NCBI RefSeq assembly: GCF_030028105.1
Contig: NC_092398.1
Location: forward strand, 16,744,182-16,808,181
Direction: 5' to 3'
DNA: 64,000 nucleotides
Origin: Mobula birostris
Taxonomy: Eukaryota
In this document: positions 1 to 64,000 of the stretch, piece by piece
How the letters are laid out: the number at the start of each line of letters is the position of its first letter
Numbering within the stretch: the first letter of the stretch is position 1
Program-made: the position numbers and the translations under genes
The notes under the pieces: generated by a model
What the model was told of the DNA's origin: nothing
The model's database searches: none
The model's input: the letters and a program-made list of their open reading frames with translations, nothing else

Positions 1-294
1 AATATTGGATATCGTCAGTGGTACTAATTCGTCACTCTTATAATGCCGCAAACTAAATTTGTCTCTGTGTTTGAAGATTTGGTTGTTCTTAACAGAACTG
101 TGCTGAATTCATGTTCCCCGACTCGCAATATCAAATCCTGAGGAAAATATATTGTATGAGAGAGTAGCGACTGCGTTGACTATGGCACATGTGCAAAGGT
201 TATTCCACTTTAGTTTCACTGGGTTCAAGACCCTGCATTCGGTTAATAAATAGACAACACCATCCATGTGGAGAGAGTACTAGTTATTTGATGA

Positions 295-1150
295 TTCAAT
301 GGTTCAATGGTTCGATAGTTCATTAGTTCAATGGTTCATTGGTTCGATTTAATGTCTGAAATGTATACAGTATATAACCTTAAATCTTTACACTTCATAC
401 ACATCCACGAAACAACGACAAAAAGACAAAGAACGAATGACAGAAGAACACTGGAACCCCAAAGTCAGCCCTTCCATTTCCCACATGCAGCAACAAAACA
501 TGAACCTTTCACTCACCTCCACATGTTCCAACAAGAGGCATCAGACACCCACCATCTACCATACAAGCAATAGCAAATCCACCGGAGAATATGATCTTGA
601 GTGCATTATAACCAACTGTCTTTCCTAACACTTCGACATCTCAACAGGGCTACTCTTCCACTAACGAGGGAGAGTGATATCGCTCCTGCCACAGCAAGAA
701 TGGAGGCCGACAGCTCCCTGTTTCGACTTTAGTCTGCAAATTCTCTGATTGTAATTTCCCCCGACTCGAGAATCAGCATACTCTCTCTTACCACCCAGAG
801 CACGGAGGTATCCTATAGCTCCAATAGCGGTACTGATATTTCGATCCTCTGCAACGCTTCATTCGGCATCATCGACGAGCAATCGGATCGTCTGTAATGC
901 CGCTCCAGTCACAAGCACGTCTTCCAAACTGCTCCTGAAAATGCCGGAGCGCCTGGTCACTCGGCTACTACCGACAGCGAGAACTCTCGCCTATGACGGA
1001 CAGAGCAGCTGCAGATCACGGTCTCCGAAGTCGCCCCAGTCACCTTGGGAAAGGAAAAAATAGAGTCACGAGATCAGAAGCTTTTAAATGTTTCGCGGAT
1101 TAACTCGAAGAAGACGCCTGTTTCCGCAAAGGACACCTGGCAGTACCATT
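295..1150 (-). mobile_element. CpG-rich non-autonomous retroposon-like element with (GAACCATT)n tail, ancestral to the duplications
   Basis: aatggttc tandem repeats at 298-345 (the 3' tail on the minus strand). Homologs at about 17070-20070 (interrupted) and about 44595-45420. Confidence 0.45.
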
Positions 1151-2269
1151 AACTTCTCACTAGCAATGCCACTAGTTACTCGAAGTGACTCTGCAGTGTT
1201 CTGAAGTTGGTATTGGCACACACAACTTTAGATGCTCAACCAGATGTCATATTGTCGGTCTCGAACCTGACGGCAATCTGTTAATAGCAGAAGATACTGA
1301 CAGAATACGTCATTGTAAGTGGAAAAGTGGATAGTAAGTTTACCATCCCGGCTGGAATGTATTGGTCAGAGAATGCTGCTGATGACTGGTATTTCACGAG
1401 CTGCTGTATTTCAGGACAGAAATTACGGGCCATGCAAACCAGGTTATGTCAGAATCTTTCAGCAAGTCAAGGAGCATCTGCAGAGCCGGAAACAGAGTGG
1501 ACTGGTTAGGTTGCTCGCTAAAATGTTTAAAAGCACACCCGTCATATTTTTTGCCCTTGAAATATTATAACTGCCAGTACTACAATAATTTTCCTCAGCA
1601 GCCAAGCACAATTTTAAAAATTTCATCGTCCGCTATGTCCTTGATCCTGCCCTTGTTATATGGATAGACCCCTGAATTTATTCTACACCGATTTTACATC
1701 ATCATAAATTTGATCGTCAATCCACAGATTAAAAGAAATTTCAGATGCTGGAAATTTTATGAGGAAAGAAGAAAAACACTCAACAGAACAGACGGTACTG
1801 ATGGAAGGAGAAACTGCGTTCATGCGATAAAGAGATCTAATAATTTTACCTGTCACAATTTTACCATTAGATAAAATAATTGATTTTATTTTGGTGAGAA
1901 AGTCATGTTTGTTATTTAATCTATTTCATTCCTAAATTCATTAGACAGAAATGAGTGGTTCATTACCCACTCATTTAACTATCCCTCCTGGGCTGTCATC
2001 CAGCATCTGAAGGGCATTTGATTTCAAAATGCTCGGTAAACCTAACTGGTTGATTTTTTTAATAGTCCGCAAGTCAACTTTCAATCCCAATAATCTGATA
2101 CAGATTAAGTTTTATAAAACATTTAATGCCTATTATTTTCTTCTTTTGCAAAAAAAAACGTATTACTGACTTGCAACTGGGTTTTTTCATTAGGGCTTTT
2201 CTTTGCTTGCACTTGGATATCGCGTGTGCATTTCATCCTCTGCTGTCCCGCAGCGTTTCAACACAAATA

Positions 2270-2770
2270 TTTAAAGTTCAAAGTAAATATTATTCTCAGA
2301 GTATGTATACGTGACCACGTACACCCATGAGTTTCGTTTCCCGCAGGCATGTTCAGCAAATCTATAGAATAGGAATAATATTGCAATCAACGAAAGATCA
2401 CCCAGAGTGCAGAGCCAACTAACGGTGCAAATGCAAATATAAATAGAAGATATAAAGAGTGATTGAATTACTAAGATAAGGGTTCCTTAAAGTGAGATAA
2501 TGTATTGTGCAAGCATCTCAATGGATGGGAAGTGAGTGAAGTTATCCCTTCTTTCAAGAGTCTGATATTTGAACAGTAGTAACTGTTCGTGAACCTGGCG
2601 GTGCGAATCCTGAGGCTCTTTTTTGACCTTCTATCTGATGGCAGCAGCGAGAAAACAGATAGTCTGGTTGACGAAGATGTCTGATGATGAATGCTGCTTT
2701 CCTACGGCAGTGCCCCATGTAGATGTGCTGAATGGTTGGTGGTTGGGATGGGGAGATTTTCTTAAGGTCA
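2270..2770 (-). mobile_element. Rex1/Babar-like LINE 3' fragment (paralogs at about 21135-21960 and 47800-48620)
   Basis: Pattern aactgttcgtgaacctggcggtgcgaatcctgaggctc...cctgatggcagcagcgag resembles the 3' part of the Rex1-like element at 60.5-60.8 kb. Confidence 0.55.
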
Positions 2771-3099
2771 GATCCATTGCATTTGGCATGATAGTCGATA
2801 TTCAGACGGACACCGTTTGGATGTGAATGCTGGAAGGGCTCAGGAAAACTCATTAGCACAACACAGGTGACAACACAGGACTAAAGTACACTGAGCAATA
2901 AACGGAGAGGCAGATGCTAGGTGGAGCACAAGGAGACATAAGCGGCAGCAAAACAGGTAATGACGAGAAACAGGTGAGAGGCAGAATACTCAGTAAGACA
3001 GGAGCCGGAATAGAGCAAGAGCGGGGATAGGAGCAGATAGAGCATAACAACAACAAGAGCACATGGGAATACAAAACCACTGAATGACGGCTTGGGAGA

Positions 3100-3515
3100 A
3101 ACACACAAAAAGTCAGAGTTCAACTGGATGTACTAACAATAGGTGAAAAACACTGAAGGCCATTTGAAGAAAGTAGAATGGGTGGGGGGCGAGGAGCACC
3201 AGAAGGAGATAACATGAGAAATGGACAAGGGGGTGGGAAATGGTGAGGGGGGTGGTTAGAGGCATTACTGAATGCTTGAGATATCGATGTTCATCTCATC
3301 AGGCTGGAGGCTACCCAAACGGAACATATGGTGTTGTTCCTCCAACCTAAGTGTTTGGTGATGGATCCAGTGTCAGGTGGATTAAGGTTCAGAGAATGAT
3401 ACGCTGGACGCGGATACTGTGGGGTGGTAGGTTTGGATAAGAGCAAAACTACCTACAATAGCAAGGTGAGAGGCGGGTTAAGAGCAGACATGCGTGAAAT
3501 GGAAGAGATGCGGAT
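3100..3515 (-). mobile_element. Penelope-like element fragment (continues at about 5590-5735 after a CR1 insertion)
   Basis: ggctacccaaacggaacatatggtgttgttcctccaacc is the antisense of the GIY-YIG C-terminal EEQH.IFRLGSL segment. Paralogous to 24530-25495 and 53680-54865. Confidence 0.7.
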
Positions 3516-5590
3516 ATGGTAGATCAAGGGGTTTAGATGGGGTAGAGTTTGTTAGGAGTCTTCTGGAAGGTTTGTAGACACAATATGTAGATAAGCCTAC
3601 AAGAGCGAAGTCTGAATTTGAAATGAACCTGGTTAGGTGTTCTATTTTTCAGTGGGAGCGAAGTTTGGAGATAATGATCACAATTCTATCTCCTTTACCA
3701 TAGTATTGGAGAGGGATAGGAACAGACAAGTTAGGATAGCGTTTAATTGGGGCAATGGAAAATATGAGGCCTCAGGCAGGAACTTGGAAGCATAACTTAG
3801 GAACTCATGTTCTCAGAGAAATTTACGGCAGAAATCTGACAAATCTTCAGGGCATATTAGCGGGGAGTTCTGCATAGGTGCTTTCCAATGAGACAGGGAA
3901 AAGATGGTAGGTTACAGGAACCGTGGTGTATAAAGGGTGTTGAAAATCTAGTGAAGAAGATAAGAAATGCTTACGAATGGTTCAAAGAACTTGGTATTGA
4001 TAGATAACTAGAAAATGATAAGGCGAGCAGCAAAGAGTTCAGGAATGAAATTAGGACAGCCAGAAGGGGCCATGAGAAGGCCTTGGCAGGCAGGGTTAAG
4101 GACAATCCCAAGATATTCTAGAAGTATGCGAAGAGCAAGATATTATGACGTGTGAGAATAGAACCAATCAAGTCTGACAGTGGAAAAGTGTATATGGAAC
4201 CGGGGGAGATACCTTAGATAGTTATTGAATACTTCGTTTCATTACTCACTTCGGAAAAGAATCTTAGCGATTTTAGGGATGACTCACAGTCGATTGAAAA
4301 GCTTGAGCATACAAACATTAAGAAAGGGGATCTGCTAGAACGTTTGGAAAGCATCAAGTTGGATACGTCCCCGGTACCGGATGAGAAGTACCGCAGATTA
4401 CTGTGGGAGGCAAAGGAAGAGAAGACTAAGCCTGTGGAAAAGATCCTTACATCATCAATGGGGACGCGAGAGGTTCCAGACGATTGGAGGGTTGCGGATG
4501 TTGTTCCCTTAATCAAGACAGGGAATAGAGATAGCCCAGGAAATTATAGACCAGTAAGTCTTACTTCAGTGGTTGGTAATTTGAAGGAAAAGATCCTGAA
4601 CGGCAGGTTTATGAACATTTGGAGCGGCATAATGTGGTTAAGAATAGTCAGCCTGGCTTTGTCAAAGGCGGGTCCTGCCTTACGAGACTGATTGAATTTT
4701 TTCAGGATGTGACTAAATACATTGATGAAGGTATGGGGGTGCTGTGGATAGTGTGGAGGGCTGTCAGAGTTTACAGCGGGACATCGATAGGATGCAATAC
4801 TGGGCTAAGAAATGGAAGATGATGTCCAACCCAGATAAGTGTGAGGTGGTTCACTTTGGAAGGTCAAAAATAATAGAGGAATATAGTATTAATTGTAAGA
4901 TTCTTGGTAGTGTAGAGCATCAGACGGATCTTGGGGTCCGAGTCCATAAGACACTTAAAGCTGCCACGCAGGTTGACATTGTGGTTAACAAGGCATACGG
5001 AGCATTAGCCCTCATCAACCGCCGGATTGATTTTAGGAGGTAATGTTGCAACTATATAGGATCCTGGTCAGACCCCAATTGTAGTATTGTGCTCAGTTCC
5101 GGTCGCCTCAATACAGAAAGGATGTGGAAACTATAAAAAGGGTGCCGGAGAGATTTACAAGGATCTTGCATGGATTGGGGAGCATGCCTTATGAGACTAG
5201 GTTGAGTGAACTCCACCTTTTCTCCTTGGAGCCACGGAGGATGAGTGGGGACCTAGTAGAATTGTATATGATAGTGTGGATAATCGGAGCCTTTTTCCCA
5301 TGGCTGAAATGGCTAACATGAGAGAGCACAGTTTTAAGATGCTTGGAAGTAGGTACAGAGGAGATGTTAAGGTAGTTTTTTTTTACGCAGAGGGTGGCGG
5401 GTGCGTGGAATGGACTGGCGGCAACGGTGATGGATGCGGATACGATAGGGTCTTTTAAGAGACTCCTGGAGAGGTACGTGAGGCCAAGAAAATAAAACGC
5501 TATGGGTAACCCTACGTAATTTCTAAAGTAAGTATATGTTCGGCACAGCATTGTTGCCCAAAGACCCTGTATTGTTTTCTATGTTATATA
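3516..5590 (+). mobile_element. CR1 LINE ORF2, degenerate, internally deleted
   Basis: ORFs contain DWRVADVVPL..GNYRPVSLTSVVG, FNPDKCEVVHFG and CR1 3' UTR sequence. Confidence 0.9.
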
Positions 5591-5799
5591 GAAATGGTTA
5601 AAAAGAAGAGGCCGCGTTGATGGTGGAGGAAAGGAAGCCCCCTTCTTTCAAAAAGGAGGGCATCTCATTCCTTCTGGAATGAAAAGCCTCATCTTGAGAG
5701 CAGATGCGGTGGGGACGAAGGAATTGAGAGAAGGTACCCACTGAAATATCTTGTCACATAAATAGAACTTGCAAGACATACTTTCAGAGTCTGATGCAA

Positions 5800-6012
5800 A
5801 TGTCCCTTGAGGAGCGAAATGTGTTTTACAGCGATAAATTGAGTAAAAATATTTCAATGAATTGATTTGTTCCATTGGTTGTTACCAATACTACTGAGGA
5901 ATAATTAGTTCAGGTGATCTTCGCTCTGTAGTATAAGACACTGCTGTATTAATTTTCTACTTACTGAGCAGTTGGAAAGTTAAGTTCCTGTAATCCCTGC
6001 CGCAGATAGGCA
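5800..6012 (+). promoter_or_regulatory. Putative proximal promoter of GPCR copy 1 (EBF/O-E-like TCCCTTGAGG 5803, homeodomain TAATTA 5902, TATAAG 5932)
   Basis: All three motifs are present at equivalent positions before copies 2 and 3 (25562/25665/25695 and 54930/55030/55060). TATAAG lies 79-81 nt upstream of the ATG. No expression data. Confidence 0.4.
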
Positions 6013-6082
6013 ATGGGATATCCAGCAATATTTTACATAGCCAGTACCTACTATCCTGTACTTGCAGCGGTTGGTATTCCTG
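6013..6082 (+). CDS. GPR139-like GPCR copy 1, exon 1 (MGYPAIFYIASTYYPVLAAVGIP+G); CDS join(6013..6082,10276..11174), 322 aa
   Basis: ATG in gcaATGG context, 23 codons +1 nt, then a G|GTAAG donor. It encodes the N-terminus and first half of TM1 (YYPVLAAVGIP) and has the same length and phase in all three units. It splices in frame to exon 2 (G+TT=Val, VNLTAI). Confidence 0.9.
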
Positions 6083-6154
6083 GTAAGAAATCGATTTGGC
6101 TAGTATTTCTTTGAATAATCTTATCTGTTACAATTGTATGCAGTACACCTCTCC

Positions 6155-8030
6155 GGTATAGGATCTTAGCGATTGTAGGGATGACTTACAGCGGATTGAA
6201 AAGCTTGAGCATATAAACATTAAGAAAGTGGATTTGCGAAAACATTTGGAAAACATCAAGTTAGATATGTCCTCGGGACCGGATGAAATGTACCAGGCTA
6301 CTGTGGGAGGCGAAGGAGGAGATTGCTGAGACTCTGGCAATGAACTTTGCATCATCAATGGGGATGGGTGAACTTCCAGAAGATTGGAGGGTTGCGAATG
6401 TATTTCCGTTATACAAGAGAGGGGGTAGAGATAGCCCATGAAATTATACACCAATGAGTCTTACTTCAGTGGTTGGTAAGTTTATGGAAAAGATCCTGAG
6501 AGGCAGGGTTTATGAACATTTGGAGAGGCGTAATATGTTTAGGAATAGTCAACATGACTTTGTCAAAGTCAGGTCGTGCCTTACGAGCCTGATTGAATTT
6601 TTTGAGGATGTGACTAAACACATTGATGAAGATAGAGCAATAGATGTAGTGTATATGGATTTGATACATTCGATAAGGTACCTATTCAAGGCTTATTGCG
6701 AAAGTAAGGAGGCATGGGATCCAAGTAGATATTGCTTTGAAGATATGGCTTGACTGTCATAATCTGGATGGAAGACAGTGACCAATGGTGAGCCTCAGGG
6801 ATTTGTTCTGGGACCCCTTTTTCGTGACTTTTGTAAATGATCTGGATGAGGAACTGGAGGGATGTGTTATTAAATTTGCTGATGGCACAAAGGTTGGGGG
6901 TGTTGTGGATAGTGTGGAGTGCTGCCAGAAGTTTCAGCGGGAGATAGATATGATGTAAAACTGGGCTGAGAAGTCGCCGATGGAGTTCAACCCAGATAAG
7001 TATAAGTTTCACACACAAAAAGTGCTGGTGAACGCTGCAGGCCAGGCAGCATCTATAGGAAGAAGCACTATCGACGTTTCAGGCCGAGACCCTTCGTCAG
7101 GACTAACCGAAAGAAGAGATAGTGAGAGATTGAAAGTGGGAGGGGGAGGGGGAGATCCGAAATGATAGGAGAAGGCAGGAGGGGGAGGGATGCAGCTAAG
7201 ATCGGGAAAGTTGATTGGTAAAAGGGATACGAGGCTGGAGAAGCGAGAGGATCTCGGGCCGAGATGCCGAGGGAGAAAGAAAGGGGAGGGGGGCAAACCC
7301 AGAGGATGGGCAAGGAGTTATAGTGAGAGGGACAGAGGGAGAAAAAAATCGTGTTTTCGTTTTTAAGTGTAAGGTTGATGATTTTGGTAGGTCAAATATG
7401 ATGGCAGAATATAGTATTAATGGTAGCACTCTTGGCTGTGTGGAGGATCAGACAGATCTTTGGGTTCCAATTCCATAGGACACTCAAAGTTGCTGCGGAG
7501 TTGACTCTGTGGTTAAGAAGACATACGATCGATTGGCCCTCAGCAACCGTGGGATTGAGTAAGAGCCGAAAGGTAATGTTACAGCTATATAGCACCCTGG
7601 TCAGACCCCACTTGGAGTACCAAGCTCGGTTCTGGCCACATCACTACAGGAAGCCTGAGCAAACTATAGAAATGGTGCAGAGGAGATTTAGAAGGATTGG
7701 CGATTTGCCTGAATTGGAGAACATGCATTGTGAGAATCGGTTGAGTGAACTCCTCCTTTTATCCTGGGAGCGGCGGAGGATGAGAGGTAACCTGCCAGAG
7801 GTGTAAAGTTTTTATACGCAGAGAGTGGTGAGTGCTTGCAATAGACTCCGGGAAACGGCGGTGGAAGCGGATACGACAGAGTCTTTAAAAGACTCCTGGA
7901 TAGGTATATGGAGTTTAGAAATATAGAGGGCTATGGGTAACCTTAGGTAACTTCTAAAGTAAGTATCTGTTGGGCACATCGTTATGACCGAAGGGTCTGT
8001 ATTGTGCTTTAAGTGTTCTATGTTTCTTTT
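6155..8030 (+). mobile_element. CR1 LINE ORF2 fragment in intron 1 of GPCR copy 1
   Basis: SLTSVVGKFMEKILRG..SCLTSLIEFFEDVT, KFADG, LVRPHLEY and a tail ttctatgttt. Absent from introns 2 and 3. Confidence 0.9.
7010..7350 (-). mobile_element. Penelope-like terminal repeat (pLTR) nested in CR1, with hammerhead-like motif at about 7066-7106
   Basis: Near-identical to the 3' terminus of the Penelope element at 51400-51750. Confidence 0.85.
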
Positions 8031-8057
8031 TTTTCAATATTATTACCGTAGAGTTCC

Positions 8058-8512
8058 TTCATATAACCATATAACAATTACAGTACGGAAGCAGGCCATC
8101 TCGGCCCTTCTAGTCCGTGCCGAGCTCTTACTCTCATCTAGTCCCACCGACCTGCACTCAGCCCATAACCCTCTATTCCTTTCCTGACCATATAGCTACC
8201 CAGTTTAACTTCAAATGAGAACATCGAACCTGCCTCAACCACTTCTGCTGGAAGCTCGTTCCACACAGCTACCACTCTCTGAGTAAAGAAGTCCCTCCTC
8301 ATGTTACCCCTAATATTTTGCCCTTTAACTCTCAGCTCATGTCCTCTTCTTTGAACTTCCCCCACTCTTAATGGAAAAAGCCTATCCACGTCAACTCTAT
8401 CTATCCGCCTCATAATTTTAATTACCGTTACCAAGTCCCCCCCACCCCAACCCACTACGCTCCAAAGAATAAGGACCCATCTTGCACAACCTTTCTCTGG
8501 AACTTAGGAAAT
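8058..8512 (-). mobile_element. CR1 LINE 3' end
   Basis: ORF 8138..8455(-) reads RGHELRVKG..FFTQRVVAVWNELP; tandem tail ccatataa. Confidence 0.85.
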
Positions 8513-9354
8513 GAAACATAAAATATAAAATATAAAACCTTGTTTTATTGTCTGATGCTTACATTCGTCTCAATAAAAATAAACTGTTTTATAACAAAGA
8601 AGGGAGCTGTGCTGTACGTGTTGGTACTCCTTCCAAAGGCGTTAGAGTTTATATTTATCGAATCCACATTTTCAGGCTAATTAACTAAACTTCCTTACGA
8701 ACATGACTATGAGCCCCTCGTGTCTTTGTATCACAGCCACTCTCTTTTGTTTCTCGCCATGGCTATTTTACACTCATGTTTCCTGCTGTTATTCAATTTG
8801 GTGTGTCCTAGTCTTTCGTGTTCCTGTTACTTCCATCAAATCAGCTTTCAGCTGTAAGACAATATAAATTAAACCACACAGCTGATCATTGATTACCTCC
8901 TAAAATTGTGCAGCCTGTTCTAAATGCGATGAAAGATTTTTTTTTTTGAAAGTTCGATGAAAGATTCCGCTTCATTCGTTTATTGGGTGCACTGTTGTTC
9001 GGTGCTCTGGTAGTAGATAAACGAAACTGAATGGTCCTATTTCTGTGTATTCCAATATTGTTCAAAAACAAAATGACACTGGCGGGCATGACGTTTCGGT
9101 TTAAGAAGATGACCTTTGAATTAACTGAATATGTACGTGCATTATTCCTTGACTTCAGCACTTGGATTTTCAATCTATTCTAATAACATACCATGCGGCG
9201 AACGTTCTTTCGCATCTTTATTTTGGATGCTGTTTTGTAAGCCATTGACATACTGGATGGTTGATCTTTGGTAATTCATAGATGAACAACATCAGAAGAC
9301 TCAGAATATTTCATCAAATATTGCTGCCCAATCCATATTTATCTCGGACGCCCG

Positions 9355-9600
9355 GAAGCTAAGCGTTGAGCTATTACAGCTCGGGGCGTTCCGGAGTTTT
9401 CTGTTCAATTCTGTCAGAAAGGTGTTTGTTCGTCCTCCGGTGACCGCAACTGTATCCTCCGCATACTCCGGTTTCCTCTCACATTCCAAACACATACTTG
9501 TTAAGAAGTTAATTGCTCATTACAAATTGTCCAGTGAATGGCGTGGGTTGAATCGAGGGTTGCTAGAAGGTCTGGTTTGAAGAACCGGAATTAATGAATT
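9355..9600 (+). mobile_element. V-SINE/HE1-like SINE, intronic (paralogs at about 26790-27000 and 56155-56400)
   Basis: Central domain ...gttc(g)tcctccggtgacc...tactccggtttcctctcacattccaaa...ttaattgctcattacaaattgtcc. Confidence 0.6.
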
Positions 9601-9796
9601 AAATACAAAGTTTAAAATTTACTTTGATTTCATAGCTGGAAATAACTTCGTCCCAAAATGTTGTCCTTTGGCAGTTTCTTCACTGCGCCTTGGAGCTAGA
9701 AGTAACACATTGCCCTCTTGTATCAATGTTTAGAATAGTGACTTTTCCCATGTATCTTCATTCCAATATTGAAACGAGTTACTGCTGGTTTTGAGC

Positions 9797-10140
9797 AACC
9801 AACATAAAAGATTCTGGTGGAATGCAGCAGGCCAGGCAACAGCTCTAGGAAGAGGTACAGTCGACGTTTCGGGCCGAGACCCTTCGTCAAGCCTAACTGG
9901 CAGAAGAGCTAGTAACAGATTTGAAAGTGGGAGGGGGAAGGGAAGATCCGAAATGATAGGAGAAGACAGGAGGGGGTGGGATGGAACCAAGAGCTGTACA
10001 GTTGATTGGCAAAAGGGATATGAGAAGATCATGGGACCGGAGGCCTAGGGAGAAAGAAAAGGGGGAGGGTGAAAAACCAGAGGATGGACAAGGGAGAGAG
10101 TGAGAGGGACAGAGGGAGAAAAAGGAGAGAGAGAAAAAAA
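9797..10140 (-). mobile_element. Penelope-like pLTR in intron 1 of GPCR copy 1
   Basis: Matches 51400-51750 in reverse orientation. The hammerhead core is mutated (TTGACGA). Confidence 0.85.
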
Positions 10141-10275
10141 ACTGCAGGCGGGATTTGTCAATGGGTGACGGGTTTCAACTACGTCAGCGCACTATCTTTA
10201 ATTGTACAGATGATATTTACGCGTGAAATAAGGGAATATTTGTAATTATTATTTTTCAAAATTTCATACCTTCAG

Positions 10276-11174
10276 TTAATTTAACGGCAATTTGGATACT
10301 GTCTCGTGGAAAATGCGGCCTTTCGAAATGCGTGACTCACTACCTGGTGGCCATGGCAGCAGCGGATCTGATGGTGGTCATAGTTGCTGTTATATTGCAA
10401 CCGATTAATAACATCTATTTATTTGCTCATTTCCTACTTATAACTCCAATATGCGCTGTAATAGATGTCCTCAGGTCGATAACAATGGACTGTTCCGTTT
10501 GGTTTACGGTGGCTTTCACTTCTGACCGCGGTATCGCCATCTGCTGTCAAGAGCTGCGGAAGCGGTACTGCACCGAGAGGGTGGCGACTGTGGTATTAGC
10601 GACTATAGTTGCGGTGAGCTGCGTGAGGTGTGTTCCATTCTACTTCGCAGTGGAGCCCTACGTTATAATCAACAACATCCCTTGGCGTTGCAAGCAATCA
10701 GCCGAATACTATACAGCAGCGCTGTGGAAAATATACGAAATATTGGACAGTGTCACTACACCGTTACTACCAATATGTATAATTCTGCTGTTCAATGCTC
10801 TAACCATCAGGCATATTACAGCGGCAAACAGAATCCGGCTGGGACTGCGTAAAAGCCGGGAGAATCAGAAGGATCCAGAGGTGGAAAGCAGGCGAAAATC
10901 AATTATTTGGCTCTTTGCTCTTTCAGCCAACTTCATCTTACTATGGATGCCCTACATCGTGCATTCTGTAAACTGGCAAACCGAAAATTTTTTCTATGTA
11001 AACAGGTCTTTGAGCAGCCCGATATATATTCTGCAACAATTTGGGTCTATGTTCAGATATCTCAGCATTTGTACCAACACGTGCATCTACGGACTGACAC
11101 AAAGAAAATTCAGAGAAGAACTGAAGAGTGGAGTGAAATATTTGTTCACATTGAACGGGGGGATCTATACTTGA
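10276..11174 (+). CDS. GPR139-like (probable GPCR 139/142 family) class A 7TM receptor copy 1, exon 2
   Basis: Acceptor tttcataccttcAG at 10274-10275. The 899-nt exon contains ORF 10332..11174 with TM2 AAADL, TM3 DCSVWFTVAFTSDRGIAICC, TM5 PLLP, TM6 LLWMP, TM7 TNTCIY and helix 8 TQRKFREE. The family call is from motif recognition, not a database search. Confidence 0.9.
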
Positions 11175-12159
11175 CAGGCGCACCTTACCGTACTTTCAAA
11201 CAATTGGTGTAATGTTGTATTTTATGAATGTGCCGCAGATAATTAGATTAACCTGTTGTCGGCAATTGGAATGGCTACTTTCCAGCTACTTTATGAAATC
11301 TATTTGTTTGCAGCAAGGTACATAAAATGCGCTGGTGATCGCTTAGTTCCATTATTGGACGTATTTGAGTATATTACAAATTTGATTCATAACATCCAAA
11401 TTTCAATCCCAATTTATCATTTGCATCAGTGCATATTTGCATTTCAAAAGATGTAGAAAGGGTACTTAAAAAGGCGTCAATAAATCCGAGATTTATGAAA
11501 GTTACCTTTTCCGGAAATAAAACAATGTCGAAGACTGTTGGAAAGATCAATGTAAGGTGAGCTATGGGTATTGAAATAGAAGAGAATTCGAGGCTGGATA
11601 TTACCATTCACGGTCGTATTGAATGTGAAACTGCTTCAGAAGTTGAACAATCTGTTTATACCGCCAATTTCTTTATCCTTTCATTCTAATTATCTATGAG
11701 ACCCGGAACGTACCGATTTGCAAAACAAGTTTGATGATGGGAACGATGAGCATGATAATAATAAATTCAAGTGTCATGTACCTCATGTATTTAAGAAAGG
11801 GACCAGTCAGTGATGTTTGTGATCTTCTACTGCTGTAGCACCTTCACTTTAAGGTCACGTCGTGTGTGCGTTCAGAAATACTCTTCCAGATAGCTCTGTT
11901 CTAATAAGGGACTCTTTGCGTTACTGTCCCCTCCCTGTCATCTTGAACCAGTCTGACTATTCTCCCTTAACGTTCTCACGATCAAAGCGTTTTCAGCCAC
12001 ACCACAGCTACACATTGGACGGATTTTTATGTGTCTCTTGTACCATTCTGTCCAAACTGTAGGTACTGCTGTCTGTGAAAATTACATGATATCTGCAGTT
12101 TCTGCGGTACTTCTGGCACCACGGTTGAACTTATTGTTATCATGGTAATCATTCCCATT

Positions 12160-12727
12160 ATTAAACGGATCGATGAGCATGCAACATATAAATATCTGGA
12201 ATATCAACAAGCAAATTAAATAGCACATAGTACAATGAGCGAAAAACATTCGAATGGGATTATTTCATGGATTAAGAAAAAAACTGTCAAACAGAGCTCA
12301 ACGGTAACAAAATAACAAAGACCATAAACACTTTCACTATATCGATATTAACGCATTCATTTGACATATTATTTTGGCCCAAAACGGTTCTGGAAGATAT
12401 ATAATGAAACAAAAGAACAGAAATGACCAATTGCAGAAAATATTATTTTCACTCAATTGTGCTTAGATTAGCAAAGTCGAGTAGAAGAGGAGGATGGGGA
12501 TTAAGAGACATTAATAATTTACGCAACCATCAGAGAAAGCTTCTAAGGGTATAATTTCAACGACGAAAACATTATTCAGCACTTCCTTCCAGCATTGATA
12601 ATTCTGATATCCCTCTACACAACTAAACTTCAATGAGAGCACAACCCAGCAAATGTTTAAAAATAGTCACTATTGAAGACAAGGTTAACCAGAGGAAGAG
12701 TTTCACACTTTGTGGAAGACATCCCCA
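12160..12727 (+). mobile_element. R4/Dong-like (RLE) non-LTR retrotransposon fragment, 5' part
   Basis: YKYLEYQQ..., TELNGNKITKTINTF and GGWGL..INNL segments. Paralogous to 42150-43265 and continued at 15750. Confidence 0.65.
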
Positions 12728-12729
12728 TA

Positions 12730-13110
12730 TTTACTTATATACACACATTCTTTTTCTTTTTCTCTCTTTCCTTTTTCTCCCTCTCTCCCTCTCACTATAC
12801 CCCTTGCTCATCCTCTGGGTTTCTCCCCCTTCCCCCTTTTCCTTCTCCCTGGGCCTCCTGTTCCATGATCCTCTCATGTCCCTTTTGCCAATCAACTGTC
12901 CAGCTCTTGGATCCATCTCTCCCCCTCCTGTCTTCTCCTATCATTCCGGATCTCCCCCTCCCGCTCCCCCTCCCACTTTCAAATCTCTTACTAGCTCTTC
13001 TTTCAGTTAGTCCTGACGAAGGGTCACGGCCCGAAACGTCGACTGTACCTCTTCCTAGAGATGTTGCCTGGCCCGCTGCGTTCACCAGCAACTTTGATGT
13101 GTGTTGCGTT
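12730..13110 (+). mobile_element. Penelope-like pLTR
   Basis: Matches the 3' terminus of the element at 51390-51750. Confidence 0.85.
13008..13045 (+). ncRNA. Minimal type-I hammerhead ribozyme motif in Penelope pLTR
   Basis: uAGUC-CUGACGA-A-GGG-ucacgg-CCC-GAAA-C-GUC^-GACUg: full catalytic core, stem I AGUC/GACU, stem II GGG/CCC, palindromic ACGU stem III. Confidence 0.7.
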
Positions 13111-13339
13111 GATATGGGGAGGAAATCTAGTCAAGCCTCCTTTAAAGGACTCTAGACATCTCATTTCCAGGATATTGCTGAAGTTGTTAATGATAGTGAG
13201 CTGAGCCATCTGTTGTTTTTATGATTTCAGAAGTGAGGATGTTGTCTGATCATTGCATTTCCATTGATACACCTATGAGTAGCAAGGTTTGTTCCAGGTT
13301 TGGGTGTAAATTAATGAAGAGTATATTATGGTGTATTCG

Positions 13340-13605
13340 GGGTGGCACAGTAGCACAGTGGTTAGCACAGTGCTTTACTGTATAGTGAGCTCGGTTCCAT
13401 TCCTGCTACTGCCAACAAGGAGCTTGTATGTTCTCCCCGTGACTCCCATCGTTTTCCTCCGACTGACTAAAGATGTACTGGTTGGTAAGTTAATTGGTCA
13501 TTGTAAATTGTCCTGTAATTAGGCTCAGGCTAAATTGCGGGATTGCTGGGTAGCATGGCTCGAAGGACATATTCTGTGCTATGTCTCAATGAAAACAATA
13601 AAATT
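13340..13605 (+). mobile_element. V-SINE/HE1-like tRNA-derived SINE
   Basis: 5' ggtggcacagtagcacagtggttagcac (A-box-like), central gagcttgtatgttctccccgtgac, and ttaattggtcattgtaaattgtcc. Confidence 0.7.
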
Positions 13606-13867
13606 AAATATCTGTCATATGAATGCCAGATAATGGCCATCTCATAAAAGAGAGTCAAGCCATCTTATCTTGATAGTCAATGGTATTTCTTGATATTTAA
13701 CAAGAAATTCTGCTCCCCAATAACTGGAGTTACCACTGCCAAGAAATTTATCTGGTCCATCCAGTCACATAATTACTATGACAAAACGTGAGTGATTTGA
13801 TATTTTGCTGCCAGCTGCTCAGCTCCTGACTTGGTGCAGGTATTGGTTTAGTATTCTCACATTTACA

Positions 13868-14122
13868 GGCATCCGTTAGTCTTGCGAGACCATGGATTTG
13901 TGCCTGGAAAGTCTTCACTCTCCAGGGAAAGGTTGTATGGAAGACCAGCAGTTGCCCATGCTGCAAGTCTCCCCCCTCCACGACACCGATGTTGCCCAAG
14001 GGAAGGGCAAGTGCCGATACAGCTGGGCACTAGTGTCGTCGCAGAGCACTTTGTGGTTAAGTGCCTTGCTCAAGGACACAACACGTTCCTTCGGCTGGGT
14101 CTCGAACTAGCGACCTTCAGAT
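13868..14122 (-). mobile_element. tRNA-derived SINE, 5' truncated
   Basis: The minus strand has a B-box-like agttcgagacccagcc followed by gtgtccttgagcaaggcacttaacc, a common SINE core. Confidence 0.6.
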
Positions 14123-14605
14123 ACACATACAGATACTATTCTCACATACAGAACACTGATTTACAGTGAAAAACTATTTTGCAAGCTAACCATACAGATA
14201 ATTTCAAAACAAATACTTTGAGGTATGAAAGTGAAAAACAGTGTGTGGCAATTGTGCTTTTGATTTATATTCTGAACTTGCCCTTGGGAGTGGAGGGTTA
14301 GCTACATTTGTAAATACAAGAAGTGCGAAATGTTGTTTTGTTTGATTGAGGTTTTACTGTTGTGGAACAAAAACCAGAATAGTTGTTTTTCACCATTATT
14401 AGAGCGTAGTTGAATTTCTAGGCAGTCTGTGAGTTTTGAGAGAGTATGGCTGATCCAGAACATTGAAATTTCCTTCTGCAATCCGTAATATTAGTCTGAG
14501 GGAAATGATATTAATGTAAAGGGTTATGAAATTTGTGATAATCGTGGAATATTTTAAAGACAATTTATAGTCTTAGCAAATTAAGGTGACATCAACATGA
14601 TCTAA

Positions 14606-15742
14606 TGGGGGTATTGGGGGTAAGGTATTGATGTGGATAGAGAATTGATTGACAGACAGGAAGCAAAGAGTGGGGATAAACGGGACCTTTTCAGAATGGC
14701 AGGCAGTGACTAGTGGGGTACCGCAAGGCTCAGTGCTGGGACCCCAGTTGTTTATAATATATATTAATGACTTAGATGAGGGAATTAAATGCAGCATCTC
14801 CAAGTTTGCGGATGACACGAAGCTGGGCAGCAGTGTTAGCTGTGAGGAGGATGCTAAGAGGATGCAGGGTGACTTGGATAGGTTAGGTGAGTGGGCAAAT
14901 TCATGGCAGATGCAATTTAACGTGGATAAATGTGAGGTTATCTACTTTGGTGGCAAAAACAGGAAAACAGATTATTACCTGAATGGTGGCCGATTAGGAA
15001 AAGGGGAGGGGCAACGAGACCTGGGCGTCATTATACACCAGTCATTGAAGGTGGGCATGCAGGTACAACAGTCGGTGAAAAAGACGAGTGGTATGCTGGC
15101 ATTCATAGCAAGAGGATTCGAGAACAGGAGCAGGGAGGTACTACTGCTGTTGTTCAAGGCTTTGGTGAGACCACACCTGGAGTATTGTGTGAAGTTTTGG
15201 TCCCCTAATCTGAGGAAATACATTCTTGCCATAGAGGGAGTACAAAGAAGGTTCACCAGATTGATTCCTGGGATGGCAGGACTTTCATATGATGAAAGAC
15301 TCGATCGACTAGGCTTATACTCGTTGGAATTTCGAAGATTGAGGGGGGACTTATTGAAATCTATACAATCCTAAAGGGATTAGACAGGCTAGATGCAGGA
15401 AGATTGTTCCCGATGTTGGGGAAGTCCAGAACGAGGGGTCACAGTTTGAGGATAAACGGGAAGCCTTTTAGAACCGAGATTAGGAAAAACTTCTTCACAC
15501 AGAGAGTGGTGAATCTGTGAAATTCTCTGCCACAGGAAACAGTTGAGGCCAGTTCATTGGCTATATTTAAGAGGGAGTTACATATGGCCGTTGTGACTAA
15601 AGGGATCAGGGGGTTTGGAGGGAAGACTGGTACAGGGTTCTGAGTTGGATGATCAGCCATGATCATACTGAATGGCGGTGCAGGCTCGAAGGGTCTAATC
15701 GCCTACTCCTGCACCTATCCTCTATGTTTCTATGTTTCTATG
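14606..15742 (+). mobile_element. Young 5'-truncated CR1 LINE
   Basis: 241-aa ORF with GVPQGSVLGP and SKFADDTKL. Tail (ctatgttt)n. Candidate TSD gatctaa at 14599 and 15743. Confidence 0.95.
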
Positions 15743-15749
15743 GATCTAA

Positions 15750-16590
15750 AATCTGAGCAGCCGAGATGTCCGCAATGAAGCGTCGAACGACTGACACGGA
15801 GCTGGAGGCCTCTGCCCAATATCAGGAGGGACACTTCTGTCAATACAGGACCAGATTATTAACAAAAAAAACAAAGAAACAAACAATAAAGCTGCATCAC
15901 AATTGCACATTTAAAGACCTGCGAATTCAAGATGATAAATGCAAAATATGCCACTTAATACCTGAAAAAGTCCAATATATTATACGATCCTGCGTAATTT
16001 AACTGTATGTCATTGGTTACACCGACCAAATCAAGTGACAAACATCATTCATCAAAATCTTGCTTTAAGATACAAAGTCATAAAACAAATCATACCTTAT
16101 TATATATACAAACCAGAGCCAGGTTTAGAGTCAAACTCCTATAACTTATATTACGACCGATGGGTTGTTACAAATTGGACAATCCATTATAATCCCCCGG
16201 ATATAATAATGGAGGATAAATAAGCAACAACAACTTACTTAATTGATACAGCTATCACGATTACACATAATCTGCAGACATCAATAAGCAAAAACATCAG
16301 AAATATGCTGAACTAAAAGTAGATATTGAAAGACTTTGGAACGTGTACAGGGTAAATATTATTTCGATAGTATAATCTGCAGCTGATGTCATCCCAATGT
16401 CACTACACAATAGCATTAAACAATTTGAGCTGGACTGAATTATCGATGTAAATCTTCAGAAAGTCACTATGCTAAAGAACACTACGAATTTCCGAAAGGT
16501 CCTAGCAATTGACAAATGAGCGTCCTTCGCCGTGCTCAGACATCAGGTTACATCAGTTTCGGTTGAGAGAAGAAAAAGTTTTGAATAATT
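15750..16590 (+). mobile_element. R4/Dong-like retrotransposon 3' part (Zn-knuckle + restriction-like endonuclease)
   Basis: DDKCKIC..E.VQYIIRSC; NIIHQNLAL; LYYDR..T..TIHYNPPDIIMEDK..YLID (PD-D motif). Confidence 0.7.
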
Positions 16591-16591
16591 C

Positions 16592-16624
<33 letters not shown>

Positions 16625-16625
16625 G
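16591..16625 (+). repeat. (AGAT)n microsatellite (paralog at 44093-44140)
   Basis: Direct reading. Confidence 0.95.
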
Positions 16626-17154
16626 GATGGATAGACAAATCTGATTACGTACATGAATTTCAAAGGCTTTGAAAGTGATGCTATATTTTATGGAATCAGT
16701 TCAGTGTTCAGGTGCACGGATAACATTACTCACCTCAAAATGATAGAGGAAGCAATACCAAGAATAAAAGGGTAATATAACATAGGATACAGTCGGTGGT
16801 ACTGAATCGTCGCTCTTATAATGCTGCAAGCTAAATTTATCGCCGTATATGAAGATTTGGTTAACTGTGATGAATTAGTCTGCTTCGGTTCGCAATGTCA
16901 AAACCTGTTCAAAATATATTGATTGAGAGATTAGCAACTGCGGAGATTATGGCACATGTTGTACAAGGGTTATGCCACTTTAATTTCAGTGGGTTCACGA
17001 TGCTGCCTAGCGGCTAATGAATCGTCAACGCCTCCCGTGTAGAGATCGTGCTAGTTTTTTGATAATTCAGTTGTTCAATGTTTCGATGGTTCTATAGTTC
17101 AGTGATTCATTTGGTTCAATTTAATGTCTCAAAATGTATACAGTATACAACCTG

Positions 17155-18452
17155 CCTTCAATAATGCCAGTCCCTGATTGTTTCTTGTTCCTGTTGGTCA
17201 TCTCTGCAATCTCCCTGTGCATATCCCTTGAATGATGCAACCTGTCCATGGTCTCTATCTTTTCACACCGTTTGATAAACCATTGTTCTTTAAACTTTGG
17301 ACAATCTGCTCTTATTTGTTGGTCCAATTCCTTGTACTTAGATGTGTCCTTATTGTGCTTCCTTCTCTGTTCCATGAGCTTCAGAATTAGATACGTCATC
17401 CAGGCTTGTTTAGCTACTCGCCCTCTTTTGGGAGACATTCTTCAGCTGCAATTTGAATACAGTCCTTCAGTTTTGACCACATGTTATCTGGTGTCTGCTC
17501 CATGTCTTCTACTCTCTGTCCTTTAAACCTATTTTGTACCGCTATAGAAAATATTTCACTATAGTCGCTCGCCTTCAGTAAGTCCATATCCAGCCTGGCT
17601 TTCTTAATCTTTACTCAGAGGTAATCTTCAGGGTGTTGAACAATGAAGCCGGTGTCCAAATTGGTGGAGTGACGGTGAACAACTTGAGGTATGCAGATGA
17701 TTCAGTGTTGTTAGCTGAAACCGAGGGCGAGTTACTCAGAATAGTAGATAAGATAAATGCTGAAGGTGAACGATTTGGTATGAAAATAAATGCTACAAAG
17801 ACGACGATGATGGTGGTATCAAGAAAGAAAGAAGTTCCCAAAATCTGTATCAAAATTAAGGGCCTAGACATAGAGCAAGTCAAGAAGTTTGGGACAGATG
17901 GTCACGGAGGATGGGAAATGTGATACAGAAATTAGACGAAGAATTGAGATTGCAAGATCAACGTTCTGGAGCCTCAGTGACGTGCTGTGTGGCAAGAGGT
18001 TGGACTTTGGGCTGCGTTGTAGAATTTGGAAAAGCTACGTCTGGAGCAGTTTGTTGTATGGAGTCGAATCGTGGACCTTATGGAAGGAAGTGCAACGGCG
18101 ACTGGAGGCATTTGAAATGTGGTGATTAACGAGAATGCAGAAAAATAGATGGGTGATGAAGGTCAGTAATATGGAAGTGTTGAAGAGAGCGAGTAGAGAA
18201 AAGGAGTTACTGAAGAATGTGCAGAAAAGGAAGCTGGAATATGCCGGGCACTTGTTAAGAGGTAGTGGACTCTAGAAATTGTTAGTGGAAGGGATGATAG
18301 AAAGAAAGAGGGAAAGAGAAAGGCAGCGAACCACTTGGTACGATAATGTGAGGCAATGGACTGAGTTGAGTTACGCTAAGGCCAGAAAAAGAGCGCAATA
18401 TCGATGACGATTGAGATGCATAGCCGCCAATCACCCATTGACTGACTGACTG
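17155..18452 (+). mobile_element. RTE-clade LINE with inverted 5' segment; TSD atacaacctg
   Basis: + strand 17605-18450 is the RT C-terminal half (NLYSE..NNLRYADDSVLLAE..GMKINATKT..LLYGVESWTL..RLEAFEMW) with a (TGAC)n tail. 17155-17610 encodes the EN-RT linker on the - strand. TSD at 17145-17154 and 18453-18462. Confidence 0.88.
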
Positions 18453-18471
18453 ATACAACCTGAAATCCTTA

Positions 18472-19092
18472 CGCGGCCGTTCCGAATGAATATCGTATGT
18501 GTTAAGTAGGGGGGCGTGCACAATCCGGATTTGATGGAGACAGTCGTGAGAAGCACAGGGGAACACTTGGAGTAACTTCTGAAATACCTGCTTTGCTGTC
18601 GCTGCTACTGTACGATCGAGAATCTCCGGAGAGGAAGGCCCCAAATCCTCGGGTTTGCCTATTGCCTGTTGCCGGGGTCGGTGTCGAAGCGCTCGGCAGA
18701 GATGGTGCCCGGTGCTCGGTGTTGGAGATTTCGTCGGAGGCTCGGAGTTTTCGGATGGACTCGGAGTCGGACTGTGGTCGGATGCTTCCAGTATGCTGCA
18801 TTGGCAAGTTGGCGGCGCTGGAGTTTCACCGTCTGCGTGAGACTATGGGACTTCCGAGAGACTTTGAGACTTTTACCGTGCCAAAGCCCGTTCTCATCAA
18901 ATTAGGTATTGCTTTGTAGTGTGGTAACTATATGTTATAATTATATGTTTTTGCGTTGGTTAGTTTTTAAATCGGTTTGTCATTTGTTTCTGTGATATCA
19001 TTCTGGAAAATGTTTTATCATTTCTTAATGCATGCATTACTAAATGACAATAAAAGAGGACTGTGTGTCCTCATAATCTAATCTAATCTAAT
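18472..19092 (+). mobile_element. Non-autonomous retroposon or LINE 3' UTR with (AATCT)n tail
   Basis: Second copy in reverse orientation at about 34140-34742. Tail aatctaatctaatc preceded by aataaa. Confidence 0.7.
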
Positions 19093-19366
19093 CATCGTAC
19101 ACATTTGAGGAAAAACATTTTCACCCAGAGACTGGTGGATATATGGAATGGCCTCCCCAGAAAGCTGTGGAGGCTAAGTCTCTGGATGCTTTCAAAAAAG
19201 AGATGGATAGAGCTCTTAAAGATAGCGGAATCAAAGGTTATGGGGATAGGACAGGAACTGGATACTGACCGTGGATGATCAGCCATGATCACAGTGAATG
19301 GCGGTGCTGGCTGGAAGGGCCTAATGGCCTACCCCTGCACCTATTGTCTATTGCCTATTGTCTATA
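19093..19366 (+). mobile_element. CR1 3' end
   Basis: ttttcacccagagactggtggatatatggaatgg...gatcagccatgatc...(ctattgt)n tail. Confidence 0.85.
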
Positions 19367-22300
19367 TCCGTGAAACAGAGAAAAAAAGACAACGAACGAA
19401 TTATATAAGAACGCTCGAACCCCAACGTCATCCCCCCGACGTGCAGCAACAAAGCATCAACCCTTTTCTCCCTCTACAAGTCTACATGTTCCAACAAAAA
19501 GCGTCAAACAGCCCACCATCCACCATGCAAGCAATAACAAATATTATCTTGAGTGCATTATAAGCTACTGTCCTTCTGAACACTTCAACATCTCAACAGA
19601 GCCACACTTACACTAACGAGGGAGAGTGATATCGTTCCAACCACAACGTCTCTGTTTAGACAGTAGTCCGCAGCGTTTCTGATTGCAATTTCTCCCTACT
19701 CGCGAGTCAGCATACTCTCTCTTACCACCCAGAGGATGGAGGTCACCGACAGCTGCGACGACTGTACTGATGCTTAGATCTTCCGAGACGCTTCAGTCGG
19801 CAACGTCGACGAGCAATCGGGTCCTCTACGGGGCCGTTTGAGTCAGACACACATCTTCCAAACTTCTCCTGAAAATATCGAGGAGCCTGGCTACTCGGCG
19901 GCTACCAAGAGCGAAAACCTGCGGCTGTGAAGAACAGAGCAGCTGTAGATCACGCCATTCGACACAGGCTCAGCCACCTTGAGAAAGGAAAGAAAAAAGA
20001 GTGACGAGAACATAAGCTTTTAACTATATCGCGAATATTTTCGAAGAAGTGGGTCCGCAAAGAACTTCTGGCCCTATCTTTAGCTCCTAAAAGTTATGCC
20101 GCTAGTTAATTGATGGGACTCCGCGGTGTTCTACTGAAGTTGATATTGACACACGCATTAGCTGCTTAATGTCACCTCGTCGGTCTCGAACCTCCCAGCA
20201 ATCAGATATAGTGAAAGGCACTGACAGAATATGTCATTGTAATGGGAAAAGGAGACAATAAATTCATCATCCTGGCTGAAAGGTGTTGTGCAAATATTGC
20301 TGCTGATAACTGGTATTTCATGACCATCAGTATTTCAAGCCTGAAATTACGGATTATACAAATCAGGGTATGTCAGAAACATCAGGCATGTCAAATAGCA
20401 GCCGTGGAGCCGGAAACAGCGTTGCCTCGGTAGGTCGTTCGCTACAAAGTTTAAAAGGACACCCGTCCTAATTTTGTCCTCAACGTATTGCAATTGTTAT
20501 TACTGCCAAGGACGGTTTTAAAAATTGCGTCAATTCCGCCATGTCTTTGTTTCTGCCGTTCTCTTTTGGAGATTCCCCTGACGTTTCTCTACACCGATTT
20601 TTCAACATGCATTGAAATCTTAAGTGCAATCGTCAATATACAAGTTAAAAGAAATTTCAGATGCTGGAAAATTAAAGAAGAAATGACAAAAAAAATTAAG
20701 CACTCAGCAGATTGTACAGTACTGATGGAAAGAGGAACGGCGTTCGTACAGTAAAGAGATCAAGTAATTTTAGCTGTCGCAATTTTACAATTCGATAAAA
20801 TATTTTATGTTGGTGAGAAAGTCGTGTTTGTTATTAACTTTCTTTCATACGAAATTTCATTGCACAGAAGTTTATTGACTGACTTAACTGTCGCTCTTTG
20901 GCTGTCACCCAGCGCCTGAACTGCATTCGTTGTTAAAATGTTCGATAAACCTAACCCTTTGTTTTCTATAATAGTCTGCAAGTTAACTTTCAATCCCGAT
21001 ACTTTGATACGGATTAGATTTTTTTAGAACATTTAATACCTATTATTTCCTTTTTTCATACATGGTTTTCCGAAAAAAAAAATCGTATTACTGACTTGCG
21101 ACTGAGCTTTATGATTAAGGCTTAATTTAAATATTCAAAATTCAAGTGAATTTCATTCTCAGAATATGTATATGTCACAACATACACTCATGAGATTCAT
21201 TTCCCGCGGGAATATTCAATAAATGTACAGAATAGTAACGATATCACAATCAATGAAAGAGTGCATTAGCCAACTAACGGTGCAAAGGCAAATATAAATA
21301 GATAACAATAAATGACGAGTGATTGAAATACCAAGGTAAAGATTCCTTAAAGTGAGATAATTTATTGTGCAAGCTTCTCAATAGATAGGCAAGTGAGTGC
21401 AGGTATCCCTTCTTTTTCAAGAGCCTGATAGTTGAGCTGTGGGAACTGTTCCTGAGCCTGATGGTGCGACTCTTGGGGGTCTTGTGTTTTCTATTTGATG
21501 GCAGCAGCGAGAAAACAGTATGGCATGGGTGACGAAGATCTCTGATGATGGATGTTATGTTCCTGAGGCAACTTTCCTTGTAGAACTGCTCAGTGGTTGG
21601 TGCGAGGTTGTGTGTGGGGGAGGGGGGTTGTTAATCTGCAATGTACTGGGCCGAATACATTGCATTTTGCACGATATATGTCGAAAGACATTGGTAGATC
21701 CGTATCAGGCCATGATGCAGACAGCTAAAAAAATACTTCCACTGCACATCTATAGACATGAGACAAAGTATTTTATGCCATACCGAAGTTCCGCAGATTT
21801 CTTACGAAATAGACGCGCTGCAGTGCTTGCATCGCAATTGCATTACTCTGCGCTATACAGGACAGGTCCTTTCAAATAGTAACACTAATAAATTTAAAGT
21901 TTATAACCTACTGTACCTCAAGTACTGCAATAAGGACTAACTCATAGGCCTCTGGTTTCCACCCTCTTAAATTCTACAATCGATGTTTTGAATGCATTTG
22001 GTGTTAGAATGTTCAGGTGATGCTCCTAAAATATAACACTTTTTTCCTCAGAATAGTAATCTACCAGTCAGCCTATCATGCCCGCATGTGTTGTTAGCGA
22101 TTATGTTTCTTAAGTTATATGATGTCTTCTATTTTGGTGGACAATAGAATACACACCTGGATTTTACCGGCTGCAATATTTCCCCACATACATTGTCCTT
22201 ACTTTTGTAAGAGAAAACAACTTATACTTTCAATACCAAACTAACGTCCCCGGGACGTTAAGGCATTTTGAAGGCCTGGTTAAAATAGAATAATAGTACG

Positions 22301-22559
22301 TCTAAACGTAACGTAATAAACAATGCTTAAATAAGTTTACTCTTTCCATGGCTACACTATTGCTGTGCAAAGCGTCACAGATAGTTTTAGACTGTTCTTT
22401 AATCTTGTGTGTCACGGGTACTTCATGACTCATCTTTTCTGTGTTAATTTATTTTTGATGGCTTAGTAACTCTACAAAGTCGTTCTTCTGTTTTCCTGCT
22501 GAGCTGTTATTCTACTTGTTGCTCCGACTTCGATAATCCGCGATACCCAGGGTATCTTG

Positions 22560-23000
22560 GACTTTCGGGCCATATATTTCAGTCTCATTGCAACACGTCG
22601 GGTGTAATCATTCGTTATTTTACTTTTCAATTATTCGCACTAGACCGATTTTGACCTACTTCCAAGTACATCTCCCATTCGTGTTTCGTCAGGTCTCTGA
22701 CTATGATTTCCAATCCACCTTTCCTGAATCCGTGACTTTAATTTTTCATCAGTCCTTTCTCCGTTCTATAGCAACCTTCAAAGTGTCAGTGTTCTTATCA
22801 CTTCCACCAAAATACTTGCCGACTCATCATTCAATTACATGCTCTGCAAAGAAGAAGCCCAATTTCGTTTACTTGATTAAACGACCTCCTTGGACGCACT
22901 TTAAATTTCTTATAGGTACATGAATTCCATGCTACAAAGTTCCAAGCTGACATTACTGTGTTCAATTCCCATAATACTGTCAATCTATTCCTCCTTGCTT
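22560..23000 (-). mobile_element. Very old CR1 endonuclease-region remnant (paralog at about 49250-49700)
   Basis: The minus strand has degraded FVKCVQEGFLNQYV-like and GxSDHN-like segments. Confidence 0.45.
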
Positions 23001-23344
23001 CCAGTCGCATAGCCATCGTCTCACCTCCCAGTATTAATATGGTGGAAGACAATGTTGTCCTTTCATAGGTCAAGGAAGGGTATCAGATATACGCAGAGAC
23101 ACCACTGTTTATATATCTGATTGGGGCGGAAGTTGCACACATATATATGTATAGAGTGGAAGAAGCATTTCGAATGTTGGATAATACAGAATTAAGGAAC
23201 AGCTCTAGAAGGCAGGTGTATGGCTAAGTAACCGGCTCTCTCTCTTTCCCTGTGAAAATATTCCAAGATATTTCCTGTAAGTTTTTAAGTTTTAGTCGAC
23301 ATTCGGATCGACATTCTGCCAGCCGCTAACTGTGTTTGTGGGTA

Positions 23345-24315
23345 TCATAGGCCATTCCAAATATTGGGTCAGGGGTAGATAGTTTGAGAAAATAAAGTGG
23401 CTAGCAAAAGGCCTAGACACATTGGGAGAAGGGGCAACGGAGTGGCCAATGGAATGCAGTGTCGGGAAGTGTATGGTTATGCACTTTGGTAGAAGTAGTG
23501 AAAGAGTTGACTATTTTCTAAATAGACAGAAATAATTTCAAAGAACCCAGACAAACAAAAATTTTAAAAAAACGCAAACTTGGGACCCACTGCAGGATTC
23601 CTGAAATTTTAATTTGCCGGCTGAGTCTGTGGTGAGGAAGGCAAACGCAATTTTATCATTCATTTCAAGAGGACTAAGATATAAAAACAAGAATATAAAT
23701 GTGAAACTTTATAAAGCACTAGTGAGGCCACACCTGTAATATTGTGAGCAGGATTTGTCCCTATTTTAGAAGGGAGATGGTGATACTGGAATGGGTTCAA
23801 ATGAGGTTTAAAAACATGTTTACAGGTTGGGGTGGTTTGTCATATACTGGGCGTCTGATGGCTATGGGTCTATATTCACTAGAATTCAGAATAATGCGGG
23901 GTGACTTCATTAACTTCATATTTAATGGTAAAAGGCTTTGATAGAGTGGATGTGGAGAGGATGTTCCCTTTAATGGGAGTGGATGTTTCCATTAATGGAA
24001 CTGTCTAAGGGCACCAGAGGTCTCAAAATAGAGGTTCCTTCTCACAGAACATAGATCACGAGGAATTCATTTAGCCAGAGGGTGGTGAATCTGTGGAATT
24101 CTTTGCTTCAGGTAGTTGTGGATGTCATTTCCTTTTGTATATTTAAGGCAGAATTTGATAGATTCTTGATTGGTTAAGGCACTGTATTATGGAATACAGG
24201 GAGAAGGCACGAGACTGGGGCTGACAGGAAAATTGGATCAAGCATGATACAATGCTGGAGTGGGCCAAATGTCCTAATTCTCCTTCATTATCTTTTGGTA
24301 TTGTGGTCTTATGGT
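23345..24315 (+). mobile_element. Old CR1 3' fragment (paralog at about 52275-53155)
   Basis: LYKALVRPHL, LYSLEFR and CR1 3' UTR with (ttatggtc) tail. Confidence 0.8.
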
Positions 24316-24529
24316 AAGGGATTTTGATGCTTTGGCAGATATGGAACTAAGCAAGCATTAACTATATTAATGCACACATCCTGGTTACAATCACTAGCAG
24401 GACAAAAACACTCAAAAGACAAGACGGCGGCATGCATCGGCCTCTAACAGAAGGCTATTCTATGCCAAAATTAAGTTCTGTTGCTTTGTTTGATGAGTCA
24501 ACGTGCCGAGCAGAATCTGACAAATGCTA

Positions 24530-25495
24530 AAAAAGAGAAAATCTGCAAATGCTGGAAATCCGAACAACACGAACAAAATGCTGAAGTAACTCAGCAGGCC
24601 AGGCAGCATCCATGGAAAAAAGAAGAGGTTCGATTTAGCAGGACGGGAGAAAAAAGCTCAGGATTAGATTTGAAATGTGGGATAAGGGGACAGAGATTCG
24701 CCAGGCAATAGGTGCAACGTGGTGGGTGAGGAATGAAGCAAAGATCAAGGAGGTTGACAGGTGAACGAGCCAGAAGGTAATGGATTAAAAAAGAATAGAG
24801 GCGGGAGGAGGACCAGAGGGAGGCGATGGGCTGGCAAGGAGATAACATGAGAGAGGGACAGGGGGATGGGAACTGTTGAAGGGGGGATGGCGGCATTACT
24901 GGATGTCTGAGAAACGATGTCCATGCCATCAGGATGGAAGCAAACCAAACGGAATATATTTTGTTCTTCCTCTACCCTAAGTGTGGCCTTATCCCGACAG
25001 TGGAGGAGGCCATAGATAGACGTATAGGAATGGGAATGGGAAGTGGAATTAAAATGGGTGGCCACTGGGAGATCGTACTTGTTCTGGCAGACGGGGCGTG
25101 AAAGCTCGGCGAAGCGGTCTTCCGATTTCCTTCGGGTTTCACCGATACACAAGTGGCCAAACTGGGAGCACCGAACACAGTATATGACCCTAACAGACTG
25201 ACAGGTGAAGTGTCGCCTCACCTGGAAGGACTGGTTTCGGCCCTGAATGGTAGTGAGGGAGGAGGCGTTCGTGCAGATCAACGACTTGTTCCGATTCAAA
25301 GGATAGGTGCGAATAGGGAGATCAGTGGGGAGGGGCGAATGGACAAGGCAGCCGCGTAGGGAGCGATCACTGAGAAAAGTTTAGGGCAGCGTTGATGGTG
25401 AAGGAAGCGAAAAGGAGGACACCTCATTCTTGCTAAAATGAAAAGCCTCATCTGCAGAGCAGATGCGCTGGGGACGGAGGAATTGAGAGAAAGTA
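24530..25495 (-). mobile_element. Penelope-like element (GIY-YIG region + terminus), ancestral insertion
   Basis: ORF 24745..25299(-) has VIYCVRCSQFGHLCIGETRR..DRFAE. Confidence 0.88.
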
Positions 25496-25559
25496 TCCAC
25501 TCAAATATCTTGTCATAGAAATAGAACTTGCAACAGATATTTTCAGAGTCTGATACAAA

Positions 25560-25773
25560 TTTCCCTCGAGGGGATACTTCATGTGTTTCACAGTGACAAA
25601 TTGAGTGCAAAATACTTCTATAAATGGGTTTGTTCAATAGGTTGTAACCGATGCCACTGAGGACTAATTAGTTCAGATAGTCTTCACTCTGTAGTATAAG
25701 AGATTGTTGTATTTATTTTCTACTCATCGGGCACTTCGAAAGTTGTGTTCATAATCGCTGCCGCAGACAGGCA
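25560..25773 (+). promoter_or_regulatory. Putative proximal promoter of GPCR copy 2
   Basis: TCCCTCGAGGG 25562, cTAATTAg 25665, TATAAG 25695. Confidence 0.4.
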
Positions 25774-25843
25774 ATGGGATCACCGGCAATATTTTACATA
25801 GCCAGCATCTACTATCCTGTACTTGCAGCGGTTAGCATTCCTG
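25774..25843 (+). CDS. GPR139-like GPCR copy 2, exon 1 (MGSPAIFYIASIYYPVLAAVSIP+G); CDS join(25774..25843,27721..28619), 322 aa
   Basis: 70-nt exon homologous to 6013..6082, followed by a GTAAG donor at 25844. Confidence 0.9.
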
Positions 25844-27720
25844 GTAAGAAATCGATCTGGTTACTATTTCTTTGATCCTTTCATCTGTTACAATTGTATG
25901 CACTGTATTTATATTATTACCATGGAGTTTCAAGATAAAATATACAACCTTGTTTAATTGTCTGATGCAGATATTCGTATCAATAAATTAAACTGTTTTA
26001 TAACAAAGAGATGAGCAGTCCTACACGTGCTGATGCTCCCTCAAAAGGCTTTAGAGTTTATATATATCGAATCCACGTTTTCAGGCAAGTTAGTAAATCT
26101 TGCATACGAACGTGTCTGTGATCTCCTCGTGTCTTTGCTTCACGGCCAGTCTCTTTTCTCTTTGTCTCTCGCCAAGGCTATTTTACAATCATGTTTCCTG
26201 TTGTTATTTAATTTGGTGTGTCCTATTCTGCCATTTTCCTGTTGTTCCAATCAAATCAGCTTTCATCTGTAACACAAAACAATTCAAACCTGTATGGCCA
26301 AATCACTTCGCTGATTATTGATTACCTCCTGAAATCATCGACCCTGTTCTAAACGCGAATAATTTCGATGAAAGATTTCAACTCATCCGTTAATTCGGGG
26401 CACCTCTGTTCGGTGCTCTGATCGGAAACAAACGAAACAGAATGGTCCTATTTTATATATTCCAATAGTGTTCAAAAATGGCAATGACGGGCGTGGCGCT
26501 TCTGTTCAAGAAGACGACCATTGAATGAACGGAATAAGTAGGTGCAATATTACATGCCTCTAGCACTTGTTCTCCCAATTCATTCTAATAAGCGACAAAC
26601 GTTCTCCCGTACCTTTACTTCGGATAGTCATATGATCCCTTCAAAACTGCTGCTTTATAAGCCATTAACTTATTAAGCTGTGAGATCTTCGTTAAGTGAT
26701 GGATGAACAAGATCATAAGAGTAAGAATTTTAATGAATTATTGCTACCGAGTGAAAATTTATCTCAGACGGCACTGTATCTAAGATTTCAGCGTGATGCT
26801 ATTACAGCTCTGGACAATCTGGAGTTTTTACAGTGTTTCTACGTTCTCCCCATGACGTTTCTATTTCCTCTGCGTACTCCGATTTCCTCCCACATTCCAA
26901 CAAAACTAGTTCATTGTAATTTGTCCTGTGATTGACTAGGGTTGTTGGAAGGTCTGGTTTTAAGAACCGGAAGAGCCTATTCTGAGTGTATCTCTAAATA
27001 AGTACAAATAAATTCATCTTTGATTTCTTCATCTGGAAATAACTTTGTCCTTAAAAGTTGTCCTTCGGCAGTTTTTTTTAACTGCGCCTTGGCCACAATG
27101 CCTTCTTGCATCAATGGTCATAACATTGATTTTTCCCATATGTCTTCATTCCAATATTGGAATAAGTTACTGCTGATCTTAAGGACGTTTATTTGACATT
27201 GCTTTGGATTTGCTGTGATGTTGAATGAGCAATTAATACCTAGCCCAACAATCCAGAATTATTCTGTGCCCGTCTAGGTCCTCACGGTCCCACGGTTTAA
27301 CGTTTCACATGCGCCCAATGTAAAGTGATTAGTGAGCGGCGCCGCAGCCTCCAACTTAGAACAGTGAAGCGTTGCTTTGAATCTATGACGGCATGCAGAC
27401 GACCTTTTCCCTCGTCTCCACATTCCTCTCCTCAAGGAATAAATCGAAAATCAGCAGCATAACGGTAATAAAGTTTAAGCAGATTTAATTTGTGGAGAGC
27501 ATTACTGCACGACAGACTTCAACATCCGCTCTTTCGGAATAGCAGTACTGGTCTGACCGGTGATTTATATTAAGTTAAATAAACTGCAGACCCTACTTGT
27601 CTATGGGTGACTGGTTTCATCAACTTCAATGGATGACCTTTAGTTGTGAAGATGATATATAAATGTGAAATATGCATATATTTGGAATTATTATTCTTTT
27701 TTAATGTTTCATACATCTAG

Positions 27721-28619
27721 TTAATTTGACGGCGATTTTGGTCCTGTCTCGTGGAAAATGCGGTCTCTCCAAATGCGTCACTCGCTACCTGGTGGCCATG
27801 GCGGCAGCGGATCTGATGGTGGTCATAGTTGCTGTTATATTGCAGACGATTAATAACATTTATTTATTTGCCCATTTTCTACATATTACTCCGATATGCG
27901 CTGTAATAGATGTCCTCAGGGCGGTAACAATGGACTGTTCCGTTTGGTTTACGGTCGCTTTCACTTCTGACCGTGGCATCGCCATCTGCTGTCAAAAGCT
28001 GCGGAAACAGTACTGCACCAAGAAAGTAGCGACTGTGGTAATAGCGATTGTTGGTGCGGTGAGCTGTGTGAGGTGTGTTCCATTGTATTTCGCAGTGGAG
28101 CCCTACGTTATAATCAACAATATACCTTGGCGTTGTGTCGAAGCAGCCGAATACTATACAGCATCGGCGTGGAAAATATACGAAATATTTGACAGTGTCA
28201 CAACACCGTTATTGCCAATATGTTTCGTTTTGCTGTTCAATGCTCTAACCATCAGACACATTTTAGCAGCAAACAGAGTCCGGCGGGGACTTTGGAAAGG
28301 CCGCGAGAACCAGAAGGATCCAGAGGTTGAAACCCGGCGAAAATCAATGATATGGCTCTTTGCTCTTTCAGCCAACTTCATCTTACTGTGGATACCCTAC
28401 ATCGTACACTCTATAAACTGGCAATCGGAAAATTATTTCTATATAGACAGGTCATTGAGCACCCCGATATATATTCTGCAACAGCTTGGGTCTATGTTCA
28501 GATATCTCAGCATCTGTACCAACACGTGCATCTACGGACTGACACAAAGAAAATTCAGGGAAGAACTGAAGAATGGAGTGAAATACCTATTCACATTGAA
28601 CGGGCGGATCTGTAATTGA
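27721..28619 (+). CDS. GPR139-like class A 7TM receptor copy 2, exon 2
   Basis: Acceptor AG at 27719-27720. 899 nt, containing ORF 27726..28619 with the same 7TM motifs as copy 1. Intact. Confidence 0.92.
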
Positions 28620-30089
28620 CAGTTTGTCCTTAACGTATTGTCAAACAACTAAAGTAATCTTGTATTTTATAAAGGTGTCCCAAAATTCCCTATAAATTTG
28701 TGTTCGGCAATCGGAATGTCTACGTTCCAGCTACTTTTGTGAAATGAATTTGTTCTGAACAAGGAACAGAAAATGCGTTATCGATCGCATAGTTCCATTA
28801 TTGGACGTAAATTTGAGTATATTCCAACCTTGATTCATAACATCCGTTTGCAAACCCAATTTATCATTTGCATTTCCATTCATGTAAAAATAAAGTACCC
28901 AAAAGGGTGTCATTGAATCCGAGGTTTATGAAAGCTAGATTTTCAGGAAATAAAAAAAAATGTCGAAAATCTTCGAAAAGATAGAAGATTTTTGGGCAGT
29001 GAAACAGAAGGGAGTTCGAGGCTGGATCATACCAGTCATGGTCGTATTGAATGAGAAACTGATTCAAAAGTTAAGCAATCTGTTTAAAATGCCGTTCCTA
29101 TTCATTCTTTCACTCTAATGGTCTACTTGGCCCGGAATATATCAATTCGCGCAACAACGTTGATAATAGGAATGATGACCATGATGACAATGTTCAAGGG
29201 TCATGTAACTACAGCCAATACTGTTTTATTATTGGTACCAGCAGTATCTGATACAAACATCTTCAGCAGAAATGCTGAATTGTAAACTAAACACAATTAG
29301 CAAAATGCCCCCCCCCCCCCCACCTTAGCACTTACAGTGTACAAACATTAACCATCTCGCGGTCATTGTTCTGTTTCGTTAAGTGTCAGAAATACCCGCG
29401 CACATTTACAAAAGAGAGCTAGCCTTGTAAGTACAAAAATTACTAATGATTTAGGATAACGTTCCATTGTTCCCGATCTGCGTCTCCACGCAATCAGTTG
29501 CAGTGATGTTGTGTATCTTACGCTATCAGTAGCCGCTTATTAAGAAACTCAATGTATCTAAGAAAGGGGTCAGTCAGTGATATTCCTGGTTTTCTACTGC
29601 TGTAGCACGTTCACTGCAAGGTCGCATCGTGTTGTGCCTTCAGATATACTCTTCCAGCTAGCTCTGCTGTCAATCGTGACTATTTCAGTTACTGCCGCCT
29701 TCCTGTCAGCTTGAACCAGTCTGACTATTCTCCTCGAACCGTTCTCACGAACAATGCGTTTTCAGCCACACCACAGCTATTCATTCAATGATTTTTATTT
29801 GTCTCTTGCACCATTCTCTCTAAACTGTAGGTACTGCTGTGTGTGAAAATTACATGATATCGGCAGTTTCTGCGGTACATGAAACATCCTTCTGGCACCA
29901 ATACTCAATCCATGGTCAACGTCACTTAGCCCACATTCCGCCCTCTCTCTCATGTTTGGTCTAAAAAATAACTGAACCTCTTGCCTGTATCCGTTTACGC
30001 ATTGATTCTCTGCCACAATATTGGCCAAGCATGCATTTGTATTAAGGGGCAGGTGTAGAGATGTAGCTAATAATGTAGCCACTGAGAGT

Positions 30090-30670
30090 ATATGAATGAT
30101 TTGGGTGAGTTTACTGAGGTTAGTGATATGCAGCAGAACTGGATTTCTAAGGAGCCATGAAAACTCCTAAATTTTCAGCCGAAAGTTTAGGTGAAGAAAA
30201 TGCAAAGGGTATTTAGTCCAGATACTTGCGAGGTAGTACACTTTGTGGCACATAAATTCAGGGACATCAGTAGATTCACTGATGGAGAGATTTACGTTAC
30301 AGGCTGATAGCTTCTTGCAAATTGCTGAATGGGTGGATAGTGTCTTTAAGACCACGTTCGCTGTGGCCATAAAATTGCACTTCAATTTACAGATGATAAA
30401 GTCTTTTGGTAAAGCCACAAGGACATTGTGTGGTAGATCTGTTCAGCACACTATAGAAAACATTCAACCGAATTGGAGGGGTGCAAAAGAAATTCAATAG
30501 GAATAGAGAACTTCAGTAATATGGAGAGTTGAGAAAGCCTGCGGTTGTTCGTAAGAAGGCGCAAAGAATTGGCCGTGTACTGCTTAATATTATGCGATGT
30601 ATAGGAGTATAGAGAGTCAGAGACTTCTTCAGAGGAATATTACAACTCAACATAGGTTTAAGGACATGGA
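30090..30670 (+). mobile_element. Highly degraded CR1 remnant (paralog at about 59710-60310)
   Basis: Degenerate tggatttctaaggagcc, gtgaggtagtacactttg and aattggagggggtgcaaaagaaattc segments. Confidence 0.5.
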
Positions 30671-30766
30671 AAAATATTGAAAGTAGATCAGATGAGTATT
30701 CTATTTTTAAACATCCGGTGTGGTGTGCATACGGTACATTCTGCCAAAGGAGGTAGTAGATCCAGT

Positions 30767-31108
30767 AAACACGAGGAATTCTGCAGATGCTGGAAATTCA
30801 GGCAACACACAGCAAAGTTGCTGGTGAACGCAGTAGGCCAGGTAGCATCTCTAGGAAGAGGTACAGTCGACGTTTCGGGCCGAGACCATTCGTCAGGACT
30901 AACTGAAGGAAGAGCTAGTAAGAGATTTGAAAGTGGGTAAGAAATTTGAAAGTGGAATCTCCCCCTCCCCCTCCCACTTTCAAATCTCTTACTATCTCTT
31001 CTTTCAGTTAGTCCTGACGAAAGATCTCGACCCGAAACGTCCACAGTACCTCTTCCTAGAGATGCTGCCTGGCCTGCTGCGTTCACCAGCAATTTTGATG
31101 TATGTTGC
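30767..31108. mobile_element. Inverted pair of Penelope pLTR fragments; 13-bp TSD tagtagatccagt
   Basis: TSD at 30754-30766 and 31109-31121. Empty site in unit 3 at about 62409-62421. Confidence 0.88.
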
Positions 31109-32192
31109 TAGTAGATCCAGTTGTAGGTTTCCCCAAATAAAAACGGCGGAGGCGTTTTATATGTAAGAAAAGTCGTAACAGCTCATTTACTGCGAAGTAC
31201 AAGCTATGAACACCAAGGCCCATGAAAAATAATGCTTTAACTAATCACGTCATAACGCAAAATCAGCCTCTTAAACTGAATCCCCAACTCAATGTCGGTG
31301 GTCGCGAATTCTGCATATTTTCACCAATTAGGTTACACTGCACAAAACCCAACCGCATCCTAAATTCACTGAAACCTGCCATGTGAACCTGTTGGGACAT
31401 GGAGTGGAATAACAGTAGCTGCTTCTGGCTCGTCCAGATGTGTAGTGACACAGTCATTATCAAGTCATTGACGCAGCAGCCAGATAGCGGTACCCTCTAA
31501 ATCTTGTTCGACAAGTTCAAGGCGATTTACTGAAATCTGTTCGGTTTAATCCCTCCTCCCCCCCCCCCCCCCCCCGCTTGACTATGATAAAAGTTTTCTC
31601 TCCCAGTTTCAAAACGCGGGATGGGCCATCAATAACATGCCCAAGAGGACGTCGGTGTGCATCATTGTGAACGAAATCAAATGAGGATTAATCTTTATTT
31701 TGTAATACAAGTGGCACTGTGATAGCAGAGGAAGATTTTCTTAACAGTCACCATAGTACTTTTATATTTCGCATAGCTACGCAAGGTACAGAACCAGCCG
31801 ACAGGTTTATTATCTACTATTGGACAAGGTACATTTATCAATGTATGAGCTTGCAAAAGTTGATACTGGGTATAGCAAAGCAGCCATTGACAATTGGAAG
31901 AATATTAAAGCTGCGCTAGGATAACTAAACGTTGAACGTAGTGAATGCATAACTGTTACCGTGAAGGTCATGTCTCTTTGGAACAAAGTGTTCTGGATGA
32001 CCAGACATACTGTTGTTACGCAAGAGAAGGAAGGAAAGAAGGCAATGGGATCAAATAAATAGGATGAAGTAGTCTTTGAAATAAGATATCAAGAGGACAC
32101 GAAGGTGAAATAAGATAGGTTTGTCAGGAAACTAATAGAATCCAGTGAAGATTTACACAGAAAGGAAAGAGTAGTTAAAAAGAGAGGGGGAG

Positions 32193-32194
<2 letters not shown>

Positions 32195-32226
<32 letters not shown>
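32195..32226 (+). repeat. (GA)n microsatellite
   Basis: Direct reading. Confidence 0.95.
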
Positions 32227-32234
<8 letters not shown>

Positions 32235-33324
32235 GGGGGCGAGGCCTGTAGTGTCTGTAGTGAATCTGTAGAGGCACAGGTCATGGGTGGGCACGATAAT
32301 GAATATTTCGCCTGAGTGGTTGGCCTGAAGATTTTGCAGTTACAGAAAGTTAATCGGAAGGTCATGTGGATCGTCCGCATTACAGTAGATGTGGGGTTAA
32401 TAGCATGATGGTGAAAAAATCTTCAGGACCTGAACAGTTACATCCAAGTACACTCTCGCAGGCATGATAAGAAATTGCGGGAGCCTCTGCAGAAGGTTGC
32501 ATCGTCGCTAGACCAGGCTGAACCTCATATGCCAGCAAGGAAATTATTGTGCATTTATTAAGATAGAACGCAAGTAAAACCTTTGGAACGATAGCGCGGA
32601 AATCTAAATTCAGTGTTATGTACGTTACTGAAGAGTATTTTGATATTTAAAATCAACAGTGATGTAATTGTCAGCATGGCTTTCTTAATGGGAAATATCA
32701 TAGAAACGTAAGCTATTATCGTTTGGTGTCGTCATAAAAACGGTGATTAAGGGCAGAAGTACGTTGTACCGAGTCAGGTGTGATCGGAGGAATTGAGCTA
32801 AAAAATATCAGAATGACTTCAAAATTTGATTTAAACTTGCAATCAATGTGCACGCACAAAAGATCGATGCAATCAGTAAGCAGGTGGTGATACGGTAAGG
32901 ATCGAAATCGAAAAATTGCAGATTAAATGAAGGTCAAGACTAATATAATGGGAGACTGTCTATGCTCCAACAGTCTTCAAAGGTAAGTGAAGAATTTGGC
33001 GCCGAAAGTGCAAGTGAGGTAGGCAACTGGTTGCAGATAATAATCAGATTGCAAAACTATTCTTGGAGGAACCTGGAAAAAACAAATAAGCGAAAGGCAG
33101 AACCGCACTTTAAAAAACAGTAATCTTTTTTTTTTGTCTGGCCGTCTTTTGTGCACTATCCTCGAGTAGTACAGATTTGGGGTCATCTCTGCTGATTGAA
33201 CATAAAACTGCACAAATTATGAGCCTAAAAATTATAATGTCAGTACAATGGTGTAATGCTTATGATTTGCATGGTGTCCACAAACTAATCAAAAGAAAAA
33301 AGCTAGAACTGCGATGAACTTGGC

Positions 33325-33876
33325 TACTTAGTATTTCTTTAGTGAGGCGATCACATCTGACATGGTGGCGCAATAATATATGCTATCGACGTACTTCTGC
33401 TTACCACGGCACTTCCGTTTAGCGATTTGGTACTTCTGGATCCAATATCCGATTCACTATTCAGCGCCAGAATCATTAAACACCAAAATACTGAACAGAG
33501 AAGGATAGCAGAATTTAATAGCTGGATATTTTGCCACTCTTCCTATTATTCTGACAAATTCACACTTTGGATGTTTCAATACGTCGTTGAGTTCCCCCAG
33601 GTATTTGACAGCATCATGGCCCCGTTGTTACCAATCTGTTTAACTCTGTCGTTCAATGATTTGACTCTGAGACATGTCAGAACCGCCAGCGACATCAGAA
33701 TAGTAGGATGTATCTGAAGAATCAAGAAGCGAATAACAGGCTTTCATCCTACAATAGCTTGGATATATGCTGCTCATTTCCGCACTAATCCATGTATCTA
33801 CGATTTACTCAGAGAAAGTTCCGGGAAGCATGGGGCGAAATATGTGTTTACATTTAATAGGCAGTTTTGCAAATAA
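33325..33876 (+). pseudogene. Old, fragmented GPR139-like paralog relic
   Basis: ORF 33427..33717 ends VFDSIMAPLLPICLTLSFNDLTLRHV, matching TM5 IFDSVTTPLLPICFVLLFNALTIRHI. 33784-33876 reads TNPCIY..TQRKFRE..GAKYVFTFNRQFCK* with frameshifts, matching TNTCIYGLTQRKFREELKNGVKYLFTLNGRICN*. Large deletions; the 5' limit is uncertain. Confidence 0.75.
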
Positions 33877-34139
33877 AATTGAAGTCCATATTCCCTTTGT
33901 TTTATCATGAATTCTTAGAATATTAGGATTCATATCTATTTTATGCGAACGGAGTCAGCAGTTCAGGAAGGAACTGCTACTGATTCAAGAGCTTGATTGC
34001 TAAGGGATAATAATTCTTGCAGAATCTGGTGGTAAGAGCACGGAGGATTCTGTACCTGTTCCTGTTGGCAAAGAGAGAAAGGAGACAATGACCTGAATGA
34101 TGGGGAATACTAAAGATGGATGCTGCTTTTCTGCACGAA

Positions 34140-34742
34140 ATTAGATTAGTTAGATTGGATTAGATTAGATTATGAGGACACGCAGTCCTCTTTTATTGTC
34201 ATTTAGTAATGCATGCATTAAGAAATGATGCAATGTTCATCCAGTATGATATCACAAAACACAAGACAAACCAAGACTGTAAACCTGACAAAAGCCGCAT
34301 AATTATAACATATAGTTACAACAGTGCAAAGCAATACCATAATTCGATAAAGAACAGACCATGGGCACGGTAAAAACAGTCTTAAAGTCTCTCGAAAGTC
34401 TAATCATATCACGCAGACGGTAGAACGAAGAAAAACTCTCTCTTCCATGAAACTCCAGCTCCGCAAGCAAGCAAGCAACACCCTGGAAGCACCCGACCAC
34501 AGCCGACTCTTGAGTCCGTCCGAAAGCTTGGACCCTCGGACCAGCCCTCCGACACCGAGCACCGAGCACCATCTCTGCCAAGCGTTTCATCCCGTCCCCG
34601 ACCGCCAAGCAATAGACAAAGCCAAGGATTTGGGGCCTTCCCCTCCGGAGATTCTCGATCGCACAGTAGCAGCGCCAGCGAAGCAGGCATTTCAGAAGCT
34701 TCTCCAGATGTTCCTCCGGGATTCTCAAATCTGTCTCCATCA
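34140..34742 (-). mobile_element. Second copy of the (AATCT)n-tailed retroposon
   Basis: Reverse-complement homology to 18530-19092. Confidence 0.75.
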
Positions 34743-34744
34743 GT

Positions 34745-34975
34745 GGCAGTGGTAAAGTTATTTCCCATGGTAGATGAGTTTAGGACAAGAGGGCACGGCT
34801 TCAGGATTGAAGGACGTCCATTTAGAACAGTGATGCAGAGAAATGTCTTTAGTCAGAGAGTAGTAAATCTATGGAATTTGTTGCTAAGAGCGGCTGCGGA
34901 GGTGAAGTCCTTGGCTGTATTTAAGGAAGAAATAGATACGTTCTTGATTATCCAGGGCATAAAAGGGAGAAGACA
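34745..34975 (+). mobile_element. CR1 3' ORF2 fragment
   Basis: LFPMVDEFRTRGHGFRIEGRPFRT..FSQRVVNLWNLL. Confidence 0.8.
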
Positions 34976-35431
34976 GGGTCAGATGTTAGAACCGAGAATA
35001 TGGTCCACCGGGGACTTCAGTACAGCAGCAACAAATCAGAAGGATTCATAAGTGCAGAAAAAAGGGAACGTCGATGATTTACTCCTTCGTCTATCAGAGA
35101 ATTTCATATTATTGTGATACTCAGTATTGTGCAATCTATGAAATGTCAAGCAGTAAACCTTACTTCAGCAAACCTACATTTATCCTATAACAGTTTGGGT
35201 ATATGTTGTAGTTGCAGTTGGTGGAAATTATTCCAAAATCTGCATTTTACTTATCTGTGGCATCGGAACTTTCACTATCCAGAGCCTAGCCTTTAATGGA
35301 GCTGAAATCTTGATCCCTGGGCCGTATGGCCCAATACTAATTATATTTCTTATTGTCTTATGGTCATATGAGTGTTCAATTTTTAATTGAATATATTTCA
35401 GAGAATTAAGAATGTAAGCACTGCTGCTTCA

Positions 35432-35947
35432 TGTTACGTCCACCCTGTGAATTTGCTGTGCCTCCAAGTGAAATGCAATGTTTCCAAGTTATATGCAACT
35501 TTTCCAGGATGTATGCAACGTTTCCAATTCATATGCAACGACCCGAGCCCCATGTCTGCCTGGTTCTTTTGTCGAGACCTGCCAGGGGAGCTGGTTCGAG
35601 CTCCCGGCCTTGCTTATGTTCTTTCAGTCCTTTCTCTGGAGCACCGTACCTGTTACCAATTTTCCAACACTGCCCCAAGTGATCTACCCTGCGGCTAACC
35701 GTAGAGTTTTGAGCTTCTAGGATGTTTGATCACCCATATTTACTAATTGTTATCTTAACTTTAGTTGTTAAACTTTTGTGCTTCCGATTTAATCCTGTTA
35801 AGTTAAGATTGGTGTCCACGTGTGTCCCGCAGTCTCTAATTATTTAAAGCTCCTATGTGGCTCCAATGTTTAACCTCCTATTTCCATCTCTTCCTGGAGG
35901 CCCTGCCGCCCCTCCGCACCTGGGTCCAGTACTTCGTCAGCGTACCA
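35432..35947 (+). mobile_element. Possible solo LTR
   Basis: Begins TGTTACG and ends CGTACCA (imperfect inverted termini), about 515 bp. No convincing TSD. Confidence 0.35.
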
Positions 35948-36239
35948 TGGCAGGAAGCCCGACTTACAAAACGAATCAGAAACGCTTGCGACTCAAATTC
36001 CATAAGTAGGCCGACTAGTGAATCCTGACGCACTCCACGAGTCACAGGCTTCACGACCAGAAAACAGGTTTCCACTACTGCAGACTGCTATTATCATCAA
36101 GTCAATTGTGCATGCATTTAGAGGACACTCCTTGCGTTTCATGCAATCTAAATCTATCCTACTACAGCATCATTAAATCTGGAAGATAATCAAGGCTTTG
36201 TTACTGTACATAAAGACCACGCATACTGTCCTGCATTCA

Positions 36240-36370
36240 CCAACACGAACAAATATCCAAATGCTGGAAATCCAACCAACACACACACAGCATGTTGGAT
36301 GAACTCAGAAAGCCAGACAGTAACGATGGAAACGAGTGAATAATTGACGTTGCTGTTGAGACACACACAA

Positions 36371-36429
<59 letters not shown>

Positions 36430-36490
36430 ATGTTGGAGGAACTCAGAAAACCAGGCTGTTGACATTTTCAGCCGAGGCACTTCAGCAGGT
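36240..36490 (-). repeat. Degenerate Penelope pLTR fragments with (CA)n microsatellite (36360-36427)
   Basis: aatgctggaaatcc..acacacac..gaactcag motif occurs twice, with a long CA run. Confidence 0.55.
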
Positions 36491-36499
36491 TAAGGTTCA

Positions 36500-37465
36500 C
36501 CAGGAAAACTGGATTCAACACTCCACGCGAGCATGTGCAATTCCAGTATACAAAAACGATCTTAAATGATAGCAAACCACAGGAAAATTAATAAAGATTT
36601 ACTAGAGATTAATAACGCAACCAAAAGGAAGAGCATGGCCCTCCATAGAAGACGTCTCCACGATCAGCGCAGAATAGATGTCGACATGGAAGCATCAAAC
36701 GCCCTGCTCGGAGCTATAGCCTTCTTGCCAGAAACAGAATAGTTGCTTGCAGCAATGCAAGACCAGGTGTTTAACACATAAGTAATCAAAATACATAATG
36801 TAAGAATAAAAATTTCGAGATGATAAATATAGAAATTGCCAAAACAAAAAAAGAATCCGACACATTACGGGATCGTGCCACAGGTTAACTGGATCTAACT
36901 ATTTACACAGGCGCAATGAACTGGGAAACCTCCCTCATCAAAAACCTGATTTAAAACTGAAAAAAAAACTTACTATAAATACATAACTGATCCAGTTTTA
37001 GAGTCAGAATCCTGCATATTATATTACTAGCTATCAGTTATTACAGAGAGGGGAAATCCATAATATCCCTCTGGATATAACAATACAGGATAAGTAAGCA
37101 AAATCAACTTACTTAACAAATAATGCCATTTCAAACACACATAAATTACAGATATCAATGTAATAAAATACCAGAAACATGCTGAATTGAAAGAGGAATT
37201 TGAAAGATTTTGGAACATGAACAGAGTATACCTCGTTCCCTGGAGTTATACCTACAAATGGTGTAATCACATAGCCGCTATACAACAGCAGTGAACAAAT
37301 AGGGCTATACAGCAGTATCGATATTAATCTTCAGAAAGGTATAATACTAAGCAACTCTAGAATAGTCCGAAAGCCTCTAACAATTGAGAGTGACTGTGCT
37401 TGGCAATTCCCGCACGTCAGTTTCTAACCGTTTCAGCTGAGAAAAGATAAAAGAATTCAAATAAT
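36500..37465 (+). mobile_element. R4/Dong-like RLE retrotransposon, 3' part
   Basis: LPETE..LAAMQDQV, HITGSC, PLDI..QDK and EEFERFWNMNRVY segments; 3' end gctgagaaaag..aataata. Confidence 0.7.
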
Positions 37466-38408
37466 AGAACTATTTTCGAAGGATATAAACGTTAACTTTG
37501 GATTGTATCAATGCAGGGTATTAAACGTTTCGAGAGGTGCCATTGGGTGATAAAATACAAAACAGATCAGCAGGATACAATAAAACCGATGGATGAGGAT
37601 GAAACATGTACCAACCCGGCGTATCAACAAGCAAAGAAAATAGAGCATAGTGCGTTAAAGGAAAAACATTTCATAGAAATTACGTCGAGGCTTACGACCA
37701 TCTGCCAAACAGAGCTCAGCAGTAAAAATAAAACAAAAGCAACAAATAAACACGTTTTCTACACACATATTAACGTATTATTTAGGCATAATATCTTGGA
37801 TCGAAGCCAACTTGAAAATTTTACAAAGAAAATTAAGAAATTTTCGCATTTTCAGAAACAATTGTGATTTTAGATTAAGATTACAGAGAACAGACGGGGA
37901 AAAAGCAATAATAGACATTAATAATCTACACAACAGTGAGATAAGTTTCTACGGATGTTTTTTTTTTTGCCAACAAAAACAGGAGTCAGCAATCTATACG
38001 AGCTTATGCAATTACGATATGAACTATACAATACCAAACTTAAGTGACGTCAAAACGCAGAATAACGAAGAAATTATCACTACTGATGAAACAGTTAAGG
38101 AATAGAAGAGCATGACCGTGCATGGAGGACAAGTAACAGGGAAGACTAGATATCGACGGGACGCGCCCAATGCCTGTCGCAGAGTTGCAAACCTCTTTCC
38201 AGAAACAGAAGGAGCCCTTGTACTGTACCAGTGGTTAACGCAAAAAAAAATCATAAATACATAAATAAAGACCAAACAAACCCAGGATGATGCATGTCGA
38301 AAGTGCTGAGCAAAACCAGAAATAACTCAATACATTACAGGGTCCTGCAAAAGTTTAACTCAATCTGATTACTTACACAGAAACCATCGAGCCGCAAACA
38401 TCATTCAG
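37466..38408 (+). mobile_element. R4/Dong-like retrotransposon (5'-truncated; 3' part resumes at 41340-41855 after a CR1 insertion)
   Basis: ICQTELSSKNKTKATN, LFPETEG and CRKC..ITGSCKSLTQSDYLHR..ANII segments. Confidence 0.7.
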
Positions 38409-38409
38409 T

Positions 38410-41338
38410 GAAATGACGGGTTGCGCGGAGGTTTGCGAAGGCTTTGCGGACTATTTAAATTGGAATTACTGGGGGCTGGGAACCGAACTGAAGAGACGGA
38501 GGAAGAGGCGGTTGGCTCACAAATAGAGAAAGCTTGAAGACAGCGCGAGAGGGAGCATAGACGGGTGATAGAGAAGGGACGCGCTCAGACCGATGATTTG
38601 AGCTGTGTCTATTTTAATGAAAGGAGTATTATGAACAAAGCAGATGAGCTTAAAGTGAGGGTCAGTACTATGATGTTGTGGCCATTACAGAGACTTGGAT
38701 CGCTCAGGGGCAGGAATTGTTACTTCGAGAGCCAGGCTTTAGATGCAGAAAAAGAGGAAGTTATGGAGGGATTGTCTACACAGACTGGGTGGATGGAAGT
38801 TAGGAATAGGAAGGGATCAATAATTCTACTGGGTGTTTTTATAGACCACCCAGTAGTAACAGAGAAATCGAGGGGCAGATAGCGAGACAGATTCTTGAAA
38901 GGTGAAATAATAATAGGATTGTTGTGGTAGGAGATTTTAATTTCCCAGATATCGATTGGCATGTCCGTAGAGCGAGAGGTTCAGATGCGGTGGAGTTTGA
39001 TAGGTGTATACAGGAAGGTTTCTCGACACGATATGTAGATAAACCTACAAGAGGAGAGGATGTACTTGATCTGGTATTGGGAATTAAACTTGGTGACGTG
39101 GCAGATCTCTGACTGGATTTTGGATATAGTGATCACAATTCTGTCCCCTTTACCATAGCTTTGGAGAAAGATAAAAAACAGACAAGTTAGCAAAGCGTTT
39201 AATTGGAGTATGGAGACCTATAAGGCTATCAGGATGGAACATGGAACTATAAATTAGAAGCAGATGTTCTCAGGGAAACAGGCGGAAGAAATGTGACAAA
39301 TGTGCAAGGGATATTGGCGTGGAGTTCCAATGAGACAGGAAGAGGATGGTAGGGTACAGGAGCCGTGGTGTACAAATGCTGTTGTAAATCCAGTCAAGAA
39401 GGAAGAGCTTACGGAAGGTAGTAAAACTAGGTAGTGATGGAGATCTAGAAGATTGTACCGCTAGCAGAAAGGAGCATAAGAATGAAATTAGGGGAGCCAG
39501 AACAGCTATGAGAAGGCCTTAGCGGACAGGATTCAGGAAAACCCCAAGGCATTCTACAACTATGTGAAGAACAGGAGCATAAGACGTGAGAGAATATGAT
39601 CAATCAAGTGTGACAGTGGAAAAGTGGAAACGGAAGAGATAGCAGAAGTACTTAATGAATACTTTGCTTCAGAACTCACTACGGAACAGGATGTTGGTTA
39701 TTGTAGGGATAATCCGGACTGATAAGCTTGATCATCTATATTAAAGAAGGGGTTGTGCTGGAGCTTCTGGAAAGCATCTAGTTGGATAAGTCACCGGAAC
39801 CGGTCGAGATGATCACCAGCCTACTGTGGTAGGTGAGGGAGGAGATTGGTGATCCTCTGGCAATGATCTCTGTATCAGAAATATGGACGGGAGAAGTTCC
39901 TGAGGATTGGAGGGTTGGGGATGTTGTTTCGCTTATTCAAGAAAGGGAGTAGAGATAGCCCAGGAAATTATAGGCAGTGAGTCTTATTTCATTGTTTGTT
40001 TAGTTGATGGAGAAGATTCTCAGAGGCAGGATTTATGAACATTTGGAGAGGTATAATGTCACTAGGAATAGTCAGCATGGCTTTGTCAAAGTCAGGTCGT
40101 GCCTTACGAGCTTGTTTGAAATTATTGAAAATGTTACTAAACACATTGATGAAGTTAGAGCAGTAGATGTAGGGTATATGGATTTCAGCAAGGCATTTGA
40201 CAAGGTACCCCATGCAAGGCTTATTGAGAAGGTAAGGAGGCATAGGATCCAAGGGGACATTGCTTTGTGGATCCAGAACTGGCTTGCCCACAGAAGGGAA
40301 ATAGTGGTTGTAGACAGGTTATATTATGTATAGAGTTCGGTGATCAGTGGTGTGCCTCATGCATCTGTTCCGGGACCCTTACTCTTCGTGATTTTTATAA
40401 ATAACCTGGATGAGGAAGTGGAAGGATTGGTTAGTAAATTTGCTGATGACACAAAGGTTTGGGGTCTTGTGCATAGTGTGTAGGGCTGTCAGAGGCTACA
40501 GCGGGACATTTATAGGATGCAAAACTGGGCTGCGAAGCGACAGATGGAATTCAACCCAGATAAGTGTGAGGTGGTTTATTTTTGTAGGTCAAATATGATG
40601 GCAGAATATAATATTACTGGTAAGACTTTTGGCAGTGTGGAGGATCAGAGGGATCTTGGTGTCCGAGTCCATAGCAGACTCAAACCTGCTGCGCAAGTTG
40701 ACTCGATGGTTAAGAAGGCATGCGGTGCATTGGCCTTCACCAATCGTTGAATTGAGTTTAGGAGCCGAGAGATAATGTTGCAGCTATATAGGATCCTGGT
40801 CAGACACCACTTGGAGTTCTGTGCTCAGTTATGGTCGCCTCACTACAGGACGGATGTGAAAACCATAGAAAGAGTGCGGAGGAGGTTGACAAGGATATGA
40901 CCTGGATTAGGGAGCATGCCTTATGAGAATAGCTTGAGTGAACTCGGTGTTTTCTCCTTATAGCGACTGAGGATGAGAGGTGATTTGATAGAGGTGTATA
41001 AGATGATGAGCGCATTGATCGTGTCGATAGTTGGAAGCTTCTTCCCAGGGCTGAAATGACTACCACGAGAGGGCACAGGTTTAAGGTGCTTGGAAGGAGA
41101 TATAGAAGGGATGTCAAGGGTAAGTTTTTACGCAGACAGGCGTGATGCGTGGAATGGGCTGTTGGCGATTGTGGAGGAGGTGAATACGATAGGGTCTTTT
41201 AAGAGACTCCTGGATAGGTACATGCAGCTTAGAAAAATAGAAGGCTGTGGATAACCCTAGTTAATTTCTAAGGTAAGGACATGTTCGGCACAGCTTTGTG
41301 GGCAGAAGGGCCTGTATTGTGCTGTGGGTTTTGAATGT
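38410..41338 (+). mobile_element. Near full-length degenerate CR1 ORF2 (endonuclease + RT)
   Basis: CVYFNERSIMNK, VGDFNFPDIDW, SDHN, YMDFSKAFDKVPH, KFADDTK and CR1 3' UTR. Confidence 0.93.
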
Positions 41339-41339
41339 A

Positions 41340-41855
41340 TCTTCGTCAATAAAATCTTGCTTTAAAAGACAAACTCCTAAATGAAATTATACGTTACTAT
41401 AAATACGCACATGATTCAATTTTAGATATAGAATCCAACAAATTATATTACGACTGATCCGTTATTACATATAGGTAAATCCATAATAACAATTAGGATA
41501 TAATAATGGTGAATAAACAAGCAACAGTAACTTACTTTATACATATAATCTTCCAGGTCACGTATAACTTACAAAAACAAATAAGTGAAAAACAAAACAG
41601 AAAAATGCTGATTTAAAAAAAAATGAAATTGAAAGTCTTTGGATCATAAGAATGGTATGCATTGCCCGATTGAAATATCTCCAACTGGTATCATCTCAAA
41701 CTCACTATACAGTAGCATTAAATAATTAGGGCTACACAGCAATAGCTATATTAATATTCAATGGCTAATACGAGCAAGAGAGAAAAGAACATACTTGGCT
41801 ATGCCCTCACCTCAGGTTTCAGATTTCCAGCTGACAAAATATAAATAATAATGGT
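41340..41855 (+). mobile_element. R4/Dong-like 3' part (RLE)
   Basis: Continues 38408 (NLALK.KL..LYYD.SVIT..IHNN..DII); ends aaataataat. Confidence 0.65.
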
Positions 41856-41859
41856 AGTA

Positions 41860-44092
41860 AATCCACTATGGTTCCGTCTAGACTTAAACTGCATTCTAAT
41901 TTAACGAATTGGACTAAAGTTGGGTAGCAAAACAGAAGCAACAAAATGTCGTACACTTAACATGCCTTCTATACATGAAATTTTATGGTCCTTCACCAGT
42001 AAAGCAAAACCAATTAATTCAAATTGTGGGACTATTTTGACACATATAAACATGCAATTTGGACTGAATAAATGCAGATCATTAAACATAAAGAAAGGGG
42101 CAATAGAGCTAACGGAATACAAAGCAGAGCAGCAGAATACAATACTACCGACCGATGAGTATGAAGCATATAAATATCTGGAATGTCAACAAGCAAATAA
42201 AATAGGGCATGTTACGGTGAACGAAAATCAATCGACGGAGATTACTTCACGGCCTTACAAAAAACAAACCCTGGCAAACTGAGTTTAACCAAATTACAAA
42301 GAGAATAAAGACTTTCACTTCCCGATATTAACGTATTCATTTGGCATAAAATTTTGGTCCGAAATCAATCTCGAAGATATATAACGAAACGAAAGAACTG
42401 AAATGCTCAATTGCAGAAAATACCATTGCCACTCGACTGCGCTTAGATTAACAATGCCGAGGATAGAAGGGGAATGAGGATTAACAGATATTAATAATCT
42501 ACACAACAGTGAGATAAAGTTTCTAAGCATATAACTGCATCGACGAATAGATGATTCGGCTCTGGACTTGAGCATTGACCATTCTGATATCTGTATACAC
42601 GACTGAACTTAAATGAGAGCACAACGGAGGAAATGTTTTAAAATGTTTATCATGCGCTGTAATGTTTCACTGCTAACGTAATGGTTTCTCTGTAGCAGCA
42701 TTGTTTCGGTTATTATTAGTGATAACGGGGGTTTGGAATGTCCACCATTCAATGAGAGGCGTGTTGTTTCTTTCTTATGTGTCTGAGAGAAGGTATCCGC
42801 AGTCCTTTGTTGGCAAGAGATGAAGAGAAAAGACGCGAGTGGCGACAGTTGGTAGATCATATGATGGAGTGGACTTGGAGTGAGGGACTAGGGGTCGGCG
42901 ACGATCGGAGGAGGTCGATGGGGAACGAATGGCCGGAAAATCGTGAGTTCCAACCTGCACTTTAGACCGTGACATTAAAATGGGCCTTTTTTTGTTTTCT
43001 TTACTAACTCTATAGTGAAATTAAGAATTATAAAGATCAATCGGTTAATAGCATATTGAGTACTGTCTAATGTTTTGTGGTACGGATTTGTAACCGGTCA
43101 ACACATCACGCTGCATCCACACAGACAAGATCTCTTAAGTTTGGCTAGGCCGGAGGCTGTCTTCCCCTAGATTAAACGCAAACTAGCCGAACCTGAAGCT
43201 TCCATGTTCACTATTGAAGAAAGGATCAACCAATGGAAGACTTTCAGCCTCGTGAAGACATCCCCACGATCTGAGCAACCTAGATGTCGACAGTGAAGCG
43301 TCGAACGACTGATTCAGAGCTTGACGCCTCTGCCTAATATCAGAAAGTTTCCTTGTATCAATACAGGACCAGGTTGTGAACAAACAAAAACAAACTACAT
43401 CACATATACATAATAAAAGACCGAGGAATTCAAGATGATAAATATAAAGCATCCCAAATAAAACCAAAGAAAGTCCAACGTATTACAGGATCCTGCATGT
43501 TAACTGTATGTCATTTGTTACATAGGCACAATCAAGTGGCAAACATTATTCATTCATATCTTGCTTAAAATACAAATTCATAAAGTAAATCATACCTATT
43601 ATAAATGCAAACCAGATCCAGTTTTAGAGTCAAAATCCTGTACATTATATTACGAACGATCCGTTGTTAGAGATTGGACAATCTATAATAATCCCCCATA
43701 TATAATAATCTAGGATAAACAAGCAACAGCAACTTATTGATATGATTGATATAGCCATCAGGATCACACATAATTTGCAGAATCCCAATAAGTTAAAAAC
43801 ACCAGAAATATGGTGAAATAAAAGAAGACATTAAAATACTTTGTAACATGTGCAGGGTATACATTACCTCGATGGTAATATCGCCAGCTGGTGTCATTCC
43901 AAAGGCACTACACAATAGCATTAAACAATTTACGCTGTACTGAACTATCTGTGTAAATCTTCAGAAAGCCACAATGCTAAACAACATTGGAGTAGTTGGA
44001 AAGGTCCTTGCAATTGATAAATGAGCGTGTTTGGCTATGACCGTACCTTAGTTTTCAACAGTTTGAGCTGAGAAAACATGTTTAAATAATTA
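41860..44092 (+). mobile_element. R4/Dong-like retrotransposon (RT to RLE), interrupted at 42648-43204
   Basis: PLWF.L, LLYM, INMQFGLNKC, YKYL, HRHNQVANIIH and NPPYII..DK..ID.A segments. Confidence 0.7.
42648..43204. mobile_element. Solo-LTR-like insertion with 4-bp TSD TGTT
   Basis: Absent from the paralogous R4 copy (about 12660). TA(TG?)...CA ends; tgtt at 42644-42647 and 43205-43208. Confidence 0.5.
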
Positions 44093-45587
44093 TAGATAGA
44101 TAGATAGACAGATAGATAGATAGATAGATAGATAGATAGGTAGGTAGGTAGCGAGATGGATGGAGAAATCTGATGACATGAACTTCAAAGACTTTGAAAA
44201 GGAGGCTACATGTTTTGTAATCAGTTCAGTGTTCAGGTTCACGGATAACAGTTCACAACTCAAAAAGACGGAGGAAGTAATACCAAGAATAAACTGATAA
44301 ATGATATCGTTAATGGCACTGAATCGTCGCTCTTATAATGCTGCACGCTGAAGCTATCTCAATGTTTGAAGATTTGGTTGTTCTTAACTTAACTGTGCTG
44401 AATTCATGTCTCCCGGCTCGCATTGTCAAAACTTGAGGAAAATATATTGTATGAGAGATTAGCGACTGTGGTGTTTACGGCACATGTTATACAGAGTTAT
44501 CCTTTTTCCTTTTAGTGGGCCTACGAGGCTTAAATCCGGCCAACGAATACACAACGTGACTGGTGTGGAAAGCGGAGTAGTTATTTGATGACTCAGTGGT
44601 TCAATGGTACGATTGTTCATTACTTCAATGGTTCCTTAGTACAATTTAATGTCAGAAAATGTATACAGTATACAACTCGAAATCTTTACTCTTCGTACAC
44701 ATCTATGAAACAGAGACAAAAATACAAAGCATGAATGATAGAAGAACACTGGAACCCCAAGGTCATCCCCCCACCTCCTACGCGCAGCAACAAAGCACCA
44801 ACCTTTCTCTCCCTTCAGATGTTCCAGCAAATAACATCAGAGTCCCCACCATCCACCGTGGTAGCAATAGCAAGTCCACTGGAGAATATGATCTTGAGTC
44901 CGTTATAAACTATTGTTCTTCTTAATACTTTGGCAACTGAACAGGGCCACTCTTTCATTAACGAAGGAGAGTGATATCGCTCCTGTCACAGAGAGAAGGG
45001 AGGCCAATTATCCCTGTTTCGACATTAGACTGCAGCGTCTCTGATTGCCGTTTACCCCGACCCGAGAATCAGCATACTTTCTCTTACCATCCAGAGTACG
45101 GAGGTCTCCGACAGCTGCGACGGTTGTACTGATATTTCGATCTTTCGGGACTCTTTAGTCGGCAACACCGAGGAGTAGTTGGGTCGTCTACAGGGCCGCT
45201 CCAGTCAGACACACGTCGTCCAAACTGCTCTTGAAAACACGGAAGCTCCTGAGAAACTTCCGCCCGTAAAGAACAGCGCAACTGTAGATTATGGCCTCCG
45301 ACATAGCCACAGCCACGTTGAGAAACGGGAAAAAAGAGTCAGGAAAACAGCAGCATTTAACTGTTTCCCGGATGATCTCGATGATTTCCATTTGCGCAAA
45401 AAGCAACGAAGGCGCCCTCCCTTTATCTCCTCAGCATTTACGCCGCTAGTTACTTGAAGAGACTCTGAAGTGTTCTGAAGTTAATATTGACAGCAACAAC
45501 ATTAGCTGCTGGGCCGAATGGCGTCTTGTCGGTCTCGAACCTTTCAGCAATCAGTTAATAGCAGAAAACACTGACAGAATACGTCAT

Positions 45588-46822
45588 GTATGTAACCAAG
45601 AAGATAGACGCGGGAGATCCAGTGGGTGTGGTGTAACTTGACTTTCAGAAGACATTTGATAAGGTACCACATAGGAGATTGGTGGGTAAGATCAGAGCTC
45701 GTGGTATTGGGGGGAGGATATTGACATGGATAGAAAACTGGTTGGCAGATAGAAAGCAACGGGTAGCAGTGAATAGGTGTTTCTCGAAACGGCAGGTGGT
45801 AACTAGTGAGGTGCCACAGGGTTCGGTATTGGGACCACAGCTGTTTAGGATTTAGGTCAATGATTTAGAGGAAGGCATTGTGAATAACATCAGCAAGTTT
45901 GCTGATGATACTGAGCTGGGTGGCAGTGTGACATGTGATGAGGATGTTAGGAGAATTCAGGCTGACTTAGATTGGCTGGGTGAGTGGGCAGAAACTTGGC
46001 AGATGGCGTTTAATGTGAATAAGTGTGAGGTTATTCACTTTGGGAGCAAGAACAGGACAGGTTATTATCTGAACGGTGTGGAGTTAAGTAAGGGAGAAAT
46101 ACAAAGAGATTTAGGAGCACTTGTTCATCAGTCTCTGAAGGTGAATGAGCAAGTGCAGCAGGCAGTGAAGAAGGCTAATGGAATGTTGGCCTTTATTACA
46201 AAGGAAATTGAGTACAAGAGCAAGGAAATCCTTTTGCATTTGTACAGGGCCCTGGTGAGACCACACCTGGAGTATTGTGTGCAGTTTTGGTCTCCAGGGT
46301 TAAGGAAGGACATCCTGGCTATGGAGGAGTTGCAGCGTAGGTTCACTAGGTTAATTCCTGGGATGTCCGGACTGTCTTACGCAGAGAGGTTAGACAGACT
46401 GGGCTTGTACACGCTGGAATTAAGGAGATTGAGGGGGAATCTGATTGAGACATATAAGATTATTAAGGAATTGGACAAGATAGAAGCAGGAAATATGTTC
46501 CAGATGCTGGGAGAGTCCAGTAACAGAGAGCATGGTTTAAGAATAAGGGGTAGGTCATTTAGGACAGAGTTGAGGAGGAATTTCTTCTCCCAGAGAGTTG
46601 TGGAGGTGTGGAACGCGCTGCCTCAGAAGGCAGTGGAGGCCAATTCTCCGGATGCTTTCAGGAAGGAGTTAGATAGGTATCTTATGGATAGGGGAATCGA
46701 GGGTTATGGGGATAAGACAGGAACCGGGTATTGATAGTAAATGATCAGCCATGTTCTCAGAATAGCGGTGCAGGCCCGAATGGTCTACTTCTGCACCTAT
46801 TGTCTATTGTCTATTGTCTACT
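45588..46822 (+). mobile_element. Young 5'-truncated CR1 LINE; TSD gtcat
   Basis: 284-aa ORF with SKFADDTEL and a (ctattgt)n tail. Empty sites at about 1310 and 20235. Confidence 0.95.
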
Positions 46823-49767
46823 GTCATTGTAAAGGGAAAAGGGGTTAGTAAATTCACCATCCCGGTTGGAATGTGTTGGTCACAGATTGCTGCAGAGACC
46901 TGGTATTTCACGAGCATCGGTATTTCGTGTCAGAGATTAGGGACAAATCAGGATATGTCAGCCGTTTCCGGCAAATCAAACAGCACCCGTGAAGCAAGAA
47001 ACAGAGTTGATTCGGTAGGTCCCTCGCTAACATTTTGAAAAGAACACACGTCTTATTTTGGTCCTTGACATATTACTATTGTTATTACCGCATGTTTTTT
47101 TTTTCTAAACAGCCAAGGACTGTTTTAAAAACTACGTCACGTCTGCCGTGCTCTTGTTTCTCCCCTTCTCCTATGGATACTCGTCTGGACCTATTCTACA
47201 CCGATTTTGATATTCTAAGTACAATCGTCAACACAGAAATTCAAACAAACTTCAGTTGTTGGAAATTTGAAGAACGAGCGGGAAAAAAAAACTTGAAACA
47301 CTCACCATAACATACGGTACTGATGGAAAGAGAAATGGCGTTCATGCAGCAAAGAGATCTCCTAAACTTTGCCTCTCGTAATGTTACCATCAGAAAATAT
47401 AGTTTATTTTATTTTGGTGAGAAAGTTGTGTTTGTTATTTACTTCGTTTCATACGAAAATTTATTATACAGATTACTCACACACTTAACTGTCGATCTTG
47501 AGCTGTCATCCGGCGCCTGAAATGCGTTTGATGTTAAAATGCTCCATAAACCTAACTTGTTGTTTTCTAAAATACTCGTCGTCAACTTTCAGTCCCGAGA
47601 CTTTGATACCTATTAAGTTTTACAAAGCCTTTAATACCTATTATTCTTAATTTTTTTCATATTTGTTTTCCAAAAATAAAAATACCTATTACTGACCTGT
47701 GACTGGGCTTTATGATTAGAGCTTTTCTCTGCTCCCACTTGGATACCGAATGCGTATTTCTTGCACTCTAATCACCCAGCGTTTCAACTCAAATATTCAA
47801 AGTTCCATGTAAATTTCATTCTCAGAGTATTTATATGTCACCACTTACATCCAGGAGATTCATTTCCCGCAGGAATGCTCAGTAAATCTATGGAATTTTA
47901 ACGATATCACAATCAATGGAAGATCAACCGGAGTGCAGAAGACAACTAACGGTGTAAATGCAAATATAAATAAATAACAATAAATAACGAGTAATTTAAA
48001 AATCGAGATAAAGATTCCTTACATGAGATAATTTATTATGCATCTCACTGGCTGGGCAAGTTGAATAGTAATCCATTTTTTTTTCAAGAGCCTGATAGTT
48101 GAGCGGTCGTAAATGTTCTTGAATCTGCCGGTGCGAGTCCTGAGCTCTTGTACCTTCTCTCTGGTGGCGGCAGCGAGAAAGCAGATGGCCTGGTTGACGA
48201 AGATCTATGATGATGGTTGCTCTGTTCCTGCAGCAGCGTTCCATGTGGAAGTGCTCACTAGTTGGTGGGGGGAGTGGAGCTTATCCCGATGTGTACTCGG
48301 GCGAATCCATTGCATTTTGCATGATATCTGTTCAAAGACATTGGTACATCCGGATGCAGCCAGTCAAATAAAAACTTCCACAACACATCTATAATAATCT
48401 ATAGAAATTTGTCGAAATTTTTGATGTCATGCCGAATTTCCGCAGATTTCTGACGAAATAGACGCTCTCCAGTGCTTTCCTCGCAATTGCGTTAATGCGT
48501 ACTGTCCAGGACAGGCCCTTTGAAATAGTAACACCAATAAACTAAAATCACCTCAAATCATGCAATTAGGCTAACGCATGGGCCTCTGGTTCCCTCTCCC
48601 CAAAGTCTACAATCAGTTTCTTAAATGCTCAGGTGGTACACCTAAAATCTAACCCATTTTCCTTATAATAGTAGTCTGCCAGTCTGTCTATCATGCCCGG
48701 ATGTGTTAATAGCGATTAAGTGTTGTTAAAAAAAAATAATATCTCCTCTTTTAACTGGCAATAGAATACGCACTCGGATTAGCTTAATTTGCCCATCTAC
48801 ATTGATCTTACTGATTATAAGAGAGAGGAATTAATGTTTTCAAGTACCAAACTAAAGTCACCTGGATGTTAAGACGTATGGGAGGCCTGGTTAAAATAAA
48901 ATACAACAATAATACGTCTAAACGTAATAAACAGTGATTAAACGCAAACAACAGGAATTCTGCAAATGCCGGAAATTCAAGCACAGTGATGAAATAAGCT
49001 TATGCTTTCCATAGTTAATCTATTGCTTTTAAAAAAGCATAGATTGATTTAGACTGTTTTTTTTAAATCTTTTTGTGTCGCAGGTATTTCATGCCTCATC
49101 ACTGCTATGTTAAATTATTTTTGATAGCCTCGCAGTTACTCAATAGATAATGTCGCTGCTTTCATGCTGAGCTATTATTCTATTTGTTGCTCAGTCTTCG
49201 ATATGCCTCGACACCCAGGGTATCTTAAACTTGCCGGCCATGTTTTTCATTCTTATTTAAACACACCGGACATAATCGTTCGTTGTTTTACTTTTCAATC
49301 ATTCACACTAGACCGATTTCGACCTACCTCCAAGTAGCTCTCCCATTCTTGTCTTGTCCGATCTCTGATTATGACTTTCATTCCACATTTCCTGAATCCG
49401 CGACCTTAATTTTTCATCAATCCTTTCTCCCTTCCATGGCAACCTTCAAAGTTTCAGTGTTCATATCACTTCCAAAAAAATACATGCCTACTCATGTTTC
49501 ATTGCATACTCAGCAAAGAAGTAGTTCAATTTGCATTTACTTCATGAAACGACCTTCTTGGATGCACTTTAAATTTCCTATGGGTACATGTATTCCATGC
49601 TACAAAGCAAACAATGCTGTGTTCAATTCCCATCATACCGTCACTCAATTACTCCTTGCTTCTAGTCGCATAGACATCGCGCCATCTCCCAGAATTAATA
49701 TAGTGAAAGTCATTGTTGTCCTTTCTTAGGTCAAGGAAGGATCTCAGATATCCGCAGTAACACCACT

Positions 49768-51751
49768 TCCCGTTTCTACCTCCTACCCAAGATCCACAAA
49801 CCTGCCTGTCCTGGCAGATCTATTGTCTCAGCTTGCTCCTGCCCCACCGAACTCATTTCTGCATACCTCGACACGATTTTATCCCCCACTGTTTAATCCC
49901 TTCCTACCTATGTTTGTGACACTTCTCACGCTCTTAAACTTTTCGATGATGTGAAGTTCCCTGGCCCCCACCGCTTTATTTTCACCATGGATGTCCAGTC
50001 CCTATATACTTCCATCCCGCATCAGGAAGGTCTCAAACCTCTCCACTTCTTTTTGGATTCCAGACCTAACCAATTCCCCTCTACCACCACTCTGCTCCGT
50101 CTAGCGGAATTAGTCCTTACTCTTAATAATTTCTCCTTTGGTTCCTCCCACTTCCTCCAAACTAAAGGTATAGCTATGGCACCCGTATGGGTCCTAGCTA
50201 TGCCTGCCTTTTTGTTGACTTTGTGGAATAATCTATGTTCCAAACTTATTCTGATATCTGCCCCCAACTTTTCCTTCGCTACATCGCCGACTGCATTGGC
50301 GCTATTTCCTGCACGCATGCTGAGCTCGTTGACTTCATTAACTTTGCCTCCAACTTTCACCCTGCCCTCAAGTTTACCTGGTCCATTTCAGACACCTCCC
50401 TCCCCTTTCTAGATCTTTCTGTCTCTATCTCTGGAGACAGCTTATCTACTGATGTCTACTAGAAGCCTACTGACTCTCACAGCTATCGGGACTATCCCTC
50501 TACTCACTCTGTCTCTTGCAAAAATGCCACCCCCTTCTCGCAATTCCTCCGTCTCCGCTGCATCTGCTCTCAGGTTGAGGCTTTTCATTCCAGGACGAAG
50601 GAGGTGTCCTCACTTTTTTAAAGAAAGGGGCTTCCCTTCCTCCACCATCAACTCTGCTCTCAAACGAATATCCCCAATTTCACACACATCTGCTCTCACT
50701 CCATCCTCCCGCCACCCCACTAGGAATAAGGTTCTGCTTGTCCTCACCTACCACCCCACCAGCCTCCGGGTCCAACATATTATTCTCCGTAACTTCCACC
50801 ACCTCCAACGGGATCCCACCACTAAGCACATCTTCCCCTCCCCGCCCCCCCCCCCGCCGGTTTAGGCAGGGATCGCTCCCTCCTGGACTCCCTTGTACAT
50901 TCGTCCCCCACCCCCTCCCCACTGATCTCCCTCCTCGCACTTACCCTTGTAAGCGGAACAAGTGCTACACATGCCCTTACACTTCCTCCCTTACCACTAT
51001 TCAGGGCCCCAGACAGTCCTTCCAGGTGAGGCCACACTTCACCTGTGAGTCGGCTGGGGTGAAATACTGCGTCCGGTGCTCCCGTTGTGGCCTTCTATAT
51101 ATTGACGAGACCCAACGCAGACTGGGAGATCGTTTCGCTGAACACCTACGCCCTGTCCGCCACAGAAAGCAGCATCTCCCAGTGGCCACTCATTTTAATT
51201 CCACGTCCCATTCCCATTCTGATACGTCTATCCACGGCCTCCTCGACTGTAAAGATGAAGCCACACTTAGGTTGGAGGAACAACACCTTACATTCCGTCT
51301 GGGTAGCCTCTAACCTGATGGCATGAACACTGCCTTTTCAAACTTCCGTTAATCACCCACCTCCCCTCGTACCCCATCTGTTATTTATTTCTATACACAC
51401 ATTCTTTCTCTCTCTCACTCTCTCTCCGTCTTCTCCCTCTGTCCCTCTCACTATACCCCTTTACCATCCTCTGGGTTCCCCCCACCCTTTCTTTCTCCCT
51501 GGGCCTCCTGCCTCATGAACCTCTCATATACCTTTTGCCAATCAACTGTCTAGCTCTTGGCTCCATCCCTCCCCCTCTTGTCTTCTCCTATCATTTGGGA
51601 TCTCCCCCTCCCCCTCCCACTTTCAAGTCTCTTACTAGCTCTTCTTTCAGTTAGTCCTGACGAAGGGTCTCGGCCCGAAACGTCGACTGTACCTCTTCCT
51701 AAAGATGCTGCCTGGCCTGCTGCGTTCACCAGCAACTTTGATGTGTGTTGC
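49768..51751 (+). mobile_element. Penelope-like element, 5' truncated (RT + GIY-YIG + terminal repeat), frameshifted
   Basis: RT motifs FTMDVQSLYTSIP, GIAM and LRYIAD (YIDD mutated); GIY-YIG region VKYCVRCSRCGLLYIDETQRRLGDRFAEH. Empty site in unit 2 at about 23105. Confidence 0.93.
51652..51689 (+). ncRNA. Minimal type-I hammerhead ribozyme motif at Penelope 3' terminus
   Basis: uAGUC-CUGACGA-A-GGG-ucucgg-CCC-GAAA-C-GUC^-GACUg, intact core. Confidence 0.72.
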
Positions 51752-52465
51752 CAGTGTTTATATATCTGATTCGGACTGAGTTTGAACAGTAACTCCCTTT
51801 TCTTTGTGCAGAGTGGCAGAAGCATTTCGAATGTTGGATAATACAGAATGAAGGAACTGTACAAAAGGCTGGTTTACAGAGAAGTAACCGGTTCACCTTT
51901 TCCCAGTGAAATTATTCTAAGATATTTACTGTACATTTATAAGCTATAATCCTGATGTTCGCGGTGTGGTTTAAATGGTGACGCGTAATAAATTATATTC
52001 TGGTTATACGTACAGGAATAAGTGGCAAGTAAAATCTTATCAATTGCAGCGAAGAAACTGAAGGAGGCGAGAACCGACTGCAGAAATAGCGAAAGAAATA
52101 AAATCTCTGCATTGTAGGCAGTAAAATATGTGCAAAGCACACCAGACCCGAAGATGTAACCAGAATGGGATGGTGAAGATTTTCGATTGCATCGGCCCTT
52201 TGGCTCTGACAAGTGGGCTATGTACTATTTGTGCTATGATACTATGAAGGATTGACATTATGTCAGCCGCAAAGGGCGGCCAAATGTGTGTAGGTTATCA
52301 TGGGCGATTCCAAATATTAAGTCAAGGGCATTTTGTTTTGTGGAAATGGATGGGGCTACAGAAAGACTTAGACATATTGGTAGAATGGGCAAAGAAGCGC
52401 TTCGGTAGAAGTAGTGAAAGTCTTGACTATTTCCCAAATAGTCAGAAAATACAAAGAACCCAGAC

Positions 52466-52468
<3 letters not shown>

Positions 52469-52511
<43 letters not shown>
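52469..52511 (+). repeat. (CA)n microsatellite
   Basis: Direct reading. Confidence 0.95.
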
Positions 52512-52514
<3 letters not shown>

Positions 52515-53304
52515 GGAGCTTCTGCAGGAATTCTGAAAAGTTAATTTGAAGACTGAGTTTGTGGTGGGGAACACAAACGCAATTTTATCATTCAGTTCAA
52601 GAGGACTAGAATATAAAGCACTGGTGAGCAAGATTTGGCCACTTATTTTAGAAAGGATATGCTGTAACTATAAAGGGTTCAAATGAAGTTTACGTATATG
52701 ATTACAGGATTGAAAAACTTGTCATGTGCAGGGCATCTGATGGCTCTGGGTTTGTATTCACCAGAATGCAGAATAATTAAAACCTATCTAATGGTAAAAG
52801 GCTTTAGGAGAGTGGATGTGGAGAGGATGTTTCTATTAATGGGACAGTCAAAGATCAGAAAACACCGTCTCAAAATAGAGCGTCCTCCTTTGATGACGGG
52901 AAATTTCTTTAGCCAAACGGTAGTGATTCTGTGAAACTCCTTGCCACAGGTAGCTGTGGAGGCCAATTCCTTATGTATATTTAAGGAAGAAGTTGATAGA
53001 TTATTGATTGGTCAGGGAATTAACGGGTAATGGGAGAAGACAGGAGATTGGGCTGAGAGGAAAATTGGATCAAACATGATGAAACGCCGGAGTAGACTCG
53101 ATGGGCCAAATGGCCTAATTCTGCTTCAATATCTTTTGGAGTTATGGTCTTATGGTCAGGGGTTTTGATGTTTTAGAAAACATACAACTAAGCAAACATT
53201 AACCATATTAATGCACAAATCCTTCCTACAATCAGTAACAGGACAAAAACCACTCGAAAAGACAAGACGGCGGCATGCACCGTTCCCTATCAGAACGCTA
53301 TTCT

Positions 53305-53566
53305 TTCTTTTTTTGACGTGTGCGTGCAGGAGGATGTCTTTTTCATGCCTTTACAAAACGCGGAGCGAGAGAGAGACTGTGTGGCGCGCCGCTCCGCCAT
53401 TTCGCAGTATTTTTCCCTTTATTTTACGAGGTCGAGTTGTGATCTGGACACTCAGCCCGGCACTGATGAAAAGCGTACTCAGGAGCGGCCCCGACTGGGT
53501 TCGACCAGGGAACCTTCGGTCCGGAGTTCGGCGCTGATCTCTTTGCGCCACCTGCCGGCCCATACC
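53305..53566 (-). mobile_element. tRNA-derived SINE flanked by a 48-bp direct duplication
   Basis: The minus strand starts ggccggcaggtggcgcaaagag (A-box-like), has ggtcgaaccc (B-box-like) and an A-rich tail. Repeats at 53257-53304 and 53567-53614. Confidence 0.65.
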
Positions 53567-53679
53567 AAAAGACAAGACGGCGGCGTGCATCGGTCTCTAC
53601 CAGAACGCTATTCTATGCCAAAGTTATGTTCTGTTGCTTTGTATGGTGAGTCGACGTGCCGAGCAGAATCTGATAAATG

Positions 53680-54865
53680 CGAAACGAGAGTAAATTTGCA
53701 GATGCCTGAAATCCGAGCAACACACACAAAATGCTGAATTAACTCAGCAGGCCAGGCAGCATCCATGGAAAAATGTAGAGTCGACGTTTCGGACCGAAAC
53801 CCTTCGGCGGGTCTGGAGAACAAAAAACTGACGATTAGCTTTGAAAGATGGGAGGGGAGGAGAGAGATACGGCAGACAATAGGTGAAACTTGGAGGGGGA
53901 GGAATGAAACAAACATCAAAGAGATTGATAGGTGAAAGAGACAGAAGGCCATGGAATAAAGAAGATCGGAGGGGTGAGGAGCACCAGAGAGAGGCGATGG
54001 GCGGGCACGGAGATAAAATGAAAGAGGGTCAAGGGGATGGGAATTGGTGAGCGCGGGGGGGGGGGTGCAGGCATTACTGGATATTTGAGAAATCGATATT
54101 CATGCCACAAGTTGGAGGCTACCTAAACGGAATATAACCGAAGTGTGGCCTTATCCCGACAGTGCAGGTGGCCATGGATGGACATACAGGAATGCGAATT
54201 GTAAGTGGAATTTAAAAGGGTGACCACTGAAAGATCTTACTTGTTCTGGCGGACGGAGCGTAACTGCTTGGCGAAGCGGTGTCCCAATCTCCGTCGACAC
54301 TCATCGATATACAAGTAGCCACAACGGAGCACCGAGCACAGTATATGACCCCAACAGACTGACAGGTGAAGTGTCACCCCAGCTGGAAGGACTGTTTGAG
54401 GCCATGAATAGTACTGAGGGAAGAAGAGTGGAGGCAGGTGAAGTACTCGTTCTGCTTGCAAGAATAAGTGCCAGGAGTGAGATCAATGGGGAGGGACGAA
54501 TAGAGAAGACAACAGCGTAGGGAACAATCCCTCAGGAAAGCAGAAAATGAGGATGCGGGTGCTGGGGTAACGTGGAGGGGAAAGAATTGTTTGTTGGTGG
54601 AATCCAGTTGGAGGTGATGGAAGTTTCGACAAAATGAGTGCAGGATGCATAGGCTGGTGGAGTGTAGGTGTGGACAGGAGGGACCCTATCTCTGGTAGCG
54701 AGGCGGGGGGAATGGGCTAAGAGCAGACTTCCGTGAAATGGAAGAGATGCAGTTGAGGGCAGCGTTGATGATGGAGGAAGGGAAGCCCCTTTCTTTGAAA
54801 AATGAATGAAAAGCCTCATCTTGAGAGCAGCTGCGGCGGGGACGCAGGAATTGAGAGAAGTTCCC
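53680..54865 (-). mobile_element. Penelope-like element, ancestral insertion upstream of GPCR copy 3
   Basis: CGYLYIDECRRRLGHRFAKQLRSV and FSQFLRPRRSCSQDEAFH segments. Confidence 0.88.
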
Positions 54866-54927
54866 CACTCAAATATCTTGTCACAAAAATAGAACTTGCA
54901 AAACATACTGTCAGAGGCTGACGCAAA

Positions 54928-55138
54928 TGTCCCTCGAGGAACGAAATGTGATTCACAGTGACACATTGAATAATTATGCTTTCAGTGAATGGATTTGTTC
55001 ATTCGGATGTAACTGATGCCACTGAGGACTAATTAGTTCAGGTGATTTTCTTTCTGCAGTATAAGAGATTGGTGTATTAATTTCCTACTTATTGGGTAGT
55101 TTGGAGGTTGAGTTCACATAGTTGCTGCGCAGACAGCA
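54928..55138 (+). promoter_or_regulatory. Putative proximal promoter of GPCR copy 3
   Basis: TCCCTCGAGG 54930, cTAATTAg 55030, TATAAG 55060. Confidence 0.38.
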
Positions 55139-58071
55139 ATGGGTTATCCGGCAATATTTTACACAGCCAGTAACTACTATCCTGTACTTGTAGCAGTTGG
55201 TGTTCTTGGTAAGAAATCGATCTGCCTATTATTTATTTAAATAATTTTATCTGTTACAATTGTTTGCAGTGCACTTATATTGTTACCGTAGATTTTCCTG
55301 AAGAAGAATATATAACGTTGTTTTATTGTCTGATGCTTATATTCGTATCAATAAAATTAACCTGTTCTATAACAAAGAAGGGAGCAGTCCTGCACGTGTT
55401 GATGCTCCCTCCAAAGTCGTTAGAGCATATATATATTGAATCAATATTTTCAGGCCAGTTAACTAATCTTCCTTACGGAAGTGGCTATGAGTCCCTCGTG
55501 TCTTTGTATCACAACCACTCTTTTTTCCTGTTGCCTCTCGCCAAGGCCCTGTTAAACCCATGTCTCCACCTGTGAGGTTAATTAAGTGTCTTCCACTCTG
55601 TCATATCCCCGTTATTTCCACTAAATCAGCTGTCATCTGTAAAATAAAGTAAATCAATCGCTATGTGACCAAACTACTTAGCTGATCATTGATTACCTCT
55701 TGAAATTGTGCAACCTGTTCTAAATGCGAGTAAGTTCGATGAAAGCTTCCGTTTCATCCGTTAATTCTGGGCATTACTGTTCGGTACTGTGGTAGGAGAT
55801 AAACAAAACTGAATGGTCCTATGTCTATATATTCCAATAAAGTTAAAAAAACAAAATGGCTATGGTTGGCGTGGCGTTTCGGTTTAAGGAAATGACCTAT
55901 GAATTAACCGAATAAATAAGGGTATATTCCTTGACTTCAGCACTTGTTCTTCCAATCCATTGTAATAACATATCATACGACAAACTTCTCTGTTATCTTT
56001 ACTTTGGATACTTATATAATCTCTTCAGAAAAGCTGTTTTGTAAACCATTGACATATTGGCTAGGAGACTTCGGTAATTCTTAGAGGAACAAGATCATGA
56101 GAGTCAGAATATTTGTAAATGATTGCTACCTAACCGATATTTATCTCGGACGCCACGGTCGCTACAGCTCGGGACGTTCCAGAGTTTCTAGTTCCATTCC
56201 ATCTCTAGGGTGTTTGTAGGTTCTCCCTTTGACCGCTACGCATTCCTCTAGGTACTCCGGTTTCCTCCCACATTCTAAAGACATACTTGTTACTTGGTCA
56301 TTGTAAATTGTTCTGTGATTGACTAGGGTTAAGTGAAGGTTTCCTGGAATGTCTGGTTCGAAGAACCGGAAGAACTTATTCAGAGGTGTATCTCTAAATA
56401 AATTAAGTAAGTAAAATTTTAAAAAAAAATCTTTGTTTCCTTCAGCTGGAAATAACTTTGTCCTTAAAAGTTGTCCTTCGGCTGTTTCTTCACTGTGTCT
56501 TGGCGCTAAAGGTGCCAAAATGCCCTCTTGTATCAATGGTCAGAACAACGATATTTCCCATGGATATTCATTCCAATAATGAAGCGAGTTCCTGCTAATT
56601 TTGAGGCCGTTTATTTAACATTGATTTCAATTTGCTGTGGATTTTGAATGAGCAATTAATTTCTGTTATGGAGATTTCAGCGGGAGAGTTATACTCAGCA
56701 CCGACAACTCACCGTAATCCTGTGTTCGTCTAGATCCACATGTCCCCAAATTTTAATGTTGGACATGCGCCGCTATATAAAGTGGTCAGTTAGCGGCGAC
56801 GCAGCCTCCAGCTTCTAAGAGTGAAGCTTTGCTTTGAATCTAAGAAGCCGTGCAGTCGATCTTTTCCCTGGTCTCCAAATTCCTCTCCTCAAGGCATGAA
56901 TGGCAAATGAACAGAATAACAGTAAAATTTTTAAATATATTTAGTTTAAGGAGAAAATTACTGAAGTGTTTCTACTGCACATTTCAACATCCAGTCTTCC
57001 TGCTCAGGAGTGCTGTTCTGACGGTGATTCATAAACAGTTAAGTAAACTGCAGACTGGATTTGTCTATGCGTGACGGGTTGCAAGCAGCGCATTATCTTT
57101 AGTTGTGCAGATATTTAGGCGTGAAATATGGGCATGCTTGGAATCAGTAACCTTTATGTTTCATTCTTTTAGTGAACTTAACGGCAATTATGATCCTGTC
57201 TCGTGGAAAATGCGGTCTCTCCAAATGCGTGACTCGCTACCTGGTGGCCATGGCGGCGGCAGAGCTGATGGTGGTCATAGCTGCTGTTATATTGCAGCAG
57301 ATTAATAACATATATTTATTTGCTCATTTCCTACTTATAACACCAATATGCGCTATAATAGATGTTCTCAGGACGATAACAATGGACTATTCCGTTTGGT
57401 TTACGGTTGCTTTCCCTTCTGACCGTGGTGTCGCCATTTGCTGTCAGAAGCTGCGCAAGCGGTGCTGCACCGACAGAGCAGCGACTGTGGTGATAGCGTC
57501 TGTGGGTGCGGTGAGCTGTGTGAGGTGTGTTCCATTTTACTTCGCAGTGGAGCCCTTCGTTATAATTAACAACATCCCTTGACCTTGCATCCAATCGGCA
57601 GAATACTACACAAAATCGGTTTGGAAAATATACGCAATATTTGATAGTGTTACAACACCGTTATTGCCAATATGTATAATTCTGCTGTTCAATGCTCTAA
57701 CCATTAGACATATCGTAGTCGCAAACAGAGTCCGGCGGGAACTGCTGAACAGCCGCGAGAATCAGAAGGATACAGAGGTGGAAAGCCGACGAAAATCAGT
57801 GACATGGCTCTTCGCTCTTTCAGCCAACTTCATCTTACTGTGGATGCCCTACATCATACATTCTATAAAGTGGCAAGCGGAAATTTTTTTCTATATAGAC
57901 AGGTTTTTGAGCACCCCGCTATATATTCTGCAACAACTTGGGTTTATGTTCAGATATCTCAGCATTTGTACCAACACGTGCATCTACGGACTGACACAAA
58001 GAAAATTCAGGGAAGAACTGAAGAACGGTGTGAAATACCTATTCACATTGAACGGGCGGATCTGTAATTGA
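55139..58071 (+). pseudogene. GPR139-like GPCR copy 3, join(55139..55208,57173..58071), with a single premature stop TGA at 57580-57582 (Trp160*)
   Basis: Exon 1 is MGYPAIFYTASNYYPVLVAVGVL+G with a GTAAG donor; acceptor AG at 57171-57172. ORFs 57172..57582 and 57664..58071 are in the same frame. The paralogs have TGG where this copy has TGA. No frameshift. Confidence 0.82.
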
Positions 58072-58571
58072 CATGCACTCCTAAGTGTACTTTCAAACAA
58101 ATAAAGTAATATTGTATTTTGTGAAGGTGTCCCAGTATTCCATATACACTTGTGTCATGCAATCGGGTTGGCTATTTTCCAGCTACTGTAGTGAAATCAA
58201 TTTGTTTGGAACAGGGAAAATAAAATGCGTTGGCGATCGTTTTTCCATTATTGGACGTATATTTGAGTATGTTCCAACTTTGATTCATAACATCAGAATT
58301 TCAGTTCAAATTTGTCAGTTGCATCAGTGTACTCTTGCATTTCAAATGATGTTAAAAAAGGTACCTAAAAGGTAATCAGTGAATCCGAGATTTGTGAAGC
58401 TAGAATTTCGGGATATATAAAATGTTGATAATGGTTTGAAAGATCAATGTAAGGTGAGCTGATGGGGAGTGAAACTGATGAGATTCTGAGGCTGGGTAGG
58501 ACCAGTCACGTTCGTATTGAAAAGTTGAACAATCCGTTTTTACCTCCATTTCCTTTTAGTCTTTCATTCTA

Positions 58572-58870
58572 GAAGGAGATGTGTTATTAACTTCAAGCTT
58601 TCTGTATAATCACTCAAAGAGTTGAACGTGCAGTGCCTTTAACGAGAGCTGTATAACTTATCTCCTGATACCTTAGGCCACGAACCTATCAATCACCACT
58701 GCTGGAGGTCCAAGACGCCGATTTCTACAAAAAAAGGGATCCGTATGTTCCACGACCGCTGGGCTAAGTGTGTAAATGTGGGAGGGCATTATGTTGAAAA
58801 ATAAATGTGCTAAGCTTTCTAAAATTGTCTCTGTTTACACTGGGCCAGGAACTTATCAATCACCCCTGTA
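58572..58870 (+). mobile_element. Mariner-derived non-autonomous element, left end truncated
   Basis: Encodes a mariner transposase C-terminus (FYKKGIRMFHDRWAKCVNVGGHYVEK*). TIR-like ggccaggaacttatcaatcacccctg ends in TA, with a second internal TIR copy at about 58674-58700. Confidence 0.75.
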
Positions 58871-60327
58871 TTTGAGTATATTCCAACCTTGATTTATAAG
58901 ACCCAGATTTCAATTCCAAATTGTCAGTTGCATCAGTATACCTTTGCATTTCAAATGATGTCAAAGCGTGACTAAAACTGCATCAGTGAATCCGACATTT
59001 GTGAAAGTTAGTTTTTCGGGAAACATAAAATGTCAAAGATTGTTTGAACGATCAATGTAGTTTCGGCTAAGGGCAGTGAAACAGAAGACAGTTCGAGGCT
59101 AGATAATACCATTTACGGTCGTATTGAATGGAAAACTGATTCAAAAGTTGAACATCTGTTTCTACCGCCATTTCCTTCTAGTCTTTCATTCTAATGATTT
59201 ACCTGACGCGAAGGTTATCGATTTACACAAGAACGTTGATAATGGGAATGATCATCGGGAGGACAATGTGTTGTGCGGTCAGAGATAGTCCTCTGGATAG
59301 CTCTGTTATAATGCGTGACTATTTGTGTTACTGCCGCTTTCCTGTCAGCTTCAAACAATCTGACCAATCTTCTCTAACTGTTTTCACCAACAGAGCGTTT
59401 TTCAGCCACACCGCTGCTACTCACTGGATAATTTTTTATTTGTCTCTCGCACCATAGGTATCGCTGTGCGTGAAAATCAGATGAGATCCGCAGTTTCTCC
59501 GATACTTAAACATCCTTCTGGCACCAATGCTCATTCCACGGTCAACGTCACTTAGACCACATTTCGTCCCCATTCTGATATTTGATCGGAACAATAACTG
59601 AATCCCTTGCGTTTATGTATTGATTTTCTGCCACAAGATTGGCCTATCATATCTTTTCTTAAAAGTGCAGGTGTAGAGATATACCCAATAAAGTATCTAC
59701 TGAGAGTGTCTGAATGATTTCGGTGAGCTTCTTGACGACAAGATTGGGTTAGTTATAAGTAGCGAACATGGATTTCTAACGGGACAGATGGACATATTTA
59801 GCCAAAATTTTAGGAGAAGAGATGGCAAATGGAATGTAGTTGAGATGCGTGTGAGGTAATAAAGTTTGGGGCACTTACATAAAGGGGCATTCGAACAGTT
59901 GACCTATGAAAAGATTCAGGTTGCAAGCTGATAGCTTCTTGCAAATTACTGAATCGGCAGATAGTGTACTAAAGCCCACTTTCGCTGTGGCCAAAAGAGT
60001 GCACATCAATTTACAGCTGTTAAATCCTTTTGGTAAGACCACACAATGGTATTGAGTGGTAGATCTGCTCAGTACACTACAGAAAGCATTCAAACGCATT
60101 GGAAGAGTGCAAAAGAGATTCAATAGGAGTAGAAAACTGTAGTCATATGGAGAGCTTGGAAAGTCTGCGGTTCTTAAAAGGTGCAAGAAACTGAGCATGA
60201 ACTTCTTAATATTATGAGGTGTATGGATGTATAGTAACAGACGTCTTTGAGATTTCTTCAGAAGAATTATACAATGGGACATCGGATTAAGGTCAGGGGG
60301 ACATATTGAAGATGAATCAGATGAGTG

Positions 60328-61998
60328 TTATACTTTATTACTGTATACGTTATTGTGGCAAAACAATTGGTATTAGAACGTACAATCGTCACAGGGATAT
60401 TTGATTCTGCGCTTCACACTCGGATTACAAATGCTAAATATTAAAAATATTAAAAATAGTTAAAATTAGTAAATATTAAAAATTTAAATAATAAATCATA
60501 AATAGGAAATAGAAAAATGGGAAGTAAGGTAGTGCAAAAAAAAAACGAGAGGCAGCTCCGGATATTTGGAGGGTACGGCCCAGATCCTGGTCAGGATCCG
60601 TTCAGCAGCATTATCACAGTTGGAAAGCAGCTGTTCCCATATCTGGCTGTACGAGTCTTCAAGCTCCTGAATTTTCTCCCGGAGGGATGAGGGACGAAAG
60701 GTGTGTTGGCTGGGTGGGTCGTGTCTTTGATTATCCTGGCAGCACTGCTCCGATAGCTTGCGATGTATAGTGAGTCCACAGACGGAAGATTGGTTTGTGT
60801 GATGCGCTGCGCCGTGTTCACGATCTTCTGTAGCTTCTTTCGGGCTTGGACAGGACAACTTCCATACCAGGTTGTGATGCACCCCAGAAGAATGCTTTCT
60901 ACGGTGTATCTATAAAAAATCGTGAGTGCTTTAGGGAACAGGCCAAATTTATTTAGTATTCTCAGGAAGCAAAGGCGCTAGTGGGCCTTCTTGGCAGTGA
61001 ACTCTGCTTGGTTGAACCAGGTCAGATCATTTGTGATATTGACCCCGAGGAACTTAAAGCTTTTGACCTGTTCCACTTGCGCACCGCCGATGTAAATTGG
61101 GTCGTGCTGTCCGCTACTCCTTCTGAAGTCAACAACCAATTCCTTCATCTTGCTGACGTTGAGGGATAGCTTATTGTCTTCGCACCATGCCACCAGGTTC
61201 TTAATTTCCTCTCTGTACTCAAACTCATCATTACCCGAGATACTTTCTACTATTATTGTGTCATCAGAAAACTTATATATTGAGTTCGATGGAAACATGG
61301 CTACACAATCATGGGTGTACACAGTGAGTACAGCAGGGGGCTGAGTACACAGCCTTGTAGGGCACCGGTGCTCAGAGTGATTGTAGAGGATATCTTGCCC
61401 CCTATTTTTACAGCCTGCGTCCTGTCTGTGAGGAAGTTGAAGATCCAGCTGCAGATCTGAGTGCTGAGGCCCAGGTTCTGGAGTTTAGGAATCAGTTTAT
61501 TTGGAATGATGGTATTAAAGGCAGAGCTGTAGTCAATGAAAAGGAGCCTTGCGTATGCGTCTTTATTCTCCAGGTGTTCTAAGGAGGAATGTAGGCCCAG
61601 AGAGATGGCAACTGCCGTTGAGCTGTTGCTCCGGTAGACGAATTGCAAAGCGTCGAGGTTGACCGGTAGGCTGTGGTTGATGAGTGCCTTAACCGATCTC
61701 TCGAAGCACTTCATAACAGTTGATGTCAGAGCCACAGGTCGATAGTCATTCAGACATGCCACCTTGCTCTTCTTCGGCACTTGGGTTATCGTTGCCTTCT
61801 TAAAACGCGAGGGAATCTTAGGGTGAAGAAAGGAGCAGTTGTAGATGTCAGCAAACACTTCAGCTAGCTCGCTGGCACAGGCCCGGAGAACCCGTCCCGG
61901 GACGCCATCTGGGCCCGTCGCCTTCCTTGGATTTATCTTCAGGAAGGCCCTTCTATCGTCCTCCACGGTAACGATGAATCTCGATGCCACCAGGTCCT
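60328..61998 (-). mobile_element. Rex1/Babar-clade LINE (RT), 5' truncated
   Basis: INPRKATGPDGVPGRVLRACA, LNDYRPVALTS, LFIDYSSAFNTI, GALQGCVLSPLLYS and YKFSDDT motifs. Confidence 0.92.
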
Positions 61999-61999
61999 A

Positions 62000-62190
62000 T
62001 TCATCCGGTACTATTGGTAACAACAACATAGGTAGGAAAAGGGAGGAGGTCCTGAAAGTAGAATACATGGTGTTAGGAAGGAAGTTGAGAAGAAGGACCA
62101 CAAAGGTACTAATCTCAGGATTACTGCCTGTGTCACATGACAGTGAGTATTAGAATGAGGTAGAGGATAAATGTGTGGCTGAGAAATTGG
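62000..62190 (+). mobile_element. CR1 ORF1 esterase (SGNH-like) fragment
   Basis: IGNNNIGRKREEVLK..LGRKLRRRTTKVLISGLLPV. Confidence 0.7.
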
Positions 62191-62362
62191 AATTATTTAA
62201 TTATTAATTGATTAATAATAAATAAATTAACTAAACTGATTAAATTAATAAATAATTATTATTATAAATAATAATCATAATAATAATAAATACAAAATAA
62301 AATAAAAATAATAATTAATAAAATGATCAATGATTAATAAATTAATAAATTAAAAATTATCT
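62191..62362. repeat. AT-rich low-complexity tract
   Basis: About 170 bp almost exclusively A/T (taa/aat/ttaa units). Confidence 0.9.
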
Positions 62363-62854
62363 TTTAAACTGCATGTTGTGTGCATGTGTTACCTTCTGTA
62401 AACGGAGGTGGTAGATCCAGTGGTAGGATTTCACGATTACAAACTGCAGAGACGTTTTATATTAAAGAATAGCCTTAACAACCCATTTACTATACAGCAA
62501 ACATTGAACACCAAGCCCCGTAAAAAAAAAATTTACATAACAAGTCATAAAGCAAGACCAGTTTCTTAAAGTGAAACTCCAACTCATTGTCGGTGTTTGT
62601 GAATTCCGCACATTTTCATCAATTACGTTTCCCTAAACCACAACGCACCCCCCTCCCGCCTCCAAATTCACTAAAACACGTCTTGTGAGCATATCCGGAC
62701 CTCAGCTTCTGGCTCGTCCATTTGAGCGTTGACACTGCTATGGTCATGTCATGAAGACAGAAGCCTGATAGCGGGGTCCTCCAGTTCCTAGTGGCACGGT
62801 TTAAGGGGATTTACTGAAATGCGTTAAGGATTAACAGTACCGCCCCCCCCCACA

Positions 62855-62889
62855 AACACACACACACACACACCTACACCTACCTCTCC

Positions 62890-62929
<40 letters not shown>

Positions 62930-62930
62930 A
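62855..62930 (+). repeat. (CA)n microsatellite, interrupted
   Basis: Direct reading. Confidence 0.9.
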
Positions 62931-63049
62931 ACACACTTACCTGTGATAAAAGTATTTTCTCCCCGTCTCGAAATGTGAAACGGGCCAGCGTTAATGGGCT
63001 TAAGAGGACGTTGTTGTGCATATTGACGGAATATATCAAAAGAGGCGGA

Positions 63050-64000
63050 ATATATGCCAACACAACCGAAGAGTGCTGTACGCCATGATGGGATGTAGAA
63101 ACAGGTGAAATTTACTAAGGAATGTGCAACACTGTTGACAGGTCAACAACGTGGTAGCAGAGTCAGGAATTATGATGGCCTGGCAGTCGTAACGGTTGCC
63201 TTATAATAACTCGGCTGCGGACAGCTGCGGGTACTCTTTTTGAGACTTTTTGAACCCCAGCAGGACACACGGGAGAAGATAAATCCAGCTCTCACCGGTA
63301 AGGGAAGCCCTCAGGGCCGCACTCATGGACTTATGAAATCGCTTGTACAAGACATTGGACTGGAGGTAAAACGCTGCAGAGATGTGATACAGCATAATGT
63401 CGAGTTTCTGGACCATGGCAACCCAGTGTTCTGATTTGGATCCCCGATCGGAGGAAACATCATACAAAAATGCTGGTGAGCGCAGCGGGCCAAGCAGCAT
63501 CTATAGGAAGAGGTAGAGTCGACGTCTCGGCCGGAAACGTCGACTGTACCTCTTCCTATAGATGCTGCCTGGCCTGCTGCATTCACCAGCATTTTTGTGT
63601 GTGTTGCTTGAAATTCCAGCATCTGCATAATTTCCTCGTGATTGCGAGAGGAAACATCAGATGGAGTGCCAAACCGAGCATCCAAGGGACTGATGAAAGC
63701 CCAACCCAGGTCTGCGGCCGTCGTAGATGCTAGAAGGAGGATATCTGACCATCTGCTGGTACAGTTCACCATGGAAAGGACGTACGTGAAGCCGCGGGAG
63801 TGGGGCTGAAGAGCAACAAGGTCCACATTGACATTGTCAAACCGTACTTTGCGACTTCAAAGGGTGTCAATGGCGCTTGAACATGCGGTTTATCATTTGC
63901 CCGCTGGCACTCCTCAAAGGATGTACTCCAAAACCGCAGTACTTTCTAAGGTTGTACCACACAAAATTCAGTGCCACCTCCTCCTTTGAAGCCACAGGAC
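63050..64000 (-). mobile_element. Gypsy-type LTR retrotransposon integrase remnant
   Basis: DLVAL.PHSRGFTYVLSMV..TSRW...ARFGTPSDVSS|DRG...QSN..RFHKSM.AALRA (rve core), split by a Penelope insertion. Confidence 0.82.
63463..63647. mobile_element. Fold-back (palindromic) Penelope terminal insertion; 12-bp TSD gaggaaacatca
   Basis: TSD at 63451-63462 and 63648-63659. About 65-bp arms inverted around position 63530. Confidence 0.85.

Follow-up and report, generated by a model that had tools for sequence, protein, structure and literature searches.

What kind of receptor is encoded three times over in this 64,000-nucleotide stretch of DNA (the window, by which we mean the whole stretch analysed), and what would an array of such genes be for? 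A first-pass annotation had described three collinear two-exon GPCR units, two intact and one with a single nonsense codon, and this layout is confirmed. The three genes, W1, W2 and W3, are arranged as follows.

6013-6082, + strand: W1 exon 1, 70 nt (ATG, 23 codons and 1 nt), coding for TM1 and the very short N-terminus before it
10276-11174, + strand: W1 exon 2, 899 nt; W1 is an intact 322-codon receptor gene
25774-25843, + strand: W2 exon 1, 70 nt
27721-28619, + strand: W2 exon 2, 899 nt; W2 is intact
55139-55208, + strand: W3 exon 1, 70 nt
57173-58071, + strand: W3 exon 2, 899 nt, with TGA at codon 160 and the changes D2.50E, T3.47P and Y121C

In each gene, exon 1 extends from the ATG to a phase-1 GT and exon 2 from an AG to the stop, giving 70 + 899 = 969 nt, or 322 codons. 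The donor is GTAAGA in all three, and the introns are 4,193 nt (W1), 1,877 nt (W2) and 1,964 nt (W3) long. The reading frames of W1 and W2 are open. The sole stop interrupting W3 is the TGA (57580-57582), at a codon that is TGG in W1 and W2; W3 is likely a young pseudogene. By domain and predicted fold, W1, W2 and W3 are class A (rhodopsin-like) GPCRs. The 7tm_1 domain scores 71.5 bits against a curated cut-off of 30.5, and the seven-helix model (pLDDT 79) matches peptide-type receptors with Z of 24-26 and an rmsd of 2.5-4.4 Å over 241-272 residues. D2.50, C3.25, D/R 3.49-3.50, W6.48, N7.49 and Y7.53 are all kept in W1 and W2, and D3.49 is found in 290, R3.50 in 289, and N7.49 and Y7.53 in 288 of the 291 aligned family rows. 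P7.50 is replaced by T, W4.50 is absent, and W3 carries E2.50.

The genes lie in larger duplicated units, which are given here together with the gene relics of the window.

1..12110, + strand: duplication unit 1, cut by the window start; intron lengthened by repeat insertions
15751..31566, + strand: duplication unit 2; identity with the collinear unit 3 is about 69-79%
43269..62851, + strand: duplication unit 3, collinear with unit 2
33598..33872, + strand: relic A, frameshifted; has TM5, ICL3 and, after a gap at TM6-ECL3, TM7 as far as the stop
34992..35207, + strand: relic B, ICL3-TM6-ECL3 and the start of TM7
44424..44590, + strand: very old relic of unit 3, ICL2 to TM5; end coordinate approximate
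16890..17060, + strand: unit 2 copy of the very old relic; coordinates approximate
110..280, + strand: unit 1 copy of the very old relic; coordinates approximate

The units, 16-20 kb in size and the product of segmental duplication, are collinear across long non-coding blocks at 70-83% identity. LINE remnants are abundant in the window. Relics A and B were found with nhmmer E values of 9e-12, 1.5e-9 and 5e-18 and a profile score of 29.5 bits, versus at most 4.9 on the reversed window. The very old relic, which sits in a block common to all three units, scores 12.6 bits versus at most 1.9 in 300 codon shuffles. The relic matches are above chance level. Since relic B overlaps relic A in gene coordinates, it represents a second copy or an internal duplication; the earlier description of one heavily decayed fourth relic was right as to the decay but not as to the single copy, there being two overlapping relics plus an older one in each unit. 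No exon-1 relics were found within the window beyond those of the three genes. An assembly artefact was considered and rejected, since 11-12% of coding bases differ between the copies and their repeat insertions are not the same.

Between copies, dN/dS is 0.24-0.30 (bootstrap intervals 0.16-0.44) at a dS of about 0.30; at the codon level, purifying selection is shown to have acted between the copies, with function apparently retained. The tandem birth-and-death array proposed at the outset is borne out by the presence of three units, by one nonsense allele, by relics A and B, and by the older relic that every unit carries. Among W1-W3, only 4 of 32 pocket positions differ versus 73 of 322 positions overall, so there is no local diversification, and by these residues the three are near-redundant members of one ray subfamily.

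From where does the family come? With a family profile, GPR139 is the best solved-structure match (60.6 versus 47 bits), and with a profile of the wider clade it is again the top solved match (148.8 versus 99.4). GPR142 appeared in no search result. Fold searches do not rank families: GPR139 is at rank 42 by Foldseek and within 1 Z unit of the top, a tie, by VIA-align. By profile, the family is from the GPR139/GPR142 neighbourhood, and the trees, which include no true GPR139 or GPR142 sequence, place its relatives as follows. The sister group is an unnamed receptor of amphibians and sturgeon (tree 100/99; for example Pleurodeles XP_069092602.1 and Acipenser RXM35349.1), likewise auto-named “probable GPR139”. 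It forms one cluster per species in 20 amphibians, where it is 66-74% identical to the query, and is about 29% identical to W2. The next outgroups are coelacanth, teleost and bichir receptors (P0226, P0236, P0250 and P0274). The label “GPR139-like” of the first-pass annotation holds insofar as no characterised receptor is nearer to the family by profile, but it overstates the closeness, since GPR139 is only 21-22% identical to the window copies, is not ranked first when a single copy is compared with the PDB, and is not the true sister. Human and zebrafish GPR139 are 70% identical (PMC7318219). Orthology to GPR139 was rejected on that low identity and on the presence of at least 70 members in one shark.

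The family is found across cartilaginous fishes. Matches comprise 1,763 clusters at 90% identity among 2,966 candidates and, in a second search, 2,144 among 3,458; among the matches listed, named chondrichthyan proteins make up 115 of 120 and 119 of 120, the remainder being unnamed. The horn shark, Heterodontus francisci, has at least 77 clusters among the matches listed, and at least 70 members, again among the matches listed, are distinct below 90% identity over the core. Subfamilies are common to sharks and rays, and W2 pairs with Hypanus sabinus XP_059805654.1, its best match at 90% identity (tree 96/90), which supports a cartilaginous-fish host for the window, likely a ray. In a test of whether the expansion is older than the chimaera split, holding 26 elasmobranch rows together gave a borderline p-AU of 0.0503 and was not rejected. 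The suggestion of a lineage-expanded family has held up, with dozens of copies per genome in cartilaginous fishes. As for the V2Rs, the catshark has 34 (PMC10116579), and the largest cluster reported among cartilaginous fishes has 65 genes (10.1101/2025.06.08.657570). No description of the family was found in the literature searched or by term in four elasmobranch genome papers; some figures and supplements lie outside that search, including the tandem-cluster maps of two rays in the Squalomix preprint, where a label is possible. The family terms are absent from PMC11886862. The family, whose members are auto-named “probable GPR139”, is undescribed in the literature searched and hidden under a misleading automatic name.

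Where in the receptor does the variation lie? The 32 pocket positions were located by their offset from conserved residues, model side chains not being used, and rates were compared between 178 family rows, 122 of them either copies from the window itself or close to the query, and 22 rows of amphibian orthologues. The pocket evolves at 1.28 times the TM mean in the family versus 0.34 times in the amphibian orthologues; the intracellular half of the family is at 0.61 times the mean. With sites treated as independent, the pocket separates the family from the amphibians more strongly than the remainder of the extracellular half does (p 3e-4). Inside the family, the pocket does not significantly outpace that remainder (1.28 versus 1.07, p 0.29, on the same treatment of sites), so the signal is that of a variable outer half and is not pocket-specific. 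The five-residue TM3 pocket strings take 218 different forms in 291 family rows versus a single form in 22 amphibian rows, and 69 columns are conserved at 90% or more across 290 paralogues. As far as the alignments reach, the family is shown to keep its G-protein face and to vary its extracellular half. An equal contrast against orthologues would be expected of any paralogue set with differing ligands, whether immune or endocrine.

The charge of the pocket is net negative in 254 of 291 family rows and +2 in all 22 amphibian rows. An acid (D/E) occupies 3.37 in 271 and 5.42 in 199 of the 291; the former may be structural, and a large teleost TAAR clade contacts amines through Asp5.42 (PMC4695389). 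The Trp/Phe site of GPR139 consists of F3x33, H5x43, W6x48, N7x38 and R6x51 (PMC5430874). Not one of the 291 family rows has all four GPR139 determinants, six keep three, and only seven have a basic residue at 6.51. W6.48, present in 280 rows, is the only residue of the site kept in W1-W3. All 22 rows of the amphibian sister have F3.33, W6.48 and N7.39 together with a basic residue at 6.51. On these residues, the aromatic amino-acid repertoire that the first-pass annotation had suggested is unlikely.

We lean, tentatively and with a confidence just short of even, to the reading that the window is a slice of the tandem cluster of a large cartilaginous-fish receptor family that works as a chemosensory-type repertoire with an acidic pocket for cationic ligands. 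The members would share one signalling output and differ in the acidic pocket, for which small cationic molecules or short basic peptides are the predicted ligands. The family would descend from a sensor present in one copy, its pocket resembling that of GPR139. In the GPR139 model, the basic residue at 6.51 contacts the polar or charged backbone of the ligand; its loss, together with acids gained at 3.37, 5.39 and 5.42, would have moved ligand preference away from amino acids and to amines or basic peptides. The hallmarks of a repertoire, namely tandem clusters, many copies and pseudogenes, are all present. The least certain step is that the receptors serve a sensory epithelium (nose, taste buds, or solitary chemosensory cells of skin, gill or gut). 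Catshark olfactory neurons all appear to be microvillous (Go and TRPC2), with V2Rs robustly expressed there (PMC10116579). The 50 most specific genes of the catshark olfactory library include no GPCR, the V2Rs likewise being missing (PMC11979771). Larger elasmobranch genomes tend towards more tandem copies, an observation counted against the repertoire reading. Four runs of assumed kind on W1 exon 2 gave only short paralogue pieces (2, 11, 2 and 3 records), left most of the stretch uncovered and are uninformative on tissue or level. It is tempting to go further and propose a fifth chemoreceptor family of sharks, rays and chimaeras, unrecognised so far, larger than the V2R set and derived from one GPR139-neighbour gene; its pocket would have turned from basic to acidic, converging on TAAR-like amine detection by Asp5.42, and the family would explain smell with few known olfactory receptors. 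This bolder version is rather unlikely.

The family might instead serve innate surveillance by leukocytes, mast-like cells, skin or somatosensory neurons, responding to cationic peptides, microbial products or irritants in the manner of MRGPRs or formyl-peptide receptors. We consider this possible though doubtful. The genomic signature would be identical (tandem, lineage-specific, with pseudogenes and a variable outer half), and MRGPRX2 uses an acidic pocket for cationic ligands. MAS1 and its relatives are missing from cartilaginous fishes (PMC8455134), which leaves the MRGPR niche open. The family, however, has no sequence link to MRGPR or FPR, and its profile searches are led by GPR139. A further proposal extends the GPR139/GPR142 role to a larger set of internal sensors, which would detect metabolites, osmolytes or peptides in gut, kidney, rectal gland, gonad or brain; the aromatic amino-acid reading belongs here. 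Tryptophan and phenylalanine activate GPR139 and GPR142 in brain, pancreas and gut (PMC7318219), N271S, giving the residue of W1 and W2, is tolerated in human GPR139 (PMC6367278), and both the retained site of the amphibian sister and the near-constant W6.48 of the family agree with such a role, as does the frequent non-olfactory expression of shark OR and V2R genes. Dozens of paralogues, the many TM3 pocket variants and frequent pseudogenes are nevertheless a poor fit to a fixed endogenous ligand, and the lack of a complete set of GPR139 determinants in any row and the rarity of a basic 6.51 also count against an internal sensor, which we regard as improbable.

To neutral drift in repeat-rich, duplication-prone genomes, with most copies redundant and decaying, we give very little probability. 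LINE remnants and relics fill the window, its three copies have nearly the same pocket, and in rays larger genomes have more tandem copies, all of which speaks for drift. It is difficult to reconcile with the low dN/dS between copies, with the separate Hypanus orthologue of W2 and subfamilies common to sharks and rays, and with conserved columns across the paralogues and a bias of change towards the outer half; as an account of the whole family, drift is unlikely.

Cartilaginous fishes have been described as GPCR-poor (PMC8455134), with a sense of smell that relies on a few dozen V2Rs (PMC10116579). Whatever the function of the family, its size in one shark contradicts the GPCR-poor view. On the chemosensory reading, it is a concrete candidate for how sharks and rays cover odour space; if immune or somatosensory, it would be a shark counterpart of the missing MRGPR system. 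The amphibian sister, an unstudied receptor keeping much of the GPR139 pocket, is a natural control.

How does the family compare with known systems? The amphibian and sturgeon receptor has the same motif layout, but it is single in each species, and its pocket is frozen, net basic and closer to that of GPR139. Human GPR139 (PDB 7vug, 9m42) likewise keeps W6.48, lacks a canonical NPxxY and has a two-exon gene (PMC7318219). Mis-predicted N-termini of relatives break at the column of the window genes' TM1 intron, a hint only that the intron position may be shared. Unlike GPR139, the family has dozens of copies, a longer ECL2 with a conserved cysteine, and mostly replaced F3.33, H5.43, N7.39 and R6.51. 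GPR210A/B of coelacanth, gar and some fishes, like the outgroup receptors of coelacanth, teleosts and bichir, is also an orphan clade beside GPR139/142 without a human orthologue, but with small gene sets (PMC6504862, which has no term match for shark, Callorhinchus or cartilag-). A tie of the family to GPR210 (ENSLACP00000014196, ENSLACP00000015589) is a lead.

Large tandem expansions are also seen in the protostome FMRFamide/MIP/sex-peptide-type receptors. The protostome sister clade of GPR139/142 includes the FMRFamide-type receptors (PMC8557429), and the snail Lymnaea has about 450 FMRFamide-receptor-like genes, often in tandem (PMC11589774). Atlas neighbours of the family bear such names and have partial Srw matches. 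The protostome expansions, however, are independent, in invertebrates, with ligands mostly neuropeptides or not established. Membership in the OR, TAAR, V1R, V2R or T2R families was rejected, as only 7tm_1 was matched (E up to 0.1), besides one sub-threshold DUF. Position 3.32 is R in W1-W3, and the Asp3.32 of classical TAARs is absent. Although the OR, TAAR, V1R-ORA, V2R-OlfC and T2R families are not homologous to the present one at family level, and its coding region is two-exon, they share with it tandem clusters, lineage-specific expansion, pseudogenes, and a conserved inner and variable outer half, and the large clade of teleost TAARs shares the acid at 5.42.

The receptor array of the window is a real feature. 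Its three two-exon class A GPCR genes, W1, W2 and W3, lie where the first-pass annotation had placed them, each with a 70-nt exon 1 followed by a GTAAGA donor and an 899-nt exon 2; W1 and W2 are open, and W3 has a single nonsense codon. The same annotation had listed a fourth, decayed relic. Decay is confirmed, but there are two such relics rather than one. The features are as follows.

Features of the array and its surroundings
6013-6082 (exon 1) and 10276-11174 (exon 2), + strand: W1, open, 322 codons
25774-25843 (exon 1) and 27721-28619 (exon 2), + strand: W2, open, 322 codons
55139-55208 (exon 1) and 57173-58071 (exon 2), + strand: W3, 322 codons, TGA at codon 160
33598-33872: relic A, decayed family copy
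34992-35207: relic B, decayed family copy, overlapping relic A in gene coordinates
14649-15371, + strand: broken reverse-transcriptase remnant (Pfam RVT_1)
60981-61484, - strand: broken reverse-transcriptase remnant (Pfam RVT_1)
61304-61996, - strand: broken reverse-transcriptase remnant (Pfam RVT_1)

The TGA of W3 replaces a Trp of the family, the large cartilaginous-fish receptor set, automatically named "probable GPR139", to which W1-W3 belong. W3 is also altered at D2.50 and Y121, positions that 290 other family rows conserve at 90% or more, and likewise at T3.47. The private non-synonymous/synonymous changes number 23/21 in W3, 16/18 in W1 and 12.5/24.5 in W2; since those of W3 are still far from neutral, we infer that its function was lost late. 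Between copy pairs, dS is about 0.30 and dN/dS 0.24-0.30 (intervals 0.16-0.44).

Each gene lies in a unit of about 16-20 kb; the units are collinear, and their non-coding identity is roughly 70-83%. A block common to all three units holds a much older receptor fragment (12.6 bits; none of 300 codon shuffles scored above 1.9); given its presence in every unit, a dead paralogue was already aboard the segment that was duplicated. Between the units, three of 13 scanned ORF remnants match RVT_1, two of them above the cut-off. A repeat of about 340 bp has many copies in the window (e.g., 7010-7346, 9795-10141, 12728-13107 and 51382-51751), and we take the reverse-transcriptase remnants and these repeats to be LINE and SINE, respectively. 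Some repeats break up the W1 intron, and the insertions differ among units. On the 3′ side of W3, 58087-58571 and 58868-59252 form a local duplication (about 330-390 bp, 76% identity between copies).

The proposal that the array is a slice of a lineage-expanded family is borne out, with dozens of clusters in each of two sharks. Queried with W2 exon 2, the database gave 1,763 matching clusters at 90% identity (2,966 candidates), and with a chimaera member as query, 2,144 of 3,458 matched; these totals may contain some outsiders, as taxonomy was checked in the matches listed. There, 115 of 120 for W2 were shark, ray or skate proteins named "probable" or "putative GPR139", the best being from Hypanus sabinus (90%), which makes a ray the likely host, and 119 of 120 for the chimaera query were chondrichthyan, five of them from Callorhinchus. 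Heterodontus francisci has at least 77 clusters and Heptranchias perlo at least 44 among the matches listed, of which 70 and 39, respectively, stay separate at under 90% core identity. At 50% identity, 135 representatives came out of an exhaustive profile search at E up to 1e-30. Taxonomy was looked up for 28 of the 150 representatives listed: 17 of 18 in-family ones trace to chondrichthyans, and the 10 weakest full-length ones include salamander, coelacanth, teleost, bichir and caecilian receptors. Some members (database proteins P0180, P0155, P0319-P0321 and P0372) bear other automatic names, namely vasopressin V2 receptor-like, capa receptor-like, angiotensin II type-2-like, GPR15-like and galanin receptor 2a-like, so that counts by name undercount the family. 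Cluster P0150 joins a Chiloscyllium member to a protein annotated as RING-type domain, probably the product of a fused gene prediction.

Sequencing runs matched to W1 exon 2 gave further observations. Runs X1 and X5 share a paralogue that shows an identical set of ten differences (window 10276-11500). Its X5 contig stops 206 letters before 10481, one base ahead of the exon-2 start, a weak hint that spliced and unspliced forms diverge there, the kind of run being a guess. In X1, X2 and X5 a few family contigs reach a depth of 363-877 and others 4-7, depths that cannot rank genes.

A salamander protein, searched with a word filter, gave 25 matches among 1,675 candidates: 20 amphibian clusters, each with a different species name, one sturgeon and four chondrichthyans. 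No amniote or teleost match appeared in this filtered search, which is no proof of absence in other groups. The conserved amphibian/sturgeon gene (P0216, P0278-P0297), seen once in each of the 20 amphibian species, is automatically named GPR139 yet distinct, with N for D2.50 and S for N1.50. FastTree (209 rows, left after a coverage filter had retained 217 of 304 and eight near-duplicates were dropped) and IQ-TREE (40 chosen rows), both built without true GPR139 and GPR142, were concordant. In IQ-TREE the family is one clade (90/99), with amphibians plus sturgeon as its sister (100/99); the outer groups are coelacanth, teleost and bichir receptors, which may be the GPR210 sets described in PMC6504862. 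Support is good for the existence of the family, for its size and for its sister group. W2 pairs with a Hypanus gene (96/90), so the window duplications are likely older than the split from that species. A Callorhinchus row is nested among elasmobranch rows, which suggests that the family expanded before the chimaeras split off; an elasmobranch-only clade is not rejected (p-AU 0.0503).

A single window copy scores 28 bits against human GPR139, not above CCK-B or 5-HT2B, and GPR139 comes top with a 72-row family profile (60.6 vs 47 bits) and a wider one (148.8 vs 99.4 bits). Salamander and coelacanth relatives likewise place GPR139 first. Orthology is nonetheless ruled out for W1-W3: human and zebrafish GPR139 are reported to be 70% identical (PMC7318219), against 21-22% in our structural alignments, which cannot rank families.

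Site rates were compared between 178 rows of the family and 22 of amphibians. Over 32 positions, which we take to be the class A pocket, the rate relative to the TM mean is 1.28 in the family and 0.34 in amphibians. The intracellular half of the family is slow (0.61). In the family, the pocket does not evolve significantly faster than the remaining extracellular half (1.07, p 0.29), a result that speaks against the reading proposed below, although the family-to-amphibian contrast is greatest in the pocket (p 3e-4). At 18 positions that we mapped from PMC5430874, the rates are 1.48 and 0.35. After chimaera-search sequences were added, 291 of 294 rows were kept, with 218 distinct TM3 pocket strings; pocket charge is negative in 254, neutral in 27 and positive in 10. 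D or E stands at 3.37 in 271 rows and at 5.42 in 199, and a basic residue at 6.51 in seven. W1-W3 differ at 4 of the 32 positions and have common derived changes (codons 106, 109, 235 and 283): SDRG instead of the usual FDRF where TM3 ends, together with W6.36 and F7.41, the family having L at 6.36 in 99% and at 7.41 in 95%. They are therefore near-redundant members of one subfamily. Hypanus protein P0001 has SDRG and F7.41 without W6.36, and Logan fragment P0245 also has SDRG. W1 and W2 carry S at the equivalent of human N271, where N271S reportedly left GPR139 unimpaired (PMC6367278), a caveat to the proposal that follows.

We propose that an ancestral single-copy sensor of the GPR139 type would have given rise, in cartilaginous fishes, to a repertoire whose members share their signalling face and vary in their acidic pockets; these are predicted to prefer amines or basic peptides. 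A genomic signature alone does not name the tissue of use. The scale and turnover of the family, with the small known chemosensory repertoire (in catshark, 34 V2Rs and, for each of the other families, 4-9 genes; PMC10116579 and PMC11979771), make a chemosensory role tentatively the likeliest of three functional readings, at somewhat below an even chance; against it, catshark olfactory neurons appear uniformly V2R-type in the account of PMC10116579. Surveillance receptors like MRGPRs or FPRs fit the same data, and sharks are described as having no MAS1 relatives (PMC8455134). Internal metabolite sensing fits less well, as does neutral drift as the source of the expansion.

As sequences the proteins are not new, being already in RefSeq under their automatic name, and expansion of tandem GPCR repertoires is known in general. 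A Squalomix preprint (10.1101/2025.06.08.657570) maps tandem clusters in two rays, and PMC8455134 describes GPCRs as scarce in cartilaginous fishes. We found no description of the expansion in the literature searched, elasmobranch genome papers included, and PMC11886862 contains no term for the family either; some figure labels or supplements may mention the family. What appears to be new is a vertebrate repertoire from the GPR139/GPR142-neighbour branch, whose protostome sister clade is likewise reported to be expanded (PMC8557429 and PMC11589774).

The amphibian pocket (F3.33, Q5.42, W6.48, N7.39 and K6.51, net +2) resembles the GPR139 site (F109, H187, W241, N271 and R244) in all 22 rows. 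The acid common at 5.42 in the family has a counterpart in teleost TAARs, in a large clade of which Asp5.42 is given as the amine contact (PMC4695389), a likeness that serves as an analogy rather than a test.
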